A stretch of DNA of 64,000 nucleotides from Vicinamibacterales bacterium (GTDB lineage: Bacteria > Acidobacteriota > Vicinamibacteria > Vicinamibacterales > SCN-69-37). A program made the translations under genes and the position numbers. Below, in pieces: positions 1 through 64,000 of this stretch (positions are counted from its first letter, which is position 1; each line of letters starts with the position of its first letter). The stretch spans positions 441 to 64,440 of the forward strand of contig JBDSZL010000018.1 of assembly GCA_039925145.1 (NCBI GenBank). The letters run 5' to 3'. The notes below the pieces were generated by a model. It did not search any database. It saw nothing but the letters and a program-made list of their open reading frames with translations, and was not told the origin of the DNA.

Positions 1-384
1 TGCATTCGCGAACGCCAGCATGTACACCAGCGTGTCGGTCTTGTTGACCGGCTGCCACAAGCCGATCACCGTGAACCCGTGTTTCTTGAAGAACCCCAGG
101 GTGTAGTCGCGGAAGCGCTTGTGGAGCAGATCGAGCGAGCCTGGTCCTTCGGGTTGAACGACATAGGTGCGGATCTCGAAACAGCGCGAGTCCTTCGCGG
201 CGCTCGCCAGCGGTCCCGCAGGATTCGTGTTTGGCCCACATGTCGGTGGAGTCGGCGTCGCGCCGCGGCCGGCCGTGGCAGGTGCCGCAGGCGCTGGCCC
301 ACCCGCAGGCGTCTGGGCGGTGGCCACTCCGGCCAGGACAGAAACGGCGGTTCCAAACGCGATCGCGGTCGGCACTCGTGTCAT
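1..384 (-). CDS. NIPSNAP family protein, secreted; 3' end runs off the window
   Basis: Own translation from ATG at 384: signal peptide MTRVPTAIAFGTAVSVLAGVATAQ, then FEIRTYVVQPEGPGSLDLLHKRFRDYTLGFFKKHGFTVIGLWQP..LVYMLAF (NIPSNAP pattern). The frame is open to position 1, so it is absent from the ORF track. Confidence 0.6.
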   Translation of the reverse strand, partial: MTRVPTAIAFGTAVSVLAGVATAQTPAGGPAPAAPATAGRGATPTPPTCGPNTNPAGPLASAAKDSRCFEIRTYVVQPEGPGSLDLLHKRFRDYTLGFFKKHGFTVIGLWQPVNKTDTLVYMLAFANA

Positions 385-658
385 GACGGCTCCTGTCATC
401 CGCGCAAGGCTTGCGGTGCGCAGAGTTTATAGATGCGGCGCCTTCGGTGCAATCTCGCGGGGCGGACCTCCCCGAACGCCCCGCTGTCATTCGGCCCAGC
501 CGCCTGAGGTGTGCGGCAAATTCCGTCGATTGGATCGGGCCGCTGCCAGCGTAGAATGCGTCCACTCGCGGACCGGCGACATGTATGGAGCGCCGAAGCA
601 ACGCTTGTTCAGACCGCGCGTCGAAGCACGTGCCGATCCCGGCATCAGGAGAACTCAC

Positions 659-1993
659 ATGTGCACCGATTCGCCCGGCGGCAACGCTCACGCCGACGTT
701 CGCTTCCGTGGTCTCCGCGGCGTCGTTCTCGCGCTGGCGGTTCCCGTGATGTGCGGTGCGGCCTTCCAAGGCGAGATGCGCTTTGCGATGGTGACCGTCG
801 ACGAGGGGGCGGCTGAATCGGCCGCGGTGGCCGACTTCAACAACGACGGAAAACTCGACATCGTGTCAGCCGAGAGTTGGTATGAGGCGCCGCTCTGGAC
901 GAAGAAGCCGATTCGCACGATTCCGGTCAGCAGCGGCTACGTCGATTCGTTCAGCGATCTTCCACTCGACGTCGACGGCGACGGCTTCACCGACCTCATT
1001 CAGATCGGTTACTTCGCGCGCCGCATCGTGTGGATGAAAAATCCCGGGATGAGCGGTGGGGCGTGGACAGAGCATCTCATCGACGCAGTCGGCCCCACCG
1101 AGTTTGCCTTTCTCGTCGATCTCGACAACGACGGAAAGGCCGACGACCTGCTGCCGCAATTCACAGGGGCTGCCCAAGCGCCATTGACGTGGTACGACCT
1201 TCAGCGTGGTGAGTGGGTGAAACACGTGGTCAGCACGCGGAGCTACGGTCACGGTATCGGTGCGGGCGACATCAACGGTGACAAGCGCAATGACATCCTG
1301 ACGCCGCAAGGCTGGCTGGAAGCGCCTGCCGATCCGCGCGCACCCGGTGACTGGACCTTTCATGCGACCGACTGGCAGCAGCGCGCGATTCCTGCGCCAG
1401 CGCCCACCACCGCATCGCTCACCATTCCGCCGGCTGTGTCGGTTCCTCCAGCCCCAGCTCCGACACCTCCGCCCCCTTCTTCGACACCAGGCACGGCCCC
1501 TACCGGCCCCCCTCCCCGCGGCGCTGAATGGGGATTCATGTACGTGCTCGACATCAACGGCGACGGACGCAAGGACGTCCTGACGACAGCCGCGCACAGC
1601 TATGGAGTGTGTTGGTTCGAACAACGGTCAAACGGCGAGTGGCAGCAACACGTGATCGACAACTCGTGGTCGCACTCGCACGCATCCGTGCTCGTCGACG
1701 TCAACGGCGACGGCCGCCCCGACCTGGTCACCGGGAAGCGATTCCAGTCGCGTAACGCACCGGCTCCAGGGGACAGCGACCCGCTCGGACTTTATTGGTA
1801 CGAATTCAAGCCGGCCCCGAACAACTCGGTGACGTGGACGCGCCACACAATCGACTACGGCAGCAAGGCCGGCGGCGGCCTTCAGATGGCCGTGCGGGAC
1901 ATCGATGGCGACGGCGACATGGACGTCGTGAGCGGCGGTAAGTCTGGGCTGTTTCTGGCGCGCAACATGACCAACTCGGCCGCTTCTCGGTAA
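659..1993 (+). CDS. FG-GAP/VCBS repeat-containing secreted protein
   Basis: Repeated FG-GAP blades (DFNNDGKLDIV, DVDGDGFTDL, DLDNDGKADD, DINGDKRNDIL, DINGDGRKDV, DVNGDGRPDL, DIDGDGDMDV). Start moved to ATG 659, ahead of a hydrophobic signal-like segment. The 5' part of the 608-aa ORF looks non-coding. Confidence 0.75.
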   Translation: MCTDSPGGNAHADVRFRGLRGVVLALAVPVMCGAAFQGEMRFAMVTVDEGAAESAAVADFNNDGKLDIVSAESWYEAPLWTKKPIRTIPVSSGYVDSFSDLPLDVDGDGFTDLIQIGYFARRIVWMKNPGMSGGAWTEHLIDAVGPTEFAFLVDLDNDGKADDLLPQFTGAAQAPLTWYDLQRGEWVKHVVSTRSYGHGIGAGDINGDKRNDILTPQGWLEAPADPRAPGDWTFHATDWQQRAIPAPAPTTASLTIPPAVSVPPAPAPTPPPPSSTPGTAPTGPPPRGAEWGFMYVLDINGDGRKDVLTTAAHSYGVCWFEQRSNGEWQQHVIDNSWSHSHASVLVDVNGDGRPDLVTGKRFQSRNAPAPGDSDPLGLYWYEFKPAPNNSVTWTRHTIDYGSKAGGGLQMAVRDIDGDGDMDVVSGGKSGLFLARNMTNSAASR

Positions 1994-2106
1994 CAGAGTT
2001 GCCGTTTCAGTCGACGCCGACCGATAATCGCTGGCATCGCCACGGTCGTCAGTGAAAAGGTGCACCCTCGAGCGCCCCGGCACTTTGTTTCCACGCTTCT
2101 GAGGAG

Positions 2107-3453
2107 TTGGACATGGTCAAACGTTCTCTGCCCGTTCTTGTCGTGCTGGCCGGTGTGCTGGCCGCGACCTCATTCTTGGGCGCGCAGCAGCCCGTGCCAC
2201 AGACTCCGCCTGCCGCGCCAGCGGCGGCCGGGCCACCTGCCCCCGGCGGGCGCGGAGGTGGACGCGGTGGCGCACCGGTGAAATCGCCAGAGATTGCGGC
2301 CGATGGTCGAGTTACGTTCCGACTGCGCGCGCCGAACGCGAAGGAAGTGCTCGCGGTCATCGGTGGCAATCGCCTGCCCATGGTCAAGGACGAACAGGGC
2401 GTCTGGAGTGTGACCTCCGATCCGCTCAAGCCCGACTACTACACGTACTCCCTGTCGGTGGACGGAACGACGATCAACGATCCGAGCAATCGTCAGGCCC
2501 AGACGTCGTTCGGCAACTTCCAGTCGATGTTCGTCGTCGCCGGACCTCAGCCGTGGCTCCCGACGCCTGGCGTCCCACGCGGCGTGGTCGCAAAGCACAC
2601 GTTCCATTCAGCGGTCGCCAACGATGACCGCGAGTTCTACGTGTATACCCCGCCGGGCTACGAAGCCAAGCGCGCGCGGCCGTATCCCATCCTGTATCTG
2701 CTGCACGGGCTGGGCGACGATGCCGAGCGATGGATGAACTTCGGCGGCGCGCCGTACATCTTCGACAACCTCATTGCGGCCGGCAAAGCGGTACCGATGG
2801 TGGTGGTCACGACGCTCGGCTACGGCGTGGGCAACGGTCCGGCCGGAGCCATGGCGGCCGAGAACATCACGGGTTACACCAAGAGCTTGCTGACCGAAGT
2901 GATGCCCACGGTCGAGCGGGCGTACAACGTCAGCCGCGAGCGCGAGACGCGAGCCATCGCGGGCCTGTCGATGGGCGGAGCGGAAACGCTGTACACCGGC
3001 CTGAACAATCTGGATAAGTTCGCCTGGATGGCGTCGTTCAGTGGCGCGTTCGTGATGTGGCCCAACGACAACCGGGCCCCTCGCGGTGACGGCGCGGGCG
3101 CGCGTGCGGGCGCGGCACCAGCCGCAGGTCGCGGAGACGGGGCAGCGGCGGGACCCGGCGCGGCAGCGGGGGGTCGCGGTGGCCGTGGCGGCGGACAAGC
3201 GCTCGATGTCAGCGTGTTCGAGAAGAACTTCCCGACCCTGAGCGCCAAGGACAACTCGCGCATCCGGATGCTCTGGATCACCGTCGGCACGGCAGATGGG
3301 CTCCTCGGTGTCAACCGTCAGTTCAAGGAGTGGTTGAAGACGAAGAACGTCCGGTTCACCGAGTTGGAGGTCGAAGACATGGCCCACGTCTGGCCCCTCT
3401 GGCGCGATAACCTCACGACGTTCGCGCAGCAGGTCTTCCAGCCCGCGCGCTGA
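2107..3453 (+). CDS. Secreted esterase (esterase D / enterochelin-esterase-like alpha/beta hydrolase) with an N-terminal E-set-like domain
   Basis: Signal peptide, YLLHGLGDD and nucleophile elbow GLSMGG. Contains a Gly/Ala/Arg low-complexity insert. Confidence 0.75.
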   Translation: MDMVKRSLPVLVVLAGVLAATSFLGAQQPVPQTPPAAPAAAGPPAPGGRGGGRGGAPVKSPEIAADGRVTFRLRAPNAKEVLAVIGGNRLPMVKDEQGVWSVTSDPLKPDYYTYSLSVDGTTINDPSNRQAQTSFGNFQSMFVVAGPQPWLPTPGVPRGVVAKHTFHSAVANDDREFYVYTPPGYEAKRARPYPILYLLHGLGDDAERWMNFGGAPYIFDNLIAAGKAVPMVVVTTLGYGVGNGPAGAMAAENITGYTKSLLTEVMPTVERAYNVSRERETRAIAGLSMGGAETLYTGLNNLDKFAWMASFSGAFVMWPNDNRAPRGDGAGARAGAAPAAGRGDGAAAGPGAAAGGRGGRGGGQALDVSVFEKNFPTLSAKDNSRIRMLWITVGTADGLLGVNRQFKEWLKTKNVRFTELEVEDMAHVWPLWRDNLTTFAQQVFQPAR

Positions 3454-3904
3454 CTTCTGGGCCGTCGCGACGGCCGAGCTCGCTGGCACGACACAATCTA
3501 ACGAAGGAGCCGGTGACCATCTCCGTGTTATCGCGGTCGGCAAGCCCGTCGGCGGCCATCCTGCAAAAGAGACCGGCCACCACGGTGGTCACCGGGATCG
3601 GTGAGCCGACGTCACGCGCCAGGTTCTCGATCAAATCGAGATCCTTCACCATCAGTGCCGCACGACCGGTGTTCGAGAACTCCGACCCCACCATCTTCGG
3701 AAACATCTCCTGCAGCTGGCGCGAGTCCGCACGCCCGCCAGCCAGCGCCGCCAGAATCTGTGCGGCGTCAATCCCCAGCCGCTCGGCGAAGGCGCAGGCC
3801 TCGGCGAGCACGGCCACTCCGTGGACCGGCTCCGAGCTAACAGTCTTGTGACCCGCGATGTATCTGGTTAATACTAAATACAAGCCCGCGAGAAGCAGTC
3901 CCAA
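3413..3904 (-). pseudogene. C-terminal fragment of a 3-hydroxyisobutyrate/6-phosphogluconate dehydrogenase-family (HIBADH-like) gene
   Basis: Only the C-terminal all-alpha domain is present (AGHKTV..VLAEACAFAERLGIDAAQILAAL..MVKDLDLIENLARDVGSPIPV). The N-terminal Rossmann half would lie where the plus-strand VWA gene now starts. Confidence 0.5.
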
Positions 3905-5616
3905 TGCAAACAGTTTCCCCTGCTGGGTGGCGGTTTATCGGCTCCATCAGCCGCGCTTCAGCGCTCGGCGTGCTCATCTGCTTAGCGCCGTCTCCAGAGG
4001 TGGCGCTCTCCGCACAGAATCAGCGTCCCGAATTCCGCGCCGGCACGACGCTGGTACCCATCGAGGTGCGGGTGGTAGACCGCAACGGACAGCCGGTGAC
4101 CGACTTGCGTGCATCCGAGTTCACCATCCTCGAAGACGGCGTGCCACAGCGCATCGAACACTTCGCCGCTGAGCAGCTGCAGGCGGCTCAGAGCACGGTC
4201 GTTGAATCCCAGCCGCACCGGGCAGCCAGCGCATTTGAGCCAGCGTCGGTGAATCGAAGGACCTTCCTGCTTCTTCTCGGCAGGGGCAGCCTCGAAGAGC
4301 CCTCGCGGGGAGTGGACGCCTTGATGCACCTGGTGCGGGAGCGCCTGCTGCCACAGGACCTGGTCGCTGTGATGGTCTGGAACCGCGCGACCGATTTCAC
4401 CACCGACCACGATGCTATTCTCGGCATCCTGGAGCGGTTTGCACATAACCACGTTGCAATCGAGCACGCGTGGAATGTCAGCGCCGCAAAGGCATACGGG
4501 CAGCCTGTACCCGCCTGGATTGTCCGAATGATGGACGACGTGTTTGGCCCGACGGGTACCCTGGGCGTCAGGACGATGGATGTCCGGGACTTGGTTCGCG
4601 CCGGTCGTGAGGCACGTGCCCAAGGCGTCGAGGAGAAGGGCGCTGAGGCGCTTTCGCTTCTCGGTGACGGTAAGGGGGCCGAGATGACCGGTCTCGGTGA
4701 TGACCTCGGCTCTCTCGTTCTGGCCGTCGAGTACCTGCGCCGCGTGGCTGGTGAGAAGCAGCTCATTTTCGTATCCGAGCATGGAGCCACTTTCGAGCGC
4801 TACGAAGACGATCGGGGCCTGGCTCGTCGCGCGGCTGATGCCCGGGTTGCGCTGAACGTCATTCATGCGGGAGGGGTGGCCTATTCAACCGGAAACGGCC
4901 GGACACAGCTGAACGCTGCTGGCAACATATCCGCGAACCTGTTCACAGCGCGGACCGCACGGGACCTTGCGAAGTTGACCGGAGGCCAATTTCATGCGCA
5001 TGAGTTTTCCCGCTCGGCAGAAGATATTGACCGCATCGATGCAGCCACGCGGTTCCATTACGCGTTGGGCTACTACCCGCTGAAGGACCCGGTAGACGGG
5101 CACTACCGACGAATTCAGGTTCGAGTCAGCCGACCGGGCGTGACGGTCCTCGCCCGCGACGGCTATTTCGCCCGCGCCGATATCGGCGTCGGGGAGGTCA
5201 GGCAAACCCTTTCCTTCAACCGCATCGCCACAGCGGCGGAACGGATGGGCACGATACCCACGATCGGCATCACCTCGATTACCGCAGGACCAGCTCCGCA
5301 GCGGGGGAATAGCATCTCTGTAAGCATGACGCTTGACCTCTCGCGTGTGTCATTCAGGAAGGAGGACGGCTTGAACGTAGGGTCTTTGGACCTCGCGATC
5401 TTTGCTGTGACCGACCGGCAGAAGCCAGCGGGGGAGATGTGGCAGACGCTGGACCTCCGCTACACCGACGAGCGGCTCGCGGCCATTCGAGCTGCGGGCC
5501 TCCGACATACCGCGACGGTACCGCTCACCGGTCCGGCTCGGGAGGTGAAAATTGTGGTCTACGACTACCCCACGGATGAGGTTGGCTCAGCCGTCGCGAA
5601 AGTAGAGCGGCATTGA
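3904..5616 (+). CDS. VWA domain protein with VWFA-related Acidobacterial domain
   Basis: N-terminal FRAGTTLVPIEVRVVDRNGQPVTDLRASEFTILEDGVPQRIEHF is the signature opening of this Acidobacterial family. VWA-like core follows. Confidence 0.7.
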   Translation: MQTVSPAGWRFIGSISRASALGVLICLAPSPEVALSAQNQRPEFRAGTTLVPIEVRVVDRNGQPVTDLRASEFTILEDGVPQRIEHFAAEQLQAAQSTVVESQPHRAASAFEPASVNRRTFLLLLGRGSLEEPSRGVDALMHLVRERLLPQDLVAVMVWNRATDFTTDHDAILGILERFAHNHVAIEHAWNVSAAKAYGQPVPAWIVRMMDDVFGPTGTLGVRTMDVRDLVRAGREARAQGVEEKGAEALSLLGDGKGAEMTGLGDDLGSLVLAVEYLRRVAGEKQLIFVSEHGATFERYEDDRGLARRAADARVALNVIHAGGVAYSTGNGRTQLNAAGNISANLFTARTARDLAKLTGGQFHAHEFSRSAEDIDRIDAATRFHYALGYYPLKDPVDGHYRRIQVRVSRPGVTVLARDGYFARADIGVGEVRQTLSFNRIATAAERMGTIPTIGITSITAGPAPQRGNSISVSMTLDLSRVSFRKEDGLNVGSLDLAIFAVTDRQKPAGEMWQTLDLRYTDERLAAIRAAGLRHTATVPLTGPAREVKIVVYDYPTDEVGSAVAKVERH

Positions 5617-5702
5617 AAGGTGTCCGACGTCTGCGCGCTGTTCAGCTGTTCTGACGAGACCCGCGTCGCGCGTCGGCGTGTCGAGCCGATTGGGCCCAAC
5701 TG

Positions 5703-6159
5703 ATGCCTGATGACCCGCAGCTCGACGCGAGTGGTGGCTTCACGAGGCTACTCCGAGCGCATCCCTTCAGCGCCATCGCCGTTTCCATAGGAACGGTCAT
5801 CGCCACCGTGGGCGCCTTGGACAGCGCACTCTTCCTGTTCCGGGCTTTTCTTTGCCACCGTTGAATTCGGAGCCGGTGCCTCGCGGGCGGTGCTCCGCGT
5901 GACTGCCGGCCGCGCCCTTGGCAGGAATCAGCCGCTCACACTTGCGAGTTATGAATCGGGCGCACAAGTGCCCATCGTCTTCCTCCCGCGGGATCCGCGC
6001 CGGGCCCGGCGCGATGAGTTCTGGGACCTCTGGGCTGTGGCCATGATAGGAGTGTCGTGCATCGTCCTCGGACCGATTTTCGAGTTGCTGCCCGACCGGG
6101 GGTGGTGGCAGGCGGATCCCAGCGCACAGATGATCACCTTGTTCGGGAAGCGTGAGTAG
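5703..6159 (+). pseudogene. Possible frameshifted DUF3592-like small membrane protein
   Basis: ATG 5703 ORF (53 aa, TM segment FSAIAVSIGTVIATVGAL) stops at 5864. The 5890..6159 ORF in another frame carries the DUF3592-like tail (GAQVPIVFLPRDPRRA..WDLWAVAMIGVSCIVLG). Together they match the expected size. Confidence 0.3.
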
Positions 6160-6238
6160 GCTGCGCTCGGCCTCCGGCTACGATCGTCGCTGCGCAATCA
6201 GAACCGCATGGATGTGCCGTGTAAAAAAGGAAGTGGGT

Positions 6239-6769
<531 letters not shown>

Positions 6770-6883
6770 TCTCGCGACTCGCTGGATCCCGTTGCGACAC
6801 TCCTGACGGACAGGGGCTCTTGCCGGTCGACATTTTCGTCACCCCAGTTTGACAGGCTCCAGTGTGCTGTTTTCTACTCCGGC

Positions 6884-8356
6884 ATGGCTCTGTCGTCGCT
6901 TCGCGACCCCACCGCCTCCCCCCTCTTCAACGACTATCCGCTCGGCGGTTCGTACGATGAGATGTTCGACGCCGATGGACGACCGCGTCCGTCCTACGAT
7001 CCGCTCTTCGCGCGGCTGCAGCACCTGCCGATCGAAGACCTTCGACGACGGCAGCGCGATGCCGATTCGGCGTTCCTGCAGCAGGGCATCACGTTCACGG
7101 TCTACGGCGACGAGGGCGGCACCGAGCGCGTGTTTCCGTACGACCTGGTGCCCCGCATCCTGACCGGTGTCGAGTGGGCGCACATCAGCCGGGGCCTCGA
7201 GCAGCGTCTCATGGCCCTGAACCTGTTCCTGCGTGATATCTACGGCGACGGACGCATTCTCGCCGAAGGGATTGTGCCACGTCGCCTGGTGCTGACCGCA
7301 CGGCACTACCGGCCGGAGATGGGCGGCCTCTACACGCGGCGCGACGTGCGGATCTCGATCGCGGGCATCGACCTGGTGCGGCTGCCCGACGGCACCTTCG
7401 CGGTGCTCGAGGACAACGTCCGGGTGCCGAGCGGCGTCTCGTACATGCTGACGAACCGGCAGGTGACGAAGCGCGTCTTTCCGCAGCTGTTCACCGACTA
7501 CAACGTGCAGTCGATCGATCACTATCCGGAAACGCTCCTCGCCATGCTTCGCTCCCTCGCACCGGGGCGCCAGACCGACCCGGTCATCGTCGTGCTGACG
7601 CCGGGCGTATTCAACTCCGCGTATTTCGAGCACGCGTTTCTGGCGCGGCAGATGGGCGTCGAACTGGTCGAAGGGCGCGATCTGCTCGTCCACGACAACG
7701 TCGTCTACATGCGCACGACGGGCGGGCTGCGCCGCGTCGACGTCATCTACCGGCGGATCGACGACGACTTCATCGATCCGCTCGCATTCAGGGCAAGCTC
7801 GGCGCTCGGCGTGCCCGGGCTGTTCAACGCATATCGCGCAGGGCAGGTGGCGCTCGCCAACGCGATCGGCACGGGCGTGGCCGATGACAAGGCGGTATAT
7901 GCGTACATGCCCGCGATCATCCGGTTCTACATGTCCGAGGAACCGATTCTCCCAAACGTCGATACCTACCTCCTCTCGAACGACGGGGATCGCTCGTACG
8001 CGCTCGAGCATCTCGATGAGCTGGTGGTGAAAGCCGTCGGCGAGTCTGGCGGCTACGGCATGTTGATTGGCCCGCACAGCACGGCTGCGGAGCGTGATGA
8101 GTTCCGCCGCCGCATCATCGACAACCCGCGCAATTACGTCGCACAGCCCACGCTGGCCCTGTCGACGGCTCCGAGCTTCCTCGGCTCTGGCATCGAGCCG
8201 AGACATGTGGACCTGCGGCCCTACGTGCTCTGTGACGGGGAGCGCTGCACCGTCGTACCGGGAGGCCTGACGCGCGTCGCGCTGCGCCGCGGCTCTCTCG
8301 TCGTCAACTCGTCGCAGGGCGGCGGCAGCAAAGACACCTGGGTGCTCTCGGAGTAG
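6884..8356 (+). CDS. Circularly permuted type-2 ATP-grasp protein
   Basis: Full-length match by eye to the CP-ATP-grasp_2 family. First gene of the conserved ATP-grasp/alpha-E/transglutaminase triad. Confidence 0.8.
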
Positions 8357-8358
8357 CC

Positions 8359-9291
8359 ATGTTGTCACGCGTGGCCGACTGCTTCTACTGGATGAGCCGC
8401 TACATCGAGCGGGCCGAGCAATCGGCCCGCGTGCTCGACGTGCAGATGAGCCTGACGCTCGACGACCCGAGTGCGACAGTCGCCGGCTTGCTGTTGTCGG
8501 GCATCGCCCCGCCACCGGCAGGCTTCGCGTCCGCGCTCATGCCGACGGCGCAGGGGCTCGAGCGGATCGATCCGCGTCACTATGCCGCTGTCGCGGGCTG
8601 CGTGGCGGCGGCCCGGGACAACGCGCGGCAGATTCGCGAGCAAATCAGCGCAGAGATGTGGGAGCAGCTGAACACGATGTATCTCGACATCTCGAGGTCT
8701 GGCCGGCGTGATGCCTCGGAGTTCACGAGCGATATCATTCGCGACGCCTATCTCTTCCATGGCGTGACCGAGGCGACGCTCAGCCACGGCGAGGCCTGGC
8801 ACTACGTGCAGCTCGGCCGATCGCTCGAGCGTGCGGCGTCCACGGCTGCGATGCTCCAGGTGTATTTCACCGCCCGGCCTGCCGGAGAGGACGCCGATGC
8901 TGGCTCGTACGTCGAACGCGTGGGCCTGCTCCGCGCGCACGCCGCGTTCGAGGCTTACTGCCGCTGCTACACGGCGGAGCTCCGACCGGAACGGCTGGCC
9001 GAGTTCCTGCTGCTCAACGCCGAGTTGCCGCAATCCGTCCGTTTCGCCGCTGACCGTATCGAGGAGTCGCTTCGCGCCGTCGCTCGCTCGCTCAGCCGGC
9101 GCCCCGATGGCCAGCCCGACCGGCTCGCCGGCAAACTTCGCTCGGCACTCAACTACGGCACCATCGACGAGATCATCGAAGACGATCTCCTGGAGTACCT
9201 CGCGAGCATTCAGAAGCAGTGCCGTCAGATTCACAGCGCGATCTACCAGACGTACATCGCCTATCCCATTGAGACCGCCATCGCCCGCTGA
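8359..9291 (+). CDS. Alpha-E domain-containing protein
   Basis: MLSRVADCFYWMSRYIERAEQSARVLDV is the typical alpha-E opening. Lies 2 nt after the ATP-grasp stop. Confidence 0.8.
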   Translation: MLSRVADCFYWMSRYIERAEQSARVLDVQMSLTLDDPSATVAGLLLSGIAPPPAGFASALMPTAQGLERIDPRHYAAVAGCVAAARDNARQIREQISAEMWEQLNTMYLDISRSGRRDASEFTSDIIRDAYLFHGVTEATLSHGEAWHYVQLGRSLERAASTAAMLQVYFTARPAGEDADAGSYVERVGLLRAHAAFEAYCRCYTAELRPERLAEFLLLNAELPQSVRFAADRIEESLRAVARSLSRRPDGQPDRLAGKLRSALNYGTIDEIIEDDLLEYLASIQKQCRQIHSAIYQTYIAYPIETAIAR

Positions 9292-9340
9292 GCGTGGCCC
9301 GTGGTGGAGAGACCGCCCGCACGTCGTAGGAGGACCTTCG

Positions 9341-10303
9341 ATGCACTACACCGTACGACACCTGACACGGTTCGTTTACACGTCGCCCGTGTGTGAGAGC
9401 GTCATGGAGCTGCGCATGCAGCCGCTCGACGTCGACCGCCAGCGCTGCCTGAATTTCTCGGTCAACGTGTCGCAGCGTGCGCGCGTCTTCGCGTACCGCG
9501 ATTACCGCGGGAATGCGGTGCACTACTTCGACATTCCAGGCCAGCACAGCCGGCTCGACGTGTCGGTCGAGTCGTCGGTGGACATCGCCCTGCCTCCGGT
9601 GCTGCCGGCCGCGCTGCCGATGGACGCCTGGGACGAGGTCGACGCGGTCGCCGCCTCCGACGATCAACTGGCCTGGCTCGCATCGGGGCCTTTCACGGCG
9701 CCGACGCTAGAGCTCGCCGCCTTCGCGGCCGTCATTGGGCTCGATCGCTCTCTCGATCCGCTGACGACGCTGCGCACCCTGACGTCGACCATCTACGCGC
9801 AGTTCGCCTACATGCAGCAGACCACGCAGGTCGACTCGCAGATCGACGACGCGTTGCGGGCGCGGGCCGGCGTGTGTCAGGACTTCTCGCACATCATGCT
9901 GGCGCTGGTGCGGGGACTCGGCATTCCCAGCCGGTATGTGAGCGGCTATATCGCGCCGCAGGAACATCCCACCGACCGTGCGGCGGACAACGCGACGCAC
10001 GCCTGGATGGAGGCACTGCTGCCGTCGATCGGCTGGGTGGGCTTCGACCCGACAAATGACACGATCGTCGGTGACGGGCACATTGCAGTCGCCATCGGGC
10101 GCGACTACAGCGACGTGCCGCCGACGCGAGGCGTGTTCAAGGGCGCCGCCGGGAGTGAACTCAGCGTGGCCGTTGCCGTGACGCCCAACGCGCGTGCAGT
10201 CCCGCGGCGCGATCTGTCGCCAAGCGTCAGTTGGATCGTGCCGCCCCCGACACCCGCCGACGAGGACGAGGCGTATCGGCAGCAGCAACAACAACAACAG
10301 TAG
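9341..10303 (+). CDS. Transglutaminase family protein (Bact_transglu_N plus transglutaminase-like core) with a C-terminal polyglutamine tail
   Basis: MHYTVRHLTRFVYTSPV..., core GVCQDFSHIMLALVRGLGIPSRYVSGY..HAWMEA..GWVGFDPTN (Cys/His/Asp). Ends RQQQQQQQ. Start at ATG 9341 behind AGGAGG. Confidence 0.8.
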   Translation: MHYTVRHLTRFVYTSPVCESVMELRMQPLDVDRQRCLNFSVNVSQRARVFAYRDYRGNAVHYFDIPGQHSRLDVSVESSVDIALPPVLPAALPMDAWDEVDAVAASDDQLAWLASGPFTAPTLELAAFAAVIGLDRSLDPLTTLRTLTSTIYAQFAYMQQTTQVDSQIDDALRARAGVCQDFSHIMLALVRGLGIPSRYVSGYIAPQEHPTDRAADNATHAWMEALLPSIGWVGFDPTNDTIVGDGHIAVAIGRDYSDVPPTRGVFKGAAGSELSVAVAVTPNARAVPRRDLSPSVSWIVPPPTPADEDEAYRQQQQQQQ

Positions 10304-10539
10304 GTAGGCCCAACCCACAGCTCGGACGTCAGGCACGATCGGCGCGAGTACGACCGCCGGCAAAATCTCCATTGCTCGCCGGGCCCACGACGCCCCGTCC
10401 GCGCCATGTCTACTTGCTTCCGCACGCCGCTCCACACCCGCGGCGCTCGGGGCGCGATCGCGTTTGAATGGCGCGCCCAATCGAGTGTAGAGTCCACTGT
10501 GTTCGAGGCGACACAATCGACAATCAATTGCGACAGAGG

Positions 10540-11586
10540 ATGAGAACTGTGCGTAACCGCGTCATGGCAGGGACTTTCGGAGCCATCGTCTGCTTGTGGG
10601 CAGGTGGTCAGGTGCTCGTCGGTCAGCGGCAGATGCCGCCAGCTTGGCCGTACGGGCAGCCACAGTTGGCCCCAGGCGTCGTGCCGCCGCAGGCACCGCC
10701 ACAGCGCACGCCAGCGGCGACGCCCGCGGCCGCCCCCAATCCGAATGCTCCTCCTCCGGTATTGCGACAGGCCGAAGGGTCGAAGTTTCAGTTCGCGCAG
10801 CAGCAGATTGGCGATAACTACGGTCCGGCAGACTGGTTTCCCGAAGACCACCCGCCCATGCCAGACATCGTCGCCCACGGCCGGCCGGGCGTGGTCCGGG
10901 CCTGCGGGCTGTGCCACCTGCCAACCGGCCGAGGGCGCCCAGAGAACGCCCCGGTCCAGGGGCTGCCGCACGACTACATCGTCCAGCAGTTGCGTGACTT
11001 CAAACAGGGCGTGCGCCACAGCGCCGACCCGCGCAAAGCGAACACCGGCGAGATGGAAAACATCGCCAAGGCGTTGACCGAGCAGGAAATCGAGCAGGTC
11101 GCCACGTACTTTTCATCGATCAAAGTCCCCAAATACGTGCGCGTGGTCGAAACCGACGCCGTGCCCACGATGCGGATCATGGGCGAGATCTACTTTCCGA
11201 CCGACGATGGCCAGAAGGAGCCGATCGGCGTGCGCATCATCGAGACGCCGGAAAACGTGGCGCAGACGCAGCTGCGCAACCCGCGTTCGGGATTCATTGC
11301 GTACGCCCCGGTGGGCAGCGTGAAACGCGGCGAGGCCCTGGCCACGTCGGGAGGCAACGGCAAGACGATCGCCTGCAGCACCTGCCACGGCCCGGAGCTG
11401 AAGGGCGTCGGCCCGATCCCCACCCTGGCGGGCCGCTCACCGAGTTATCTCGCGCGCCAGATGTATGACATCAAGCTCGGCACCCGCAACGGCGCGATGG
11501 CAGCGCTGATGAAGCCGGTCGTCACCAACCTCACCGACAGCGACATCGTCGATCTCATCGCCTACGTCTCTTCGTTGACGCCCTAG
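10540..11586 (+). CDS. Dihaem c-type cytochrome, secreted
   Basis: Two CxxCH motifs (CGLCH, CSTCH) and a signal-like N-terminus. The start could instead be ATG 10564. Confidence 0.7.
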   Translation: MRTVRNRVMAGTFGAIVCLWAGGQVLVGQRQMPPAWPYGQPQLAPGVVPPQAPPQRTPAATPAAAPNPNAPPPVLRQAEGSKFQFAQQQIGDNYGPADWFPEDHPPMPDIVAHGRPGVVRACGLCHLPTGRGRPENAPVQGLPHDYIVQQLRDFKQGVRHSADPRKANTGEMENIAKALTEQEIEQVATYFSSIKVPKYVRVVETDAVPTMRIMGEIYFPTDDGQKEPIGVRIIETPENVAQTQLRNPRSGFIAYAPVGSVKRGEALATSGGNGKTIACSTCHGPELKGVGPIPTLAGRSPSYLARQMYDIKLGTRNGAMAALMKPVVTNLTDSDIVDLIAYVSSLTP

Positions 11587-11616
11587 ACGGACGTCACAGC
11601 ATCGAGGGCCGCCCTG

Positions 11617-13077
11617 TTGTCACCAGCCGGGCGGTGTCTTTTGGGGGAACACGTGGCGGTGCCACGTTCGTCCAATGAACTAACCGTGCGCATCCGATCT
11701 TCCCGAATCTGGCTGTTCCTACTGGTCTTGCTGCTGGCCGCCGCAGCTGTGACCATAATGACCCGGCCGCCCGAGCCGGTGGTCGCCCGGAACGTCCGAC
11801 CGCAGCCGCAGGCTGTGACCCTCGGCACCCTCACACAAGAAGAGCTGTTCGACCCCGAGAGAATGTGGACGGCCCAGCTGACGCTGACCACCGATCAGTG
11901 GAACAGGATGCAGCCGACCTTCGGCGGAGCCGCACGGAGCTCTGGTGATGACTGGCTTCAGAGTGCAAAGGGTGGCCGAAACGGGTGGGGCACGGTGCTC
12001 GGTGTCGAATTCGCCTACGTTCATGTCGATCTGGAGTTCGAGGGGACGCGTCTGCCAGACGTGGCGGTTCGATTCAAGGGCAACGGCACCTTCACGAATT
12101 CCGGTGGGAAGCCGGCGAAGAACTCCCTCAAGATCGATCTGAACAAGTTCGTCAAAGGACAGACCATCGCCGGCGTCTCCACGCTGAATTTTCACAACAA
12201 CGTGACCGACGAGGGGCTGCTCAACGAGACCGTCGCGTTCCGGCTGTTTCGAGAGGCTGAGGTTCCGGCGCCGCGAACATCGTGGGTGCGGGTCTTTCTC
12301 TCGGTTCAGGGCCGCTACGACCGACAGTATCTGGGCTTGTACTCACTGGTCGAAAACGTCGACACGCACTTCCTGAACAGCCGGTCGGCGGACAAAGCTG
12401 GCGCGATTCTGAAGCCCTCCACCCGCAATCCGTTTCTGGATCGCGGTGACAGCTGGAGCGCGGCATACCAGCAGACCTACGACCCGAAGACGGATCTGAC
12501 GTCGGCCGAGCAGCGCCGAGTCATCGAGTTCTCACAATTCGTTTCCACGGCGAGTGATAGTGACTTCGAGGCGCGCATTGGCCAGTTCATCGATATCGAT
12601 GAGTTCGCGCGCTACTTCGCCGTGGTCCTGTGGCTGGCCGATCTGGACGGCATGCTGGAACGCGGACAGAACTACTACGTCCACATGCCGCCAGGCAATG
12701 GACCGTTCGCGTTCATCCCCTGGGACCAGGATCGAACGTTCGGCACCTGGGCCAAAATCGAACCGGGCCGCTACGACACGCTGTCGATCGATCCCCCGTG
12801 GGGGTCATCGGTACGAGTGCGTTTTCTGGAGCGCATGAATGGCGTGCCCGCGTTTCGCAATGCTTACCGGTCGCGTCTGCATGAGTTCACCCAGACCATT
12901 CTCACAGCCGACTCCATCGCGCCCTTCATGACGACAGTGGCCCGAGTGATTCGGCCGGCGGTCGTGGACGAGCCGTCGCGCCTGGCCAGATTTGACCGAT
13001 CAGCCGCTGGTCAGGAGGGGATTCTGCCGTTTGCCAAGCTGCGCACCGCCTCGGTGGCGGAGCAGTTGGCTCGCTAA
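11617..13077 (+). CDS. CotH kinase family protein
   Basis: NSLKIDLNKF, LNFHNNVTDEGLLNETVAFRLFREAEVPAPR, YLGLYSLVENVD.HFL are CotH hallmarks. N-terminal TM. Exact start uncertain. Confidence 0.7.
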   Translation: MSPAGRCLLGEHVAVPRSSNELTVRIRSSRIWLFLLVLLLAAAAVTIMTRPPEPVVARNVRPQPQAVTLGTLTQEELFDPERMWTAQLTLTTDQWNRMQPTFGGAARSSGDDWLQSAKGGRNGWGTVLGVEFAYVHVDLEFEGTRLPDVAVRFKGNGTFTNSGGKPAKNSLKIDLNKFVKGQTIAGVSTLNFHNNVTDEGLLNETVAFRLFREAEVPAPRTSWVRVFLSVQGRYDRQYLGLYSLVENVDTHFLNSRSADKAGAILKPSTRNPFLDRGDSWSAAYQQTYDPKTDLTSAEQRRVIEFSQFVSTASDSDFEARIGQFIDIDEFARYFAVVLWLADLDGMLERGQNYYVHMPPGNGPFAFIPWDQDRTFGTWAKIEPGRYDTLSIDPPWGSSVRVRFLERMNGVPAFRNAYRSRLHEFTQTILTADSIAPFMTTVARVIRPAVVDEPSRLARFDRSAAGQEGILPFAKLRTASVAEQLAR

Positions 13078-13096
13078 CGCTGGCGCGCCGCCCTGG

Positions 13097-13747
13097 CTAA
13101 TTGGGAATAGCATCGGGGATGTAGTCCGCGACGATGTGCGCGTGGCTATCGAACAGCACCATCCAGTGGCCGACGAAGCGATATTCGAGATCCTCGGCAA
13201 GTTCCGGTAACGTCTGCAGGACCTGCGGAGGCACGCTCGTGAGCGGAACGCTGTCGGGGTAGCGGCTGTTCACCCTCAGCTTCAGCGAGGAGGCGTTCAC
13301 GGTGTTTTCATCCATGATCGAGGACTTGAGCTGCTTGCCGTCTGGGCCCTCGAACACGCTGACAAGCAGGCGCTTAATCACGGGCGTCGCTTCGGGCGTG
13401 AAGAGGTCGCCCTGTTTCGCCGTTGCCCTCGCCTCGCGCATCTTCTTTTCGAATCTGCGCTGGCTCTGGTCCAACTGCTCTGGTGTGGCATCCTTCGGGA
13501 GCTTCGGCAGAGCGGCTTCGATACGCTGGTGCAGCTCCACGTAATCCCTCAGCCTGTCGTTCATCGTCGCGAGCGCCTGTGCATCGGCGGGGGTGAGGGG
13601 ACCCACGACGCGTTCTGTGGCGGGCGCTGACACCGGCGATGCCGTGGTGGCTGGGGGCGGAGGTGGCGTGTCGTTGCCCCTGCAACCGGCGGCGGACAAC
13701 GTGACGATAGAGAGAACGGTAATGGAGAAGTGCCGTGTTGTCGGCAT
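13097..13747 (-). CDS. Secreted lipoprotein-like protein of unknown function (paralog of 26167..26808)
   Basis: Signal peptide with LSAAGC lipobox. C-terminal ~140 aa are about half identical by eye to the 26167..26808 product (QGDLFTP, GKQL..S.MDEN, RYPD..PL...PP.VL..LP.L...LEYRF.G..., DYIP.A.P). Confidence 0.65.
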   Translation of the reverse strand: MPTTRHFSITVLSIVTLSAAGCRGNDTPPPPPATTASPVSAPATERVVGPLTPADAQALATMNDRLRDYVELHQRIEAALPKLPKDATPEQLDQSQRRFEKKMREARATAKQGDLFTPEATPVIKRLLVSVFEGPDGKQLKSSIMDENTVNASSLKLRVNSRYPDSVPLTSVPPQVLQTLPELAEDLEYRFVGHWMVLFDSHAHIVADYIPDAIPN

Positions 13748-13911
13748 ACGTGCTCCTCAGAAGACCAGCGCCAACGACGCGGCCCGCATCCATGACTTCG
13801 AGGCCACAGACCTCGATGCTACACTGCCGCGATGACAAACAGGCCAGCGATTTCGGCCGCGAGGGCATGCCGTCGCCACACGATAGCCGCGGGGCGCGGT
13901 AACCGAACGAA

Positions 13912-14553
13912 GTGCCCATGCCTCATCGCATACTCCTGATCGGAGCGACGGGTCAGCTCGGTCGGCAAATCCTGGCACAGGCCCTCGAGCAGCGCCACAT
14001 GGTGACAGCTCTGGCGCGGCGCCCCGAGGTGCTGACGGTGGATCACCCGTTGCTGACCAGAGCCGCTGCTGATGTCGTCACGGATCCGGGCGGGCTCACG
14101 CGCCTTCTTCCCGGCCACGATGTGGTCATCAGCGCGCTCGGTCGCGGCCTGCAGCTGCGCTCCGGGAACCTGCTGGCTCGTGCCACGCCAATCATCGTGG
14201 ACGCGATGCAGCGCGCGGGGATCGGTCGGCTGGTCTTTGTCTCGGCGTTTGGCGTCGGCAACACCGCACCGGATGCGCCGTGGCTGCAAAGGCTGATGTT
14301 CCGCTCGATGCTCCGCAACATCTACGCCGACAAAGCCATTGCGGAGTCCGTCGTGATGCGCAGTTCGCTGAAGTGGACGATTATGGCGCCGACCATGTTG
14401 ACGAACCGCGCCGGGGTGGGCCGCTACAGGATCTCATCCGGGACGCCTCCAGCCGGCCCGTGGCGTCTGTCACGCGCCGATGCGGCGAGCGCGGTGCTTG
14501 CCTGCCTGGACGATCCCACAGCGATCGGGCAGCGTCTTACCGTTGGGCCTTGA
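13912..14553 (+). CDS. NAD(P)H-binding oxidoreductase (NmrA/atypical SDR-like)
   Basis: ILLIGATGQLGRQIL Rossmann motif; size about 210 aa. Confidence 0.7.
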   Translation: MPMPHRILLIGATGQLGRQILAQALEQRHMVTALARRPEVLTVDHPLLTRAAADVVTDPGGLTRLLPGHDVVISALGRGLQLRSGNLLARATPIIVDAMQRAGIGRLVFVSAFGVGNTAPDAPWLQRLMFRSMLRNIYADKAIAESVVMRSSLKWTIMAPTMLTNRAGVGRYRISSGTPPAGPWRLSRADAASAVLACLDDPTAIGQRLTVGP

Positions 14554-14770
14554 ATCACCGCGTGGGCGCGGGCTCCTCGTTTGCGACCCACGAGCCGCAA
14601 CGGTGAAGACATCTGCTGATTTAAGTCCCCGTGGGCGGAGACATTTGGCTTACAAACGTGTGCGTGGTGCCGTAAACCTCAGAGCGGCAGACTAGTTACG
14701 CAAAGCCCTCCTCCTGGTATCGAAGTTGCGGAAGAGACGGTCACCCCCGTTCTCGAGGAGGAGAACAGAA

Positions 14771-15133
14771 ATGACATCCGAAAGTACGACGTTCGAGACC
14801 ACGATTTGGCAATCGCTGCGGCACCTGTGGTGTCATCATCGCCGTACGATCATCACGCCCAAGACCGAGGCGATGCCCGCACACGTGGTCTGTCAGGCGT
14901 GCGGGTGGCGCGAGCCCCTGCTGGCTACCGCTCCGAAGGCCACGCGGACATGGGATTCCACGCGCGACGAAGCTCGCTATGTTCGTGACAAGAAGCGGCG
15001 CGTGGCCGCGGAAGAACAGCGGCAGGTCGCGGTCGCCCAACTGTCGACACCCACGCAGAAGGTCGTTCGGAGGCGTCGCGCTGGCCGTGCCAATGTGCTC
15101 GAGATGAACCGGGCCGTCGGCGGGACGCGGTAG
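14771..15133 (+). CDS. Hypothetical basic protein
   Basis: ATG preceded by GGAGGAG at the right spacing. No recognisable domain; one CxxC (CQAC). Confidence 0.4.
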   Translation: MTSESTTFETTIWQSLRHLWCHHRRTIITPKTEAMPAHVVCQACGWREPLLATAPKATRTWDSTRDEARYVRDKKRRVAAEEQRQVAVAQLSTPTQKVVRRRRAGRANVLEMNRAVGGTR

Positions 15134-15280
15134 GTCAGATCCGAGATTCTCCTCGACCGCCCGCAGCAGCCGGTCTCTTAGGGAAGGCCTGCGGGCGGAG
15201 ATCTCCACAGGGCGTATCCGATTCGTCACATCACCGGCCGGACCGCCTGGGCGAGAACCGTCAGGCGTGGGGCCCGGTTG

Positions 15281-16312
15281 TCAGGGACACAGCACGATCT
15301 TTCCCAGGCCGGGCTCGTGATGGTAGAGACGATCGAACCATGATGCGCCGTCGGCGAGGGGTGCCACGGCGGAGATGAGCGGCGCGACCTGAATGATGCC
15401 GCGCGCCATCAGGTCGATGCACTGTGGGTACTCACCGCTCGACGCACAGGATCCCTGCAGGCGAATCTGCCGCGTGACGACATACTGCAACGGCATCTCA
15501 ATCTGTGGCGCGAGATTACCGACGAGCGTCACGCTGCCGCCCTTCCGCACCGAGGCGATCGCCGTCCCTACTGGATCGGTATAGCCCACGCACTCGAACG
15601 CCAGGTCGGCGCCTCGTCCGGCGGTCATCTCGCGAACAGCCTCGGGGACATTCACAAGCGTCGGGTTGAGCACATCGGTCGCGCCAATGGTGCGGGCGCG
15701 TTGGAGCTTCGAGTCCTCGATATCGACAGCGATAATCCGCGTGCATCCGGCGGCCCTGGCGGCCTGCAGCGTCACAGATCCAATCATCCCGGCGCCAACG
15801 ACCACGACGGTGTCGCCCAAATGGACGTCGGTAATCGACACGGCGTGAACGCCGATGGAAACAGCTTCGATCAGGGCAGCCTGTTCGTAAGGGAAGTCGT
15901 CCGGCAGGCGGTAGACGATGCGTCGCGGGATCGACACGTACTCGGCAAACGCGCCGTGCCGTTTGAATTCCTTCGGAGCCACGCCGACAACCTGACGATC
16001 GTCGCAGAGGTTGACGTCGCCGCGGACGCAGAAGCCACAGCGGCCGCAGTAGACGGTGGAATCGAACGTGACCCGATCGCCGGCGACGAGATCGCGCACG
16101 GCACTGCCGACACGCGCCACCTCTCCGGCGGCTTCGTGTCCCATGATCAACGGCGGGTGACGGCGCCCCGACGATCCGTCGAAGCCGTGCACATCCGAAC
16201 CACAGATGCCGCACGCGCGCACGCGCACGAGCACATCGTCCGGGCCAACGGCTGGTTCCGGGACGTCAGTGAGCTCGAGCTTCAGATAATCGGTAAGAAC
16301 CAGTGCCTGCAT
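15281..16312 (-). CDS. Zinc-dependent alcohol/polyol dehydrogenase (MDR family)
   Basis: VRACGICGSDVH, GHEAAGEV, structural-zinc Cys cluster CGRCGFC, and GAGMIG Rossmann motif. Confidence 0.85.
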   Translation of the reverse strand: MQALVLTDYLKLELTDVPEPAVGPDDVLVRVRACGICGSDVHGFDGSSGRRHPPLIMGHEAAGEVARVGSAVRDLVAGDRVTFDSTVYCGRCGFCVRGDVNLCDDRQVVGVAPKEFKRHGAFAEYVSIPRRIVYRLPDDFPYEQAALIEAVSIGVHAVSITDVHLGDTVVVVGAGMIGSVTLQAARAAGCTRIIAVDIEDSKLQRARTIGATDVLNPTLVNVPEAVREMTAGRGADLAFECVGYTDPVGTAIASVRKGGSVTLVGNLAPQIEMPLQYVVTRQIRLQGSCASSGEYPQCIDLMARGIIQVAPLISAVAPLADGASWFDRLYHHEPGLGKIVLCP

Positions 16313-16449
16313 TGGCGCATTCTAACGAGACCGGAGGTCCCGTCACAAGCGGCGGGCGCAAAGCCAGGGGCGGCCATCCGGATGGCGGTCCCGATCGCGT
16401 GGTGTCAGACGCCATCGGGCCGGTCGGGTGCGTTCGTGCTGAACCGGGT

Positions 16450-17115
16450 ATGCTGCGCTGCGGTGACCACGTGAAAATTCTTAATGTTGCCGTCGGCCGG
16501 CCCCAACACATCGAGTGGCAGGGCGACCTCGTGCTCACAAGCATCGTCAAGACTGCCGTGACGCACCGCGTGTGGGTGAGCCGGACGAACATTCAGGGCG
16601 ACGAACAGTCCGATCTGACGGTGCACGGCGGGTCGGGCAAAGCCGTCTACGTGTATCCGTCGGAACACTATTCCGCCTGGCGACATGAACTGTCGATCGA
16701 CGTCTTACCCTGGGCGTCGTTTGGCGAGAACCTCACGGCCGTCGGCCTGCGCGAAGACGAGGTCTTCATCGGCGACCGCTACCGCATTGGATCGGCCGAG
16801 TTCATCGTCACCCAGCCTCGCCTGCCGTGTTACAAGCTCGCGCTCAAATTCGGGCGCGCGGATATTGTGCGACGGTTCAGCAAGGCGGATCGCAGCGGTT
16901 TCTATCTCGCTGTCGAGCGCGAAGGGGAAATTGGCGTCGACGATGACGTCGTACTCCTCGAGCGCGACACCCACGCGCTCACGGTGGCGGAGGCATATCG
17001 CTTAAAGCTCGGCGGCGGGTCGCGGACGCGACTCGAGGTTGCCGCCACGCACCCCGCGCTGCCGCCTGGCTGGCGGAGCGCCTTTCAGCGCCGGCTGGAC
17101 GGCGACGATGCCTGA
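16450..17115 (+). CDS. MOSC domain-containing protein (YiiM-like, with C-terminal 3-alpha domain)
   Basis: GDEQSDLTVHGG, GENLT..GL.EDEVFIGDRYRIGSAEFIVTQPRLPCYKL. The start may instead be GTG 16471. Confidence 0.75.
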   Translation: MLRCGDHVKILNVAVGRPQHIEWQGDLVLTSIVKTAVTHRVWVSRTNIQGDEQSDLTVHGGSGKAVYVYPSEHYSAWRHELSIDVLPWASFGENLTAVGLREDEVFIGDRYRIGSAEFIVTQPRLPCYKLALKFGRADIVRRFSKADRSGFYLAVEREGEIGVDDDVVLLERDTHALTVAEAYRLKLGGGSRTRLEVAATHPALPPGWRSAFQRRLDGDDA

Positions 17116-17174
17116 GCGGCCGGTTCGCCGACGACTCGACCGCGGTGCCGGGTTTGGCACCAGCACGGTCTGAT

Positions 17175-18422
17175 TCAACTGCCGGGAGGAGGTGCGGTCG
17201 TCGCGAGCGGGCTCTTGGGCAGCGAGAAGGCTGCTGGGAGGTCAGGCTTGGCAGGATCGAACCCGCGGAAGTCAGCGACGATGTGCTTCGCCAGGTCCAG
17301 CTTGGCAGCGCGAATTCCTTCGAGCACGCACTTGACGATCTCGTAGCTGCCGTAATCGCTGTGGTGCGTCCCTTCCTGCATGGTCGCAAACGCGAGGTGC
17401 GACGTTTCCGGCCCCAGCGCCTCATAGAAGGTGGCGCTCGACATCTGCAGGTCGATGAGCGCCACGTTCTTCTCGCGCGCGACTTCACGCACGGCCTGTG
17501 TGTAGCCGCGGAACGAGTCGACGATTCGGCGTCCGGCGTCGTCGAAGGTGCGCCGGCTCACCGACGTGATCAGCACAGGTGTGGCGCCGTGACGGCGCGT
17601 CTCGTCCACAATGCTCCGGAGGGCAGCCGCGTAGGTGGGCAGCGCGTCGCTCTCGGTGCTCTTCATGTCGTTGTGACCGAACTGGAGGAGCAGGTAATCA
17701 CCTTTGGTGATGAGACTGAACACCTTCTCGAACCGTCCCGCCGTGAGGGAGCTCGCAATGGCTTCGCCTGACTCGGCATGGTTGGCGACGGCGACGTCGG
17801 GCCGGAGGAAACGCGTGAGCATCTGGCCCCAGCTGTTGAACGGCTCGCGCGGCTGGTCGCACATCGTGGAGTCACCGAGCAGATAGACGGTCGGCATTGT
17901 GACCTTCTCGATGTCCATGGTCGCGACGCCCGGATGTGCACCGTTAATCTCGATCGTCAGCCGGTCGTCCCAGGCCCACGCTTCCATTCCTTTCTCACGG
18001 TCCTTCAATCGAACCGTTCTGCCGCCGCCCAGGTCGGGGCGGCGCACATTGACGATGAACGATCGCGTCGTGAAGGCGCCCGCTTCGGTCTTGACGCCTT
18101 CGACCATCAACCGGCGCAATTCCGCATAGATGGTCGTGTCGGTAGATTGCTGGTGATGCCCCAGCTTCACGGTGACCCGGTAGTTGCCCTCTGAGACGCG
18201 GGCTGAGAAAAAGCCTGCGCTGCCGGCCCCGGCCTCGAAGCCGAAGCCGCTTTCCTGGGTATATGTCGTATCGGGGAGCACACGTTCGTAGCCCGACGGG
18301 TTTTCAGCGCCGAACGAAAACTTCAGGCCTGGTGCTGAGGAGGTGCGCGCGCTGGTCACCGCCGTCGTCAGGAGCGAGACGCACAGCAGCGCCATTGGTA
18401 ACCGTGGAAAGAGTCGGATCAC
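17175..18422 (-). CDS. SGNH/GDSL hydrolase, rhamnogalacturonan acetylesterase-like, secreted
   Basis: Block I TVYLLGDSTMCDQ; C-terminal HHSDYGSYE block. Start set at GTG 18422, which gives a proper signal peptide. Confidence 0.65.
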   Translation of the reverse strand: MIRLFPRLPMALLCVSLLTTAVTSARTSSAPGLKFSFGAENPSGYERVLPDTTYTQESGFGFEAGAGSAGFFSARVSEGNYRVTVKLGHHQQSTDTTIYAELRRLMVEGVKTEAGAFTTRSFIVNVRRPDLGGGRTVRLKDREKGMEAWAWDDRLTIEINGAHPGVATMDIEKVTMPTVYLLGDSTMCDQPREPFNSWGQMLTRFLRPDVAVANHAESGEAIASSLTAGRFEKVFSLITKGDYLLLQFGHNDMKSTESDALPTYAAALRSIVDETRRHGATPVLITSVSRRTFDDAGRRIVDSFRGYTQAVREVAREKNVALIDLQMSSATFYEALGPETSHLAFATMQEGTHHSDYGSYEIVKCVLEGIRAAKLDLAKHIVADFRGFDPAKPDLPAAFSLPKSPLATTAPPPGS

Positions 18423-18513
18423 ATGAGCCTCGTGACGAGCAGAATAGCACCGCGTGCACGGCGATCCCTCCGAGCCCATCCGCCGCAATCCGTAACAAAG
18501 ACCCCTCCTGATT

Positions 18514-20067
18514 TCAGGCGGCATCATCAGGCTCGGTCGTCCATTGAGCCGTCAGAAAGAGCAGCGCCATGCCGGCATAGGCTATGGCGAATGGCCAGGC
18601 CGGCGCGAGCTTGAGCACCGTATCTCCGGCAGTCCACTGGTACGAGTGCATGATCCCGGTGACTGACATCGCCGACGCGACCGCGCACCAGGCCGCGGCG
18701 GTTTTCCACTTCCGCTGAATCACGCTGACAGCGGCCGCCGAGAGCAGCATCGCGGTGAACAGAAATCCCTGCTCGAGCGAGAACACGCCGTGAATCCACG
18801 TGTCGCTCTTCTGGAATTCACCCACGAGGGCCTCCGTGAAGGGCCGGGCCTCGGTGCCCATGCCTGCCGCCCTCAGGCCGTTCTTCGCCATGAGGGCGGC
18901 CCACGCACCTAGACCGGGCAGCAGGCCGATCACCACGGCGGGCGCATGCTCGCGTGGCGTCGCCTGAAACGCTTGCGCGCTGATGACGATGCCGATCCAG
19001 AGGACGATCGCCATGCCGGCATCGATCGGCACGGCCCACGCAATCCAGGCCAGCGTGCCGGTCAGACAGATGATCGTGATGAACAGGCCATTCAGGACCG
19101 AGTAGCCGGCGCGAGCCCCGAGGGCTTTCCATCCCGGGTGTCCGATGTAGATGGTGGTGGGAAAGACCGAGCCGAACAACGCGGCACAGACGCTGCCGAT
19201 CCCGTTGATCAGGAGCGACGGCTGCGTGTCGTAGAGATCGCCGGCGGCTTCGGCTGATTCGATGTTCTGTAACGACGCGAGCACATTGGCCGAGCCCATG
19301 GCGAGGATGACCGACAGGTACGGCAGCAGGTGGCCGCCTCTGAGCGCGGCAAGCAGATCGCCCACGACGGGAATGGGAAGGTGCAACGATGGCGGTGCCG
19401 GCGTGGCCGGCCCAGGGGCGACGCCGATCGCCCACGCCAACGCGGTGCCGATGGCGATGGCCACGAGACCACCTGGCAGGCGCCCCTTGAAACGCACGCG
19501 GCCGAAGTAGGTCAGCATGACGACTCCGAACGTGGTCAAACCCACCACCGGACGTGCGAAGGCTCGAAAGAGGAACCCACCCGAGATGAACCCGATGGCA
19601 ATGCCGGCCAGGGTGGAGAGCAACGCCGCTCTTGGTGTGGCCTTGCGGAGTCGCTCCGCAAAGAAGGCGGCGCCAATCTCCATCAGTCCCGAGCACAGGG
19701 TGGCGACAAGGCCCGCCTGCCACGCCACACGCGAGGGATCGGCGGCGCCCGCCGCGGTCGCCAGAGCCTTAGCCGGCAGCATGACGAGAAACACATGCGC
19801 AATCAGCGAGACGGTGTTGATGCCGTACGGCAGCGCGCAGACGTCCGTGCGCCCGGTGCGTTCGGCCAGTCGCCTGGCCTGCCAGGCGTAGAAGAGATTG
19901 CCGACGAGGATCGACACCGCGGCTCCAGGCAGCACCCGGCCATAGATAAGGTCAGGTGGAAAGCCAAGCACGAACTGGCAGAGCGTGTCGATCAGGAGTA
20001 GCTGGACGAGGTTGTCGAGCGCCAGCCCAAAGAAGCCGTCGATGTCGCCGCGGACCATCCAACGCAT
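18514..20067 (-). CDS. NCS2 family permease (xanthine/uracil/vitamin C permease-like, AzgA-type)
   Basis: Polytopic. The opening GDIDGFFGLALDNLVQLL and ALPYGINT resemble AzgA-like purine permeases. Confidence 0.6.
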   Translation of the reverse strand: MRWMVRGDIDGFFGLALDNLVQLLLIDTLCQFVLGFPPDLIYGRVLPGAAVSILVGNLFYAWQARRLAERTGRTDVCALPYGINTVSLIAHVFLVMLPAKALATAAGAADPSRVAWQAGLVATLCSGLMEIGAAFFAERLRKATPRAALLSTLAGIAIGFISGGFLFRAFARPVVGLTTFGVVMLTYFGRVRFKGRLPGGLVAIAIGTALAWAIGVAPGPATPAPPSLHLPIPVVGDLLAALRGGHLLPYLSVILAMGSANVLASLQNIESAEAAGDLYDTQPSLLINGIGSVCAALFGSVFPTTIYIGHPGWKALGARAGYSVLNGLFITIICLTGTLAWIAWAVPIDAGMAIVLWIGIVISAQAFQATPREHAPAVVIGLLPGLGAWAALMAKNGLRAAGMGTEARPFTEALVGEFQKSDTWIHGVFSLEQGFLFTAMLLSAAAVSVIQRKWKTAAAWCAVASAMSVTGIMHSYQWTAGDTVLKLAPAWPFAIAYAGMALLFLTAQWTTEPDDAA

Positions 20068-20147
20068 GGCGCCGAGAATAGCCCAAGGTCGGACTCCGCG
20101 GCTATCGGCGCGAGACAGCGCGCGCCTGCGCTACTATCTCTTCATCC

Positions 20148-21068
20148 ATGTCTGTGTGCAGGAGGTCCTTTATGGCTCGACCGCTCGCTGCCCGTTTGCG
20201 CGTTTGGGGCATCTTGCTGTTCACCGTGCTCGTAGCGGCTTCGCGTCCTGCGGCACAGGGTCCGGCCGCGCCCGCTCGCGATCCGAACCGGAAAGACTGG
20301 CTCCAGCTCTTCAACGGACGCGACCTGAACGACTGGATTCCCAAATTCGCCAAGCACGACATGGGGGAGAATTTCCGGAACACGTTCCGGGTCGACGGCG
20401 GCATGTTGACGGTTCGCTACGATCAGTGGCCGCAGTTCGATGGGGAATTCGGGCATCTCTTCTACAAGGATCCGTTCTCGTTCTACATCATCGCGGCCGA
20501 GTACCGGTTCGTGGGTGAGCAGGTCAAGGGTGGTCCCGCCTGGGCGATTCGCAACAACGGCTTGATGCTCCAGAGCCCCCATCCCAGGACGATGGTGCGC
20601 GATCAGGATTTCCCGATCTCGATTGAAGTGCAGTTGTTGGGGGGCCTCAGTGATGGCAAGCCCCGGACGACAGCCAACGTCTGCACGCCCGGCACGAACA
20701 TCGTGCTGAATGGCCAGCTGCACACAGCTCACTGCACGAACTCCACGTCGAAGACGTACGATGGAGATCAGTGGGTGCGGGTCGAGGTTCTTGTGCAGGG
20801 CGATACGCTGATGCGCCATCTGGTCGAGGGCCAGAACGTGCTCGAATACTCGAAGCCTCAAATGGGCGGGGGAGCGGTGGCCCCGGTCGATCCAGCCGTG
20901 AAAGTGGACGGAACGCCGCTAACAGCTGGATACATCTCGGTGCAGGCGGAGACGGCGCCAATCGACTTCCGCAAGATCGAACTGCTGAACCTCGAGGGGT
21001 GCACCGACCCGGCGGCCCCCAGCTACAAGAGCTACTTCGTGAAATCCAACCCGGCTCTCTGCCGGTGA
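20148..21068 (+). CDS. DUF1080 (3-keto-disaccharide hydrolase-like) domain protein, secreted
   Basis: DWLQLFNGRDLNDW...FRVDGGML...GYISVQAE..PIDFRKIEL is the DUF1080 pattern. Confidence 0.7.
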   Translation: MSVCRRSFMARPLAARLRVWGILLFTVLVAASRPAAQGPAAPARDPNRKDWLQLFNGRDLNDWIPKFAKHDMGENFRNTFRVDGGMLTVRYDQWPQFDGEFGHLFYKDPFSFYIIAAEYRFVGEQVKGGPAWAIRNNGLMLQSPHPRTMVRDQDFPISIEVQLLGGLSDGKPRTTANVCTPGTNIVLNGQLHTAHCTNSTSKTYDGDQWVRVEVLVQGDTLMRHLVEGQNVLEYSKPQMGGGAVAPVDPAVKVDGTPLTAGYISVQAETAPIDFRKIELLNLEGCTDPAAPSYKSYFVKSNPALCR

Positions 21069-21149
21069 TTGGTCATGTCGAAGGTTGGCTGTGGCGGCGG
21101 GATGTGCGAGGCTAGTGGCTTCTCTCTTTTTGTGGAGCGGATTGGACCT

Positions 21150-21581
21150 ATGAAAAAGACTCTCTTGATGCTCAGTGCTCTTGCGGTATTTGGCGGCGCC
21201 GGCCTCGTGGCGGCCCAGATCGCCAAAGTGAAGTCGCCAGAAGGCGCCAAGGTGTACATCATCTCGCCGAAGAACGGCGACACAGTCACCTCGCCCTTCA
21301 CCGTGCAGTTCGGCCTGAAGGGCATGGGAATCGCTCCGGCAGGCATGGACCATCCGAACACCGGTCATCACCACCTCTTGATCGACGTGGCACAGATGCC
21401 CGACATGAATGCGCCGATGCCGGCAACCGACAACATCAAGCACTTCGGCATGGGACAGACCGAAGCTGAGGTGACGCTGCCGCCGGGACGCCACACGCTG
21501 CAGCTGGCCTTTGCCGACTACCTGCACCGCGCGCACGACAAGCCGGTGCTGTCCGAGAAGATCACCGTCACGGTCAAGTAA
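21150..21581 (+). CDS. DUF4399 domain-containing protein, secreted
   Basis: MKKTLLMLSALAVFGGAGLVAAQ signal peptide; TGHHHLLIDV and LPPGRHTLQL motifs. Confidence 0.7.
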   Translation: MKKTLLMLSALAVFGGAGLVAAQIAKVKSPEGAKVYIISPKNGDTVTSPFTVQFGLKGMGIAPAGMDHPNTGHHHLLIDVAQMPDMNAPMPATDNIKHFGMGQTEAEVTLPPGRHTLQLAFADYLHRAHDKPVLSEKITVTVK

Positions 21582-21623
21582 CGTCGCGTCGGCGTCGATG
21601 ACAACTCGGCCAGGCCCCTGGCT

Positions 21624-22415
21624 GTGGTAGTGGATTTCTCTCGCTTCGAAGCCGTCTTCCTGGATCTCGATGGGACGGTCTATCACGAGGAGCACCCGCT
21701 GCCGGGGGCCGTCGAGCTGATTGCCCAGCTGCAGCGGCACGCGATCCCCTACGCGTGTCTCTCGAACTCAGCGGCGAGTCCCGAACGCGTTTCGGTGCGC
21801 TTGCAGCAGATGGGAATGGCGGTCCCTCCACGGCTGATTTACACGGCCGCCGCCACATGCGACTACCTCCTGGCGCAGTACGGCGAAACGGCTCGGGTCT
21901 TCAACCTCGCCACCACCTCGGTGCATGAGATGCTGGCGGGTCGGGTGCACTGGGTGGAAGCGCCCGATCAGCCGTGCGATGTCGTGATCGCCGCAGGACC
22001 AGGCGGCGAGATGGCATCCGAGGCGCGTCAGCGCGTGGCCTTGCACCTGCTGCGGAATGGTGCCGTCCTGCTCGGCCTCTGCGCAGATCGCGTCTTCCCC
22101 AGCCCTCGCGGTCTTGAATTCGGTGCGGGGGCGATGTGTGCCTTCCTGGCCTATGCCGCAGACGTGCATCCGGTCTTCTGCGGAAAGCCAGAGGCGGTCT
22201 TCTTTCGCGAGCTGTGCCGTCGCATGCACGTGCAGCCCGATCGCTGTGTGCTCATTGGCGACAACCTCGAGTCGGACGTCATGGGCGCGAAGGCGGTGGG
22301 CATGACGGCGGTACTGGTGCTCAGCGGGGTGGCGCGGCAGAGCGATGTGCGGGCCTTGCCGTTGACGTTGCGGCCCGACGTGATTATCGAATCGCTGACG
22401 GAGCTCGAGGGTTGA
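21624..22415 (+). CDS. HAD-IIA family hydrolase (NagD-like)
   Basis: FLDLDGTVY...PLPGAVELI...LSNS...GKP...IGDNLESD. Confidence 0.75.
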   Translation: MVVDFSRFEAVFLDLDGTVYHEEHPLPGAVELIAQLQRHAIPYACLSNSAASPERVSVRLQQMGMAVPPRLIYTAAATCDYLLAQYGETARVFNLATTSVHEMLAGRVHWVEAPDQPCDVVIAAGPGGEMASEARQRVALHLLRNGAVLLGLCADRVFPSPRGLEFGAGAMCAFLAYAADVHPVFCGKPEAVFFRELCRRMHVQPDRCVLIGDNLESDVMGAKAVGMTAVLVLSGVARQSDVRALPLTLRPDVIIESLTELEG

Positions 22416-22477
22416 GGGCTCAGGCGGCCCGCTACTCAGTGGGGTGACTCGGTCTGGGCAATGTCGCGCCTGATTCC

Positions 22478-23536
22478 TTGTGTTGTGAGCGGCGGCGACT
22501 CAGCGCAGGTGGCGTCTGTCTTGCACTACCGCAACAACAGAGGGGCACTGTGACACTTGGCGTAGCTCAATCTGATGCGCGCGCGCAGCATTCGCGTATC
22601 GAACTCCGCGCGGCGCTGGTCGTGTGCATCGCGATCGGCGGTGCCTGTCATCAGCCCATCAAGTCCACCATCGAGGGGCCACCATCGCCATCTCAGCTCG
22701 CAGAGTTGTGGGTCGAGCCCGAGCCGGGTCGGGATCTCTACTGGGGAGTCGGTGGCGAGCGGCTCGTGCCTGATGCGAGCGCCATCTATCGGGTGCTGAG
22801 CGTCAAGACGAAGGGTTTCAGCCCAGGCTATCGTGTCGCCGACCCGGCGGGGCACGAGTGGAGCGCCAAGTTCTACCCGGAGTCGCACACCGAAGTGACA
22901 GCCTCGCGGCTTCTCTGGGGCATCGGGTATCACCAGCCGCCGGTCTATTACGTCGACCGGTGGATGGCCGACGGCGCACCAAAACCGAACCCGCAAGGGG
23001 GCGCGCGATTCCGTCAACACAAGCCCGACTTCCACGCGATCGCCGAAGACACGACATGGCCGTATCATCAGAATCCATTTGTGGGCACGAGGCAGCTCGC
23101 CGGATTGCTCGTGCTGCACATCATGCTCGGCAACTCTGATCTCAAAGAGGTCAACAACATGGTCTACACGCTCGACGCTCCTGTCGAAGGGGCCACCCGG
23201 TGGTATGTGTCACGCGACCTCGGACACACCTTTGGACGAACCGGCGTCATGGCTGCTCCTCGCGACGACCCCAAGGTGTTCGAGGCAACGCCTTTCATCA
23301 AGGGCGTCTCTGGAGGCGTCGTCCACTTCGACTACCGCGGGCGGCACGACGAGCTCTTCACCAAGATTGCACCCGCCGACGTCCGCTGGATCTGCGACCG
23401 TCTGTCGAAGCTCACCGAGACGCAATGGCGGGACGCGTTTCGCGCGGGCGGTTATGTGGCGCCCATCAGCGATCGCTATATCGCGCGGATGAAACAGAAG
23501 ATAGCGGAAGGTCTGGCGCTGAGGGACGCAGCGTGA
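22478..23536 (+). CDS. Lipoprotein with protein-kinase-like motif set (function unknown)
   Basis: Lipobox IAIGGAC. By eye: Lys motif HEWSAKF, Glu in HTEVTASRL, catalytic-loop-like GNSDLKEVNN, DFG-like SRDLGHTFG. Exact start uncertain. Confidence 0.55.
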   Translation: MCCERRRLSAGGVCLALPQQQRGTVTLGVAQSDARAQHSRIELRAALVVCIAIGGACHQPIKSTIEGPPSPSQLAELWVEPEPGRDLYWGVGGERLVPDASAIYRVLSVKTKGFSPGYRVADPAGHEWSAKFYPESHTEVTASRLLWGIGYHQPPVYYVDRWMADGAPKPNPQGGARFRQHKPDFHAIAEDTTWPYHQNPFVGTRQLAGLLVLHIMLGNSDLKEVNNMVYTLDAPVEGATRWYVSRDLGHTFGRTGVMAAPRDDPKVFEATPFIKGVSGGVVHFDYRGRHDELFTKIAPADVRWICDRLSKLTETQWRDAFRAGGYVAPISDRYIARMKQKIAEGLALRDAA

Positions 23537-24297
23537 GCCGCATCGGCGCCGTCCTTATCGCAGGCACCCTCTTGTCGGCGGCGCCACTGCTGGCGCAGGG
23601 CGAACCGGCCCCCCAATTGAAGGACGGCCAGCAGTTACCGGTCCAGCAGACTCGCACGACCAGCGCCGAAGACGACCCGTGGCATGACATCCAGCTGGCC
23701 ATGGTGCGACTGCCCCTCGCCGCCGTCCTCGGCGCCGCGCTGGCCCTCAGGCCCAAGCGGAAGGGCACGCCTAAGCGCACGCCCGCTGTCGTGCAAACCC
23801 AAATCATCCTGGCCGTCGTCGGCGCCGTGATCATGCTGGTCGTTGGCGCCAGCCTCGCGCGCGCGTTTGGTATCGTCGGCGCCGCCAATCTGATTCGCTA
23901 CCGCTCCAAGGTGGACGACCCGAAGGATGCTGGCGTCATGTTGTGCGCGCTGGCCGTGGGGCTCGCGTCGGGCGTTGGTCTGTACGGCCTCTCAGTCTTC
24001 TCGACGGTATTCATGGTGCTGGCATTGGCTATGATCGAGTCGTTCGAGCCGATGGCGTTCAAACGCTTCGAGCTCAAGATCAAGGCCGGGGAGGCGACTG
24101 CCGAGTTGGGCCCGCGCATCGAGGCCCTGCTGAAGCGGTTTCACTGTCAGCACGAGCTGCGGGCGACATCGACCGAGGAGCTGTCGTACGATGTGCAGGT
24201 GCCGCTCGAAACCGACACCGATCGCATCACGACGGCGATTCTCAAATTGGCCCCTGGCGACACGGCTGTCGATTGGGCGGAGAAGAAGGTCAAGTGA
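23533..24297 (+). CDS. DUF4956 domain-containing membrane protein
   Basis: GTG 23533 overlaps the upstream stop (GTGA). IILAVVGAVIMLVVGASLARAFGIVGAANLIRYRS..DPKD..ML.ALAVGLASG is the DUF4956 core. Confidence 0.7.
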   Translation: MSRIGAVLIAGTLLSAAPLLAQGEPAPQLKDGQQLPVQQTRTTSAEDDPWHDIQLAMVRLPLAAVLGAALALRPKRKGTPKRTPAVVQTQIILAVVGAVIMLVVGASLARAFGIVGAANLIRYRSKVDDPKDAGVMLCALAVGLASGVGLYGLSVFSTVFMVLALAMIESFEPMAFKRFELKIKAGEATAELGPRIEALLKRFHCQHELRATSTEELSYDVQVPLETDTDRITTAILKLAPGDTAVDWAEKKVK

Positions 24298-24331
24298 CGC
24301 TTCGTCGGGTGCACGTCACACCAGGAGTACT

Positions 24332-25267
24332 GTGAAGCTCATTATTCAACCCAACGACGGCCTCGCACCGCTCCTGCGCGCAATCCGTCAGGCACGCAAG
24401 ACGATTGATCTGGTCGTCTTCCGATTCGATCGCGTCGAACTGGAGCGGGCGCTGGCCGCCGCCGTCGCCCGGGGCATTCCCGTCCGGGCGTTGATCGCGC
24501 ACACCAACAGTGGCGGCGAGAAGCGGCTGCGCCGGCTCGAACTGACGCTGCTCGAGGCCGGCGTCACGGTCTCACGCACGGCCGACGACTTGCCGCGCTA
24601 CCACGGCAAGATGACTATCATCGACGACACGCTGTACGTGCTCGGGTTCAACTTCACAAAGCAGGACATCGAGAAGAGCCGGAGCTTCGGCGTGGTCACC
24701 CGCGAGAAGAAGCTGGTGCGCGAGGCCGCCGCGCTGTTCGAGGCCGATTCCACCAGGCAGCCATACAAGCCGGGCAGTGACCGCCTGGTCGTGAGTCCCG
24801 AGACCTCGCGCGAACTGCTCTCCGAGTTCGTCAAGGGTGCCAAGCGACAGTTGCTCATCTACGACGAGCGCATCAGCGACAGCCTGATGCTGCGGCTCGT
24901 CAGAGAGCGCGCCGCCGCCGGGGTCGAGATTCGGGTCATTGGCAGGTTGAACAATGCCATCGAGGGCGTGGCCACGCGGAAACTGCTGGATATGCGGCTG
25001 CACGTGCGGGCCATCATTCGCGACGGCGGCAGCGCCTTTATCGGCAGCCAGAGCCTGCGCAAGCTCGAACTCGATTCCAGGCGTGAGATCGGCGTGCTGC
25101 TCAATGACGCGCGGCTGACTCGCAAGATGGTCGAGGTGTTCGAGGGAGACTGGCTACAGGCCAAGGGCGACAAGACGCCGACGCCGGCCGATGCGCGGCC
25201 GGCCAAGAGCAAGGTCGGGCGCGCCAAGGCTCGGGCTCGGGCTACGGCTTCCGCTGGCGTCGCGTGA
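24332..25267 (+). CDS. Phospholipase D-like (PLDc_2) domain protein
   Basis: GTG 24332 behind AGGAG. One clear HKD motif (YHGKMTIIDD) and a second, degenerate one (LHVRAIIRDG). Confidence 0.7.
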   Translation: MKLIIQPNDGLAPLLRAIRQARKTIDLVVFRFDRVELERALAAAVARGIPVRALIAHTNSGGEKRLRRLELTLLEAGVTVSRTADDLPRYHGKMTIIDDTLYVLGFNFTKQDIEKSRSFGVVTREKKLVREAAALFEADSTRQPYKPGSDRLVVSPETSRELLSEFVKGAKRQLLIYDERISDSLMLRLVRERAAAGVEIRVIGRLNNAIEGVATRKLLDMRLHVRAIIRDGGSAFIGSQSLRKLELDSRREIGVLLNDARLTRKMVEVFEGDWLQAKGDKTPTPADARPAKSKVGRAKARARATASAGVA

Positions 25268-26159
25268 TGACGCCCGAGTCGACGACCTGCCCGGCCCGCG
25301 AGATCGCCTGAAAGGTCAATTCGTCGCCCTGGATCTCGGCCGCGAGAAAGACCAAGTCTGTATCGAGTCCTCTTGCTGTAATCCCGGTGCTCTTGTCGAT
25401 ATTGCCCGCCCGCAGTTTGCCGCCGGAGCCTGTCACGAAATACACAATGCCCTTCTGCGGCTTCACGCGCTCATAGAAATGATCGTGCCCGGTGAAGACG
25501 ACGCTCACGCCGTGGGCCTCGAACATGGGCTCGAGCGTCGCGCGCAACCGCAGATCGGATCCATGAGCTTCTCCCGACGAGTACAGCGGGTGGTGGAAAA
25601 ACGGGATCTTCCAGTCTTCCCCTGAGCCCTTCAGCTCACTGTCGACCCACTTCATCTGCTCGGGCGTCGGGTAGGTGCTTTCAAGGGCAAAGAAGCGCAC
25701 GTTCTGCTTCGGCGCCTTGAAGGAGTAGTAGAGCTTGCCGTCCATGTTGAACAGCTTGTAATAGCGCTGCTCCCGCGCGTCGTGGTTGCCGAGCGACGCA
25801 TAGAACTTCACGCCGGCGTCGAGCAGCGCCTTGTATGGCTGCTCGAATTTGCGCTTGAAGTCCTGCGGCCGTTCGGAGCCGTACAGGTTGTCGCCCACCA
25901 GAATGACGAGCTCGAAGGCAAACCGCTCATGCAGCTTCGCCATCTGGTCGGCCAGCTCGTACTGCACTTTGTCGCCAGAACCGAAATCTCCGAGCACGGC
26001 GAACTTCAGCGATCCATCGCGGTTCGGAAACTGGACCACCGCCTCGGCGGCCCGAGGTGCATCCACGGTGGCGGGGCCGCGGGGTGGCGTGCCGCCCTGC
26101 CGGGCGGTCAGCGCCGTAGTGAGAGCAAGGGTAACGAGTAGCAGTGGCCAGCGTGACAT
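25242..26159 (-). CDS. Metallophosphoesterase (calcineurin-like / purple-acid-phosphatase-like), secreted
   Basis: FAVLGDFGSG, ILVGDNLY, GNHD, and GHDHFYER motifs. Signal peptide from ATG 26159. Confidence 0.8.
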   Translation of the reverse strand: MSRWPLLLVTLALTTALTARQGGTPPRGPATVDAPRAAEAVVQFPNRDGSLKFAVLGDFGSGDKVQYELADQMAKLHERFAFELVILVGDNLYGSERPQDFKRKFEQPYKALLDAGVKFYASLGNHDAREQRYYKLFNMDGKLYYSFKAPKQNVRFFALESTYPTPEQMKWVDSELKGSGEDWKIPFFHHPLYSSGEAHGSDLRLRATLEPMFEAHGVSVVFTGHDHFYERVKPQKGIVYFVTGSGGKLRAGNIDKSTGITARGLDTDLVFLAAEIQGDELTFQAISRAGQVVDSGVITRRQRKP

Positions 26160-26166
26160 TCGAAAC

Positions 26167-26808
26167 CTACGCAGGAGGAAGGGCATTCGGAATGTAATCG
26201 ACGATCAGATGCGAGTCGACGTCGAAGAGGATGAGACTGCTTCCGAGAAACCGATATTCCAGCTCCGCAGGCAGCTTGGGTAGTTCCTCCAGCACCGCGG
26301 GCGGCATGGTCGAGAGCGGAATCGTGTCGGGATACCGCTGGTTGACACGGAACTTGATCCCCACCGGATTCTCGTCCATCACCGACGCACGCAATTGCTT
26401 GCCAGTGGGGCCCCCGAAGATCCGCGTCAGGATCTTGCGCACGACACCCTGCATGCCCGGCGTGAACAGATCGCCCTGCTTGACCCGCGGGCGCGCGAGG
26501 GCAATCTGCTGGCCCAACAACCGCTGGTACCGGTCGATTTGGGTGGGCGTCGCGTCGCGAGGAAGTGCCGGCAGCTTCGCCTTCACCGTTTCGTGGATGT
26601 TGAGATAGGTGCCAAGGCGCTTCTGAAAGTCCGCCATCCAGCTCGCGTCGGCATTGACCGGCGCCCCACCTGGAGTACTGACGTTCTGTGCATCTGCGGC
26701 GGAGGGCAGCACGAGACAGAGCAAGGCCAGCAGAACCCCTAGCCTCCCACTCCCTCGCAGTGCCCGCGGACATGGGTGTCGAGTCATCAGTGGATCCCTT
26801 CGAGACAC
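26167..26808 (-). CDS. Secreted protein of unknown function (paralog of 13097..13747)
   Basis: See 13097..13747. Lies 7 nt upstream of the metallophosphoesterase start, so it is probably co-transcribed. Confidence 0.65.
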   Translation of the reverse strand: MSRRDPLMTRHPCPRALRGSGRLGVLLALLCLVLPSAADAQNVSTPGGAPVNADASWMADFQKRLGTYLNIHETVKAKLPALPRDATPTQIDRYQRLLGQQIALARPRVKQGDLFTPGMQGVVRKILTRIFGGPTGKQLRASVMDENPVGIKFRVNQRYPDTIPLSTMPPAVLEELPKLPAELEYRFLGSSLILFDVDSHLIVDYIPNALPPA

Positions 26809-26844
26809 TGAGGAGGTCTCTTCAGCCTATCGCGTCTTGTGATG

Positions 26845-26877
26845 AAAAGGGGACCGGCTATCGAGACAGCCGGTCCC
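26845..26877 (-). terminator. Rho-independent terminator downstream of the OMP gene
   Basis: Perfect 10-bp stem GGGACCGGCT (26850-26859) / AGCCGGTCCC (26868-26877) with an 8-nt loop. On the minus strand it is followed by C TTTT. Confidence 0.65.
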
Positions 26878-26905
26878 AAGCCAGCACGGCTCCGTTGGAG
26901 TCCGA

Positions 26906-27487
26906 TTAGAACTTGAACGACACGCCGCCGTAGGCGCGCCAGAAGTCGAACTGTCCGAGCGCCACATCAATGCTGTTGTCGTCACTGGGATCCTGCAGCC
27001 GACGGAAGTAGCGCATGTCGCCACGCAGCCCCACGTGCTCGCTGACCATGCCGATCAGGCCAAAGCCGGCGTTCACGCCGAAATCACTGGTGCGGAGGTT
27101 CGACACCAGGGCACTGCCGCTGTCGATGCGCGTCCGTAAGAGACCCACGCCGGCAATGCCGTAGGGTCGAACCGGACCGCCGCCCACACCCACGATCAGA
27201 CTGCCCATGAGCGTGGTCACATTGCTCTTCCCGGAGAAGATCACGTTGGTGCTCTCCTTGAAGAAGTCTGGCGTGTAACCGAACTCGAGCTCAAAACCGG
27301 CGACCTTGCCCTGAGCGGTCAGTGCCACGCCCGTGGACAGCTGGTGGCCGGGGGCGTCGCCATTGAAGGTGACGCCGGCGAAGGGGGTGATGAACGTCTG
27401 CGCACTGGCGCTCATGGGAGCGGCACAGACCCCTGCGACCGCAATGCCCATCGCAATAAACAACTGCTGAATAGAAAGCTTCTGCAT
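26906..27487 (-). CDS. Outer-membrane beta-barrel protein (OmpA-like beta-barrel / OmpW-like small porin family)
   Basis: AAGGAG RBS, signal peptide ending ASAQ, alternating beta pattern, and C-terminal YGGVSFKF. Confidence 0.75.
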   Translation of the reverse strand: MQKLSIQQLFIAMGIAVAGVCAAPMSASAQTFITPFAGVTFNGDAPGHQLSTGVALTAQGKVAGFELEFGYTPDFFKESTNVIFSGKSNVTTLMGSLIVGVGGGPVRPYGIAGVGLLRTRIDSGSALVSNLRTSDFGVNAGFGLIGMVSEHVGLRGDMRYFRRLQDPSDDNSIDVALGQFDFWRAYGGVSFKF

Positions 27488-27639
27488 GATGACGTAACTC
27501 CTTGGAACCCGGGCACAACACGTGTCGCGCGGGCGCATGACGAGCGCATGAAGGGGAGCAGCGTCGCGCGTGCCTATTTGGAGAGCAACTGACGTGCCAT
27601 TCAGGGTGGGGCCTGGGTCCGCGTCGGACCCTCCCAAGA

Positions 27640-28305
27640 TCACGAGACGGCTAAATAGACGTAATTCGAGACCTCACCCGCCACGCTGCTGACCGCGAAT
27701 CCATACAATCCCGGCGTGTTGAGGATGACGTCGAGCTGGACGGTGGTGGAGGTGGGCAATGTGACCGCGGCCGGCGCCAGCGTAGACAGCGTCCCCAAGG
27801 AGTTCACCATGCTCACCGTCAATCCGGGACCCAGATTGGTGCCTTGCAGGGTCAGATGGGCGGCCTGGGAGCTATGCGGCACTCCGGCCGGCGAAATGGC
27901 CGTCAGCGTGGGCGTAGACGCCGTGATCGCACGCACGACGACGGGGAAGGGGGTGGAGGCTTCGGTGTTCGGGTTGCGCACGGTGAAGGTATAGGTGCCG
28001 GCAGTGGGGAACGGGACGGCCGCCGTAAAACCATTGCTGTCGAGCAACTGGATGGCCCCGCCGGAGATGGTCGTCGTGATGCGCGAGGGATTGACCACCT
28101 GTAGCGCCAATCCGGTGAGAAACCTGCTGCCGCTTACGGTCACCACCTGAGGAGCGGCGGTTGGCTGCAGCGCTGCCGGTGACACGCCGGTCACCTGCGG
28201 ATTCGTCACCGGCGCGGTCGGTGAGGTGGTGTCGTGACAGGCCGCAGCGAGCGTGGCCAACATCACGGCTAGCCGAAAGGGACGCGCCGATCTCTGATTC
28301 CGCAT
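27640..28305 (-). CDS. IPT/TIG domain-containing lipoprotein
   Basis: Lipobox LAAAC. Two Ig-like repeats (VTGVSPAAL...VTVSGSRF; LTAISPAGV..LTLQGTNL). Confidence 0.65.
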   Translation of the reverse strand: MRNQRSARPFRLAVMLATLAAACHDTTSPTAPVTNPQVTGVSPAALQPTAAPQVVTVSGSRFLTGLALQVVNPSRITTTISGGAIQLLDSNGFTAAVPFPTAGTYTFTVRNPNTEASTPFPVVVRAITASTPTLTAISPAGVPHSSQAAHLTLQGTNLGPGLTVSMVNSLGTLSTLAPAAVTLPTSTTVQLDVILNTPGLYGFAVSSVAGEVSNYVYLAVS

Positions 28306-28488
28306 GCGTTCTCCTGGTCTGCAAATCCGGATTCGATACATGGCGAAAAGTGAAAGACCGCCCACGGGTCAAGCGCCGGTATTCTCGAAACATTGCGATT
28401 TTGGCCGGAAGTTATCGAGATAACGCCTAGGCCCTGCGTGGCCTGTGCCTTGCAACCTCACTGCGGCAGTCGCCCCGGAAAGACCAGC

Positions 28489-29700
28489 ATGCCGCACGCC
28501 ATCGATACATCTTCATTGTGGACGCCCGGTCGAGCGGCCGTGACCCACCCCCCGTTGACGTCCAATCTGAGGGTGGACGTGCTGGTCCTCGGAGGCGGCA
28601 TCACGGGCATCACGGCGGCGTATCTCCTCAAGAAGTTGGGTAAGCGCGTCGCTCTCCTCGAGCGGGGCACCATCGCGCCAGATCATTCCGGCAATTCGAC
28701 CGCTCACATGACCGCCATCATCGACACGCCGCTAAGCCGGCTGATCGAGCAACTGGGCCCACAGGGGGCCCACGCAGTCTGGCAGGCGGGCTTTGCCTCC
28801 ATCTCCCGACTCCGCGCGATTGTTCGCGACGAGCGCATCAACTGCCGCTTTGCGTGGATGCGGGGGTGCCTGCACGCCTCATCGAATGATGTCACGGGCC
28901 GCCGCGCGGCGGTTGTCCGCGAACTCAACGCCGCCGAGTCGCTCGGCCTGGAGGTGCGGTTCGTCGAAGACCGTCACGGCGTCTCGGGCCCCTGGCTCAT
29001 CGTCGACAATCAAGCCCGCTTCGATCCGGTCGCGTATCTGGATGTACTGGCGTCACGAATTGCGGGAGAGGGCAGCCACCTCTTCGAGTGCACCCAAGTC
29101 GACGCGTTCGAAGAAGGCGATCCGCTCGTTGCCCGTGCTGGGCCGTACCGCATTCTGACGGACTATGTAATTGTCGCCGAGCCGGGGCTCGCCGTAGTCG
29201 TGCCGGGCGATCCGAGCACGCGGCCGTTGCGCACGAACCTCGTCGAGTGCAGCAGCTATACAGTCCGCGGCATCTCCCCGCCCGGTACCATCGATGAGGG
29301 GCTCTATCTGACACACCACGCCGGCTCGTGTGAGTATCTTCGAATCGATCGAAGCGCCGATCACGACGACGTGATTTTCGGCGGGCAGAGACACGACGGC
29401 GCGGCCATGCTCGACGACCTCCCGCAGTTGGCTGTCCTCGACGAGCGCCTGCGAGCGCGCGTGCCTGGGGTCACAATCACCAGCCAGTCGGTCGCGCACG
29501 TGATACGAACGCGGGATGGCCTGCCGTACATCGGCGAGGTGTCTCCGCGGCGATTCATTGCCACCGGCTACGGCGGCAATGGCATGACCTTCGGCACACT
29601 GGGCGGAATGATGGCCGCCGACGCGGTGCTCGGCCGCGCGAACCCGTGGGCTGACCTCTTCGGCGTGGATCCGGAGCGCAGGTCGCGTCAACCCGCGTAG
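28489..29700 (+). CDS. FAD-dependent oxidoreductase (DAO family)
   Basis: VDVLVLGGGITGITAAYLLKKLGKRVALLERG dinucleotide-binding motif. Confidence 0.75.
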   Translation: MPHAIDTSSLWTPGRAAVTHPPLTSNLRVDVLVLGGGITGITAAYLLKKLGKRVALLERGTIAPDHSGNSTAHMTAIIDTPLSRLIEQLGPQGAHAVWQAGFASISRLRAIVRDERINCRFAWMRGCLHASSNDVTGRRAAVVRELNAAESLGLEVRFVEDRHGVSGPWLIVDNQARFDPVAYLDVLASRIAGEGSHLFECTQVDAFEEGDPLVARAGPYRILTDYVIVAEPGLAVVVPGDPSTRPLRTNLVECSSYTVRGISPPGTIDEGLYLTHHAGSCEYLRIDRSADHDDVIFGGQRHDGAAMLDDLPQLAVLDERLRARVPGVTITSQSVAHVIRTRDGLPYIGEVSPRRFIATGYGGNGMTFGTLGGMMAADAVLGRANPWADLFGVDPERRSRQPA

Positions 29701-29729
29701 AGCCGCGCAAGGCCCAACCGCCCCTTCAT

Positions 29730-31829
29730 TCACCGGCGCCCCCAGGGCAGCACGTAGCCCGCCGACAACGCGGTGGCGTGGTCTCGCAGGCCATAGGCGA
29801 CGTCGAGCCTCACGGTTCCATTGCCGCCCGGGGTCCTGAGCCGCACGCCGGTCCCAATGTCGACATGCGTCCGAGCAGCACCTGGAGCGTCCAGCACCCG
29901 CTTCCAGGCCCTCGCCGTGTCAACGAAGCCGACCAGCGCCACGCCTCCGTAGGGAGTCGCCAGCACCGGGTGCTCGTATTCTGCTGTCGCAAAACTCAAG
30001 CGCCGTCCAAACGCCTCGCCGACCACGATGCCGTCGTCGAGCAGCGGGTGCGCGCGCAACAGCGCACCGCGCCCCTTTCCGGTGCTTGCACCAGGCCAGG
30101 CGGCGAGTGGTGCATCGTGAGTCGCTGCAGCCGAGCCTACCAGCAGCGACAGGAGAGGCTTGTTGCCCTGTCGACCCAGGCGCGCGGTGATGACGATCCC
30201 GCCGTTGGCAAACGACGGGGCACCGCTCGTCCGTGTCCATCGACTGGCGCTGGCGATGACCGCCACACGATCGCGCGACAGGCGGACGTTGGCGGTGCCG
30301 TCGACTGAGACGTAGCGACTGGCCGCCAGATGATCCAGTGAGACGCCGCCCTGCAGAAGCAGCCAACTGGTCATCCATTCGGACAACCCCGCACTGACTC
30401 GCCGTCGATCCTCGCGAACCGGGGCGTCTCCGAGGCTTCCGAACTGATACGTCTGCCGTTCCCAGAATGCCTCCATCCGCAGGATGCCGGGCAGCCGCCC
30501 TGGCGCGGGCACGTCCAGGCCCAGCAGAATGCGGGGCCGGTTACGCTGAAAACGAAAGGCCGGACTGAAGACCTCGCCTTCACCCGCCAGGCCCGAGATG
30601 TCGAGGTGAACTTCTTTCTGGAAGGCGGCGCGCAGCCCGACACCAGCCCAGCCAATCAGCCCGATGGGCAGCGCGCTTCTTTCGGCCACGGTCGCAGTGA
30701 CCGATGCTTCGCCGTCGCTCTGCGGCTCGTATTTCACGCCGACCACCGCCGCGACGGGCAACTCGGCCAGCCGGCGCTCGGCACGCGCAAACTTCTCCGA
30801 TGTCAATAACGTGCGCGGCTGAAGGCCAAGCAGGTCGACCACTATGGGATACCGTGTACTGAGTGGACCTCCGACGGTCACGATGCCGACCCGCGGCAAC
30901 CCGATCGCGTTCCACGCGTCCAGTGCCGCACGCGAGTTGCCGGTCACGAATCTCGCTGTTGCGAGCAACTCCCACCCGTACCGATCGGTCGGCGCGAGTC
31001 GAACCGCACGTTCCGCCAGCTGGCGCGACTCGTCGTAACGACGCTGCAGCAGGCGCACTCCGGCCAGCTCCCGCCAGGCTGACGCGTCGCGACTGCAGTC
31101 GGTGGTCGCCGAAACCAGGCCGCGCTCGGCTTCGTCGAGCCGTCCACTCTGCGCCGCGCTGACGCTCTGCTGAATGAGCGATGAACAGGGACTGGCGTCT
31201 TCCGGCGCCGTGGTGTCGGGCGCCGGGCCGCCTGGGGCTGACGGCGCCGCGGCAGTTCGAGGCGCCGACTCGTCCGGCGGCATCACGAGGAGCATCCAGC
31301 GATCGGCAGCCGCCCACCGGCGGTCGAACTCCTGCCAGGTCATCGATACCAGGGGCGACCGCGCGGGATCGTGGTACACGAGTTGTGCACCAGAGGCTCC
31401 GACGACCACCACATAGTGGTAAACGCCGGGGCGATCCTCAATCATCGCAATAACCGGCCGTCCGGCGGCCAGGTGCGCCTGCAACTGCTCCTGCGTCCCC
31501 GCCGTCGCCGCCGCGCGCCAGCCACGATCGAGCGCTGCCTGCGTGAGCCGGCTTGCGCGAATGCCTTTTCTATCGGCATCGAGCAGCGAGGCAAAATCCT
31601 GCGCGAAGACGTCGCGAGCGCCCCAGTATCGCAGCACCATCGCCAGGGACGCGCCGCCACACAGTTGTTCGGTTTGAGTGAGATACGGCACCTGAAGCAG
31701 CGCCGGAGACGTGGACACCGCCGGAGGAACGGGGCGGCCGTTGGTGTCGACCTGCACCGCGTGCGCTGCCGGCGTCAGGAGAAGAATCCCCAACGCCAGC
31801 AGCGAGCGGAAACGAGAAGAAGGCGTCAC
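29730..31829 (-). CDS. Fusion protein: C39-like cysteine peptidase, TPR region and Omp85/BamA-type beta-barrel
   Basis: Signal peptide. C39-like VPYLTQTEQLCGGASLAMVLRYWG ... VYHYVVVVG. TPR-like middle. C-terminus FVDTARAW..VDIGTGVRLRTPGGNGTVRLDVAYGL (surface-antigen barrel motif). Confidence 0.7.
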   Translation of the reverse strand: MTPSSRFRSLLALGILLLTPAAHAVQVDTNGRPVPPAVSTSPALLQVPYLTQTEQLCGGASLAMVLRYWGARDVFAQDFASLLDADRKGIRASRLTQAALDRGWRAAATAGTQEQLQAHLAAGRPVIAMIEDRPGVYHYVVVVGASGAQLVYHDPARSPLVSMTWQEFDRRWAAADRWMLLVMPPDESAPRTAAAPSAPGGPAPDTTAPEDASPCSSLIQQSVSAAQSGRLDEAERGLVSATTDCSRDASAWRELAGVRLLQRRYDESRQLAERAVRLAPTDRYGWELLATARFVTGNSRAALDAWNAIGLPRVGIVTVGGPLSTRYPIVVDLLGLQPRTLLTSEKFARAERRLAELPVAAVVGVKYEPQSDGEASVTATVAERSALPIGLIGWAGVGLRAAFQKEVHLDISGLAGEGEVFSPAFRFQRNRPRILLGLDVPAPGRLPGILRMEAFWERQTYQFGSLGDAPVREDRRRVSAGLSEWMTSWLLLQGGVSLDHLAASRYVSVDGTANVRLSRDRVAVIASASRWTRTSGAPSFANGGIVITARLGRQGNKPLLSLLVGSAAATHDAPLAAWPGASTGKGRGALLRAHPLLDDGIVVGEAFGRRLSFATAEYEHPVLATPYGGVALVGFVDTARAWKRVLDAPGAARTHVDIGTGVRLRTPGGNGTVRLDVAYGLRDHATALSAGYVLPWGRR

Positions 31830-31844
31830 AGTTGACGCCCTACT

Positions 31845-32231
31845 TTACTTCGCAATCACGATGATCAGGATCAACAGCAGCAGCAGAGTGGTCACCGAGA
31901 TGACGACGACGTTGGCGCCGCCGACGCGGTCGGCGTCAATCGCGCGTGCGGGCTGTGCGAGCTGGTCGAGGTCCGCTCCACTCATCGTGGACACCGCGGT
32001 CTTGGCCTGTTGCACGTCGACGCCCATCGTCGCCGCCAGCTGCCGCACGTCCTGGCGGTCGAGCACCTTGGTGACGACGTCACGGTTGGCCTGATCGGCA
32101 GACGCCTTCTCGGCGACGGCTTGCTGCATGGCTGTTGTATTGGCCGCGTGCTGTTGGGCCCATGCCGGAGACGTGGAGAGAACCGCCATCAATGTTAGCC
32201 ACACCATCGTTGAACGAATACGCATATGCAC
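31845..32231 (-). CDS. PA2779-like small protein (signal peptide plus C-terminal TM anchor)
   Basis: 128 aa with signal peptide and terminal LLLLLILIIVIAK anchor. Lies 15 nt upstream of the C39-family gene, as in the PA2779/PA2778 pairing as I recall it. Confidence 0.5.
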   Translation of the reverse strand: MHMRIRSTMVWLTLMAVLSTSPAWAQQHAANTTAMQQAVAEKASADQANRDVVTKVLDRQDVRQLAATMGVDVQQAKTAVSTMSGADLDQLAQPARAIDADRVGGANVVVISVTTLLLLLILIIVIAK

Positions 32232-32439
32232 CTCGATCGATTCACAGAAGTTCGTTGACTCGGAGAAATTTCAATTGGGCTGGCTGCAAGAAGGGTGCCC
32301 ATCAATCACCCCCGGTCTGCTCGTCCGCAGAACTGCCCCACTGCGCCACCCTTCATGCAGCCGTCGCCCAGACTCAGCGTCGCAGTGTGCAGAGTGTTGC
32401 CGAAGAATAGTAGCACCGGGTTCAGTTTCGCGCTGGCCA

Positions 32440-33249
32440 TTAACCGCTTGGAGCGGCTGGGATCCAGAGCGTACGCGCCGTCAATGTCTGCCGCGCGAAG
32501 CCCGCATCACGATCGAAGTCGCGCAGCAACGGCGGGAGGGGTATGTCGAACTTCCAGTCGCTCGAAACCGCGCCGAACGGTTGCAATGCCTCGCGCCAAC
32601 CTGTCCACCAGGGGGTGACCTGGCGGGCAATCGGTTCAACGACAAGTAGCGCGGTGCCGCGCGCAGCGAGCGTGCCCACGATCTGCAGCAGGCGCTCTCG
32701 CGCGGGCTGGGCCAGCTCGTTGACACTCCAGCCCAGCACCACGGCTGTCGACCCGCCGCGCGTCGCGGCAAGCTCGGCGGCGGCGTCGACCATGTCGCCT
32801 CGTTTCGTCCGTCCGTGGAGCCCAAGCGTTCGCCAGTTCCAGGCGGCTTCGCGTAGCAGCCACTCGTTTCGATCGACGCCGATCAACCGCGTGCCTGCGC
32901 CCGTGGCCAGCGCCCAGCCGGCACACGCCACGCCCGTGCCGCAGCCAAGATCGGTAACCGTGCCCGCCGTCAGCGCGCGAGGGCCGAGCGTACGCGCGAT
33001 CTCGGACACCGTGAGGAGATGGAGCGGCGCGTAGAAGGCGGCAAATGCCGCGCGCTTGCCAGCGGAGTCCAACGGACTTCGGTTGGACAGTTCGGCGCGC
33101 CGTTCTACATAGCGGGCCGACAGCGCGCGCACGCTCTTCAATAATTCGGCTCGGGTGAGCTCGGTGGTGTGCCGCTGAATCAGTGCGTCAATCCATCTAT
33201 CGACGCGCGTCGCCGTTGCCAACGGCGCATCTCGGTCTCCAGAAGTCAC
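32440..33249 (-). CDS. Class I SAM-dependent methyltransferase
   Basis: Motif I VTDLGCGTGVACAGWA. Confidence 0.65.
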   Translation of the reverse strand: MTSGDRDAPLATATRVDRWIDALIQRHTTELTRAELLKSVRALSARYVERRAELSNRSPLDSAGKRAAFAAFYAPLHLLTVSEIARTLGPRALTAGTVTDLGCGTGVACAGWALATGAGTRLIGVDRNEWLLREAAWNWRTLGLHGRTKRGDMVDAAAELAATRGGSTAVVLGWSVNELAQPARERLLQIVGTLAARGTALLVVEPIARQVTPWWTGWREALQPFGAVSSDWKFDIPLPPLLRDFDRDAGFARQTLTARTLWIPAAPSG

Positions 33250-33279
33250 ACGAGACCGGCCGAGAGGACATTCATGCGA

Positions 33280-33486
33280 TTACCAGCCGCAGCAGTCGGT
33301 CTTGTATCCGCACGCGGGGCAGCGCCACACCGCGTGCATGCGAAACATCTCGGCCCGGCAGCGATCGCAGAGAAACGCGTCGGCACTCTGTGCAGGGTGG
33401 ACCGTACGGACCGGTGCCGGCGCAGAGATGGGCTGCGGGTGTGACGGACCGGTCTTCGAGGGGCCTTGGCGGGGGATGTCGGCCAT
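33280..33486 (-). CDS. Small zinc-ribbon protein (68 aa)
   Basis: This is only the last 68 codons of the 409-aa minus ORF: MADIPRQG...FLCDRCRAEMFRMHAVWRCPACGYKTDCCGW (CxxC..CxxC). The upstream part of that ORF is antisense to the YihY gene. Confidence 0.5.
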   Translation of the reverse strand: MADIPRQGPSKTGPSHPQPISAPAPVRTVHPAQSADAFLCDRCRAEMFRMHAVWRCPACGYKTDCCGW

Positions 33487-33561
33487 GCGCCGATTATACG
33501 GGTGTCGCTCCGCTACAATGGGATCAAGTGGCGGGTCCAAGCCGTGAGGGAGCCTCTCTTG

Positions 33562-34500
33562 GTGACTGAACGCCTTGTGCAGGCGGCGCCTGTCGCGCTT
33601 CGCAAGCGGCCGTTTCAGGTGCGTGCCTGGCGTGCGGTCAATCTCGCGCGCCGTGCCGCAGGCCGCGGTGTCGTGGAGTTCTACAACAGCGACAACCTGA
33701 CCTTTGCCGCCTCGATCGCGTACTACGCGCTGCTCTCCCTGTTTCCCTTCCTGCTCCTGGTGTTGACGATGCTGAGCCGGGTAAAACTCGGCCAGAATGG
33801 CGACAGCGGCGCGCGGCTGCTCGCGATGGTGGCGACGGCTGTCCCCAGGCGGTTTGAGTTCCTGTTCTCGCAACTGCAGGAGCTCACCTCCGCGCCATTG
33901 AAGCTGAGCCTGGCCGGGACTGTCGTGACGCTGTGGGCCTCGATGGGTGTCTTCGGCGCGATCACTTCGGCGGTCAACCATGCGTGGGGCGTAGAGCGGT
34001 CGTACAGCTTCCTCAAACACAAGCTGATCGCCTTCATCATGATGCTGGCGGCCGGCGTGCTCGCGGTGACCGCGTTGACACTGGTCAGCGTGACGCAGGT
34101 GGTCGAAGCCCACTGGTTTGCCGGCATTCTGATGCGGTATCCCGAGCTCGCCGAGTTCTCGGGGTTTCTCTACAAGAACGCCGCCACCCTGATGTTCGTG
34201 CTCGTCGTCGGACTGATCTATTACTTCGTGCCCAACGCGCAGGTGCGGCTGCGCGACGTGTGGTTCGGCGCGGTGCTCGCCGGCGTGCTGTGGCGCCTGG
34301 CCTTCGATGGATTCGCCTGGTACGTGCGCGACCTCTCGCGCTTCAGCGTTCACGGCTCGGTCGCCGCCGTGGTCGTGTTTCTCATCTGGATCTATCTGTC
34401 GGCGGTCATCATCTTGTACGGCGTCGAGGTCACGGCGGCTTACGCCCGTCTTCGGAAGCATCTGCCTCAGCAGGTACCTGCCGCGCCCGCGCGAGAGTGA
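33562..34500 (+). CDS. YihY/virulence factor BrkB family membrane protein
   Basis: [29 protein letters not shown]... and [15 protein letters not shown]. Start at GTG 33562 (or TTG 33559). Confidence 0.75.
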
Positions 34501-34586
34501 AGACCCCACGACGCCTGACGCGCCGGCAAACGCACGACCTGCACACTACAGATCACCAGTCGGACCCGCTCTCCATATACTCGGGT

Positions 34587-36797
34587 ATGCCTAATCGCCT
34601 CGCGCGCGAGCGCAGCCCCTACCTGCTCCAGCATGCCGAGAACCCGGTCGACTGGTATCCGTGGGGCAGTGAGGCGTTCGAGCGCGCCCGCCTGGACGAC
34701 AAACCGATCTTCCTCTCTATCGGGTACTCGACGTGCCACTGGTGCCACGTCATGGCGCACGAGTCATTCGAGGACCCGGCCGTCGCTCTGGTGCTCAACC
34801 GTGACTTCGTGAGCATCAAACTGGATCGCGAAGAGCGGCCTGACGTGGACAGGGTCTACATGATGTTCATCCAGGCCACCACGGGGTCAGGCGGATGGCC
34901 GATGAGCGTCTGGCTCACGCCCGACCTCAAGCCATTCTTCGGTGGCACGTATTTTCCCCCGACGTCCCGGTGGGGACGGCCCGGTTTCGTCGAAATTCTT
35001 GACCAACTGTCGAGCGCCTGGCGGACCGAGCGCGGCGACGTCGCTCGTACGGCAGACGACATCGTCGATCGCCTTCGCGAGGCGACTGGAGCCGCTGCCG
35101 GCGCGGCCGAAACCGGGAGTGGATCGGTGGCGGGGCGCGATGCGATCGAGGTTGGCGTGGCCTCTTTCGCGCAGACGTTCGATGCCCGCCACGGTGGGTT
35201 TGGCGGGGCGCCAAAGTTTCCGCGTCCAGCCGAGCTGTTGTTTCTGCTCGAGGCTTACGCGCTGACTGACGACTGGAAGGCGCGCTCCATGGCACTCGAG
35301 ACGCTGCGTCACATGTCGCTTGGCGGAATGCGCGATCACCTCGGCGGCGGCTTTCATCGTTACTCGGTCGACGCTGAGTGGCGTGTGCCGCACTTCGAGA
35401 AGATGCTGTACGACCAGGCCCAGCTCGTGCTCGCCTACCTCGATGCCGCGCAACTCAGCGGCGACAGCGACTATGCCTGGGTTGCCGAAGACACGCTCGC
35501 GTACGTCCGGCGCGATCTCACCGGGCCAGACGGTGCCTTCTACTCGGCAGAAGACGCCGACTCGGCGGTTCCGTCAGAGACTGCGCCAACCGCCGCGTCC
35601 GGACAGGACGCATCAGTGCCGGCCAGTCATGCGCACGCCGAGAAGAAGGAGGGTGCCTTCTACATCTGGACGCTTGGCGAAATTACCAAGCTGCTGGGCG
35701 ACGACGCGCCTGTGGTGACACGGCGTTTCGGCGTGGAGTTGCAGGGCAACGCCCTCGCGGATCCGCAGGGTGAATTCAGGGGGCAGAACATTCTCTACGT
35801 GGCGCAGACCATCGACGACGTGGCGGCCCGGAGCGGGCGAGCGGTCGGCGAGGTCACGAGCGCGCTCGATCGTGCGCAGCAACGACTACTCGAGGCGCGA
35901 TCCGCGCGCCCTCGACCTCACCTCGATGACAAGGTCATCACGGCGTGGAATGGTCTCATGATCGCGGCGTTCGCAAGGGCCGCACGCGTGCTCGTCAACA
36001 GTCCGCGTCGCGACGAATGGCGCGATGCGGCCGCGCGAGCGGCGACGCGAGTGCGGACTGTGCTCTGGGATGCCAGCAGCCGAACGCTGCTGCGACGCTA
36101 TAGCGACGGCGAAGCCGCCATCGAAGGCTTCTGCGAGGATTACGCCTACCTGACGTGGGGCGTCATCGAGCTGTTCCAGGCCACGGGACGCGCCGTGTGG
36201 CTGGATTGGGCGATCGAGCTGGCAAACGAGCAAACGCGGCGCTTCTACGACGACGCGGACGGCGGCTGGTTCAGCACCACCGGCGCTGACTCCTCGGTCC
36301 TGCTCCGTGTCAAGGAAGACTACGACGGCGCGGAGCCGGCCGCCGCGTCAGTCACGGTGCGCAATCTGCTCGTACTCGGACGCCTCACTGGCGAACCGTC
36401 GTTCGAGCAGCGCGCCGGCAGGACGCTCGAGCGCTATGGGCCGCAACTCGGACGGGCCGTACGGGTGATGCCGCTGATGGTGGCGAATCTCGTGCTCTGG
36501 CATGGAGGCGGCACACAGATCGTGATCGTCGGGACAAGCGGTGCCTCCGACGTGCGTGCCCTCGAGGCTGTCGTCGCCCGCCACTATCTGCCATGGGCCG
36601 TCACGGTGCCGCTCGGCGATGACGCGGGCGACGCCCTGGCCACGCGGCTTCCGTGGATGGGGGCGATGGTCCGACGTAACGCTGGCGCGACCGCATTTGT
36701 CTGCGACAACTTCACGTGTCGAGAGCCCGTTACGACTCCCGAAGCGCTCGACGAACAGCTCGACGCAATCGCGCGTGGGAAGAAGATTCGGGTCTGA
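34587..36797 (+). CDS. Thioredoxin-domain protein, DUF255/YyaL (SPATA20-like) family
   Basis: [38 protein letters not shown]. The 218 codons upstream in the 954-aa ORF overlap YihY and were rejected. Confidence 0.85.
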
Positions 36798-36824
36798 CCG
36801 GCCGTCGTCGTATACTCATCGCGC

Positions 36825-37187
36825 ATGACGTTTCCGGTTGAAATAGTGCTGAAGGGTCGCGACTTCGCCGTGACTGAGTCGATTGAGATTCCCCACGGCG
36901 AGCCCGCGTCGTGGGACGACAGCGCGGTTCACGACCTGCTCGTGGAAGTGCTCGGAGCCATGGCGCGACAGCAGGATCCTGCAGCGGCGAGCGGACGCGT
37001 CGTCGTGCTCCAGGGATTCAGCTGGATTGTCGAGCCGTTGAAGGATCAGGTGGTGATTGCCATCGAAATTCCGATGGGAGCCGCCGTCGCCGGCCCGTTC
37101 GCGATCGGCCAGGCCGAACTGGACTCGATGATCGCGCGCGTTCTTCGCGCAGAACGCCAGACGCTCGCGCCGAGCACCATCCACTAA
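36825..37187 (+). CDS. Hypothetical protein
   Basis: 120-aa ORF with protein-like composition. No domain recognised. Confidence 0.45.
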   Translation: MTFPVEIVLKGRDFAVTESIEIPHGEPASWDDSAVHDLLVEVLGAMARQQDPAAASGRVVVLQGFSWIVEPLKDQVVIAIEIPMGAAVAGPFAIGQAELDSMIARVLRAERQTLAPSTIH

Positions 37188-37226
37188 CAGCTACAGATCG
37201 AGCGCCACGACTTCGTGGAGTTCGAG

Positions 37227-37286
37227 GTGTACAGGAGACCGGGTCTCCCGAGCCAGGATTCATCGAGGGAGACCCGGTCTCTTAGA
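37227..37286. repeat. Palindromic REP/MITE-like repeat, copy 1
   Basis: GTGTACAGGAGACCGGGTCTCCCGAGCCAGGATTCATCGAGGGAGACCCGGTCTCTTAGA. The arms AGGAGACCGGGTCTCCC / GGGAGACCCGGTCTCTT form a ~17-bp hairpin. Lies between two convergent genes. Confidence 0.85.
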
Positions 37287-37339
37287 CCACCTGTGTCATG
37301 GCGCGATTCTACGACCGTTCGGCCGTGATGCACCCCCGG

Positions 37340-38101
37340 TCAGCGGACGAGGTAGATGACCGCGATCACCACGCCAAAAACGACGACTGCTGTGCGAAGG
37401 GTTGCGGGCCGCACACGTCCGGCGAGGCGGCCGCCGAGCGACCCGCCGATCAGCGCGCCGGCCGCCATGACCAGCCCGGCGGACCAGACCACCTGCCCTG
37501 AGAACAGAAAGAGGATCGCCGCGGCCAGATTCACGGCCAGCGCGATGGTCTGTTTCAACGCGTTGAGCCGGGTGAGCGTGTCGTCGAGTGTCAGTCCCAG
37601 AACGGCGAGCAGAATGACCCCGAGCCCGGCACCGAAGTAGCCGCCGTAAATAGCAGCGCTTCCGACAGGCAGCGTGACGCGGAGCAGCGACGCCTGACGC
37701 GCGTGGTGCTCGGGATGCTGCACCAGCCATCGTCGCAGTCTCTCCTGCGCCGCGAGCAGCCCGGAAGCCAGCAGAATCAGATAGGGGATAAGGGTTCGAA
37801 ACGCACGCTCGTTCGTGTGCAACAGCAGCAGGCCACCCGCGATGCCGCCGAGGGCGCCGATCGGCAGAGCGAGCCACAGCCGCCGCGACTGGCCTGCAAG
37901 GTCACGGCGCTGCGCGAAGATGCCGCCGACAAACCCCGGACAGAGTGCCACGGTGTTGGTCACGTTGGCGGCGACGGCGGGCACGCCCACGAACGTCAGC
38001 ACCGGAAACGAAATGAGCGTGCCCCCACCGGCGAGGGCGTTCACCGCGCCCGCCGCGACCGCGGCCAGCCCGACGAGGACGAGATCAACGACAGTCAGCA
38101 C
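37340..38101 (-). CDS. Sulfite exporter TauE/SafE family membrane protein
   Basis: [18 protein letters not shown] and a second half [14 protein letters not shown]. Start set at GTG 38101 because upstream codons translate the repeat copies. Confidence 0.75.
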
Positions 38102-38117
38102 AGGACATTGTATGGGG

Positions 38118-38177
38118 GTGTACAGGAGACCGGGTCTCCCGAGCCAAGATCCGTCGAGGGAGACCCGGTCTCTTAGA
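38118..38177. repeat. Palindromic REP/MITE-like repeat, copy 2
   Basis: Near-identical to copy 1, in the same orientation. Confidence 0.85.
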
Positions 38178-38185
38178 TCGGGACA

Positions 38186-38241
38186 GTAGGAGACCGGGTC
38201 TCCCGAGTCGGGATTCATCGAGGGAGACCCGGTCTCTTAGA
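38186..38241. repeat. Palindromic REP/MITE-like repeat, copy 3
   Basis: Near-identical to copies 1 and 2. Lies 8 nt after copy 2 and abuts the truncated EamA reading frame. Confidence 0.85.
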
Positions 38242-38808
38242 CACTTCCTAGGCCAGCGCATCTCGATCACTCAGGCGGCCGGCATTGCGCTATCGCTGGC
38301 CGGGGTCGGCGCGATCGTGTTCCGGGGCGACTGGCACGGGCTGCTCGCGCTGCAGTTCGGAGCGGGCGATATCTGGATTGTGGCAGCGGTCTGCGTCTGG
38401 TCCACATACACGGTCCTGCTGCGGCGGCGGCCGCCAGAGTTGGAGCCGACGGTCTTTCTCTTGACGACGATCGTCGCGGGGCTCATCGCGATCTTCCCCG
38501 TCTACCTGGTCGAGCTCTATCGGGGCCCCGCGGCGCATCTCACCGGCCGCGGCGTCCTGGCGCTTGCGTACGTAGGCGTGCTGCCGTCGCTCGTCGGCTA
38601 TCTATTCTGGAACCCCGCCGTCGCCGAAGTTGGCCCCGGCCGTGCCGGCATCTTCATTCATCTGATGCCGATCTTCGGCACGCTGCTCGCCATGGTCTTC
38701 CTCGGCGAGTCACTCCACGGCTATCATGCGATCGGCGTTCTGCTGATTCTGACGGGCATCGTGCTCGCTACACGGCAGGACGGGTCAGCACGCGCCACAT
38801 CGCCTTAA
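38242..38808 (+). pseudogene. 5'-truncated DMT/EamA family transporter (last helix of EamA domain 1 plus all of domain 2)
   Basis: In-frame homology starts right after repeat copy 3: HFLGQRISITQAAGIALSLAGVGAIV (end of the first EamA domain), then a complete second domain. About 130 N-terminal residues are missing. GTG 38317 could still give a 5-TM product. Confidence 0.6.
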
Positions 38809-38843
38809 TTCTCGGCGCCCATTCACCTTCAGAGACCTCACTC

Positions 38844-39818
38844 ATGCACACACGTCGTCTTGGATCCAGCGGTCTGCAGTTCACACCAATCGGTCTCGGC
38901 ACATGGGCCATGGGCGGGGGAGGCTGGTTGTTCGGGTGGGGGGCGCAAGACGACGAGGCGTCGGTGGAGGCGATCCGGGCAGGACTCGACGCAGGAATCA
39001 ACTGGATCGATACCGCGGCTATCTACGGCCACGGCCACGCAGAGACCATCGTGGCGCAGGCGGTTGAGGGCCGCCGCGACCAGGTGCTGATCGCCACGAA
39101 ATGCGGACGCGTGTGGGAAGGCGACAGCCGCGTCATCGGCAAGTCGCTCCGTCGAGAGAGCATCATGGCCGAGGTGGAGGCCAGCCTGCGGCGTCTGAAG
39201 ATCGATGTGATCGACCTTTACCAGATTCACTGGCCAGAGCCAGACGAACAGGTGGAGGAGGGCTGGGCCGCCGTCCGCGACCTGATCGGGCAAGGGAAGG
39301 TGCGCTTCGGCGGTGTGTGCAACTTCAGCCTGTCGCAGCTCGAACGTGTGCAAGCCATCCACCCGGTGACGTCGCTGCAGCCGCCGTACAGCATGCTCCG
39401 GCGTGATATCGAGGCCGAGATCGTTCCCTGGTGCGCGACGCACGATGTGGGCATTCTTGCCTACAGCCCGATGCAGGCCGGCCTGCTCACCGGTACGTTC
39501 TCCGCCGCGCGCGCCGCCAGCCTGGGGGGCGACGACTGGCGCAGCCGGAACCCGATGTTTCAGGAGCCACAGCTGTCGACAAACCTGCGATTGGTCGACG
39601 GCCTCCGACCAATCGCCGTACGCCTGGGCATCACCGTGGCGCAGCTAACGCTGGCCTGGGTGCTGCGACTCCCCGAAATGACCTCCGCGATCGCCGGTGC
39701 GCGAAATGCCCAGCAGATTCAGGAGACCGTGAGCGCGGGCGACGTGCGCCTCGGCGCGGATGTCGTCCGTGAGATCGAGGGTCTGCTTCAGCAGCGTGAG
39801 CGGGAAATCGGCACGTAG
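38844..39818 (+). CDS. Aldo/keto reductase
   Basis: LGSSGLQFTPIGLGTWAMGG, IDTAAIYGHG, and LYQIHWPE motifs. Confidence 0.85.
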   Translation: MHTRRLGSSGLQFTPIGLGTWAMGGGGWLFGWGAQDDEASVEAIRAGLDAGINWIDTAAIYGHGHAETIVAQAVEGRRDQVLIATKCGRVWEGDSRVIGKSLRRESIMAEVEASLRRLKIDVIDLYQIHWPEPDEQVEEGWAAVRDLIGQGKVRFGGVCNFSLSQLERVQAIHPVTSLQPPYSMLRRDIEAEIVPWCATHDVGILAYSPMQAGLLTGTFSAARAASLGGDDWRSRNPMFQEPQLSTNLRLVDGLRPIAVRLGITVAQLTLAWVLRLPEMTSAIAGARNAQQIQETVSAGDVRLGADVVREIEGLLQQREREIGT

Positions 39819-40003
39819 GCGCTTCGGCGGCGCTCAGCCAAGCGCTTCGGCGAATCCCTGCACGAGTAGCGCGCCCACGAAGGCGCCTGGGTCCTCGACG
39901 CCGATCGTCTGCTCGCGGAATGCAGCGGCTTTGCCATGCTGCGCCGTGCCCCGAGCAGACCCGCCACCCAGCAGCGGCAGGAACACAGGGGACGCAACAT
40001 ATA

Positions 40004-41884
40004 ATGCGCCGCGTGCGCCCGCGTCTGTCGAAGTCTCTTGACCGCCTGGTTCTGACTCTGCTCTTGCTCGCCGCGGCGATCGAAGTCACTGGTGGATTTG
40101 CGTTCACGATTGCCGGCGTGCACCTCTCGGCGCGCTCATGGCACCGGCCACTCCTTCTGGCTGTGGCTCTTTTTTCGGTGCGCGTCGTCCTCGACTGGCG
40201 CACGCCGCCGCCGTCCGTGCTGTTACGGATGCTGCGTGGCCTCTACGATCGCCGGGCCGACGCGTTCATCCCGCTGCCGTCAGGCACGCGGTGGGCGCGC
40301 CGCGCGATGGCATGGGGCGGACTGGCCGTCCTCACGGCCATCATGCTGCACGCGCAACTGCAGCACATGGACTCAGTGTCCGACCTGGGTGACCCGCTGT
40401 TTTCCGTCTGGCGGCTCGGGTGGGTCTATCACCAGCTCGTTGGGGATCCGAGAGCGCTGTTCGACGCCAATATTTTTCATCCGCAGCCGCTGACGCTGAC
40501 CTACTCGGACTCGATGCTGCTGCCGGCGCTGATTACGGCGCCCCTCATGGCCGTCGGGATTCATCCGGTCGTGGCGATGAACACCGTGGTGGTCGGCAGC
40601 TTTCTCTTCTCGGCGATTGCCTGCTACCTGCTGGTCGAAGACTTGACCGCGTCGGCAGGAGCCGGCTTCATTGCCGGACTGTTGTGGGCGTTTCATCCGT
40701 TCCACTACGAGCACTACTCGCACTTCGAGTTGCTGATGGCGTGGTGGATACCGCTATCGCTTTTGGGTTTGCATCGGTTCATCAGGACGGGCCGCATCCG
40801 CCACGCCGTGTTCGCGGCCCTCATGGTCGTGGCGCAGCTCTATTCGTCCATGTATCTGGCGGTGCTGTATCTCTGGTTTGCTGCCGCGGTTTTCCTGGTT
40901 CTCTGCGGGCTGGCGCGGCCGCCCGTGCGCCGGGTACTGGTCGGCGGCGTCCTGGCGGGCGGGATCGCTCTGGCGCTCGCTCTTCCACTCTCGCGCGTCT
41001 ACGAGTCTGCTCATCTGCACGACAGGCCGGTGAAGGAGGTGGCAGGTTACAGCGCCACAATGACGGACTACCTGCGCGCGCCCTCGCGCGACGCGTTCTG
41101 GGCTCACCGATCCCTCGGCGACGCCGTGCCCGAACGCGCGATGTTCCCGGGGCTCCTGGTGGCGGCGCTTGCACTGGCGGGACTGTTTCCGCCCCTCGGA
41201 ATGGTGCGGACCGCCTACGTGGCCGCCCTCGTGCTGGCCGTGGAGATCACGCTCGGCACGAACGGGCGTGTGTATCCTGCTCTCTATCAAACGCTGCCGT
41301 TCATGCGCGGCATGAGGGTGCCGGCGCGCGCCAGCATCCTTGTGGGGCTCGCCCTGGCGGTGCTGGCTGGATTTGCCGTCCGTCGCCTGCTCGCGGGACG
41401 CTCGCAGCGCTGGCAGGCGGGCATGCTCGCGTGCCTGGCTGCATTTGCAGTCATCGAGCTGAGGCCGTCGTTTCCGCTCGAGCAGGTGTGGCACCAACCG
41501 CCCGTGATCTATCAGGCGATCGGCGGCAGGCCTGGCGTCGTGCTGGCTGAGTTCCCCATGGGACTGACACCAGGTGCGCGTCTCACCGACACGCCTCACA
41601 TGTACTTCTCGCTCTGGCACTGGACGCAGTTGATCAACGGATACAGCGGGCACCCGCCCGACGGATACGGCGATTTCCAATCTGCAATGAAGCCATTTCC
41701 CGCGCCCCAGACACTCGATCTACTGCGGGCTCGCGGCGCCACGCACGTCACGGTCAACTGCGCGCTCTATGTGGAGGGCTGCGACGCATTGATCGAGCAC
41801 ATCGAGCGTGTGCCCGATCTTCGACTTCTCGTGGCCGCCAAGTGGGAGGGCCAGCCTGTACGCCTGTACGAGCTGAAACGGTGA
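40004..41884 (+). CDS. Large polytopic membrane protein, GT-C glycosyltransferase-like (paralog 1)
   Basis: More than 10 TM segments. Conserved loop HMDSVSDLGDPLFSVWRLGWV..NIFHPQPLTLTYSDSMLLP is shared with the 41931..43847 product. The functional label is an inference. Confidence 0.6.
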   Translation: MRRVRPRLSKSLDRLVLTLLLLAAAIEVTGGFAFTIAGVHLSARSWHRPLLLAVALFSVRVVLDWRTPPPSVLLRMLRGLYDRRADAFIPLPSGTRWARRAMAWGGLAVLTAIMLHAQLQHMDSVSDLGDPLFSVWRLGWVYHQLVGDPRALFDANIFHPQPLTLTYSDSMLLPALITAPLMAVGIHPVVAMNTVVVGSFLFSAIACYLLVEDLTASAGAGFIAGLLWAFHPFHYEHYSHFELLMAWWIPLSLLGLHRFIRTGRIRHAVFAALMVVAQLYSSMYLAVLYLWFAAAVFLVLCGLARPPVRRVLVGGVLAGGIALALALPLSRVYESAHLHDRPVKEVAGYSATMTDYLRAPSRDAFWAHRSLGDAVPERAMFPGLLVAALALAGLFPPLGMVRTAYVAALVLAVEITLGTNGRVYPALYQTLPFMRGMRVPARASILVGLALAVLAGFAVRRLLAGRSQRWQAGMLACLAAFAVIELRPSFPLEQVWHQPPVIYQAIGGRPGVVLAEFPMGLTPGARLTDTPHMYFSLWHWTQLINGYSGHPPDGYGDFQSAMKPFPAPQTLDLLRARGATHVTVNCALYVEGCDALIEHIERVPDLRLLVAAKWEGQPVRLYELKR

Positions 41885-41930
41885 TCGTACGTGCACGCCA
41901 GCCACCCGCCGCGCGGAGCCACGGGATGTG

Positions 41931-43847
41931 TCAACGCTGAAGCGAGTACAACTGCACAGTGGCCCCCTGCCAGGACGACTGCGCGATTCGATGCAGCTGT
42001 GGAAATCGTTCCGCCTGTTTCACCAGGCTGGCGCAGTAGTCAGCGTCGTCGTAGAGCGCGCAGTTCACGGTGACGTGCGTGACGCCGTGGTCGATCAGGG
42101 CGGCCAGCGCGCCCGTGTCGGGAAAAGTTTCGATGCGGGTCACGAAGTCGTCGTACCACCTGGGAGCAAAACCACTCGCGCCGTTGACCATGTTCGACCA
42201 GTGCCACAGCGAGAAGTACAGGAAGGGCATCCCCTCGGTAAAGTGGCCGATATGTGTGCGCACCGGAAACTCAGCGAGCACCACGTTCGGCACGCCCGTC
42301 AACGCGGCATACACAGCGGGCGGCTCGCGCCACACCGGCTCGATGGGCAGTCGCTGAGCCATGTCGAACCCAGCAAGCCCGACCAGAACGGCAAACACGA
42401 CGTTCTGCCCTGTAGTCGTGCGCAGGCGGCTCAGGAGGCGCGCGACCGAGAACGCCGCCAGGAGGGCGAGCGTCATGCCGACGATGATCCCGAATCGTGC
42501 CGGCACCCGCATGCCCCGAATGATGCCCGAGGAGCGGTAGAGCAGTGGATACGTCAGGCCGTGGGTGCCGAGCGACCCGTCAAATGCATACAGCAGACCG
42601 GCGCCATACGCGATCGCGGCGGGACCCACCGGCGGAAGAAAAGCCGCGGCTCCGAGCGCAAGGGGCATCACTCCAGGAAACAGCTCCCGCTCCGGATGCT
42701 CTGACTTGAGATAGTGCCCGTACAGCAAACTGCGCCAGTGTGCGTGGCCATAGTCACCTGGGGTCGCACTATAGAACTCCACGGTGTCCAGAGGGCGTTC
42801 GCCTTTGGCCGGCTGCGCGGCCAGATAAGGTTTCGCAAGGGGGACTGCCAGCGCTCCGGCAACCAGCGCGGCGGCGCCAGCCCCCAACCAGAACGACTTC
42901 CACCCTGGGCGGGCCAGCCGAAGCCAGACCCACAGCACCGGCACTGTGTACGTCAGGAAGAACACGCCGTAGTACATCGACGAGTACAGCAATCCAGCGG
43001 TGCACAGCCCCGCTGCGACGGCGTAACGCACGCGAGCGGTGCCGATATATCGGTGCCACGCCAGCAGCGCCAGGGGCATCCAATAGGTCATCTGAAGTTC
43101 CAGATGGCTGTGGTGCTGTATTCGGTACGGATAGAAGCCAAACAGCAGGGCGGCCATGAACGCGCCACGGCGCGAGCCGGTGAGATGTGTAGCCAGAGCG
43201 AACATCGCGATGCCGGACATCACGAAGCTCGCCACGAACAGGACGTTGTAGGCGATGACCGGATGTACGCCAAGCGCCAGCATTGGGACGGCCGTCAGCG
43301 AGGGCAGGAGCATCGAGTCGGAGTAGGTCAGCGTCAGCGGATCGGGGTAGAAAATATTGGGGCTGAACAGCGGCCGAGGGTCTCCGTGAAGAGAATGGAA
43401 CACCCAGCCGATCCGCCAGATGGAGAACAACGGATCGCCCAGGTCCGGAACCGAGTCCATGTGTCTGAGCTGCGGCCACAGCAGGATCGTTCCAGCCGCA
43501 CACAATCCCAGACAGGCCCATGTGAAGTCGCGCAGCCTCGGCGCCGCTGCGTGAACCGGCCGGGTCCCATCTGGATACCACCGACTACGGATTGCCTCCC
43601 ACTGCGTTCGGGGAATGCCAAGGGGCAGACCCCGACCCGCCGTAAAACGACGAAGCACAGCAATCAAGCAGGCGGCCAGGAGGGTGCGACCCGCCTGGTG
43701 CGCCGTAATTCGCACGCCGGACAGTTCGAGTGAGAAACCGCCAGAGAGATAGATCGCCGACGCAATCAACAGTGCTGCGAGGACCAGCAGATCGAGCGTC
43801 AAAGCCAGACGAGGCCTGGCCTTGGGGACGGAAGGCACGGCAGCCAT
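41931..43847 (-). CDS. Large polytopic membrane protein, GT-C glycosyltransferase-like (paralog 2)
   Basis: Collinear similarity to 40004..41884 along its length, including the C-terminal soluble domain (HVTVNCALY...LY.L.R). The two stops converge 46 nt apart. Confidence 0.6.
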   Translation of the reverse strand: MAAVPSVPKARPRLALTLDLLVLAALLIASAIYLSGGFSLELSGVRITAHQAGRTLLAACLIAVLRRFTAGRGLPLGIPRTQWEAIRSRWYPDGTRPVHAAAPRLRDFTWACLGLCAAGTILLWPQLRHMDSVPDLGDPLFSIWRIGWVFHSLHGDPRPLFSPNIFYPDPLTLTYSDSMLLPSLTAVPMLALGVHPVIAYNVLFVASFVMSGIAMFALATHLTGSRRGAFMAALLFGFYPYRIQHHSHLELQMTYWMPLALLAWHRYIGTARVRYAVAAGLCTAGLLYSSMYYGVFFLTYTVPVLWVWLRLARPGWKSFWLGAGAAALVAGALAVPLAKPYLAAQPAKGERPLDTVEFYSATPGDYGHAHWRSLLYGHYLKSEHPERELFPGVMPLALGAAAFLPPVGPAAIAYGAGLLYAFDGSLGTHGLTYPLLYRSSGIIRGMRVPARFGIIVGMTLALLAAFSVARLLSRLRTTTGQNVVFAVLVGLAGFDMAQRLPIEPVWREPPAVYAALTGVPNVVLAEFPVRTHIGHFTEGMPFLYFSLWHWSNMVNGASGFAPRWYDDFVTRIETFPDTGALAALIDHGVTHVTVNCALYDDADYCASLVKQAERFPQLHRIAQSSWQGATVQLYSLQR

Positions 43848-43906
43848 TTTATGTTAGCCGGGCGGCCACTTCGTGCTGTCGGCCAGTCCAGTAAGGGTTA
43901 TCCGAG

Positions 43907-44752
43907 TTGGCGAAACAGCAACCCGCTTCGATCATCTTGGTGACCGCGCTCGAGACTGTTGGTGCAGAGCAACATAGAATTCCAGAGGGATGTCGACTGA
44001 TACACATGCAGAAGGATGAGCTTCAGCGAAGCGCCGATGCGTTGCGGTGGTACCACACCATTGACCTCGGGCAGGGAGTCGTCACCAATGGCGTGGACAA
44101 CTCGCCCGAGCGGCTCGCCCGCGTGCAGTTGCCAGAAACCCTGGCTGGCAAGTCCGTGCTGGACATCGGGGCGTGGGACGGTTTCTTCTCGTTCGAGGCC
44201 GAACGCCGCAAGGCCGCGCGTGTGGTCGCTTCCGATCACTATGCCTGGCACGGCGTGGGATGGGGCACGGGACAGGGCAAGGCCGGCTTCGAGCTGGCAC
44301 GGGCGGCGTTGCACTCGCACGTCGAGGACGTCGATGTGGACGTCATGGAACTGTCTCCGGAACGGCTGGGCGTGTTCGACGTGGTGCTCTTTCTCGGTGT
44401 GCTGTATCACCTGCCGCACCCGCTGCTCGCCCTGGAACGGGTCTCGTCCGTGACCAAAGACCTGCTCGTCCTGGAGACCGTGGTGGACATGGTCGGTGAA
44501 ACAAGGCCAGCCGCGGCGTTCTATCCAGGCAAGGAACTGAATGGGGATCCCACGAACTGGTGGGGACCGAATCATGCAGCCGTGGTCGGCATGCTGCAGA
44601 GCGTGGGATTCGATCGTGTCGACGTCATCACGCCGATGCGCTCAACCGCGTTCCGCGCGGCGCGAGCCGTTTCACATCGCCTCAAGGGCAAGAACAGCCT
44701 GCGTGCTGCGTTTCGACAGGACCGGGCGGTGTTTCACGCCCGCAAGCGCTGA
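43907..44752 (+). CDS. Class I SAM-dependent methyltransferase (DUF1698/CmoB-like)
   Basis: WYHTIDLG..., VLDIGAWDGFFSFEA, FDVVLFLGVLYHLPHP. The true start may be ATG 44006. Confidence 0.7.
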   Translation: MAKQQPASIILVTALETVGAEQHRIPEGCRLIHMQKDELQRSADALRWYHTIDLGQGVVTNGVDNSPERLARVQLPETLAGKSVLDIGAWDGFFSFEAERRKAARVVASDHYAWHGVGWGTGQGKAGFELARAALHSHVEDVDVDVMELSPERLGVFDVVLFLGVLYHLPHPLLALERVSSVTKDLLVLETVVDMVGETRPAAAFYPGKELNGDPTNWWGPNHAAVVGMLQSVGFDRVDVITPMRSTAFRAARAVSHRLKGKNSLRAAFRQDRAVFHARKR

Positions 44753-44943
44753 GCGGGGAGGCTGCCATCAAGGCCCGTGCGCCCGGCACAGGTGAAGGAC
44801 TCGTGCGCCGCCCGTTCAGACGCCGCCTTGAATAGTTGTTGAATCCTCGAGTTGAGAAGGTATTGTACGTTCCATCTCCAAAGCCAATGGCCACTTCGAT
44901 CTGTGTGTACCAGGACAAGGGAAATCGACCGGGAGGTGTTCCA

Positions 44944-45843
44944 GTGAGAGCGAGACTAACGTGGTTGGTGGGTTGTTCCTTGACGGCTGTTTCGTTCGCG
45001 CTTTTTGCCCAGGAGCCCGGCGCTCCCGGCGTTCCTGGCGGTCGCGGACGGGGCGGCGGTGGTTTTGTCGCCAGTCCAACCTATGACAAAGAACCGCCGG
45101 TTCTGCCGGCTGATCTGAAGTCAGGCGGGGTTCTCATCTACTCGAAGACGAATGGCTTCCGCGACGAAGCCGGTATCCAGGCGTCCGATGCGGCGCTGGC
45201 GGCCATCGCTCACGAACGTGGCTATCCCTACTTCGTGACGGAAAACGGCGCCGTCATGAACAAGATACAACTCTCCAAATTCAAGCTCGTGATCTGGAAC
45301 AACAACAGCGGCGACACCCTGACGCCCGAACAGCGGGAAGTGTTTAAGACGTGGGTGGAGAACGGTGGGTCGTATGTGGGAACTCATGGCGCGGGTGGCG
45401 ACCCGAAATACAGCACTCCCAATGGTCGGAGTTCGCTCGCCGACTGGCCCTGGTATATCGAAACGCTGCTCGGAGCCCAGTTCACGAGCCATTCGTCTCA
45501 GCAGTTCGGCAACGCCCACGTGGAGGATCCAAAGAGTCCCCTGACGAAGGGAATGCCGGCTGTGTTCAATCGCAAGGATGAGTGGTACGCCTTCGCGACG
45601 AACCCACGCAGCCTGCCAGGGTTCCATATCCTGATCACCGCCGACGAGAAGAGCTACACGCCCGGCAATTCCACGATGGGTGCTGACCATCCGCTGGCCT
45701 GGTGGCATTGCGTCGGAAACGGTCACGTGTTCTATTCCGCGCTGGCTCATGGCGGGATGATGTATGCGGAGCCGGTCATCCTCCAGCTTTACGGGAACGC
45801 GATGGCCTGGGGCCTCGCCCAAAACGGCGAAGCCTGCAAATAG
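44944..45843 (+). CDS. ThuA domain-containing protein, secreted
   Basis: GTG 44944 behind GGGAGG. Signal peptide, then GVLIYSKTNGFRDE...VIWNNNSGD...GGSYVGTHGAGG. Confidence 0.7.
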   Translation: MRARLTWLVGCSLTAVSFALFAQEPGAPGVPGGRGRGGGGFVASPTYDKEPPVLPADLKSGGVLIYSKTNGFRDEAGIQASDAALAAIAHERGYPYFVTENGAVMNKIQLSKFKLVIWNNNSGDTLTPEQREVFKTWVENGGSYVGTHGAGGDPKYSTPNGRSSLADWPWYIETLLGAQFTSHSSQQFGNAHVEDPKSPLTKGMPAVFNRKDEWYAFATNPRSLPGFHILITADEKSYTPGNSTMGADHPLAWWHCVGNGHVFYSALAHGGMMYAEPVILQLYGNAMAWGLAQNGEACK

Positions 45844-45884
45844 CGATAGACCGCGGTCGGAATCTTCCGGCTCCGCGCTGTGCC

Positions 45885-45930
45885 GCGGGAATCGAACCCG
45901 CACGTCGCTTGCGCGACTCAGGATTTTAAG
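45885..45930 (-). other. Orphan copy of tRNA-Leu(UAA) 3' part (anticodon loop through T-arm); att-type direct repeat
   Basis: 46 nt identical to 47484..47529. Identity stops at the anticodon loop on one side. On the other side it stops before the acceptor 3' strand, which can only be aligned if 4 Gs of a G-run are deleted. Confidence 0.8.
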
Positions 45931-46137
45931 CCGGTCAGGGGCACTCTGTGAAAGGGACAGAGCGACGCGATTCGGCGTTTCTTGGCGCGTTTTCGCAAAT
46001 CGACGAGCGGACGGGGAACCTTGAAAACGCGTGAATGACGCTCCGTCCCTGCCAGTGGCCTGCCAGTAGCGAAGGGGGGCTCCGTGTCACGACCCTACGC
46101 CCGACGGCGGTATCATGCGTTGCGCGGAGAACGAATC

Positions 46138-46440
46138 ATGAGCCCTCACATTGTCATCGATCGCGAGGCCGTCTCCGCATTCTGTCGGCGGCATCACATT
46201 CTGCGGCTGGCTCTGTTCGGCTCCGTCCTCCGCGATGATTTTCGTTCGGACAGCGACGTCGACGTGCTCGTGGAGTTTCAGCCTGGACACGTGCCTGGGC
46301 TGAACTTCGTGAGCATCGAGCGCGAGTTCGCGAGCCTCTTGAATGGCCGGCGCGTGGACATGGTCACGCCGAAGTTCCTGAACCCCAGAATCCGCGATCA
46401 GGTGTTGAGCACCGCCGAACCGATCTATGTCGCCGCGTGA
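46138..46440 (+). CDS. mntA: Nucleotidyltransferase antitoxin MntA (type VII TA)
   Basis: LFGSVLRDDFRSDSDVDVLVEF minimal-NTase motif. Overlaps the downstream HEPN gene. Confidence 0.8.
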   Translation: MSPHIVIDREAVSAFCRRHHILRLALFGSVLRDDFRSDSDVDVLVEFQPGHVPGLNFVSIEREFASLLNGRRVDMVTPKFLNPRIRDQVLSTAEPIYVAA

Positions 46441-46774
46441 CATCGTTTACGTTGGGCACATGCTCGACATGGCGAGGAAGGCGGTGGGGAAGACTCAGGC
46501 GCTCTCACGGGCCACTTACGATGCGGACGAGAACCTTCGCCTGGCTCTGACGCATCTGGTCCAAATCATCGGTGAGGCCGCCCGCAACGTATCTCGCAAG
46601 TTCTGCGACGACCACCCGGCGATTCCGTGGACCGACATCATCGGCATGCGGCACAAAGTCGTGCACGACTATCTCGGCGTTGATGAGGACATCGTCTGGC
46701 AGGTCGTCACGGAGGACCTGCCCAAGCTGGTATCCGCGCTCGAGCCACTCGTCCCGCCGTCCGGCGGCGACTGA
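46427..46774 (+). CDS. hepT: HepT-like HEPN ribonuclease toxin (DUF86)
   Basis: Rx4HxY motif RHKVVHDY. 14-nt overlap with mntA. Confidence 0.8.
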   Translation: MSPRDIVYVGHMLDMARKAVGKTQALSRATYDADENLRLALTHLVQIIGEAARNVSRKFCDDHPAIPWTDIIGMRHKVVHDYLGVDEDIVWQVVTEDLPKLVSALEPLVPPSGGD

Positions 46775-46801
46775 AGGGGCTAGAGTGTCTACGAGGCATC
46801 A

Positions 46802-46996
46802 ATGTCAGACCAGACACTGATCGAGAAGATTCAGAGCCTGCCGCCGGAGCGGGTCGAGGAGGTCGAGGACTTCGTCGATTTCCTCAGGACTCGCGATCAG
46901 GACCGGGCTCTCGTCCATGCTGCCGCTCGACTCTCTGAGGACGCGTTCCTCAAGGTCTGGGACAATCCGGACGATGCCGAGTACGATCGGCTCTAA
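46802..46996 (+). CDS. DUF2281-like type II antitoxin
   Basis: LIEKIQSLPPERVEEVEDFVDFLRTR pattern. Overlaps the start of the toxin remnant. Confidence 0.6.
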   Translation: MSDQTLIEKIQSLPPERVEEVEDFVDFLRTRDQDRALVHAAARLSEDAFLKVWDNPDDAEYDRL

Positions 46997-47300
46997 GTTC
47001 GGCGACGTCGTCCTCGTCCCCTTTCTGTTCACGGACCAAACGGCCTCGAAGAGAGGCCCGCAGTCGCTGTGAGTTCTGACGCCTACCACCTTGACCGTTC
47101 GGACGTCGTCCTCCTGGCCGTCACGAGCCGGATCATCAGTCAGGCGACGACGGTCGGGGAACCTCCTGATCGAAGAGTAGCTCGAGGCCGGGCTCTTGAG
47201 GCCTCACTGATCAAGCCCGTGTTCACCACCGTCGAGCAGGGGCTGATTCGCAAGAAGCTGGGTGAGCTTCAGCGACGATCGAGCGGGGGAAGGCCGGACG
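46974..47300 (+). pseudogene. Frameshifted PemK/MazF-like toxin
   Basis: ATG 46974 gives MPSTIGSKFGDVVLVPFLFTDQTASKRGPQSL then a stop. Homology continues in the next frame (VSSDAYHLDRSDVVLLAVTSRI...LIKPVFTTVEQGLIRKKLGEL). That frame lacks a proper stop and reads on through the tRNA. Confidence 0.55.
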
Positions 47301-47472
47301 GCGGAGTTGAGGGTGCCGTCCTCGTGAGATCGCAACGACCTGGCAGCCGTCGAGCGGGTGGTGCCGGACGGGGAGGTTGCGTTGGCGGTCGGCGCTGTCC
47401 CGTTGAGGCGCTCTTGCCGACGGCCCCCAACGCGGGGTGTCCGGCGACAGGACCCGATCGACGAGGTGATCG

Positions 47473-47561
47473 TGGTGCCGGGGGCGGGAATCGAACCCGC
47501 ACGTCGCTTGCGCGACTCAGGATTTTAAGTCCTGTGCGTCTGCCAGTTTCGCCACCCCGGC
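47473..47561 (-). tRNA. tRNA-Leu (anticodon UAA), type II, CCA encoded
   Basis: Folded by hand: acceptor GCCGGGG/CCCCGGC, D-stem GCG/CGC, anticodon stem CAGGA/TCCTG with loop CTTAAAA, long variable arm GTCGC-GCAA-GCGAC, T-arm GCGGG-TTCGATT-CCCGC, then ACCA. Confidence 0.9.
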
Positions 47562-47589
47562 GTATGTTTAGAATCAATCACTTACACTG

Positions 47590-48699
47590 CTACGCGCCTC
47601 GCTTCTTGCCCCGTTTCTGGTCCAGTGTGCCCGAAAGTGTGCCCGCCGCCTGATCAATCTTCGCCGCCGCGTCTCTCAGTGCGCCGGCATCGACGATCGC
47701 ATACCGGCGGTAAATCGCCTCGGTCTTGTGGCCGACCATCGCCATTGCGGCCGACCGCGACACGCCGACGTGTTCGAGGTTCCGAACCGCCGTGCGCCTG
47801 AAGTCGTGCGGGATGCGCCCCGGCTGACCGGCAGCCACGCAGGCCGCCTGCCACGAGCCGCGCATGCTCTTAATCGGCTCGCCGTCACGGTGGAACACGT
47901 GGGGAACGATCTTGCCAGCCTTCTTGAGCCGCTTGTGATCGTCCAGTTGCGTGGTCAGCAACGCCTCCAGGGCAGCCGTGAACGGGTAGCTTCGGCCTTC
48001 CCGGTTCTTGGTCGTGCCAGGGTCGAGCCGCACGACACGGTTGTTCCAGTCGACCTGACGCCACTGCAAGGGCAGGATCTCGCTCTTGAGCCGCCAGCCT
48101 GTGATGTGCGCGAACGTCGCAACCGGCTGCAGCGCGGCCGGGAGGTGCGAGACCACACCGCGGAACTGTTCTGGCTCGAAGAACCCACGGCGGACGTTGT
48201 CCTCCTCGAGCATGGGAATGTGTGGCTTCGCGTGGAGCTTTCGATCCTTGACGGCCAGGGAGAACATCCGTTTCAGGACGGCGAGTTCACGATTGATCGT
48301 GCCATTGGCCGCACCCTCCGCTTGCCGCGCCGTGATGTACTCCCGGACCACTGATGTCGTAATCGCCAACAGCCGGCGGCCCTTGAAAGTGGGGGAGAGG
48401 TGTAGGTCGATGCGACGTTGCGCATCGCCCAGCGATCGCCGCCCGTTGATCTGGTAGTCGTTGATGATGTCCTTCGCCGCGTCCTCGAACGTAATGCGGC
48501 CCATCTTCGGCTCGATCGGCACGCCGTGCTCGACGTCGCCCTCTCGTGACCGGAGCATCCGGCGCGCCGCGCCTTCCTTCGTGCTGCCCGTGCTCTCTCG
48601 GACGGAGCGCCCATCCTGGTAGAACTTGATCCACCACGTCGGCAGCTCGCGAACGGTGCCGTCTGTCTGCTTCTTCGTGCGGCGGTAGATGCTACCCAT
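47590..48699 (-). CDS. int: Tyrosine-type site-specific integrase
   Basis: N-terminal SAM-like/arm-binding region. Catalytic C-terminus ...HDFRRTAVRNL...MVGHKTEAIYRRYAIV (R..HxxR..Y). Confidence 0.9.
   Translation of the reverse strand: MGSIYRRTKKQTDGTVRELPTWWIKFYQDGRSVRESTGSTKEGAARRMLRSREGDVEHGVPIEPKMGRITFEDAAKDIINDYQINGRRSLGDAQRRIDLHLSPTFKGRRLLAITTSVVREYITARQAEGAANGTINRELAVLKRMFSLAVKDRKLHAKPHIPMLEEDNVRRGFFEPEQFRGVVSHLPAALQPVATFAHITGWRLKSEILPLQWRQVDWNNRVVRLDPGTTKNREGRSYPFTAALEALLTTQLDDHKRLKKAGKIVPHVFHRDGEPIKSMRGSWQAACVAAGQPGRIPHDFRRTAVRNLEHVGVSRSAAMAMVGHKTEAIYRRYAIVDAGALRDAAAKIDQAAGTLSGTLDQKRGKKRGA
47624..47644 (+). promoter_or_regulatory. Two direct AGTGTGCCC 9-mers (candidate integrase arm-type sites, P' side)
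   Basis: 47624-47632 and 47636-47644, 12-bp phasing, about 100 bp from the core. They lie in the int 3' codons, giving the GTLSGTL peptide repeat. Confidence 0.45.
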
Positions 48700-48761
48700 G
48701 GGTTTCCGTCCGTTCTCCGCTCATCCCTGAGGCTGCCGACCGTAAGAGGGCGTCGAGCGCG

Positions 48762-49076
48762 TCAACCCGTTTGCTCTGGCCCGCTCACGTCCACCCCTCG
48801 CGACCACAACCACTGCACGACAACGGCGCTGCCTCTCGTTCCCGCGAGGAGCCTCGCACACGCGCTGTCCCGCGCGAGTGGACCCGGCGGCAGGTGGTCT
48901 TTGATCTCGCGTTGTACGGCGTTCCACTCGGTCGGGCTTGGTAGCCGCCGGTCCATCCGGTCGGCCCCCGTCCAGAGGACCGCGCCGTACCGCGCTTCGA
49001 GACAGAGCAGGCCCATGCCGGCAGCCCGCCCTGTCTCCAGCGACGACAACACAAAGCAGGTCGCCTGTAGTGTCAC
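48762..49076 (-). CDS. Hypothetical protein (island)
   Basis: GTG start overlaps the upstream stop (GTGA). High GC3 and protein-like composition. Preferred over the Arg-rich alternative frame. Confidence 0.4.
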   Translation of the reverse strand: MTLQATCFVLSSLETGRAAGMGLLCLEARYGAVLWTGADRMDRRLPSPTEWNAVQREIKDHLPPGPLARDSACARLLAGTRGSAVVVQWLWSRGVDVSGPEQTG

Positions 49077-49267
49077 TGTCTGGCTTCCTGTGTTTCGATC
49101 TGCCCAAGCAGCCCGCTGACGATCTCGTCCATCACGCTCACGGCTCGCGGCCTCAACCGGCAGAGCCGCTCAAGCTTGACATGCACCGTATCAAGGTCTC
49201 GCGTTGGGCTTGGAGTCGCGTCCAAACTGGTGATGGCTTCCATTCGGAATCGTCCATTGACGATCAC
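49073..49267 (-). CDS. Hypothetical small protein (island)
   Basis: 4-nt overlaps with both neighbouring genes. Confidence 0.4.
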   Translation of the reverse strand: MIVNGRFRMEAITSLDATPSPTRDLDTVHVKLERLCRLRPRAVSVMDEIVSGLLGQIETQEARQ

Positions 49268-49638
49268 TTCTCACCGCCTTTGAATGACGACGCGAACGGC
49301 TGAGGCCCGAGCCGCTTGCCGACAGCCACGCCGAGTCCGTACGCCAAGATCGTGTATGGCGCTAGGAAGGCATAGATGACGTCCGTAATCTCGTCTCGTT
49401 GATCGTTGGTTCGGGGGCCGATCAGCGGCAACAGGGTTTCGATGTTGAAGTTCACCACATCCGGCGCTATTTGAAACATGTGGTGCTCAACCCCACCGTC
49501 GCTAAACAAGGCGAGCGCACCCTCTCTCGCGATGAGGTTCGCCGCTGCGCCGTCTAAGCTGTCCACGTAGCGCAAGAGAGCGGCTTGGTTCTGGGGGGTC
49601 GGGAATGCCGGTTTGCCCGGCTTCGGTGCGGCGCTCAC
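49264..49638 (-). CDS. Hypothetical protein sharing a C-terminal motif with 49635..50024
   Basis: C-terminus AYGLGVAVGKRLGPQPFASSFKGGEK versus FTLGIAIGRRLGSAPLRSRKGGAK in the upstream gene. 4-nt overlap. Confidence 0.5.
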   Translation of the reverse strand: MSAAPKPGKPAFPTPQNQAALLRYVDSLDGAAANLIAREGALALFSDGGVEHHMFQIAPDVVNFNIETLLPLIGPRTNDQRDEITDVIYAFLAPYTILAYGLGVAVGKRLGPQPFASSFKGGEK

Positions 49639-50024
49639 TTCGCACCGCCCTTCCGCGATCGAAGGGGAGCCGAGCCTAGGCGCCGCCCGATGGCAATCCC
49701 TAACGTGAAGGCAGTATCGGTGCGCTCCGAGAGTTCGGCGATGTGGAGATCATCGAGCTGATTCACGTCCACAGCTCCTTCTGACTTGAGGTGTTCTTCC
49801 ATCCAGGCGCTGACTGCTTGTGCGGGCTTCGGGTCACTGAGTCGCTCCACTGCGGACGCGAGCGGCTCTGGGTCCTCCCCGAATACCCCGGCAGAGAGAA
49901 TCAGGCCGATGGCCTCGCGATCAAAGCGGCCTTCGAGGTCGTTAATGACGGAGTCGATGAACGTGTCCAGCGCTGTGTCTGCGGGGATCGTGGTCTTCTT
50001 TTGTTTTGGCATGGGCCTCTCCAA
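49635..50024 (-). CDS. Hypothetical protein sharing a C-terminal motif with 49264..49638
   Basis: See 49264..49638. Acidic, helical-looking. Confidence 0.5.
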   Translation of the reverse strand: MERPMPKQKKTTIPADTALDTFIDSVINDLEGRFDREAIGLILSAGVFGEDPEPLASAVERLSDPKPAQAVSAWMEEHLKSEGAVDVNQLDDLHIAELSERTDTAFTLGIAIGRRLGSAPLRSRKGGAK

Positions 50025-50087
50025 CGGAATGGAAGGCCGAGAGGCTACACTGACGCAGCCCTCGGCACGGGTACGACGTGCTACGGG

Positions 50088-50273
50088 TTAGGACCGCTTG
50101 CGGGTAGCAGCCCGCTTGCGGTCCGTCTTCTCTCCCTGGTCCACTAACCAACGATCGACGGCGATTCTGACTTGGCTCGAGATGGGCGCGCCCGTCTTTG
50201 CTTCGATCCGCCGCAACGCCTCGAGTTGTTCAGGCTCGAGGAGCATTTGAAATCGCTGTTTCGCAGGTGACAT
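50088..50273 (-). CDS. Ribbon-helix-helix (CopG-like) DNA-binding protein
   Basis: KQRFQMLLEPEQLEALRRIEAKTGAPISSQVRIAVDRWL is a typical RHH layout. First gene of the int-proximal operon. Confidence 0.6.
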   Translation of the reverse strand: MSPAKQRFQMLLEPEQLEALRRIEAKTGAPISSQVRIAVDRWLVDQGEKTDRKRAATRKRS

Positions 50274-50287
50274 AAAGAGGATGCTTA

Positions 50288-50316
50288 ACTATACACAACT
50301 ACGCTGATATAGTCAA
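50288..50316 (-). promoter_or_regulatory. Sigma-70-type promoter for the RHH operon
   Basis: Minus strand reads TTGACT-N17-TATAGT (50316-50311 and 50293-50288). Only 14 nt separate the -10 from the ATG at 50273, so the leader is very short with no SD. The -10 is part of an ACTATA/TATAGT inverted repeat. Confidence 0.5.
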
Positions 50317-50565
50317 CGACGAAACGGCTACGATTTCGCGCACACAGACAGACGAGCCGTGCTGCCCGAACACTTCGACGTCGCAGCCTGCGTGTTGTGG
50401 GTCACGAAGGGCGACGAGCCAGACGCGAAGGTGTAACGGAGGCGGCCTCGAAACCAAGGCCCCGCTCGTGTGCTAGCATCTCCGCTCTTCACTGCCCCTG
50501 GGTCGGTTTCAGGCTGGCTAAGTGCGACTGCCCCTCGCTTCGCGCGGAGAAGGCTATTCCATCCG

Positions 50566-51804
50566 ATGTCGACATCAGCGATTCCCTTTTTCGGCGCCCG
50601 CAAGCTTGCTCGTCAGCTTCAGGAGCAGGTAACGGACCTCACCGCTCAATTGGAGCGTACGGATGCCTTTGCCGTGGGCGAACTGGAGCGCCTAAAGGTG
50701 CGCCTCGAACAAGACGTTGCCGGCCTACGGGCGCAGCTTGCCGAGGCCCAAACGCTCATTGTTTGTACGGACGAAACGGCGTCCCTTCAAGAAGTCGGTG
50801 TATACGAATATCGTCATCCTCTATCTGTTGCCGCGGCATACCGCGATCGTCTAGAGGCCATCCAACGGCAAATCAAGGAAATGAATAGGGCCGACGCCGG
50901 TGCGATTCTGGCAAGCGCAGACTGGAAGGTGAACGGGTCGCTCGTGGAGGGCCGCAAAATGGTCCGGCAGTTCTCGAAGCTGATGTTGCGGGCGTTCAAC
51001 GCGGAGGCCGACACGCTCGTCAGGGGCCTGAAGCCGTATGCACTCGACAAAGCGGTTGAACGACTGCATAAGACGGCCCACACGATTCAGCAACTCGGCC
51101 AGACTATGCAGATCAGTGTCGCGCCTGCGTACCTGAAGGTTCGCTTCTTCGAACTCACCTTGACGGCTGATTTCCTGCAGAAAAAGGCTGAGGAAAAAGA
51201 GGTTGAGCGCGTCGAACGCGAACGCCTGCGTGAGGAACGAAAGGTGCAGCTCGAAATTGAGCGCGAGCAGGCCAAGCTTGCGAAAGAGCGTGAGCACTAC
51301 GAGCGGGCGCTGGCCGCGCTATCTGCCATCGGCGGCGCCGACGAGGCCATCGCGAGGCTCAAGAGCCAGCTGGATGACGTCGACAAGGCCATCGCAGATA
51401 TGAACTACCGCGCTGCGAACATTCGTGCGGGCTACGTCTATGTGATCTCAAACGTCGGATCGTTTGGCGACAACATCGTGAAGATCGGACTCACGCGGCG
51501 TCTTGATCCGCGAGACCGGATTCGCGAGCTCAGTGATGCGTCCGTCCCATTCAACTTCGATGTGCATGCCCTCTTCTTCTCCAAGGACGCGGTCGGGATA
51601 GAGACAGCCTTGCACAACCAATTCTCCGCTCAGCGCATGAACCTCGTAAACCGCCGGCGGGAGTTCTTCAGGGCGACGGCCGCTCAGGTGAGAGGGGCCC
51701 TAGTCTCCCTTGCTGGAGACCTCCTGGAATTTGAAGACATAGCTGAGGCCCTCGAGTATCGACAGTCCGAACACGTCAGAACAGGGACCACGACGGCGAA
51801 CTGA
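50566..51804 (+). CDS. DUF4041 plus T5orf172 (MUG113, GIY-YIG-like) domain protein
   Basis: Coiled-coil N-terminal part (EKEVERVERERLREERKVQLEIEREQAKLAKERE). C-terminus GYVYVISNVGSFGDNIVKIGLTRRLDPRDRIRELSDASVPFNFDVHALFFS is the T5orf172 signature. Confidence 0.7.
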   Translation: MSTSAIPFFGARKLARQLQEQVTDLTAQLERTDAFAVGELERLKVRLEQDVAGLRAQLAEAQTLIVCTDETASLQEVGVYEYRHPLSVAAAYRDRLEAIQRQIKEMNRADAGAILASADWKVNGSLVEGRKMVRQFSKLMLRAFNAEADTLVRGLKPYALDKAVERLHKTAHTIQQLGQTMQISVAPAYLKVRFFELTLTADFLQKKAEEKEVERVERERLREERKVQLEIEREQAKLAKEREHYERALAALSAIGGADEAIARLKSQLDDVDKAIADMNYRAANIRAGYVYVISNVGSFGDNIVKIGLTRRLDPRDRIRELSDASVPFNFDVHALFFSKDAVGIETALHNQFSAQRMNLVNRRREFFRATAAQVRGALVSLAGDLLEFEDIAEALEYRQSEHVRTGTTTAN

Positions 51805-51964
51805 AGAATAAGGCAGCCGCGAACGTGACACGACTGGCATCTCGCAGCCGGGCCCCGCATCAGAACGGGGCTACTGCTTCGCACAGACCAGACACACGAA
51901 CGCCTCAATACGTAGTCCCGCTGGATCAGCAGGTCCTCGCCACAGCCAGGACAGCGCGGGATCA

Positions 51965-52246
51965 TCACAAGCGCTCGATGACCGGCACGCGACATCGGGT
52001 CGGAAACCTCCACACCTCGATCGTCGCGTTCCGCGGCCGGACCATGATCTGCAACGCCTCGCGCTCGATGCTGCTGGCGTAGCGGCTGCCACTCTTCACA
52101 CTGACGAACCGGATCGACGTAGCATCCCACGCGACCAGATCGCACGGCCCCTTCGAGCCCGCCGAGCGCGTGACGTGGAACCCATCCGCTTCCAGCAGCC
52201 GACGAGCCCGATGCTCAGCCCGCCGGCCCTTGTGCGCGCAGTTCAT
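51965..52246 (-). CDS. PD-(D/E)xK-fold nuclease, Hjc-like resolvase candidate
   Basis: KGRRAEHRARRLLEADGFHVTRSAGSKGPCDLVAWD...FVSVKSG (E...D...xVK layout). Start ATG 52246 overlaps the upstream stop (ATGA). Confidence 0.5.
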   Translation of the reverse strand: MNCAHKGRRAEHRARRLLEADGFHVTRSAGSKGPCDLVAWDATSIRFVSVKSGSRYASSIEREALQIMVRPRNATIEVWRFPTRCRVPVIERL

Positions 52247-52443
52247 GGACGGTCCCAGTCGAGGGTCGCCCCGCTGATCGCCCGCTCCGCGCGGCGCGCG
52301 CGGCGACAGTCCGGGCAGCGCCGCGGAAGTGATAACTGCTTCGCCTCGAAAAATGCCGCTTCGCCCTCCGTGACGGTGAACGGCGTGGTGCAGTCGAGAC
52401 ACAGGCGCTGCTCTAACACGGTCTGGTTTCGTGGGAGCGTCAT
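52243..52443 (-). CDS. Zinc-ribbon protein
   Basis: CLDCTTPFTVTEGEAAFFEAKQLSLPRRCPDCRR. Confidence 0.55.
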   Translation of the reverse strand: MTLPRNQTVLEQRLCLDCTTPFTVTEGEAAFFEAKQLSLPRRCPDCRRARRAERAISGATLDWDRP

Positions 52444-53237
52444 CGGTGCGTCCCGCGCGCCATCGCTTCGCCTTCCGGCGAACTCCCAAAGACCGGCTCT
52501 TTGCGGGGTGCCGCCGCTGGTTCCTCCGGGACCGGGGCATAGCCCGTGCCGTCGAGCTCGTGCTGCGCCATGTTCACCGCCGTCGAGAGCGCCGTGTACC
52601 GCTGATTGAGGCCATCGAGATATTTCGAGACCGGGCTCTTGGCGACCTTGACCTCTGTGGCCTTGGCGCGCTGCTCAGCTGTGACGAGCGCGAACGTGCC
52701 ACCAGGTCCCGCCTCAACGGCTTCAACGAACACCGGATCGCTGCCGTCCTGGACAGCCGTGATGTACCGCTCATACCGTTCTTCCGGTGTGAGTCCTCGC
52801 AAGAGGCTTCGATACTCCGCTTTCAGCAGCTCGCTCGCGATCGTGGGCTCGGCGGGTTTCTGCGCCGGCTCCCATCCCGCCTTGCTCTTGACATAGCCTT
52901 CAGCGGCCAGACGCCGCCCATCCGTCCACTGTTTGTGCAGCTCGGCCGCGTGCTTGCGAAACGCCGTCAAGTCTTCGTCGAGCTTCGCGCGGATCTTGTC
53001 GATCGCCGTCGCCTTGCCGCGCTCGGTGAGATCAGGATTGACGAGAATCTTGTCCACCGCGCGCCAACTGTCATCCACAAACGCCGAGATGTTCCCGACG
53101 GCGTTCACGGTGTACGTTTTTTCGTCCTCGGTCATACCTTCGTGCGCGGCCCAATTTCTCGCGTAGCCCGCCGCCATCGAGCGGATGAAACTCGCGCCCC
53201 GTTTCGGGGCCTTCCCGTTGTTCGCGTTGTTTGCCAT
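52440..53237 (-). CDS. Phage-type protein of unknown function
   Basis: Follows terL with a 10-nt gap. At 265 aa it is too small for a portal. No domain recognised. Confidence 0.5.
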   Translation of the reverse strand: MANNANNGKAPKRGASFIRSMAAGYARNWAAHEGMTEDEKTYTVNAVGNISAFVDDSWRAVDKILVNPDLTERGKATAIDKIRAKLDEDLTAFRKHAAELHKQWTDGRRLAAEGYVKSKAGWEPAQKPAEPTIASELLKAEYRSLLRGLTPEERYERYITAVQDGSDPVFVEAVEAGPGGTFALVTAEQRAKATEVKVAKSPVSKYLDGLNQRYTALSTAVNMAQHELDGTGYAPVPEEPAAAPRKEPVFGSSPEGEAMARGTHR

Positions 53238-53247
53238 TTCTGTCTCC

Positions 53248-54672
53248 TCAGAATCCTCTCAATTGAATCGCGCCGCCGCCGTTGCCCCCACCGGCCGCGG
53301 TCAGTGTCAGCGCGCCCGCGGCCGCATTCGCCACGTCCTCATGCATTCGTGGCGGTGCGTCCACGCTGTCTTTGCCCTGCCGGCCCTTGCGGCGTTCCAG
53401 CGAGCCGAACTGCTTCAAGAGCCGCGGGTGATCGAGCAGCTCCACTTGGCCGCTCATGACTGCGGGCAGCACGGCCAGGTACAACTCAGAGCGCGTACGC
53501 TCGGACGGTTTGACCGTGATCCCCACCTTCGAGAACGCTTCAACGGGCCAGTGCCCAGCAAAGCGATCAGAGGTCGCCGTGGTGACGCGATACGCCTTCA
53601 TCGTGGCGGCGAACTCCTGCACCGTCGCTTCCGGCGAGAACGGCGGCCGCTGCTCACGCACGAGATCGAGCACGGCCACCGAGCCGTGACGGTGAGCAAT
53701 CGCGAGCGTCATCGAATCCGCTCCCGTGCCCCCGGCTGGATCGAGAAACGCGGTGTACGTGATGCCGTACTGCGGCGGCTGCTCGAGCCGCCCAATCATC
53801 CGCACCGCCTCCAACGCTTCAGGCGGCAAGAAGGCTTCCACGTCGCGCCGCCACTCGCCGCCCCACTCCGCAGACGCAGCAACAGGGTCGTCGGCGTACG
53901 CGGCCTCGATGACGGCCAGCTCAATACTCGGATTCAGCAACAGCGTCGGCGCATTCACCACCAGCACGCGATCACTGTCGTCTTTGCCGTAGAAGCGCTC
54001 GTACGTCCTCCAGGCTTCGCCGCGCCGCGCGTAAGGCGATGTGATGCACACAAGCAGCGCCTCGGGGACCGTGCCCATCGCGGCACGCAACGCGACGAGC
54101 ACTTCTCGGTCAGGGTTCGCGCTGTCCTCCGAATCCCAAAACGCAATTTCATCGCACGTCGCGCCGATGCAGGTGTAGCCGCGCAGCGAGCGGTACGAGT
54201 TCGTGTGAATCTCAATCACCACGCCGCTGGTCAGCGTGATCGCGTCGGCGGTTTCATCCTCGACTAAGGCGGCGAGCACGGGCGTCGAATGGAGCAGTCC
54301 GCTCACGTAGCGCTTGAGGACGCGTGCCTGCCGGCGATCGGCTGCGAGGACCATGAACACGCCCACTTCACCTGGTGCGAGCGTGTATGTGCGGCACGTG
54401 GTCGCCCAGACCGCCAGCGCTGCGCTAATGATGGACTTGCCCGAGCGCCGGCCGCAGATGATCCAGAGTTCGGCGAGTGTGGCCGGGACGGTCGAGCGCC
54501 CCGTGAGCTGGTGCATGAGCGCGCGCCCATCGTCATCGAGCGCGCCGAGCCCGTCATCGATCGCCGTGAGCAGCGTGCGCCACGCGTGCCAACTGTCGCC
54601 CGCGAACGTCCCACTGAGCACGCCCGTCATGAGCCGGACGATGGAGCCGAGCGTGGTGGAGACGCGGCTCAT
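53248..54672 (-). CDS. terL: Terminase large subunit
   Basis: Walker A CGRRSGKS, Walker B-like TCDEIAFWD, and C-terminal RNaseH-like nuclease FLDPAGGTGADSMTLAI. Confidence 0.75.
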   Translation of the reverse strand: MSRVSTTLGSIVRLMTGVLSGTFAGDSWHAWRTLLTAIDDGLGALDDDGRALMHQLTGRSTVPATLAELWIICGRRSGKSIISAALAVWATTCRTYTLAPGEVGVFMVLAADRRQARVLKRYVSGLLHSTPVLAALVEDETADAITLTSGVVIEIHTNSYRSLRGYTCIGATCDEIAFWDSEDSANPDREVLVALRAAMGTVPEALLVCITSPYARRGEAWRTYERFYGKDDSDRVLVVNAPTLLLNPSIELAVIEAAYADDPVAASAEWGGEWRRDVEAFLPPEALEAVRMIGRLEQPPQYGITYTAFLDPAGGTGADSMTLAIAHRHGSVAVLDLVREQRPPFSPEATVQEFAATMKAYRVTTATSDRFAGHWPVEAFSKVGITVKPSERTRSELYLAVLPAVMSGQVELLDHPRLLKQFGSLERRKGRQGKDSVDAPPRMHEDVANAAAGALTLTAAGGGNGGGAIQLRGF

Positions 54673-55256
54673 TGCCCGCCTCGCATGACTTGCTCCAACG
54701 TGGCGACCGGCTTCGGTTTCCGGGAGAGCCCCAGCTGATTTGTGAGGCGTGCGAACTGAGCCAACACACCGAGGTACGCCGTCAACGCGGCACGCTGCCG
54801 GCCTTTGGCAGTCAAGGTGCCGTTGACGAGCAAATCTTGGCCGAGCGCTTCGAGGATGACTTCTAAGCGCGCCGCCTCACGGACCGTCGCCGTCGACAGG
54901 TGTGACAACTCATCAGAGCCGCCCAGATCCCCTGTAATCAACGCAACAGCCTCAGCGTGCCATTGGCCCACTTCGGGCGCGTCGATCAACTGGCGCGAAC
55001 GTAGGCCCGTTTTGAGCGCACCGCCGTTCCCCATCCCGAACCGGCCATTGCCTTCGCGCCCTCGATGGCGGATGGCACCGACGGCCTTGCGGGCTTCCTC
55101 GAACAGTTCAGGGCCAGCGGCCGGGAGTTCCGCGAACGGTGGAGCAGCGCTATTATGAGTGGGCACACTGCGGGCACACTCTAGTGAGTTCAGGCCCATT
55201 TCATCGGCCTGAATCACAGACGCGCAGGACTGACTATCCTGTGCGAGCTTAGACAT
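54669..55256 (-). CDS. terS: Terminase small subunit candidate
   Basis: GNGGALKTGLRSRQL ... TAKGRQRAALTAYLGVLAQFARLTNQLGLSRKP resembles actinophage-type TerS. 4-nt overlap with terL. The true start may be as late as ATG 55034. Confidence 0.45.
   Translation of the reverse strand: MSKLAQDSQSCASVIQADEMGLNSLECARSVPTHNSAAPPFAELPAAGPELFEEARKAVGAIRHRGREGNGRFGMGNGGALKTGLRSRQLIDAPEVGQWHAEAVALITGDLGGSDELSHLSTATVREAARLEVILEALGQDLLVNGTLTAKGRQRAALTAYLGVLAQFARLTNQLGLSRKPKPVATLEQVMRGGQ
55161..55180 (-). promoter_or_regulatory. Two AGTGTGCCC 9-mers in opposite orientation to the att-proximal copies
   Basis: Plus strand reads GGGCACACT at 55161-55169 and 55172-55180 (11-bp phasing), upstream of or inside the 5' end of the terS candidate. 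Confidence 0.35.
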
Positions 55257-55629
55257 ACTTGGCTCCCGTTTGCTGAGGTGAGATAGAGGGTGTGACCGCT
55301 CGCTTTTGGGTCTGTCCTGGCCCGTCCTTCAGGCTCTCGATGAACGCGTCCAGGTCCGCCCGGTCAATCACCACACGTCGCAGGCTTGTCTTGGGCCTGT
55401 CGCCTTCTCTGGCTCTGAGGGCAGGAAGGTGAATGAGTGGCAGTCGTCCAGCGAGCGCCCAGTCACGAACTGTCCATGCGCTCACGTTGAGGTACTCGCC
55501 GGCTTGCTTGAGGCTCAGCAGCCGTGGTGTGACAGCTTCTTTTTGAACCTGACCTGACAGCCCCCTTAAGAGGGGGGCAGTTGTCATGTCACGAGTTGTG
55601 TGACGTGTGTCACGGGGTGTCAGTGACAT
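55249..55629 (-). CDS. Excisionase-family / MerR-like helix-turn-helix DNA-binding protein
   Basis: LLSLKQAGEYLNVSAWTVRDWALAGRLP. Confidence 0.6.
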   Translation of the reverse strand: MSLTPRDTRHTTRDMTTAPLLRGLSGQVQKEAVTPRLLSLKQAGEYLNVSAWTVRDWALAGRLPLIHLPALRAREGDRPKTSLRRVVIDRADLDAFIESLKDGPGQTQKRAVTPSISPQQTGAKYV

Positions 55630-55632
55630 GTG

Positions 55633-56913
55633 TCACGCACTCCTTTCGAGCAACGCCACGCGGCCATCAGTGCCACGTGCGAACAGCCGAACTTTGTTCC
55701 GGCGTCGAGCGTCGTCCTCGTCACGGCGTAGGGTTTGAATAATGCTGTTTGCCTTGACGCCGAGTTCTTCGGCCAAGTCCTCGATGGGACGTGGGCCGGC
55801 CTGGAGGCTGTAGCGAAGCCGCTGGCGAATGGGGAGGTCGGCCGCGATGTCCTCGATGCCGGCGGGGTTCACTTGCCGGATTGTGATCTCGTCGCCCGTG
55901 AACAAGTATTCGATGGCGGCCGGCGGCCGCGGTTGCCCGTTGGTCTTCCGCTGAGTGATAGCCGTCACGAGTGCGCGGGGATCGTGGTCGCTGTTGCTGC
56001 GTCGAAAGTGGTAGATGTCGCGGCCGCCGGCATACCAGAGCACGGAGCCGAACGGGTAGCGGTCGCCGCCCTCGCCTTTGGACTGGTGCGCCACGAGCAG
56101 CAGCCCAATCCGAAGCTGTCGGCACGCCTGCAGGAAGGCGCTGGCAACCTCTGCAGACTCAGGGGGGCCAGAGACGCCAAACGAGACACTGTCGATCACG
56201 GCATAGTCCCATCCGTCGTTGATGACGGCACGCCGCAGGCTGTCGATCTCGGCGACGAGTGGGCGCTCAACGCGGATGTAGCGGATGTCGGGAAACTGCG
56301 GGCCATACATCCCCCGCGCCCGCTTGCGGTGTGCCTCTGGGCCCCACTCAAAATCGATGTAGCCGACACGGCGTCCAGTCCGGCGCGCCTCCAAAGCCAC
56401 ACGCTCAGCCTGCAGGGTCTTGCCGCTGCCAGGGAGACCGTAGAACATCGATATCTGCGTGAGGTCCAGGGTGAGCCCGTCGCACTCGAACAGTGACGTG
56501 CGCTCGTCGCTGTCTTCGATGTCGTGCAGGCTGACGATGGCGGAGGCCGAACGCTCAGCTTCTAGGACGCGAATACAGGCGTCCTCGACCAGCCTTGAGA
56601 CGGGAATATCTGAGAGCATGGCCTCGCGCGTGATGCGTGTTGCCCGCTCGGACCGTGCCCGGTCGCTACTCACGTTGAAGGTAGCCTGCGAGACGATGTC
56701 GCCAGAGACCGTTTGTACGCCGGGCAGCGCACAACGTACGGTCAGTTCACAATTCAGCTCGTCCCATTTCCAGCGCAGCCGATCAAAAGTGAAGGTCAGG
56801 CCGATGCTGTTCGCCTCGTAGCGGTACGCCACGCCACGAGCGAGCACGACAAGATCTCGCGTGCCGCACTCCAGGAGCGTCAACCGCTCAGCCACGCTGG
56901 CGCTCACGCTCAC
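55633..56913 (-). CDS. RecA-like (AAA_25/RepA-type) replication ATPase with C-terminal winged-helix
   Basis: Walker A GLPGSGKT, Walker B DYAVIDS, LLLVAHQSKG. C-terminus IEDLAEELGVKANSIIQTLRR. Confidence 0.65.
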   Translation of the reverse strand: MSVSASVAERLTLLECGTRDLVVLARGVAYRYEANSIGLTFTFDRLRWKWDELNCELTVRCALPGVQTVSGDIVSQATFNVSSDRARSERATRITREAMLSDIPVSRLVEDACIRVLEAERSASAIVSLHDIEDSDERTSLFECDGLTLDLTQISMFYGLPGSGKTLQAERVALEARRTGRRVGYIDFEWGPEAHRKRARGMYGPQFPDIRYIRVERPLVAEIDSLRRAVINDGWDYAVIDSVSFGVSGPPESAEVASAFLQACRQLRIGLLLVAHQSKGEGGDRYPFGSVLWYAGGRDIYHFRRSNSDHDPRALVTAITQRKTNGQPRPPAAIEYLFTGDEITIRQVNPAGIEDIAADLPIRQRLRYSLQAGPRPIEDLAEELGVKANSIIQTLRRDEDDARRRNKVRLFARGTDGRVALLERSA

Positions 56914-57238
56914 GCTCCCGAAGGTCGTCGATCGTCTGGTCCTTTTCGACCGTCAGCGCGACTGAGGCACAGAGTATGGCCTCAAGCATCTCAATACGCT
57001 CGGCCATACCAACGGCGGCCAGAGCTATCTGCTCGTCGCATGTCTCCGGGCCGGCCCCGCGCATTAGATCGAGGATGTGCTGCGCTGTGAAGCGATAGCG
57101 TTCGCCGCGCTCGGCTGCCGGTGAGAGTCCCCACCGGATATTGAGGCTGTCTGTTTGCGCGTCTGTTAGTATTGGGTTCATAGGCTGCGTCTCCACCGCA
57201 GCTTCGAGGCCGGCGCCATGCAAGTCCTGCAGGCGCAC
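56888..57238 (-). CDS. Hypothetical protein (island)
   Basis: ORF between the Cro-like gene and the ATPase. The start may be ATG 57181. Confidence 0.4.
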   Translation of the reverse strand: MRLQDLHGAGLEAAVETQPMNPILTDAQTDSLNIRWGLSPAAERGERYRFTAQHILDLMRGAGPETCDEQIALAAVGMAERIEMLEAILCASVALTVEKDQTIDDLRERERERQRG

Positions 57239-57253
57239 GGCCTCTCGCCGTTT

Positions 57254-57469
57254 CTAGGCGCTTATTGCTTTCTGCTCCGCGAAACACTCGCTGCCAGGCA
57301 CCCCGACGAGTTCGGCCAACTTGAGAACGCGTTCGTCGCCTTCACGCGGGTCATAGATCCCGCAGATCCAGGCACTGAGGGTTCCGTGACTGACACCAAT
57401 CTCGCGCGCCAACTGGTACTGACGCGACGTATGTCGCCGAACGGCGGTAATCAGGCGGTCACTCAACAT
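57254..57469 (-). CDS. Cro/XRE-type HTH regulator
   Basis: TSRQYQLAREIGVSHGTLSAWICG. Confidence 0.65.
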   Translation of the reverse strand: MLSDRLITAVRRHTSRQYQLAREIGVSHGTLSAWICGIYDPREGDERVLKLAELVGVPGSECFAEQKAISA

Positions 57470-57563
57470 CGGGGTAGCTCCATGCCGGCTATGTCATCAA
57501 AAGCAAAAACACTCTGCAATCTGTTTTACAATTGATGAACCCATGACAATGGGAGGAGCACAA
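57470..57563. promoter_or_regulatory. Divergent switch region between the Cro-like and CI-like genes
   Basis: AT-rich relative to its surroundings. Inverted repeat TCATCAA (57494-57500) / TTGATGA (57532-57538) and TGTCAT/ATGACA. Confidence 0.5.
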
Positions 57564-58184
57564 ATGAAACGGACTCGTGATGAGAAGTTGGCGCACGGAC
57601 GGTTTGCGATTGGGCCGCGATCGTCGTACTGGGTCGTACTGCCGTTCGCGGAGGGCTGGCTTGCGGCTCAGCGGCTCATGGTGCAGGAAAATGGTGCCGT
57701 GACGGTCGCTGAGTTGCGGGTCTATCCAGCAGAGGACAGGCGGCGCAAAGTCGGGCAGTGGTCGGAGTCGGCGGCGTCCATACCGAAAGGAGGTCTGTCG
57801 GCTTCGTTATTGCGGAGCCTCTCGGTGGGGGGAGCGGCCACGTCTCCCGTAGTGACCGACTGGGTTCAAGCGATGCTCAGCGAGACATTGCGCTGGCCTG
57901 CGCGTCATCGAGCGCTTGCGAAACGGGTCGCGCGTGACTTGGACCTACCGCGTGCGACAGACAAGAGTACCGTCCATCGACGCGGCCGAAAACCGTCACG
58001 AGATCGGGAGTTCTATCAATCGGTCGCCGCGCACTATAGGCGTTGGATCAGCGATAACCCTGCGAAGAAGATTGCAGAGACTCATGGCGTCAGCGGAGCA
58101 ACGGCTCGCACGTGGATTCACACAGCGCGCCATAAGTACGGACTGCTGGCAGCGACAGCAGCCGGGCGCCTGCCACCGAGCTAG
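57564..58184 (+). CDS. Putative repressor-like DNA-binding protein (C-terminal HTH)
   Basis: ATG 57564 behind GGGAGGAG. C-terminus AKKIAETHGVSGATARTWIHTARHKYGLL. Divergent from the Cro-like gene. Confidence 0.5.
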   Translation: MKRTRDEKLAHGRFAIGPRSSYWVVLPFAEGWLAAQRLMVQENGAVTVAELRVYPAEDRRRKVGQWSESAASIPKGGLSASLLRSLSVGGAATSPVVTDWVQAMLSETLRWPARHRALAKRVARDLDLPRATDKSTVHRRGRKPSRDREFYQSVAAHYRRWISDNPAKKIAETHGVSGATARTWIHTARHKYGLLAATAAGRLPPS

Positions 58185-58299
58185 AACAGGGAGGGTGTGC
58201 CGCCAGGGTCCCCATCGGGACCACCTACTTGTCGGCCCCGCCTAGCCATTTTCCGTTCAGTGCTGGATTAAACTTATGGGTGAACCGAGTAAATCGAAA

Positions 58300-58701
58300 T
58301 CAGCCCGGATCGGAAGGCGCAATCTCCCACGTTGGATCGATGGCTGCGAACAGGAGCGCCCGCCGACTGTTAACCTCAAGCGGACTCCCCTCAAGCCCAT
58401 GAACGTCCGTGTGGGCTCGGTTGTTGCGGTCCTCGTCGGGAGTGTGAACGACGGACAGGCCCTCGACCCCGCGCACTGCGGCAACCCCCAGTTTCACGAC
58501 ACCATAGTTGCTCGGAGGCTGCGGTCCGCATCCGCGGGTATGTCGAGCGGATGAGTATTTTCCCCAGTTGGTTGACATGCCACCCTCCCGGGACTTGAAT
58601 ACTGGAGGCTTCACAGCCCCTCCGGCCGCTTGGTGCTTGTGAACACGATAAAACAGGCAGCAAGAGTCAATGATCGGCTCTGGCTTCCACGGACGATCCA
58701 T
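58300..58701 (-). CDS. Cargo protein C, unknown function (133 aa)
   Basis: Third gene of a tight operon, 2 nt after gene B. LFYRVHK..GGMSTNWGKYSS..GVVKLGVAAVR..VVHTPDEDRNNRAHTDVHG. No family recognised. Confidence 0.55.
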   Translation of the reverse strand: MDRPWKPEPIIDSCCLFYRVHKHQAAGGAVKPPVFKSREGGMSTNWGKYSSARHTRGCGPQPPSNYGVVKLGVAAVRGVEGLSVVHTPDEDRNNRAHTDVHGLEGSPLEVNSRRALLFAAIDPTWEIAPSDPG

Positions 58702-58703
58702 CG

Positions 58704-59393
58704 TTATGAGTTGAGGGCCTGGACAGCAACAACGTACGAGTCATCATTGTCCAGGTACTCAGATTTCGTTAACTTGCCAGCCCGAACAAAGGAGAATGTC
58801 GGTGCGTGGGAAATGTCAGCGGCCGGGACGTTGATGAGAACGACAGTGGCTCCGTGGCTCCAAAAGACATCGATACTTCCTTGACCGTTCGGGGCGACCG
58901 AGGGAACGGGCAGGAACATCGAAATCAGATCGGCTGTGTCGGCGAGCTTCCGTAGAGTGGCGACAGCGTTCTGCCAAGTGGCCGCAGTTACTGCGGGGCT
59001 GCCCTCGCCATCCCAGTCGTCCGAGAGAGACTGAATCCAAGCTGATGAGCGGATTGCACGCTCTAGTTCCTTGCGCCAGGGAGAGACTGGCTCTCCGAAC
59101 CTCATGATCATCCGCTCGAGCGTCAGTTGCCTAACCGTCTCCCCGACGCTCGAAGTGTCAAGATTGACGACAGTGGGGCTACGAGTACCGAACTCGAATT
59201 GCTCCAGCAGTCGGGGCGAGATCGGCATCTCGGTGGAGTGCATCTTGCCTATTAGAGTAGAGGCGTCGTCCCACCTCAGGAGCGAGACGAGCCGCTCGAT
59301 GCCACCAGCGCCGTCTGACTCTAGTCCCAGTTCGATCTTGGGAAAGTCAGTTGGAGAAGCGCAGAGATCTACACCTTCAGTAGTCATTGCCAT
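58704..59393 (-). CDS. Cargo protein B, unknown function (229 aa)
   Basis: 10-nt overlap with gene A. C-terminal half SLSDDWDGEGSPAV...PVPSVAPNGQGSIDVFW. No family recognised. Confidence 0.55.
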   Translation of the reverse strand: MAMTTEGVDLCASPTDFPKIELGLESDGAGGIERLVSLLRWDDASTLIGKMHSTEMPISPRLLEQFEFGTRSPTVVNLDTSSVGETVRQLTLERMIMRFGEPVSPWRKELERAIRSSAWIQSLSDDWDGEGSPAVTAATWQNAVATLRKLADTADLISMFLPVPSVAPNGQGSIDVFWSHGATVVLINVPAADISHAPTFSFVRAGKLTKSEYLDNDDSYVVAVQALNS

Positions 59394-60064
59394 CCAAAGA
59401 GGTCCTTCTCGACATAACTAGAGAAATCCGTCATCAGTTCGGAGAACCTGCCGATCGCTGCTAGGCACGTCTCCGCACCGTCAACATCGATGTGATAGTT
59501 GGCCCTAACCAGAATCCCGTGACGCACCGTCGTGTGCGTCTCTCCCTCCATGCGAGTTACTTCGCGCGTCACAGTTCCCGCCGATAGCGTTGCGCGCATG
59601 TTTAGGCCGGCTCGCTGGTACCGGAACTGAAGCTCTGCGTCGGTTGGCCGCTGGCTTCCAGAGTTCCAGGCCCCTGGTTGAACAAACCTGTCTAACAGGT
59701 AGGTGGCGGCCTCGCCTTGCTCTTTGAAGGCAATGGGATTGCAACCAACACCCGTGTATTTCACTTTTGGCAGCGCCGCGACGTATGCCGCAGCGACTAC
59801 CGGCAGGACATCGACGGGCTTCGCCGAATCGATTTCCGGATCCAGACTGTCCCACTTCACGATGAGCCGTTGAGGTTCACAGCGGAAGGAAATCCCGCTG
59901 CTGAAACCGCACTTTGACAACGCTGGGGTGGAAAGGCCCTCGTCGATCACTTCCCAGTCAGCCGGCACAATGCCCTCTGCCTTCAGAAATGACGGGTGAA
60001 GAATCGACGGATTGTGGGCTGAAGCGACCACAACAACCATGGCCATAGGGATCTCGATCGACAT
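59384..60064 (-). CDS. Cargo protein A, unknown function (226 aa)
   Basis: First gene of the operon, next to attR. Beta-rich looking. No family recognised. Confidence 0.55.
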   Translation of the reverse strand: MSIEIPMAMVVVVASAHNPSILHPSFLKAEGIVPADWEVIDEGLSTPALSKCGFSSGISFRCEPQRLIVKWDSLDPEIDSAKPVDVLPVVAAAYVAALPKVKYTGVGCNPIAFKEQGEAATYLLDRFVQPGAWNSGSQRPTDAELQFRYQRAGLNMRATLSAGTVTREVTRMEGETHTTVRHGILVRANYHIDVDGAETCLAAIGRFSELMTDFSSYVEKDLFGWQ

Positions 60065-60121
60065 CTTGTTAAGGCCATTCTAGTCGCTGCGGAACCCCAC
60101 GCCGCGTATTAGGCCAGGACG

Positions 60122-60206
60122 GGTGTGCCCACGAGTGTGCCCACCGCCCACCCAAAGCCGTCATTCTCCACCCAACGGCAACCAAGTTGCGGCAGGGAGT
60201 GTGCCC
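60122..60206 (+). promoter_or_regulatory. Three (A/G)GTGTGCCC 9-mers (candidate integrase arm-type sites, P side)
   Basis: 60122-60130, 60134-60142 (12-bp phasing) and 60198-60206. They lie 128, 116 and 52 bp from the core, in the same orientation as the pair at 47624-47644. Confidence 0.45.
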
Positions 60207-60249
60207 GTAGAATCGACGTTTTCCCGCCAGTTCTGAGGCACGACAAGCC

Positions 60250-60288
60250 TTTTAAGTCCTGTGCGTCTGCCAGTTTCGCCACCCCGGC
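60250..60288 (-). other. Orphan copy of tRNA-Leu(UAA) 5' half (nt 1-39, acceptor 5' strand through the anticodon loop); attR repeat
   Basis: 39 nt identical to 47523..47561. Identity ends exactly at tRNA position +1 and at the loop. Confidence 0.85.
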
Positions 60289-60331
60289 TTAGGCGCGAAC
60301 CAGCAGTGTAGCGTGAGCGGGGGAGGTAGTT

Positions 60332-60568
60332 TCAGCTGACCGGGCCGTACCCCTTGATGACATAGGAGAGCCAGCCGGGGAAGCCGCCTTCGTTCATCTC
60401 CTTGCAGTCAGGACAGCGCCACCTGGGCTGGTGTGCATCCGGATCGATAATCCACGACCCATCGGGGTTGGTGGTCGCCGTCCAGGTCGACATCATCAGC
60501 GTGACGGGGCAGCCGCAGCTCGCGCAGCACACGTGCTGCGTGATCGGCTGGGGATCCGATCCGGGCAT
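60332..60568 (-). CDS. Small Cys-rich (zinc-ribbon-like) protein
   Basis: CCASCGC...RWRCPDCKE; high GC3. Confidence 0.45.
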   Translation of the reverse strand: MPGSDPQPITQHVCCASCGCPVTLMMSTWTATTNPDGSWIIDPDAHQPRWRCPDCKEMNEGGFPGWLSYVIKGYGPVS

Positions 60569-60892
60569 GCCCGGTTCCGAAGGCCATTCCTATGCCGCGC
60601 TGATTACCGGATGTACGGGGCAACCCCGCCGCGTGCGACGAAGGAGGCCTCCTGCAGCGCGGAGTTTCGTCGCGCCCCGGGGCGCCTTCTGAAAAGCCAG
60701 CCCTCCCGGGAGATGGCCTCGACTGACTGACAATTCAGTCAGGCCCAGCCGCTTGGTTGCTCCTGACCCAGCCGACAGCGATCCTGCGTGCTAGCATGCG
60801 CTCACGTGGGGGCGGCCGAAAATGAGCACATCGACATGGCCGGACTGCCGCAGAACAGGGCACTGACCCCACCGCCCAGTCTGGAGTTCCTG

Positions 60893-61846
60893 ATGAGACG
60901 TCACGCGATCACCTCCGTAGCCGTTGCCACCATCGTCTGCCTGCTGGGCGCAATGCACGTGAAAGGTCAGGCGCCTGCTCAGGGGGCCGCACCGGCAGCC
61001 GCTCCGCCGGTGCGCCAGCCGCCAATCATTCAAGACCCGCAGAAGCTGCTGCTATGGCCGAACGGCGCCCCTGGCGCGCTCGGCGACGCGGACTCCGACA
61101 AGCCATCGCTGACGATCTACATGCCCCCGAACACGACGGGACCGATGACCGCCGTCATCATCGCCCCCGGCGGCGGGTACGTGAATTTGTCGATGAATCT
61201 CGAAGGCCGGATGCCGGCCAACTACCTGAACAGCCTCGGCGTCGCCGCCTTCGTGCTGCAGTATCGTCTGGGACCTCGCTACCACCACCCGATCGAGCTT
61301 GGTGACATTCAACGCGCCGTCCGCATCGTGCGCAGCCGCGCCGCGGAGTGGCACCTCGCCCCAGACCGCATCGGCGTCATGGGCTTCTCGGCGGGCGGAC
61401 ATCTCGCCGCCACGGTCTCGACGCACTTCGACGCCGGTAACGCAAGCGCGTCGGATTCGATCGACAAGGCGAGCAGCCGGCCAGACTTCGCGATACTCGG
61501 CTATCCCGTGATCTCGATGACAGAGGCGTGGACACACCAGGGGTCGAAGAACGCCTTGCTTGGGCCGAACGCGGATTCCGAACTGGCGCGGAGCCTCTCG
61601 ACGGACATGTCGATCACGGCCTCCACGCCTCCCACATTTCTGTTCCACACCAACGCCGATCGGACAGTTCCGGCTGAGAACAGCGTTCAGTACTATCTCG
61701 CCCTCCGCAAAGCCGGTGTGCCGGCGGAGCTGCACATCTTCAGGAACGGCGGCCACGGCGTTGGCCTGGCAATGCAGGATCCGGCGCTCTCCGAATGGCC
61801 ACGGTTGCTGGCGGCCTGGCTCCGAGCAGGCAATTTCCTCAACTGA
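60893..61846 (+). CDS. Alpha/beta hydrolase (esterase/lipase, Aes/BD-FAE-like), secreted
   Basis: ATG 60893 behind GGAG. Signal peptide, IIAPGGGY, and nucleophile GFSAGGHLA. Confidence 0.8.
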   Translation: MRRHAITSVAVATIVCLLGAMHVKGQAPAQGAAPAAAPPVRQPPIIQDPQKLLLWPNGAPGALGDADSDKPSLTIYMPPNTTGPMTAVIIAPGGGYVNLSMNLEGRMPANYLNSLGVAAFVLQYRLGPRYHHPIELGDIQRAVRIVRSRAAEWHLAPDRIGVMGFSAGGHLAATVSTHFDAGNASASDSIDKASSRPDFAILGYPVISMTEAWTHQGSKNALLGPNADSELARSLSTDMSITASTPPTFLFHTNADRTVPAENSVQYYLALRKAGVPAELHIFRNGGHGVGLAMQDPALSEWPRLLAAWLRAGNFLN

Positions 61847-61955
61847 AGGACGACGGGACCGTCCAGCGCGGCTCCAACCAGCGGGTGTTGGCCGGCGCGG
61901 TGTGCTCAGAGGAGCGGCCGCGTTCGAAGGAACCGCCGTATAATCGCGCCCACAC

Positions 61956-62471
61956 ATGAGCACCTCCCCCGAAGTCTGGCTGCGTGGTCCGGTCTCTGAC
62001 ATCGCGCCTGTCCTTCAACCGGCAGCGCACGCCCTGTTGCAGGCACGCGAAGAGGTCGAGGCGTTGGCACCGTCTGTCTCCACTGACGATCTGTGGAAGC
62101 CGCTGGGTGCCGCCAGCGCAGGCTTCCACCTGCTTCATCTGGCGGGTGCCCTCGAACGGCTGTTCACCTACGCACGCGGCGAGTTGCTCGATGACACGCA
62201 GAAAGCGGCAGCCCGCGCAGAGTCTTCGCCGCACCCCGAGCTCGACGGCGCAGCGCTCGTGGCCATCGTGGCAGCGGCCGTCGAGCAAGCGCTGGCCCAG
62301 CTCAGAGCGACGCCAGCGTCCACGGTGTTCGACGAGCGCAAGGTCGGACGCGCGGGTCTGCCGTCGAACGTGCTGGGGCTGCTCTTTCACGGAGCCGAGC
62401 ACTGCACGCGACATGCCGGTCAGTTCATCACGACGGTCCGTTTGATTACGAGTGCGCAGAGTCGTCCATGA
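61956..62471 (+). CDS. DinB family protein
   Basis: Four-helix DinB pattern with His residues (HLLHLAG, HGAEHCTRHAGQ). Confidence 0.65.
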   Translation: MSTSPEVWLRGPVSDIAPVLQPAAHALLQAREEVEALAPSVSTDDLWKPLGAASAGFHLLHLAGALERLFTYARGELLDDTQKAAARAESSPHPELDGAALVAIVAAAVEQALAQLRATPASTVFDERKVGRAGLPSNVLGLLFHGAEHCTRHAGQFITTVRLITSAQSRP

Positions 62472-62914
62472 CGGTTCTCTGGTGGCATTGGATCGTGCTC
62501 GGCCTGCTGCTGGTCGCGGCCGAGATCGCCACGCCCGGCGGTTTCTACATCATCTTCTTCGGCGTCGCGGCGCTGGTCATCGGGCTGTCGACTGGCGCCG
62601 GGCTGATGTCGTCGCTCCCGCTCGAGGTGCTTCTCTTCTCGGCCCTGTCAATCGCTCTGCTCGTGTTGTTCCGGACAAGACTGCTGCGTTGGATGCAGAT
62701 CAGTCCGCAGGCCCCCGCCATCGACACGCTGGTTGGCGAAGTCGGCACGGCAGCCGAAACACTGCTGCCGGGCGGCGTCGGCAAAGTGGAGTTGCGAGGC
62801 ACATCGTGGTCGGCGCGTAACACGTCGGAGGCCCCGCTCGCATTCGGGTCCCGGTGCCGCGTCATGGGCGTCGATGGCCTGATGCTGTACGTCGGACCGG
62901 AGGGAGGTCGCTGA
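62468..62914 (+). CDS. NfeD family membrane protein
   Basis: WWHWIVLGLLLVAAEI...GKVELRGTSWSARN. 4-nt overlap with dinB-like gene; precedes the SPFH gene. Confidence 0.75.
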   Translation: MTVLWWHWIVLGLLLVAAEIATPGGFYIIFFGVAALVIGLSTGAGLMSSLPLEVLLFSALSIALLVLFRTRLLRWMQISPQAPAIDTLVGEVGTAAETLLPGGVGKVELRGTSWSARNTSEAPLAFGSRCRVMGVDGLMLYVGPEGGR

Positions 62915-63852
62915 TGGAAATGACCGGCACGCTCGTCGCGATGATCGTTCTAGCGCTCTTCGTGCTCATCGTCATCGCCAAGACCGCGGTGGTCGTCCCA
63001 CAGCAGAGCGCATTCGTCATCGAGCGGCTCGGGCGGTTCGCGGGGGTGCTCCAGGCCGGATTCCACATCCTGCTGCCGTTCGTCGATGTCATCCGGTACC
63101 GGCATTCACTCAAGGAAGTGGCCATCGACATCCCAGCGCAGGTCTGCATCACACGCGACAACGTCCAGGTCGGTGTCGATGGCATTCTGTATTTGAAGAT
63201 TTTGAATCCCGAGCGAGCCTCGTACGGCATCTCCGATTACGGCTTCGCAATCACGCAGCTGGCCCAGACGATGCTCCGCAGCGAAATCGGCAAGATCGAT
63301 CTCGACAAGACCTTCGAAGAGCGCATGAACATCAACATGTCCATCGTGACCGAGCTCGACAAGGCGTCGGAAGCGTGGGGCGTGAAGGTGCTGCGCTACG
63401 AGATCAAGAACATCACGCCGCCGCAGGACGTGCTCGCCGCGATGGAAAAGCAGATGCGCGCCGAGCGCGAAAAGCGCGCCGTCATTCTCACGTCCGAAGG
63501 CGCGCGCGATGCGGCGATCAACAACGCCGAAGGCGAGAAGCAACAGGCGATCAAGGCATCCGAGGGTCGGCGTCAGCAGCAGATCAACGAAGCGGAAGGG
63601 GAGGCCGAGGCGATTCTGGCCGTCGCGAGAGCCACCGCCGAGGGCATTCGCCAGGTGGCTGAGGCCATTCGTCAGCCGGGCGGCTTGGAAGCGACGCAGC
63701 TGCGGGTGGCCGAGCAGTACGTCGGAGAGTTCGGCAAGCTCGCCCAGAAGACGAACACGATGATTCTCCCCGCCAACGTCGCCGATGTCGCGGCCATGGT
63801 CTCAACGGCCATGCGCGTATATCAGGGACAGGCTCAAGCGCCGCCGAAGTAG
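62914..63852 (+). CDS. SPFH/Band 7 (stomatin/paraslipin-like) protein
   Basis: VVVPQQSAFVIERLGRF..., RDNVQVGVDGILYLKI, and a coiled-coil tail. The ATG overlaps the nfeD stop. Confidence 0.85.
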   Translation: MEMTGTLVAMIVLALFVLIVIAKTAVVVPQQSAFVIERLGRFAGVLQAGFHILLPFVDVIRYRHSLKEVAIDIPAQVCITRDNVQVGVDGILYLKILNPERASYGISDYGFAITQLAQTMLRSEIGKIDLDKTFEERMNINMSIVTELDKASEAWGVKVLRYEIKNITPPQDVLAAMEKQMRAEREKRAVILTSEGARDAAINNAEGEKQQAIKASEGRRQQQINEAEGEAEAILAVARATAEGIRQVAEAIRQPGGLEATQLRVAEQYVGEFGKLAQKTNTMILPANVADVAAMVSTAMRVYQGQAQAPPK

Positions 63853-64000
63853 GCACGGACGCGTTCGAGCCATCCGCCGGCCTGCATCACATAGAGCGCC
63901 CCGACGAGCGTCGCCCCAATAACTGCGAGCCCGGCGCCCGTGAGCACTCGGAACCGGCCTCTCCCCACGACCAGCGCAATCGTCAATTTCACACAGGTGT

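Follow-up and report, generated by a model that had tools for sequence, protein, structure and literature searches.

The question raised by this locus is how one intact tRNA-Leu(UAA) gene came to lie between two partial copies of itself. The arrangement found in the window (the whole 64-kb stretch of DNA analysed) is probably the outcome of two independent site-specific insertions into the anticodon loop of a single tRNA-Leu(UAA) gene. The tRNA-Leu of this soil acidobacterium has mobile DNA on both sides, and neither of its working halves appears to be original to the cell.

A single tRNA was identified by ARAGORN in the 64-kb window, tRNA-Leu(taa) at 47473-47561 on the minus strand (89 nt, CCA encoded), and the same lone tRNA-Leu was retrieved by the Rfam search (61 bits). 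In a repeat search of the window, 45885-45930 proved identical to 47484-47529 (46 nt, 100%), and 60250-60288 to 47523-47561 (39 nt, 100%; 98% when extended to 42 nt). One intact gene and two exact orphan copies had been described in the initial annotation, and this is confirmed; further tRNA-Leu pieces longer than 11–15 nt were not found in the window. The anticodon stem is formed by nt 28-32 and 40-44, and encloses a loop, nt 33-39, of sequence CTTAAAA. The right copy corresponds to nt 1-39 and the left to nt 33-78, hence the overlap is exactly the 7-nt anticodon loop, as had been stated, and both exact repeats terminate at loop boundaries. Anticodon-loop attachment sites of tyrosine integrases (site class A; Williams 2002, Islander) similarly feature identity blocks bounded by the 7-nt loop, and a palindromic stem. 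The present locus differs from them in that one loop is used by elements from both sides.

The left copy is slightly damaged. The acceptor strand reads GTGCC-GGGG-GCGGGAATCG in the intact gene and GTGCC-GCGGGAATCG in the orphan, and the 4-G deletion assumed in the initial annotation is thus real. Past the gap five more bases match (in tRNA sense GGC, the discriminator A, and C), and the displaced 3' fragment spans 45880..45930 on the minus strand, with nt 33-78 exact, then GGCAC beyond the 4 nt missing from the acceptor 3' strand. The deletion leaves GGC ahead of the discriminator. According to PMC4383910, where Williams 2003 is cited for damaged displaced tDNA fragments, such fragments recurrently lose a few bases 3 bp upstream of the discriminator. 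The left orphan conforms to this type, but its deletion falls within a 5-base homopolymer run, so that simple slippage is an equally good explanation.

The DNA upstream of the intact gene is a 5'-side integrative element, denoted X (47562..60249, minus strand), recognized by the 12,688 bp enclosed by the 39-nt repeats, by motifs at its ends and by its genes. It encodes a tyrosine integrase of 369 aa (47590..48699, minus strand; Pfam Phage_integrase, 5e-14; PHROG 1, 2e-43) which reads toward the tRNA and has six of the six catalytic residues (R203, K231, H298, R301, H324, Y333). Since the stop codon occupies 47590-47592, only 28 nt (47562-47589) are left before the tRNA 5' end, the same interval measured earlier.

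Seven GGGCACACY motifs are present in the 64-kb window. All fall within X, and at least seven were seen in none of 100 shuffles. They cluster at both ends of X. At the integrase end, a tandem GGGCACACT pair (47624..47644, minus strand) lies within the 3' coding tail of the integrase gene, where it encodes GTLSGTL; at the other, three motifs, a tandem pair plus one (60122..60206, minus strand), lie 44-128 nt from the far junction and the crossover. The two clusters are predicted integrase-side and far-side arm-type sites, respectively. The interval separating the integrase stop from the tRNA contains the motif TAAGTGATTGAT (47573..47584, minus strand), a candidate IHF site that fits the IHF-site consensus, YAANNNNTTGATW. 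IHF-like motifs were found in 6 of 12 5'-side and 6 of 28 3'-side relatives, versus 0.26% of random 60-nt windows. Tandem pairs equivalent to those of X mark the integrase tails of L062, L078, L116, L129 and L148, and related elements of both orientations share the same motif layout, each with its own 9-mer. An internal att-like site (55161..55241, plus strand) is made by a tandem GGGCACACT pair followed by CAGGA-CTGACTA-TCCTGTGCG, in which the anticodon-stem arms flank a different 7-nt spacer. The roles of the arm sites and of the IHF-like motif are predicted, and so is the crossover point. X resembles elements whose lambda-type integrases bind arm as well as core sites and whose attachment sites are bent by IHF: both of its arms have tandem repeats at a distance of 45-150 nt from the core, and arm and core are separated by a motif like the IHF consensus. 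In contrast to them, the predicted integrase-side repeats reside inside the coding tail of the integrase itself.

The native position of the gene is indicated by L125, the one syntenic island-free relative found. A comparison with an insert-free relative had been proposed in the initial annotation; in L125 an uninterrupted tRNA-Leu(UAA), whose 5' half is identical to that in the window, is found in the same hydrolase-DinB-NfeD gene order, at the place where the window has the orphan 5' half. The fragment at 60250..60288 (minus strand; nt 1-39) is thus the displaced native 5' half, and the earlier proposal that native upstream DNA starts at 60289 agrees with this synteny. Ordinary chromosomal genes are found outside both orphans. 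The left flank offers no comparable anchor, as the ThuA gene lacks conserved neighbours in 30 related loci, with a tRNA nearby in 0 of the 30. Neither a circular junction nor an empty site of the same strain was seen.

Other members of the X-integrase family are arranged similarly. L062 contains a 5'-side element of 7.9 kb with a 45-nt repeat corresponding to nt 1-40 of tRNA-Leu(UAG), L129 one of 10.6 kb with a 45-nt repeat corresponding to nt 1-42 of tRNA-Leu(UAA). At nine more loci (eight metagenome loci besides L062, and P0003 in L118-L121) the integrase stop is 11-33 nt ahead of a co-directional tRNA. Two family members coexist in L118-L121, where the P0003 integrase aims at the 5' end of tRNA-Leu(UAA), and the P0004 integrase at the 3' end. 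Overall, the 5' side is used in 12 of 44 tRNA-adjacent loci, and 5'-side and 3'-side members are interleaved in the integrase-family tree. The arm-site layout of X, along with L125, L062 and L129, upholds the initial view of an anticodon-loop integrase element located on the 5' side and duplicating the 5' half.

Upstream insertion into a tRNA gene is a known, uncommon kind of event. The 5' side, contrasted in the initial annotation with canonical 3' duplication, is not unprecedented. Zhao & Williams (2002, J Bacteriol 184:859), as cited in PMC6563490 and PMC1635311, reported integration of this type, and Islander lists a 5' fragment for 159 of its 3919 islands, or about 4% (PMC4383910). X resembles 5'-fragment islands in its location upstream of the tRNA, in carrying and duplicating the 5' part, in having its own tyrosine integrase, and in the displaced fragment, which lies upstream in the same orientation. 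It differs in that its integrase family is not rarely found on the 5' side, in the interleaving of both types in the tree, and in the occupation of the window's tRNA-Leu on the 3' side too. What may be novel is that about one quarter of this integrase family is 5'-sided and interleaved with 3'-side members.

The 3' side is occupied by insert Y (45931..47472), 1542 bp bounded by the 46-nt direct repeat. Y encodes no integrase; tblastn detected no integrase remnant in it, and neither an integrase-side arm nor an IHF-like motif was found beside the tRNA 3' end. An exact tandem 9-mer, CCTGCCAGT x2 (46048..46067, plus strand), lies 118-137 nt from the crossover, and the family elements L093, L078, L129 and L062 carry tandem pairs at this distance in their far ends; the 9-mers may be a far-side arm-type pair of Y, but the likeness is no more than suggestive. 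The genes assigned in Y are on the plus strand. An MntA-type nucleotidyltransferase antitoxin (46084..46440; Pfam NTP_transf_2, 1e-12; NCBIfam MntA under cutoff), whose start in the Logan contig L001 was probably called at 46138, precedes a HepT-type HEPN RNase toxin (46427..46774; Pfam HepT-like, 2e-23). A small, intact VapB/DUF2281-like antitoxin (46802..46996; identified by translation, NCBIfam TA_VapB 4e-5, under cutoff) is followed by a PemK/MazF-like toxin pseudogene (46993..47370), in which three-frame translation reveals a stop codon and frameshifts, assigned by motif recognition alone (GDVVLVPFLFTD..., ...LAAVERVV).

Y would be what is left of an island of the ordinary 3'-side type, a view favoured by its toxin-antitoxin cargo with the toxin pseudogene, by the tandem pair, and by the deletion at a known damage position. 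It might alternatively combine a fragment of a lost element with separately arrived toxin-antitoxin genes, or be a small non-autonomous cassette mobilised in trans by another integrase, with X as proposed; this is unlikely, yet it is the strongest competitor. The absence of integrase and integrase-side arm fits it, as does the 1.5-kb size, below the 2-kb minimum of Islander. MntA/HepT modules are moreover promiscuous: HepT homologues of 80-91% identity reside in unrelated chromosomal contexts, and elsewhere HepT/MntA homologues show no linkage to tRNA or integrase genes. Against it, the first base of the loop is precisely where the repeat begins, a feature shared with 3'-side members of the family, the far-side-arm-like tandem pair is at the expected distance, and decay by deletions that left an essential tRNA part at one side and addictive toxin-antitoxin genes at the other would be an expected course. 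The Y-borne and displaced 3' tRNA parts are identical even along the variable arm, a segment that varies among relatives. Y would thus have acquired its tRNA segment from a very closely related lineage, unless events were more complex.

Far less probable is that one 14.3-kb element (45931-60249) carrying its own complete tRNA-Leu(UAA) split the host gene at the anticodon loop without repair. The two orphans do sum to one gene, minus the 4-nt deletion, and an imperfect motif, GGGCACTCT, is found 9 nt inside the left junction. However, the tRNA segment abutting the integrase tail is the attachment-site arm in every mapped family member of either orientation. In the one-element reading the crossover would be 1.6 kb away from the integrase, and the element would hold a second full target site, prone to self-recombination. 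The left end lacks an arm-type pair of the X motif (one-mismatch matches are at chance level, 16 observed vs 17 expected), and the tandem pair of Y is a different 9-mer. The separate insertion of X, one of the two readings initially offered, is well supported, as its integrase-side arm fits the family architecture and tRNA-Leu(UAA) is doubly occupied in L118-L121.

Least probable of all is a contig mis-joined at the 39-46 nt repeats, with the three pieces on different molecules: the window comes from a roughly 65-kb contig assembled from a metagenome, and L001 ends within the left repeat, but the Y-side junction is matched at 100% identity by L001 as independent confirmation, the same layouts recur in independent assemblies, multi-Mb contigs among them, and the order and orientation of the repeats are exactly as integration predicts.

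According to the two-insertion reading, X would be an integrative element of some 12.7 kb that appears intact and whose attachment region would comprise, in order, the integrase tail with tandem arm repeats, the IHF-like site, tRNA nt 1-32, the loop crossover, and the far-side arm repeats. Recombination with the chromosomal gene would have placed X upstream of the tRNA; its copy would have taken the place of the native 5' half together with the promoter region, stranding that half at 60250-60288. Y, as the decayed rest of a 3'-side island, would have supplied nt 40-89 and pushed the native 3' part out to 45880-45930, with the loss of 4 nt following there; its integrase would have been lost, and its toxin-antitoxin genes retained. 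Because the insertions are taken as separate, the working tRNA-Leu gene would be a chimera of two mobile elements, with nt 1-32 from X and nt 40-89 from Y. We infer, rather than observe, the order of the insertions and any present mobility.

The content of X is like that of a satellite or a defence island. Besides the integrase, X encodes a DUF4041/T5orf172 protein, a cargo homologue of the PD-Lambda-1 anti-phage defence (50470..51804, plus strand; PADLOC PD-Lambda-1, 3e-112; phrog_1847, 8e-113; Pfam). On the minus strand are a terminase large subunit-like protein (53248..54672; phrog_2, 3e-21; weak Pfam TerL_ATPase match), an HTH_17 excisionase/regulator-like protein (55249..55629; Pfam HTH_17, 1e-7; phrog_66, 2e-10) and, weakly assigned, an AAA_25 primase/helicase-like protein (55633..56913; Pfam below cutoff; phrog_239, 1e-4). 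Pfam, PHROG and PADLOC profile searches detected no capsid or tail genes. Unlike P4-like and PICI-like satellites, X is not known to have a helper phage or a packaging signal, most of its ORFs have no family assignment, and the cargo is not common to relatives. It resembles phage satellites and defence islands in its size (about 12.7 kb) and in combining an integrase with an excisionase-like HTH protein, a primase/helicase-like protein, a TerL-like protein and PD-Lambda-1. Homologues of the HTH_17 protein adjoin the integrase in relatives.

The tRNA-Leu(UAA) gene located at 47473-47561 (minus strand) is the sole tRNA detected in the window by ARAGORN, and an Rfam search of the whole window at the gathering threshold returned the same tRNA-Leu and nothing else. 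The anticodon stem of this tRNA is made by nt 28-32 and 40-44, the loop (CTTAAAA) by nt 33-39. The initial annotation had described two partial copies of the gene, both breaking at the anticodon loop, and repeat searches bear this out to the base. The left copy includes nt 33-78 (45885-45930 = 47484-47529, 46 nt), the right copy nt 1-39 (47523-47561 = 60250-60288, 39 nt); both are 100% identical to the gene, and their common part is exactly the loop. The proposed loss of a run of Gs from the left copy was also found, as the sequence goes on with GTGCC after removal of four of the five Gs. No further tRNA pieces were found in the 64 kb by short-word BLAST with the tRNA and 40 nt of flank.

Along the tRNA sense, host DNA is followed by the native 5' half (60288 down to 60250), the integrase-bearing element X (47562-60249; 12,688 bp), the intact tRNA, insert Y (45931-47472; 1,542 bp), the displaced 3' fragment (45930 down to 45880), and ThuA and host DNA. 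The integrase is the last gene of X in this sense and reads toward the tRNA; its stop codon lies 28 nt from the tRNA 5' end, as first annotated. The identity block of X ends at nt 39 and that of Y starts at nt 33; in related elements the ends are at nt 40-42 and the starts at nt 29-32. A crossover inside the 7-nt anticodon loop would fit these blocks. The locus is a clean natural case of a working tRNA gene in which neither half is apparently native, and in which 28 nt of element DNA, behind an integrase gene, now stand in place of the promoter region.

Genes flanking the locus are ordinary chromosomal genes: ThuA, aldo/keto reductase, TauE and a thioredoxin-like protein at the left, alpha/beta hydrolase, NfeD and an SPFH protein at the right. 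The native upstream region had been assigned to 60289 onward, rather than to 47562 onward, and synteny with contig L125, the one island-free relative in which the site of the displaced fragment holds an intact gene, upholds the assignment. In L125 the tRNA-Leu(UAA) gene is uninterrupted, and lies in the same orientation at the place that nt 1-39 alone occupy in the window; its 5' half is identical to that of the window, and the gene order at the right is the same (small gene, hydrolase, 74% identical, DinB, NfeD). The small genes found beside the tRNA at the same position in the two sequences are not homologous. The DinB-like reading of 61956-62471 rests on the L125 counterpart (Pfam DinB_2), and an exact look-up of this flank protein matched no record. 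Two other hydrolase homologues (P0148, P0125) were tried as anchors and set aside as not syntenic; only P0122, from L125, is syntenic. At the left, a search with ThuA returned 36 loci (identity up to 91%), none of which had a nearby tRNA or a common neighbour, and thus gave no anchor for this side. Some 20 nt separate the end of ThuA homology from the 3' fragment, and a tRNA or common neighbour was found there in 0 of 30 related loci. By its ThuA relatives, the organism belongs with the Bryobacterales-like Acidobacteriota.

The working gene encodes CCA (47473-47475), and a full CCA is absent from the displaced 3' fragment (45877-45879); it is likewise not encoded in the native tRNA-Leu(UAA) of L125 (2490-2493). 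To judge from these sequences, the difference fits an element-derived 3' end of the working gene.

Element X has the hallmarks of islands listed by Islander. An intact tDNA and its cognate fragment (nt 1-39, 39 nt exact) reside in the same orientation in the same replicon, the 5' fragment (60250-60288) is upstream of the minus-strand gene (47473-47561), and the interval (12.7 kb) includes an integrase and is within the 2-200 kb range. The tyrosine integrase gene (47590-48699, minus strand) is full-length and scores above the cutoff for Pfam PF00589; R203, K231, H298, R301, H324 and Y333 are all present, and are invariant across a 37-sequence alignment. X also hosts an HTH_17 excisionase-like gene, a weak AAA_25 primase/helicase-like gene, and a terminase large subunit-like gene (phrog_2, 3e-21). 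A DUF4041/T5orf172 protein is a full-length homologue of the PD-Lambda-1 defence protein (PADLOC PDLC03976, 3e-112, residues 68-439), and sits beside a Hjc/Mrr-like nuclease in the 50470-52540 region; the two may be anti-phage cargo. Capsid or tail genes were not detected in X. Its content looks like that of a satellite or defence island rather than of a prophage, and the likeness to phage satellites would be limited to the terminase large subunit-like and primase-like proteins. The only cargo common to X and several relatives is the HTH_17 gene; single-locus matches were found for the terminase-like gene (L159) and the 54669-55256 ORF (L128).

All seven window copies of the 9-mer GGGCACACY, a putative arm-type site, are inside X, and 0 of 100 shuffles reach seven. 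They are arranged as a tandem pair in the integrase coding tail (47624-47644), three units in the non-coding end of X beside the orphan 5' half (60122-60206), and an inverted pair inside the element (55161-55180). Enrichment and placement of these motifs, in X and in the family, would fit integrases which bind both arm and core sites, as those of the lambda type. An att-like site was noticed in the interior of X (55161-55241), in which, 38 nt beyond a tandem GGGCACACT pair, CAGGA-CTGACTA-TCCTGTGCG presents the arms of the tRNA anticodon stem with another 7 nt as spacer. It falls within the first 100 nt of the 54669-55256 ORF (minus strand), directly after the stop of the excisionase-like gene, and may serve the integrase as a regulatory site or be the relic of an attachment site.

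Insert Y lacks an integrase and measures 1.5 kb, below the 2-200 kb range of Islander, and is a remnant at most. A tblastn search with 120 family integrases revealed in Y neither an integrase nor a trace of one, and an integrase-side arm was not found either. Three features speak for an integrative origin. The first base of the repeat is the first base of the loop, as in relatives at the 3' side of tRNA genes. Two exact tandem copies of a 9-mer (46048-46067) are present 118-137 nt from the crossover, at the place of the far-side arm pairs in elements of the family. The deletion in the displaced 3' fragment leaves GGC before the discriminator, and the same position has been described for damaged fragments in the Islander paper (PMC4383910). 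The complement of the tandem 9-mer (ACTGGCAGG) resembles the tRNA D-arm ACTGGCAGA; the resemblance may be due to chance, because the window is rich in matches with one mismatch (28 observed against 16 expected).

Y contains an intact MntA/HepT pair (Pfam NTP_transf_2 and HepT-like, above cutoffs), made by adjacent MNT and HEPN genes overlapping by 14 nt, as in Type VII HepT/MntA systems; NCBIfam equivalog scores are below cutoffs. A small, intact VapB/DUF2281-like antitoxin gene adjoins a PemK/MazF-like toxin gene broken by a stop codon and frameshifts (46802-47370), and has thus outlived its toxin. HepT homologues P0242 and P0255 reside in unrelated contexts, with no link to tRNA genes or integrases, and the cargo therefore says nothing on the origin of Y. 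The trimming of Y to a remnant would have been bounded at one end by the tRNA 3' part and at the other by the toxin-antitoxin genes, neither of which can be lost.

Two separate insertions, X from the 5' side and Y from the 3' side, match every mapped relative. The layout had alternatively been read as a single 14.3-kb element carrying its own complete tRNA-Leu(UAA). This is very improbable: the crossover would occur 1.6 kb from the integrase tail, the element would hold a second complete target site, and its left arm would be devoid of the X motif, one-mismatch matches to which are at chance level.

Homologues of the X integrase number 5240 at E < 1e-20, and 80 metagenome and 38 viral-contig loci were examined. 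The integrase stop abuts a tRNA gene in about 44 loci, the window included. In the usual arrangement (32 of 44) the tRNA is convergent with the integrase, which is thus at the 3' side; in 12, including the window, the tRNA is co-directional, 11-71 nt downstream, and the element is at the 5' side. Displaced fragments confirm the 3' side in L053, L078, L093, L116, L128 and L148. At the 5' side, 45-nt repeats were found in L062 (tRNA-Leu(UAG) nt 1-40, at 7.9 kb) and L129 (tRNA-Leu(UAA) nt 1-42, at 10.6 kb). Every mapped element has the architecture of X, each with its own 9-mer, repeated in tandem within the integrase tail or directly behind it, and a second time about 100-200 nt inside the far junction. 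The motif TAAGTnnTTGA(T/A) is found 13-25 nt from the tRNA edge in 6/12 5'-side and 6/28 3'-side loci, and in 0.26% of random 60-nt windows; we take it to fit the IHF consensus. Given the common architecture and motif, the two classes have a homologous integrase-side arm, and differ in the tRNA half that follows. In a tRNA-Phe subgroup (L053, L066, L086, L095, L098) the integrase ORF overlaps the tRNA gene by 65 nt, and the C-terminus of the protein would accordingly change upon excision; such a change has reportedly been seen for Mx8 IntP.

In four independent assemblies (L118-L121), tRNA-Leu(UAA) is found between two integrases of the family, both counted among the 44 loci. P0003, at the 5' side, stops 31 nt before the tRNA 5' end, and P0004, on the opposite strand, 13 nt after the 3' end. 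The two are 74% identical, and each is about 71% identical to the window integrase. Both sides of tRNA-Leu(UAA) can therefore hold members of one integrase family, and integrases that have 71-74% identity and one arm architecture in common use this gene from opposite sides. Displaced fragments were not found within the 10-kb flanks. The integrase-tRNA-integrase block (about 7700-13950) is bracketed by inverted IS256-family (Transposase_mut) copies, and a DruA-containing flanking block is in L120 on the opposite side relative to L118, L119 and L121, as though an inversion between the IS copies had turned the centre round.

The 5'- and 3'-side classes are interleaved in a neighbour-joining tree of 39 sequences. 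The clade of the window includes L084 (5'), L065 (3'), the window (5'), P0003 (5'), P0004 (3') and L038 (5'). A speculative and rather unlikely explanation is that the side of entry is evolutionarily labile in this acidobacterial family because the core is the palindromic anticodon stem, and that genes occupied on both sides, as in the window and L118-L121, could be half-swapping intermediates. Lability would follow from the integrase-proximal half-site CAGGA, which reads the same whichever tRNA half follows, the 7-nt spacer only being inverted.

Integration displacing a 5' fragment was described by Zhao & Williams 2002, as cited in a passage of PMC6563490, where it is said to be "considerably less frequent" than at the 3' side; 159 of 3919 Islander islands have a 5' fragment (PMC4383910). 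The locus therefore adds another case of a known phenomenon. We found no description of a high and phylogenetically scattered 5'-side share in an acidobacterial integrase family, of an integrase-side arm common to both classes, or of a tRNA gene occupied on both sides. The family is a tractable system to study the determinants of direction in tDNA integration, and the means by which the target gene stays expressed next to a 5'-side element. As to annotation, the tRNA-Leu(UAA) locus will be given wrong bounds by island finders that look for 3' fragments or depend on the presence of an integrase.

A corollary of the speculative lability of entry side is that, in 5'-side elements, transcription of the host tRNA-Leu(UAA) may start inside the integrase gene or be shared with it, because the two are only 11-71 nt apart. 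Integrase-linked transcription, if true, would make the availability of a host tRNA depend on the element. A sigma-70 consensus scan of the 28-nt spacer and integrase tail revealed no promoter; the scan was blank also at the native upstream region, and is thus uninformative. A conserved ATTGAT upstream of the tRNA was considered as a promoter element and dropped, as the TAAGTnnTTGA motif also precedes the tRNA 3' end in 3'-side elements.

Minor observations concern the left end of the locus. At the DNA level, ThuA (44950-45865) has 80-86% identity with genes of about 30 Bryobacterales-like MAGs, and is an isolated homology block found in variable contexts, neither side being common to those MAGs. 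A 1,084-bp contig (L001, Logan SRR26386590), which starts inside the left repeat, is 100% identical to 45901-46984, indicating that the same strain is present in that run.

Follow-up and report, generated by a model that had tools for sequence, protein, structure and literature searches.

The window, a 64,000-nucleotide stretch of a Vicinamibacterales genome, contains a 12,727-bp element integrated at a tRNA-Leu(TAA) gene of this soil Acidobacteriota genome, with 42-nt direct repeats at both ends. Its features, in window coordinates, are as follows.

47473–47561, minus strand: tRNA-Leu(TAA), the integration target (ARAGORN and sequence)
47523–47564, unstranded: attL repeat copy, 42 nt, a direct repeat matching the attR copy at 41/42 positions
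47590–48699, minus strand: tyrosine integrase, 369 aa (phrog_1, 1.9e-43; PF00589, 5.5e-14)
47624–47644, plus strand: AGTGTGCCC repeat pair adjoining attL, candidate arm-type sites (repeat count)
48762–50273, minus strand: five-gene operon, an RHH protein (50088–50273) followed by products of 129, 124, 64 and 104 aa
50470–51804, plus strand: PD-Lambda-1-type defence protein (DUF4041 and T5orf172), 444 aa (PADLOC PDLC03976, 3.3e-112)
51965–52246, minus strand: Hjc/Mrr-like PD-(D/E)XK nuclease, 93 aa from an internal ATG (PF01870, 6.3e-5)
52243–52443, minus strand: treble-clef zinc-ribbon protein, 66 aa (PF13451, zf_Tbcl, 1.6e-9)
52440–53237, minus strand: o265, 265 aa, all-alpha; its family is unnamed and accompanies this terminase
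53248–54672, minus strand: large terminase subunit TerL, 474 aa, intact (phrog_2, 3.4e-21)
54669–55256, minus strand: small-terminase (TerS) candidate, by its position directly upstream of TerL
55161–55180, minus strand: third AGTGTGCCC pair, upstream of the conserved part of terS (repeat search)
55249–55629, minus strand: AlpA/excisionase-like HTH_17 protein, 126 aa (PF12728, 1.2e-7; phrog_66, 1.7e-10)
55633–56913, minus strand: AAA_25 (RepA/DnaB-like P-loop) ATPase (PF13481, 2.7e-5, below cut-off; phrog_239, 1.3e-4)
56888–57469, minus strand: Cro-like HTH_3 protein (57254–57469; PF01381, 6.2e-5) and a 116-aa product without a family
57543–58184, plus strand: 213-aa protein, divergent from the Cro-like gene, a repressor by position only
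58300–60064, minus strand: three-gene cargo of 133, 229 and 226 aa, of lower G+C (0.57–0.59)
60122–60206, plus strand: three GTGTGCCC repeats adjoining attR (repeat search)
60250–60291, unstranded: attR repeat copy, an orphan 5′ half of the tRNA, spaced 12,727 from the attL copy

The left att repeat contains the 5′ half of tRNA-Leu(TAA), and the two copies close the element, so that nothing of it lies beyond its ends, as the initial annotation had held. An integrase with att sites bounding an island of ∼10–15 kb is also the arrangement of classical phage-inducible chromosomal islands (PICIs). All six exact copies of AGTGTGCCC in the 64 kb (6/6) fall inside the element, with 0.44 expected. In four elements, those of the window and of the related loci L053, L048 and L007, the att-arm motif recurs 5′ of terS, and the latter three have the same three-site pattern, with other motifs. 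The integrase is intact, and it is 39–48% identical to those of L001, L007 and L053.

The Cro-like gene and the 116-aa gene start a long, tightly coupled minus-strand operon that continues through the AAA_25 ATPase, the AlpA/Xis-like HTH protein, the TerS candidate, TerL, o265, the zinc ribbon and the PD-(D/E)XK nuclease, whose internal ATG overlaps with the zinc-ribbon stop codon; all genes of the operon are intact and translationally coupled. The Cro-like protein also matches several PHROG regulator families. Facing this operon is the divergent 213-aa gene, previously called CI-like; its divergent position stands, and the CI-like identity comes from that position, with no family found in Pfam, PHROGs, PADLOC or NCBIfam. 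Its homologue in L053 (3.4e-53) occupies the same position, adjoining int and divergent from an HTH_31 gene. The 126-aa protein, earlier described as an excisionase-like HTH, does match both HTH_17 and phrog_66, and together with the HTH_3 gene facing the 213-aa gene it provides the divergent regulators and AlpA-type activator seen in classical PICIs. The ATPase, presumed to be a replication initiator or helicase, occupies the slot of Prim-Pol, AAA_25 or DnaB genes in relatives. No primase domain was detected in it with Pfam, where the AAA_25 match itself is below cut-off, and the window showed no iteron cluster; L047 and L048 have iteron clusters just 3′ of the replicase, as in PICIs.

The PD-Lambda-1 protein also matches phrog_1847 (7.7e-113), its domains are supported by Pfam, and the PADLOC match covers model positions 96–475 of 491, which places it in PD-Lambda-1; the true start is probably near 50566. 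The genes of the five-gene operon are chained by short overlaps behind a promoter-like TTGACT-17-TATAGT at 50316–50288. Its RHH protein matches RHH_3 (PF12651) at 5e-4, below the curated cut-off, and its 129-, 124-, 64- and 104-aa products have no family in Pfam, PHROGs, PADLOC or NCBIfam. The three cargo products have no match in these four collections either, and those of 229 and 226 aa have none among PDB sequences. Family searches agree with the identities first assigned to int, RHH, DUF4041/T5orf172, the Hjc-like nuclease, the Zn ribbon, TerL, the RecA-like ATPase and the Cro-like protein, the RHH and AAA_25 matches being below Pfam cut-offs.

In relatives, GmrSD and type I restriction-modification (R-M) genes adjoin the module, and satellites are known defence hot spots (PMC9122126). 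With the PD-Lambda-1 gene, the cargo operon and the PD-(D/E)XK nuclease carried here, these observations speak for an integrative defence island, in which the terminase would mainly sabotage the packaging of infecting phages, by cutting or mis-packaging DNA, rather than serve the movement of the island. Interference alone, however, needs no replication or excision, and a self-mobilising element needs just such a set: TerS with conserved recognition-type repeats of its own, a replicase, which in relatives has iterons, and an integrase/excisionase pair. We consider this reading decidedly unlikely, and it is compatible with a satellite rather than exclusive of one.

TerL has 1505 relatives, matches the Pfam TerL_ATPase family at only 0.005, and its identity to the TerL of any cultured phage is only about 25%. 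It keeps all columns that are invariant in an alignment of 24 relatives, and retains Walker A (G74-R75-R76-x-G78, followed by K79-S80, ≥90% conserved), Walker B (D174-E175) and the nuclease aspartates D311 and D446. An inactivated, remnant terminase, which the initial annotation had named as evidence that would count against its reading, was rejected, since every family-invariant TerL residue is present and the catalytic residues are kept.

The TerS candidate matches no family. Its conserved part comprises residues ∼85–195, residues 1–85 have low pLDDT in the AlphaFold2 model, and translation may in fact begin at the ATG at 55037. Members of its family lie immediately upstream of TerL in 19 loci, portal-bearing phage contigs among them, and HK97 TerS is among the top fold matches of the model (probability 0.89–0.97, TMt 0.48–0.59), at E values of 0.25–1.4, which are not significant. 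This position and the non-significant fold resemblance make the protein a candidate TerS. With TerS so assigned by conserved position, the element has both terS and terL, as do cfPICIs; classical PICIs package through the large terminase of the helper without a TerL of their own, whereas this island has an intact one. The retention of both subunits had been flagged as unusual, and the satellite literature consulted agrees.

The o265 family comprises 191 representative clusters and is found downstream of TerL in L001, L005, L046, L047, L053 and L094, with zinc-ribbon homologues after the o265-family gene in L053 and L054. The Hjc/Mrr-like nuclease scores 23.3 bits against PF01870 (cut-off 21.1). 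The AlphaFold2 model of o265 (pLDDT 82.8) consists of helices only; Foldseek returned no match at E ≤ 0.001 in the PDB or BFVD, and the 50 best PDB matches listed include no fold match. With a confident model made up of helices and no matching fold, o265 is therefore not a portal or HK97 capsid, and the other observation named as adverse to the initial reading, a portal or capsid fold among the unknown ORFs, was not made for the 265-aa protein.

Searches of Pfam and PHROGs found no portal, capsid, protease or tail family in any of the 20 products (20/20) and no lysis gene in any product, and NCBIfam gave no such virion family for ten of the unknown products. As a control, the same PHROG library readily detected portals and a major head protein at related loci. 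The family searches thus concur with the earlier description of integration, switch, replication and terminase genes without recognisable virion genes. Between ends closed by att repeats, the element lacks the portal, major capsid, tail and lysis genes of a complete tailed prophage. It also lacks the major capsid protein, portal, protease, head-tail adaptor and connector of cfPICIs (Pfam, PHROGs; o265 is all-alpha), and Psu, Sid, Delta and the alpha primase-helicase of P4-like elements have no match in Pfam or PHROGs.

Nine ORFs (64–229 aa) have no family, and the 226- and 229-aa products are large enough for a minimal capsid fold, as would be expected of an autonomous, very small virus with shell proteins too divergent to recognise. 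That the element is such a virus is nevertheless highly improbable. Its only ORFs >270 aa are int, PD-Lambda-1, TerL and the ATPase, whereas the portals beside related TerLs are 476–1179 aa; TerL-type terminases work on the portal vertices of tailed phages; the element has no tail or lysis genes; the best shell candidate, the 265-aa protein, is all-alpha; and the cargo-end products are not conserved in relatives.

At least 11 further loci, which differ in att site and replicase, have this compact arrangement without a portal, and the architecture int-regulators-replicase-TerS-TerL-small ORFs is found in L001, L003, L005, L007, L046, L047, L048, L052 and L053. Nine TerLs, 63–70% identical, form one clade (100/99 support), and all nine sit in small elements of this architecture without a portal; portal-linked TerLs fall outside the clade, the nearest being 53% identical. 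No member of this close clade was found in IMG/VR. Six elements with both att ends measure 12,727, 12,902, 17,572, 10,804, 9,441 and ∼10.7 kb (the first five in bp), the size range of 9.4–17.6 kb referring to this wider set (n = 6), and integration sites across the family are tRNA Leu-TAA, Leu-CAA, Cys and Arg-CCT. In distant relatives, portals and a major head protein were confirmed. A phage scaffolding-protein homologue (phrog_206, 1.7e-17) is retained in L001, L005 and L046, located next to the o265 family in some relatives and absent from the element in the window; its counterpart in Xanthomonas phage Xp15 is flanked by the portal on one side and the major head protein on the other.

This recurrence bears on whether the element is a cryptic, decaying prophage remnant, immobile, with int, replication and terminase genes kept by chance. 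Consistent with decay, virion genes are absent, the one public run holding the element contains no attP or attB junctions, and thus no sign of excision, with read depth within the element (4–7x) not above the flanks, and two relatives are degenerate (L051, a TerL alone amid IS elements; L050, with a truncated integrase). Independent decay, however, would not repeatedly yield one compact layout at different tRNA sites with different replicases. The operon genes here are intact and coupled, the TerL catalytic residues are all kept, the att repeats differ at just 1/42 positions, and the small-element TerLs are monophyletic over 30–37% divergence, so this form must have persisted for a long time. 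A remnant is therefore an unlikely explanation.

Collectively, these data suggest that this is probably a helper-dependent integrative element, functionally a phage satellite, derived from a tailed-phage head-packaging module that lost portal, capsid and tail and kept a complete terminase. The recurrent layout, the single TerL clade and the negative outcome on both adverse observations support the satellite-like island first proposed from the sequence. Infection by, or induction of, a putative helper phage would flip the switch, Int and the AlpA-like protein would excise the element, and the ATPase would replicate it. TerS may then recognise a sequence within the element, perhaps close to the repeat pair that precedes terS, and the element's own TerL would dock on the portal of the helper and fill its procapsids; we know of no described satellite that docks its own TerL on a foreign portal. 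The nuclease could trim branched DNA, o265 (in relatives also the scaffolding-protein homologue) may alter helper capsid assembly or packaging, and the defence genes would be payment to the host for carriage.

The size range and defence cargo of the family fit known satellites (PMC10085698, PMC9122126). Closest in packaging genes are cfPICIs, small integrative islands that encode TerS and TerL and need a helper for the rest (PMC10085698, PMC10690885); the window's element is likewise a small island with both subunits and a presumed reliance on a helper, but cfPICIs also encode major capsid protein, portal, protease and head-tail adaptor/connector, so that here both capsids and tails would have to come from the helper. 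Classical PICIs (SaPIs, EcCICFT073-type) share the size of ∼10–15 kb, site-specific integration, an own TerS, defence cargo, the divergent regulatory pair with an AlpA-like activator/excisionase, replicase-iteron order (in L047 and L048) and capsid-remodelling genes related to scaffolding proteins. They differ in using the helper's TerL, where this family carries its own, in having no sequence relationship to it past generic domains, and in host phylum, Acidobacteriota having 0 occurrences in the 2023 census paper. P4-like elements resemble it in size (about 11–13 kb), tRNA-gene integration and an AlpA-type regulator, but P4 carries cos sites and is packaged by the complete terminase of P2. 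Sid and Psu of P4, helical accessory proteins of ∼240 aa beside packaging functions, are presumably analogous to o265 in size and helical content only. VEIMEs, PICMIs and PICI-like tycheposons are likewise environmental minimal integrative satellites with int, AlpA, primase and sometimes terS, but their descriptions give small terminase subunits or a capsid gene only and no TerL, PICMIs being without packaging genes. A complete terminase without shell genes is absent from the consulted descriptions of PICI, cfPICI, P4-like, PLE, PICMI, VEIME and tycheposon elements. Toward phages, the family's TerL belongs to a phage TerL superfamily, the closest known phage system being the Xp15-type head module (TerL-portal-scaffold-major head), and L001, L005 and L046 keep the Xp15 homologue noted above, whereas portal and major head protein are absent from the family.

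More tentatively, and with slightly less than an even chance of being right, we propose that these elements are an undescribed satellite family, common in soil Acidobacteriota (Vicinamibacterales) and beyond, and the mirror image of cfPICIs: finished procapsids and tails would be stolen and the complete terminase would be their own, with a dedicated o265, sometimes a scaffold homologue, and a motif shared by the att arms and the terS leader that would couple excision to packaging. In keeping with the statement of the initial annotation that it knew of no satellites in Acidobacteriota, no description was found in the literature. Satellites described so far rely on the large terminase of the helper or else make capsids themselves; if true, the present reading would add a third way of phage hijacking, with a foreign motor docking on the portal of the helper, and would extend satellites to Acidobacteriota, among the most abundant and least tractable soil phyla. 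The o265 family and the three-site repeat offer concrete starting points for tests of the mechanism. With its defence genes, PD-Lambda-1 in this element and GmrSD and R-M in relatives, the family could move immunity in soil communities.

The element is bounded on both sides by a 42-nt direct repeat (47523-47564 and 60250-60291; 41/42 identical; spacing 12,727 bp) and is therefore closed at both ends, with nothing lost off the edge, as the initial annotation had proposed. The left copy corresponds to the 5′ half of a minus-strand tRNA-Leu(TAA) gene, reaching from its 5′ end to the anticodon loop. Sequence of this tRNA occurs three times in the window:

45885-45930, 46 nt of the 3′ part as an orphan, 100% identical, 1.6 kb below the gene
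47473-47561, minus strand, intact tRNA-Leu(TAA)
60250-60291, orphan 5′ half at attR

As the 5′ half of the tRNA has been duplicated by the island, the 5′ half of the working gene and its promoter side are island-derived. Such 5′-half duplication is unusual among tRNA-targeting integrases. At L048, one of the loci (L numbers) carrying relatives of the element's genes, tRNA-Leu(TAA) is accompanied by an orphan 5′ half (87% identical) at a distance of 1.9 kb upstream and by 3′-end repeats downstream (1559-1618, 3476-3582); in several genomes this gene seems to be a hot spot for integration on both of its sides. The G+C content of the element is 0.57-0.66, with its minimum at the right-hand cargo end. 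Public reads with the element came from a single run, as low-depth contigs, in which neither attP/attB junctions nor an excess of read depth over the element was found. The only read joint reported, 49343 to 57601, was dismissed on account of its 22-nt side and foreign depth.

Searches of Pfam, PHROGs, PADLOC and NCBIfam matched most entries of the initial gene list. The tyrosine integrase was matched by phrog_1 (2e-43). The RHH protein, a weak family match, is encoded by the first gene of a five-gene operon of unknowns with a near-consensus promoter in front, and the DUF4041 and T5orf172 protein on the opposite strand matched the PD-Lambda-1 anti-phage system over the full length (3e-112). 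The element further encodes:

Hjc/Mrr-like PD-(D/E)XK nuclease, by family search
treble-clef zinc ribbon, by family search
HTH_17 AlpA/excisionase-like protein, by family search
AAA_25 ATPase, by family search
Cro-like HTH_3 protein, by family search
57543-58184, plus strand, 213-aa gene in divergent orientation

Nine genes, from that of the Cro-like protein to that of the nuclease (57469 down to 51965), lie on a single strand and overlap or are separated by few-base gaps, and thus form one operon. In Pfam and PHROGs, and for the ten unknowns also in NCBIfam, no family of portals, capsids, proteases, tails or lysis proteins was matched by any product of the element, which bears out the earlier failure to recognize portal, capsid, protease or tail genes, and only the integrase, PD-Lambda-1, TerL and ATPase proteins exceed 270 aa. 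The 213-aa protein and the three cargo products (133, 229, and 226 aa; 58300-60064, minus strand) were likewise without a match in these databases. Three other readings were considered and rejected: a tiny autonomous virus; a conjugative or mobilisable island, since relaxase and transfer genes were not seen; and a GTA-like cluster, for want of head or tail genes.

TerL (53248-54672, minus strand; phrog_2, 3e-21) retains all invariant columns of an alignment of 24 relatives. In Walker A, G74, R75, R76, and G78 are invariant and are followed by K79-S80 (≥90% conserved), and the Walker B pair D174-E175 and nuclease aspartates D311 and D446 are all kept. Judged by its sequence, TerL is not a remnant; the inactivation that the initial annotation had named as contrary to its reading was not seen. 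Relatives of TerL number 1505 at E<1e-5; some 60 of them are 63-70% identical, and those of the 60 with names are proteins of Vicinamibacterales MAGs. A single-protein scan of IMG/VR found no TerL relatives and an alignment scan recovered only those ≤53% identical. Identity to any cultured phage TerL is only ∼25%. In a maximum-likelihood TerL tree, nine small-element sequences form one clade (support 100/99), and the next branches out are L051, then the small element L052 and the portal-bearing L009. The IMG/VR TerLs of 41-53% identity have recognizable portals (phrog_145, 146, 2662, 113) and a major head protein behind them, and the small-element clade is therefore derived from genuine packaging modules of tailed phages.

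At L051 (10001-11575) TerL (56% identical) stands alone between mirrored IS copies, each side having transposases of the IS110 and IS3 types, and adjoins a HEPN gene; this locus looks like a wrecked family member. In six IMG/VR contigs of 9-19 kb (L012, L014, L016, L021, L024, and L033; TerLs 44-48% identical), a head maturation protease or small ORFs come after TerL, and beyond these a baseplate hub or tape measure protein. Family searches found no portal in the six contigs, which may represent incomplete elements of other kinds that derive from phages.

The 195-aa ORF at 54669-55256 (minus strand) is a TerS candidate on positional grounds: in 19 loci, portal-bearing phage contigs among them, a member of its family immediately precedes TerL and in most cases overlaps it. 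It matched nothing in Pfam, PHROGs, NCBIfam, PDB sequences or cultured phages. The model is confident for residues ∼90-195 only, a helical part, and a fold search returned the HK97 small terminase (probability 0.89-0.97, rmsd 2.9 Å over 82 columns) at a non-significant E of 0.25-1.4, which is suggestive only. The earlier assignment as a TerS candidate is thus upheld by conserved position and not by family or fold. Conservation is lacking over the first ∼73 codons of the ORF, a stretch that comes out as disordered in the model and includes a repeat pair; it is probably untranslated, the real start being the ATG at 55037 (122 aa).

The 265-aa protein (o265; 52440-53237, minus strand) had no match in Pfam, PHROGs (where 60 family members were also tried), PADLOC, PDB sequences or cultured phages. 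A word-indexed homologue search returned nothing; only an exhaustive profile search of 1.8 billion representatives recovered the family, as 191 clusters of ∼230-250-aa proteins. The AlphaFold2 model, built from a 60-sequence alignment (pLDDT 82.8), has eight helices and no strands, and Foldseek searches of the PDB and BFVD produced generic helical bundles only, with nothing at E≤0.001. As modelled, o265 is neither a portal nor an HK97 capsid protein, and the fold by which the initial annotation would have abandoned a satellite is absent from it. Genes of the o265 family recur downstream of TerL in six loci (L001, L005, L046, L047, L053, and L094), making o265 a regular partner of the packaging module. 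In L053 and L054, as in the window, a zf_Tbcl zinc ribbon follows. L054 (3957-6831) comprises a D5/DUF5906 primase, two unknowns, and then the o265-family gene and zinc ribbon with no TerL, so this pair can travel without terminase.

In L001, L005, and L046 the o265-family gene is preceded by one that matches phrog_206, "head scaffolding protein" (1.7e-17), and whose cultured-phage homologue is gp09 of Xanthomonas phage Xp15, located between portal and major head protein. These three elements have kept TerS, TerL, and a scaffold homologue and have lost portal and capsid. The homologue recalls the capsid manipulation of SaPIs and P4, where scaffold-like proteins redirect helper capsid size. The window's element is without it, and kinship of o265 to the scaffold-like family was ruled out (hhalign probability 0.9%).

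Nine loci (L001, L003, L005, L007, L046, L047, L048, L052, and L053) share a common plan of integrase, small regulators (HTH_3/31, HTH_17), replicase, TerS, TerL, one to seven small ORFs, and host genes, with the replicase varying between Prim-Pol, DUF5906, AAA_25, and DnaB. Both att ends were located for six elements, none of which (0/6) has a portal-sized ORF behind TerL:

window element, 12,727 bp, tRNA-Leu(TAA)
L001, 12,902 bp, tRNA-Leu(CAA)
L007, 17,572 bp, tRNA-Cys
L053, 10,804 bp, tRNA-Cys
L052, 9,441 bp, tRNA-Arg(CCT)
L048, ∼10.7 kb, tRNA-Leu(TAA)

An iteron cluster immediately follows the replicase gene and precedes terS in L047 (4758-4952, AGAGGGACTC five times) and in L048 (8964-9103, AAACAGCTTG eight times), the place occupied by the origin in PICIs. 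A type I restriction-modification system and a GmrSD-type nuclease adjoin the terminase module in L003/L004 (14226-21422) and L046 (10415-11497), which fits defence cargo in the element family. A wider census of 80 metagenome loci, judged by ORF sizes only and without annotation, suggests that many more TerLs of the superfamily sit in short portal-less blocks.

The pairing of TerS and TerL without shell genes is, as initially remarked, unusual. The sole described class with terL, the cfPICI of SatelliteFinder, is defined also by capsid, portal, and connector genes (PMC10085698; PMC10690885). Of such genes, the papers on VEIMEs and on tycheposons name terS or a capsid gene only, PICMIs depend on a DNA packaging motif only (PMC11389934), and the Mycolicibacterium EPIP preprint lists the small terminase subunit among conserved genes, with no TerL. 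The literature search found no paper on satellites in Acidobacteriota, of which the initial annotation had also been unaware. The proposed resemblance to PICIs or P4-like satellites holds in part: the element works like a PICI, but its own TerL places it outside that class, its lack of shell genes outside cfPICI, and it does not belong to the P4-like satellites.

From the anatomy of the element and the family pattern we infer a course of events from helper to packaging. A helper phage would trigger the regulatory switch, and the single operon would supply replication, excision, and a complete terminase. The nuclease would resolve branched DNA, and the terminase would package element DNA into helper procapsids via the helper's portal, with o265 and the zinc ribbon adapting helper assembly or interfering with it. 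PD-Lambda-1 and the cargo may protect the host.

Exact copies of AGTGTGCCC number six in the 64-kb window (0.44 expected), all inside the element and at three places:

47624-47644, pair beside attL
55161-55180, inverted pair upstream of the conserved terS part
60122-60206, two or three copies beside attR

The same three places are marked by TGTGCCC pairs in L053 (2723-2740, 7616-7633, 13297-13314), whose integrase is 39% identical to that of the window, and by CTTTAAC pairs in L048 (3649-3666, 9525-9542, 14131-14162), where all seven copies in 21.7 kb fall at these sites and are distinct from the eight-fold iteron cluster after the replicase. L007 has a weaker version of the pattern. The motif thus differs between elements and the three-site arrangement is constant. 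Judging by this arrangement, whichever protein binds the att arms (the integrase, through its arm-binding domain, or the AlpA-like protein) probably has a second site of action in the terS leader; alternatively, the repeats there could be a recognition site for TerS. Such a dual role of the att-arm binder would couple excision to packaging.

Follow-up and report, generated by a model that had tools for sequence, protein, structure and literature searches.

A three-gene operon close to one end of a 12.7-kb tRNA-Leu island, itself lying within a 64-kb stretch of Vicinamibacterales DNA (referred to here as the window), contains a pair of genes, B and C, that is, to judge from its homologues, widespread, conserved and always linked. 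On the same grounds the pair is a distant relative of PDC-M32, an unvalidated candidate anti-phage system. Its distribution is patchy and mobile, and the gene that precedes it is exchangeable. The reading we prefer, to which we assign a probability of about 0.5, is that B-C would be a toxin-antitoxin-like pair carried as island cargo, the operon as a whole forming a tripartite toxin-antitoxin or abortive-infection cassette.

As proposed in the initial annotation of this DNA, genes A, B and C are co-oriented, all three lying on the minus strand, with A and B overlapping by 10 nt and B and C separated by 2 nt (Table 1). The third codon of B is also ATG, and from our reading of the sequence a start at this position would turn the overlap with the stop codon of A into the classic 4-nt ATGA. 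Homologues were found for A, B and C and for no other ORF in 58300-60064. A scan of 60065..60249 for the sigma-70 consensus returned nothing, promoter and terminator consensus scans around the operon gave nothing usable, and an Rfam scan of 57000-60700 identified nothing relevant.

Table 1. Positions of the operon, its parts and the surrounding island features in the window
Feature	Position	Strand	Remarks
tRNA-Leu(taa), intact	47473..47561		5' half is the source of the repeat
attL	47523..47564	.	Overlaps 5' half of intact tRNA-Leu(taa)
Integrase ORF	47590..48699		Opposite end of island from operon
HTH_3 Cro/CI-like gene	57254..57469		Pfam E=6e-5; one gene further inward than the 213-aa ORF
Convergent 213-aa ORF	57543..58184	+	Immediate inner neighbour of operon
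Gene C	58300..58701	-	133 aa; from ORF list; putative effector/toxin
Gene B	58704..59393	-	229 aa; from ORF list
B C-terminal domain	58704..59093	-	About residues 101-229 plus stop codon; conserved partner domain of C; putative neutraliser/adaptor
B N-terminal extension	59094..59393	-	About residues 1-100; orphan sequence
Gene A	59384..60064	-	226 aa; from ORF list; first gene of operon; swappable, putative accessory component
Presumed operon promoter region	60065..60249	-	Non-coding, attR to A start; assigned by position only
attR	60250..60291	.	Copy of tRNA-Leu 5' half; direct repeat D2 of 47523-47564

The island is an integrated element bounded by a 42-nt direct repeat, the two copies of which are identical at 41 of 42 positions, and its gene content includes integrase, excisionase-like, primase/helicase-like and large-terminase genes. 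The operon had been placed between a CI-like regulator and attR. It is indeed attR-proximal, gene A starting 185 nt inside attR; however, the inner neighbour is the convergent ORF and not the HTH_3 gene. An MNT gene (PDB 1wot, E=9e-15) with a candidate HEPN partner is found at the same tRNA locus, and toxin-antitoxin cassettes therefore appear to accumulate there.

The G+C content of the operon is 58.1%, against an average of 64.0% (sd 1.95) for windows of the same length across the 64 kb. Only 0.6% of these windows are at or below the operon value and the ten lowest are all located at the operon. The difference is therefore real, amounting to approximately 3 sd by windowed calculation, although at about 6 points it is smaller than the hand counts that first pointed to it had implied. 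Likewise, GC3 is 0.64-0.65 in the operon compared with 0.72-0.83 for flanking core genes, the integrase and the terminase. Being both the lowest-GC stretch and tightly coupled through its overlap and short intergenic gap, the operon fits the earlier description of att-proximal cargo of foreign composition on a mobile element. A second low-GC cargo patch lies at approximately 49-51.7 kb in the window.

No family had been recognised for any of the three proteins, and this agrees with our searches, since Pfam, PADLOC, PHROGs, NCBIfam and PDB sequences all gave nothing for A, B or C. Word-indexed homologue searches returned only 2-4 relatives per protein, so that the families looked tiny; a full profile search corrected this for C, the family of which comprises at least 932 clusters at 50% identity. 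Relatives are 30-45% identical to the window protein for C and 16-32% for B, and toxins are usually better conserved than their antitoxins.

In 84 of 87 loci a B-domain ORF lies directly upstream of the C homologue on the same strand, the remaining three loci being cut by a contig end. Across all 78 distinct loci the B-C junction ranges from -37 to +13 nt, the commonest value being -16. An HMM constructed from the neighbours of C homologues alone recovers window B (E=7e-22), and in two proteins (P0055, 304 aa; P0130, 370 aa) the B domain is followed by the C domain in a single chain. We conclude that, of the A-B-C linkage anticipated in other genomes, the B-C part is near-universal, whereas A falls outside the conserved core and is one of several first genes. 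It can also be seen that the 88 genes neighbouring B-C in 20 long metagenomic loci are mostly housekeeping genes; PIN is the sole recurrent family among them (three genes) and defence models gave scattered single matches. Enrichment in defence islands is therefore weak, and the expectation that the pair would reside in such islands as a rule was not borne out.

Window B and C failed to match any PADLOC model, even at E<=1. Among their relatives, PDC-M32A was matched by 45 of 67 B-family members (best 2.3e-8) and PDC-M32B by 15 of 141 C-family members (best 2.9e-6). As B-family relatives match PDC-M32A but window B does not, the relationship is transitive and distant. PDC-M32 is a two-gene candidate that was identified by 'guilt-by-embedding' (cassette CAS_00128, FAM_01821>>FAM_00608; Payne et al., bioRxiv 10.1101/2024.01.29.577857), and an instance has been reported from an S. 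meliloti prophage (PMC12429752). In both, two co-oriented genes lie side by side and are ordered alike, and the B domain aligns to positions 267-348 of the 375-position M32A profile, towards its C-terminal end. They differ in that window B and C score below every model, so that PADLOC would not call the locus, and in that M32A is a single protein of approximately 375 aa, whereas B here and in most relatives is 145-230 aa with a separate first gene before it. The module is thus less novel than was first suggested, relatives being already listed as PDC-M32, but novelty is a fair description as regards its function and fold.

The C-terminal domain of B carries the motifs DDWDGEGS and GSIDVFW...LINVP. 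The N-terminal part (up to 112 aa) gave no phmmer match among other locus ORFs and none to the COMMD-like family (see below) by hhalign. The B family profile found nothing among PDB sequences, and a search of viral contigs with the B alignment produced no useful result. The B domain was also found, as a single example, in a protein of its own (125 aa, E=4e-35) that has no C partner and is encoded by a 636-kb uncultured phage; an antidote carried by a phage would look like such an orphan B. The module had been likened to those of immunity or antitoxin-like proteins; the linkage to C, the fusions and the orphan phage copy suggest that it may act as a partner or neutraliser of C.

Column counts over 141 sequences of the C family identified S43, W46 and H86 as invariant and R19, Y49, R77, P88, N94, H97, G102 and R114 as near-invariant. 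The initial impression of C as a conserved, enzyme-type effector is consistent with these polar residues. An AlphaFold2 model of C reached a pLDDT of 96.2 (an earlier model made from four sequences, with a pLDDT of 61, was discarded), and when it was compared by Foldseek with 350,542 PDB chains no match below E=0.7 was obtained. Since there is no fold match, it is only the conservation pattern that points to an enzyme. Likewise, PDB sequences gave nothing for C alone and nothing at E<=10 with the family profile, and tblastn of C in phages and plasmids yielded no useful result. Two candidate assignments were rejected. The Rx4-6H motif of HEPN ribonucleases is present in the window protein as R92-x4-H97, but R92 is found in just 25 of 141 sequences; and, by eye, the motifs H-x-P and H-[TS]-x-[VI] are not the H-h-[TS]-h of 2H phosphoesterases.

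Homologues of A are 37-41% identical (P0006 and P0007), 21 matches lie on cyanobacterial plasmids, and the A profile found nothing among PDB sequences. Protein A shows a repeated beta-beta-beta-beta-alpha pattern. In 47 of 58 informative B-C loci the first gene instead encodes a COMMD-like ring protein (PDB 9q6a, E=9e-37). Prokaryotic proteins of this type (PDB 9q6a, 9q6c, 9q6d) share with A the operon slot and a similar size (about 228 aa), but A has no sequence similarity to them: phmmer detected none, hhalign gave a probability of 0.1%, and the COMMD-like HMM found nothing in the window. Comparison of A with the first gene of the L070 type and with the long N-terminus of L045 gave hhalign probabilities of about 0.1-0.2%. 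Some first genes may resemble TIGR04255, and at two loci (L013 and L014) the product of a third upstream gene resembles, by eye, an XRE-type HTH protein. COMMD-like proteins assemble into stable rings (8-10-mers) of a kind typical of scaffolds, and their prokaryotic function was stated to be unknown (Liu et al., Nat Commun 2026, PMC13392464).

An operon of the A type is also present on the Picosynechococcus plasmid NZ_CP016487.1, between type I hsdR and hsdS genes and with HepT/MNT and VapC alongside. Its first gene is an A homologue (E=7e-35) and its third is C-like (hmmsearch 1.6e-5; hhalign 66%), while the alignment of its middle gene to the B domain is in register but falls short of significance (hhalign probability 1.6%, E=0.031). 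A trio of A, a possible B-like gene and a C-like gene thus does recur, on this cyanobacterial plasmid, within a type I restriction system. Other A homologues adjoin ResIII-methyltransferase-GmrSD_N genes (L001), and some from Nostoc adjoin bacteriocin-export ABC transporters and are accompanied by neither B nor C. No PDB sequence matched the third gene of the A-type operon in either L005 or L001; the L005 gene gave us the impression of being HEPN-like.

Under the toxin-antitoxin reading, A would be made from the same transcript as B and C by translational coupling, and C would be a small enzyme-type effector with a probable active site of R19, S43, H86, N94 and H97, acting probably on a nucleic acid or nucleotide. 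B would bind C and hold it inactive through the conserved C-terminal domain of about 125 aa. A would be an exchangeable accessory component, either sensor, scaffold or regulator, the place of which is taken in most relatives by the ring-forming COMMD-like protein, presumably in a similar role. The cassette might stabilise the element, or abort phage infection once B is lost or displaced, or both. The B-C genes resemble those of type II toxin-antitoxin modules in being adjacent, translationally coupled and small, with a conserved linkage; the differences are that no described toxin or antitoxin family includes C or B, and that B has no DNA-binding domain, no HTH, RHH or AbrB Pfam domain being found in B or in 67 B-family members. 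A DNA-binding domain for autoregulation is a feature of most type II antitoxins. Tripartite toxin-antitoxin systems are exemplified by PaaR-PaaA-ParE, with CapRel as a fused form, and in common with such systems the operon has small, overlapping, co-transcribed genes, a less conserved upstream and a better-conserved, putatively enzymatic downstream component, a patchy mobile distribution, occasional fusion and, in B-C loci, a third upstream gene. Several observations run against a toxin-antitoxin assignment: the missing DNA-binding domain of B, the B-C fusions, the weak defence-island enrichment, the orphan B known from one phage only, the position of window B and C outside the PADLOC models, and the Nostoc A homologues without B or C. 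Stable toxin-antitoxin fusions are unusual.

A bolder form of this proposal, which we regard as possible but tentative, is that the first gene, whether A or the COMMD-like one, makes up with B and C a new tripartite class of immune or toxin-antitoxin system. In it, C would be an enzyme whose fold has yet to appear among solved structures, the C-terminal domain of B would be its dedicated inhibitor, and the first gene would encode a sensor or scaffold controlling the release of C, in most lineages a homo-oligomeric COMMD-like ring and in the window the unrelated protein A.

It is doubtful, if still worth serious consideration, that B-C is a plain addiction module, acting by post-segregational killing to stabilise the island and having no role against phages. 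Its anatomy is the same as that of type II toxin-antitoxin modules, elsewhere it is an isolated cassette amid housekeeping genes and beside PIN toxins, and the MNT gene and candidate HEPN partner share its tRNA locus. However, relatives were flagged because they are embedded in known defence systems, the A-type trio is enclosed by the genes of a type I restriction system, and the orphan B domain comes from a huge phage; moreover, addiction and defence are not mutually exclusive.

We consider it unlikely that the first gene product assembles with B and C into a non-toxic complex that serves the cell or the element, such as a regulatory or scaffolded enzyme complex. The B-C fusions are easier to explain as two subunits of one enzyme, and the stable COMMD-like rings typical of scaffolds (PMC13392464) and the mostly housekeeping neighbourhoods would also fit. 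Against this, the pair has a patchy mobile distribution, a foreign composition and an exchangeable first gene, a phage carries B as an orphan, relatives are embedded in a restriction system, and the operon is small and tightly coupled, as is typical of selfish cassettes.

C had also been likened to the R-S-E ADP-ribosyltransferases, with B as the corresponding immunity protein, and this we judge to be very improbable. The first two motifs do fit in position: R19 (134 of 141 sequences) lies on strand 1, within the strand 15-21, and S43-T44 (S in 141 of 141, T in 93 of 141) lies on strand 2 and is followed by a helix. Strand 5 is opened by H97-x-[D/E]99, and a BFVD fold search matched the C model to the 'putative RNA 2'-phosphotransferase' of phage PaBG (E=0.32, TM about 0.4). 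The third position of the S-T-S motif, however, is D or N in 137 of 141 sequences and not Ser, and the comparison fails at both the fold and the third motif. In active R-S-E ADP-ribosyltransferases the catalytic Glu is all but invariant; across the 141 sequences of the C family there is no invariant Glu of a [QE]-x-E motif, D/E99 occurs in only 99 of them, and the acidic 'PDED' motif that had been proposed lacks conservation (D89 is present in 43 sequences, 51 having a gap there, and E90 in 13). No ADP-ribosyltransferase, RES or Tpt1 structure was present among the top 50 Foldseek PDB matches of C, and none of the 141 members matches a Pfam ADP-ribosyltransferase family. A role in the life cycle of a satellite or prophage, such as interference with a helper or accessory functions in packaging, would suit the gene content of the island (integrase, excisionase-like, primase/helicase-like and large-terminase genes) but is highly improbable, as A, B and C have no PHROG match, tblastn of C or A in 50,697 phage records gave no hit, and a viral collection supplied just 1 of the 81 related loci, relatives occurring mostly in non-phage chromosomal contexts.

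As the copy in the window demonstrates, divergent branches of PDC-M32 escape the defence finders now in use. Were C a toxin, it would represent a large effector family with no entry in Pfam, NCBIfam, PHROGs or the PDB, and its predicted fold, which has no solved relative, would bring a new biochemical activity to the toxin-antitoxin and anti-phage repertoire, together with a corresponding inhibitor domain, which phages may have acquired already. The COMMD-like lead gene of most B-C pairs provides a concrete, testable context for prokaryotic COMMD-like proteins and, should the tripartite reading be true, this would be the first function for these proteins, from which the eukaryotic Commander core is presumed to descend.

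The six-frame ORF list gives A, B and C exactly as the initial annotation had described them, as three co-oriented genes with a 10-nt overlap between A and B and a 2-nt gap between B and C. At the A/B junction the sequence ...TGG CAA TGA is overlaid by the ATG GCA ATG of B, and as the third B codon is ATG, an alternative B start is possible that would make a classic ATGA overlap with A. On inspection, a Shine-Dalgarno-like sequence was not evident upstream of C, which is consistent with translational coupling. A windowed calculation gave 58.1% G+C for the operon against a mean of 64.0% (sd 1.95) for windows of the same length, and the ten lowest-GC windows of operon length within the 64 kb all lie at A-B-C; GC3 is 0.64-0.65, compared with 0.72-0.83 for core genes, the integrase and the terminase. 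The foreign-looking drop noted earlier is therefore real, although it amounts to about 6 points where hand counts had implied 10-20. Likewise, the operon had been placed between a CI-like regulator and attR; A does start 185 nt inward of attR, but a convergent 213-aa ORF follows C and the HTH_3 gene is one further. We conclude that the operon is real, compositionally foreign and in a cargo position.

Coordinates of features in the window and in related loci (L-numbered)
Feature	Position	Strand	Remarks
Gene A	59384..60064	-	226 aa
Gene B	58704..59393	-	229 aa
Gene C	58300..58701	-	133 aa
ORF, 213 aa	57543..58184		inner neighbour of C
HTH_3 Cro/CI-like gene	island interior		
Large terminase	island interior		PHROG_2, E=3e-21
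Excisionase-like gene	island interior		
Primase/helicase-like gene	island interior		
Integrase-like ORF	47590..48699		island end opposite operon
ORF, 444 aa	50470..51804	+	
Island repeats (42 nt)	47523-47564; 60250-60291		attL; attR
tRNA-Leu(taa)	47473..47561		
Islet repeats (46 nt)	45885-45930; 47484-47529		
Islet ORFs	46084..46440; 46427..46774		overlapping
COMMD-like first gene	L024 6789-7472; L082 6844-7527; L080 1050-1733		examples, alignment A8
Picosynechococcus trio	L097 3489-5239		NZ_CP016487.1
Stand-alone B-domain gene	L095 3992-4369		LR756504.1

The ends of the 12.7-kb island are a direct repeat (41/42 positions identical) that is the 5' half of the tRNA-Leu, so the 5' half and promoter side of the intact tRNA point towards the island's integrase end; the usual duplication is of the 3' end. 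No capsid or tail genes were identified in the island (47.5-60.3 kb, including 53248..54672), which looks like a phage satellite or decayed prophage. A second low-GC patch (~49-51.7 kb) contains the 444-aa ORF, with 47% identity to Rhodococcus and Kocuria plasmid genes annotated 'DUF4041 domain-containing protein' and a C-terminus that we take to be T5orf172-like from its appearance; it could represent additional cargo of accessory or defence type. Across the tRNA-Leu, a 100% identical repeat copying the 3' part of the same gene flanks a 1.6-kb islet, and two different inserts thus use opposite halves of one tRNA gene as attachment repeats. The islet ORFs encode a minimal nucleotidyltransferase (PDB 1wot, E=9e-15) and a 115-aa protein with an RHKVVH (Rx4H) motif, and are probably a HEPN-MNT toxin-antitoxin pair, HEPN having been assigned by eye. 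A 1668-nt contig from an independent sequencing run (Logan SRR26386590; L094) encodes a B protein identical to that of the window, with a partial ORF upstream and a 104-aa ORF downstream, presumed to be A and C; this sample apparently contains the element itself or a nearly identical one.

No family had initially been recognised for A, B or C, and indeed curated libraries gave no family match for any of the three. A word-indexed homologue search returned 3, 2 and 4 relatives of A, B and C, respectively; on their contigs each protein with the B domain (the conserved C-terminal part of B) had a C-like protein immediately after it, and each C homologue had a B-domain protein ahead of it. When C and its three relatives were used in a HMMER profile search of 1.84 billion cluster representatives, at least 932 proteins were found at E<=1e-3 (607 at E<=1e-10), nearly all of 120-150 aa, indicating that the C family is large and was concealed by the word index. 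Loci were collected through C from a metagenome scan (80 loci) and a viral scan (1). In 84 of 87 C-carrying loci, an HMM scan placed a B-domain ORF immediately ahead of C in the same orientation, the other three being truncated by a contig end. With the C start positioned from the profile, the B-to-C junction measured -37 to +13 nt in 78/78 distinct loci (mode -16). C is the better conserved partner, with 30-45% identity to the window protein compared with 16-32% for B. Two family proteins, P0055 (304 aa) and P0130 (370 aa), are natural single-chain fusions of a B domain and a C domain. In the 636-kb genome of an uncultured phage (LR756504.1), a 125-aa B-domain protein (E=4e-35) stands alone, its vicinity lacking a C-family partner; this single example may be a captured, phage-borne antidote to C-type effectors.

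None of 141 C-family or 67 B-family members had a meaningful Pfam match, and neither family profile matched PDB sequences. In PADLOC-DB, however, 45/67 B-family members matched PDC-M32A (best 2.3e-8) and 15/141 C-family members matched PDC-M32B (best 2.9e-6), the B domain corresponding to positions 267-348 of the 375-position M32A profile. Unlike these relatives, the window's own B and C remained unmatched in PADLOC at a threshold as loose as E<=1. PDC-M32 is cassette CAS_00128 (FAM_01821>>FAM_00608; 98 instances), which a guilt-by-embedding approach nominated along with the rest of a set of 145 'phage defence candidates'; it is not one of the seven systems validated in that study (Payne et al., bioRxiv 10.1101/2024.01.29.577857). 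The sole other paper we found naming it describes an occurrence in a prophage of S. meliloti (PMC12429752). Judged by the profile matches of its relatives, the window locus is related to this catalogued but uncharacterised candidate and has diverged too far for current detection. Elsewhere, most neighbours of B-C (88 scanned, from 20 long loci) have housekeeping roles, SHMT, citrate synthase and FtsZ among them; the sole Pfam family to recur was PIN, with three matches, and PADLOC gave sporadic single-component matches only. The cassette behaves more like an isolated toxin-antitoxin insert than a defence-island resident.

An AlphaFold2 model of C built with the 141-sequence alignment (pLDDT 96.2, pTM 0.89) has strands at residues 15-21, 41-46, 66-72, 83-86, 97-101 and 125-127 and helices at 22-28, 52-57, 73-77 and 107-121. 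Foldseek found nothing better than E=0.7 (TM <0.3) among 350,542 PDB chains; in BFVD the top match was an unnamed phage protein (E=2.4e-3, TM 0.47), and a 'putative RNA 2'-phosphotransferase' of phage PaBG scored E=0.32. S43, W46 and H86 are present in 141/141 sequences, H97 and P88 in 140, Y49 in 136, E8 in 135, R19, N94 and G102 in 134, R77 in 130 and R114 in 129, and K/R48, R56 and R58 are further conserved basic positions. This Arg/Lys-rich pattern with conserved Ser, His, His and Asn suggests that C may be an enzyme whose substrate carries phosphate, for example a nucleic acid or nucleotide. The loose R-S-E ADP-ribosyltransferase resemblance first proposed is not supported, as motif 1 is present, motif 2 half present (S-T-[D/N]) and motif 3 absent, the acidic 'PDED' stretch is variable (D89 in 43/141 with 51 gaps, E90 in 13/141), and the fold search returned no ADP-ribosyltransferase.

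The linkage that holds elsewhere for B and C does not extend to A, since an A homologue is absent from all 81 loci collected through C, placing A outside the conserved core. Relatives of A occur beside ResIII, N6_N4 methyltransferase and GmrSD_N genes (L001), as the first of three genes in a Heimdallarchaeota MAG, and on 21 cyanobacterial plasmids. The clearest case is a plasmid of Picosynechococcus sp. PCC 8807, where an A homologue (E=7e-35) heads a trio completed by genes of 197 and 146 aa; hsdR and hsdS of a type I system flank the trio, and HepT/MNT and VapC are encoded next to them. The third gene is similar to the C family across its own N-terminal half (hmmsearch 1.6e-5; hhalign probability 66%, E=5.8e-5) and lacks the MSTDW, HxP and NxAH motifs with the conserved Ser and His; by these scores it is related to the C family, though divergent. 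The second gene can be aligned with the B domain in register, but the match is not significant. The order A, possible B-like, C-like thus recurs at long range, inside a defence system. More distant A homologues on Nostoc plasmids (L096, L098) adjoin NHLP/bacteriocin-export ABC transporter genes and have no B or C partners, so the A family extends beyond defence-like operons.

From sequence, the best reading of the operon is that B-C resembles a toxin-antitoxin system, an effector with its neutraliser, with PDC-M32 as a distant relative, and that A is an exchangeable accessory first gene. The defence/toxin idea is partly supported, although A is not core to it. C would be the putative effector, B the putative neutraliser and A a swappable first-gene accessory of one operon; we give a tripartite toxin-antitoxin or abortive-infection model roughly even odds (about 0.5). 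Of 58 informative distinct loci, 47 encode a protein of ~228 aa directly upstream of B; the alignment of this family matches, over its full length, the structure PDB 9q6a, 'COMMD-like protein MBK5214510' (E=9e-37). The remaining loci have varied first genes, including an XRE-type HTH protein (by eye) and a 227-aa family; A has no similarity to the COMMD-like or other first genes of the related loci. Prokaryotic COMMD-like proteins form octameric or decameric rings, their function is stated as unknown, and operons, toxins or defence are not mentioned in the text of that study (Liu et al., Nat Commun 2026, PMC13392464). The conserved COMMD-like/B/C operon therefore appears to be an unreported functional context for prokaryotic COMMD-like proteins.
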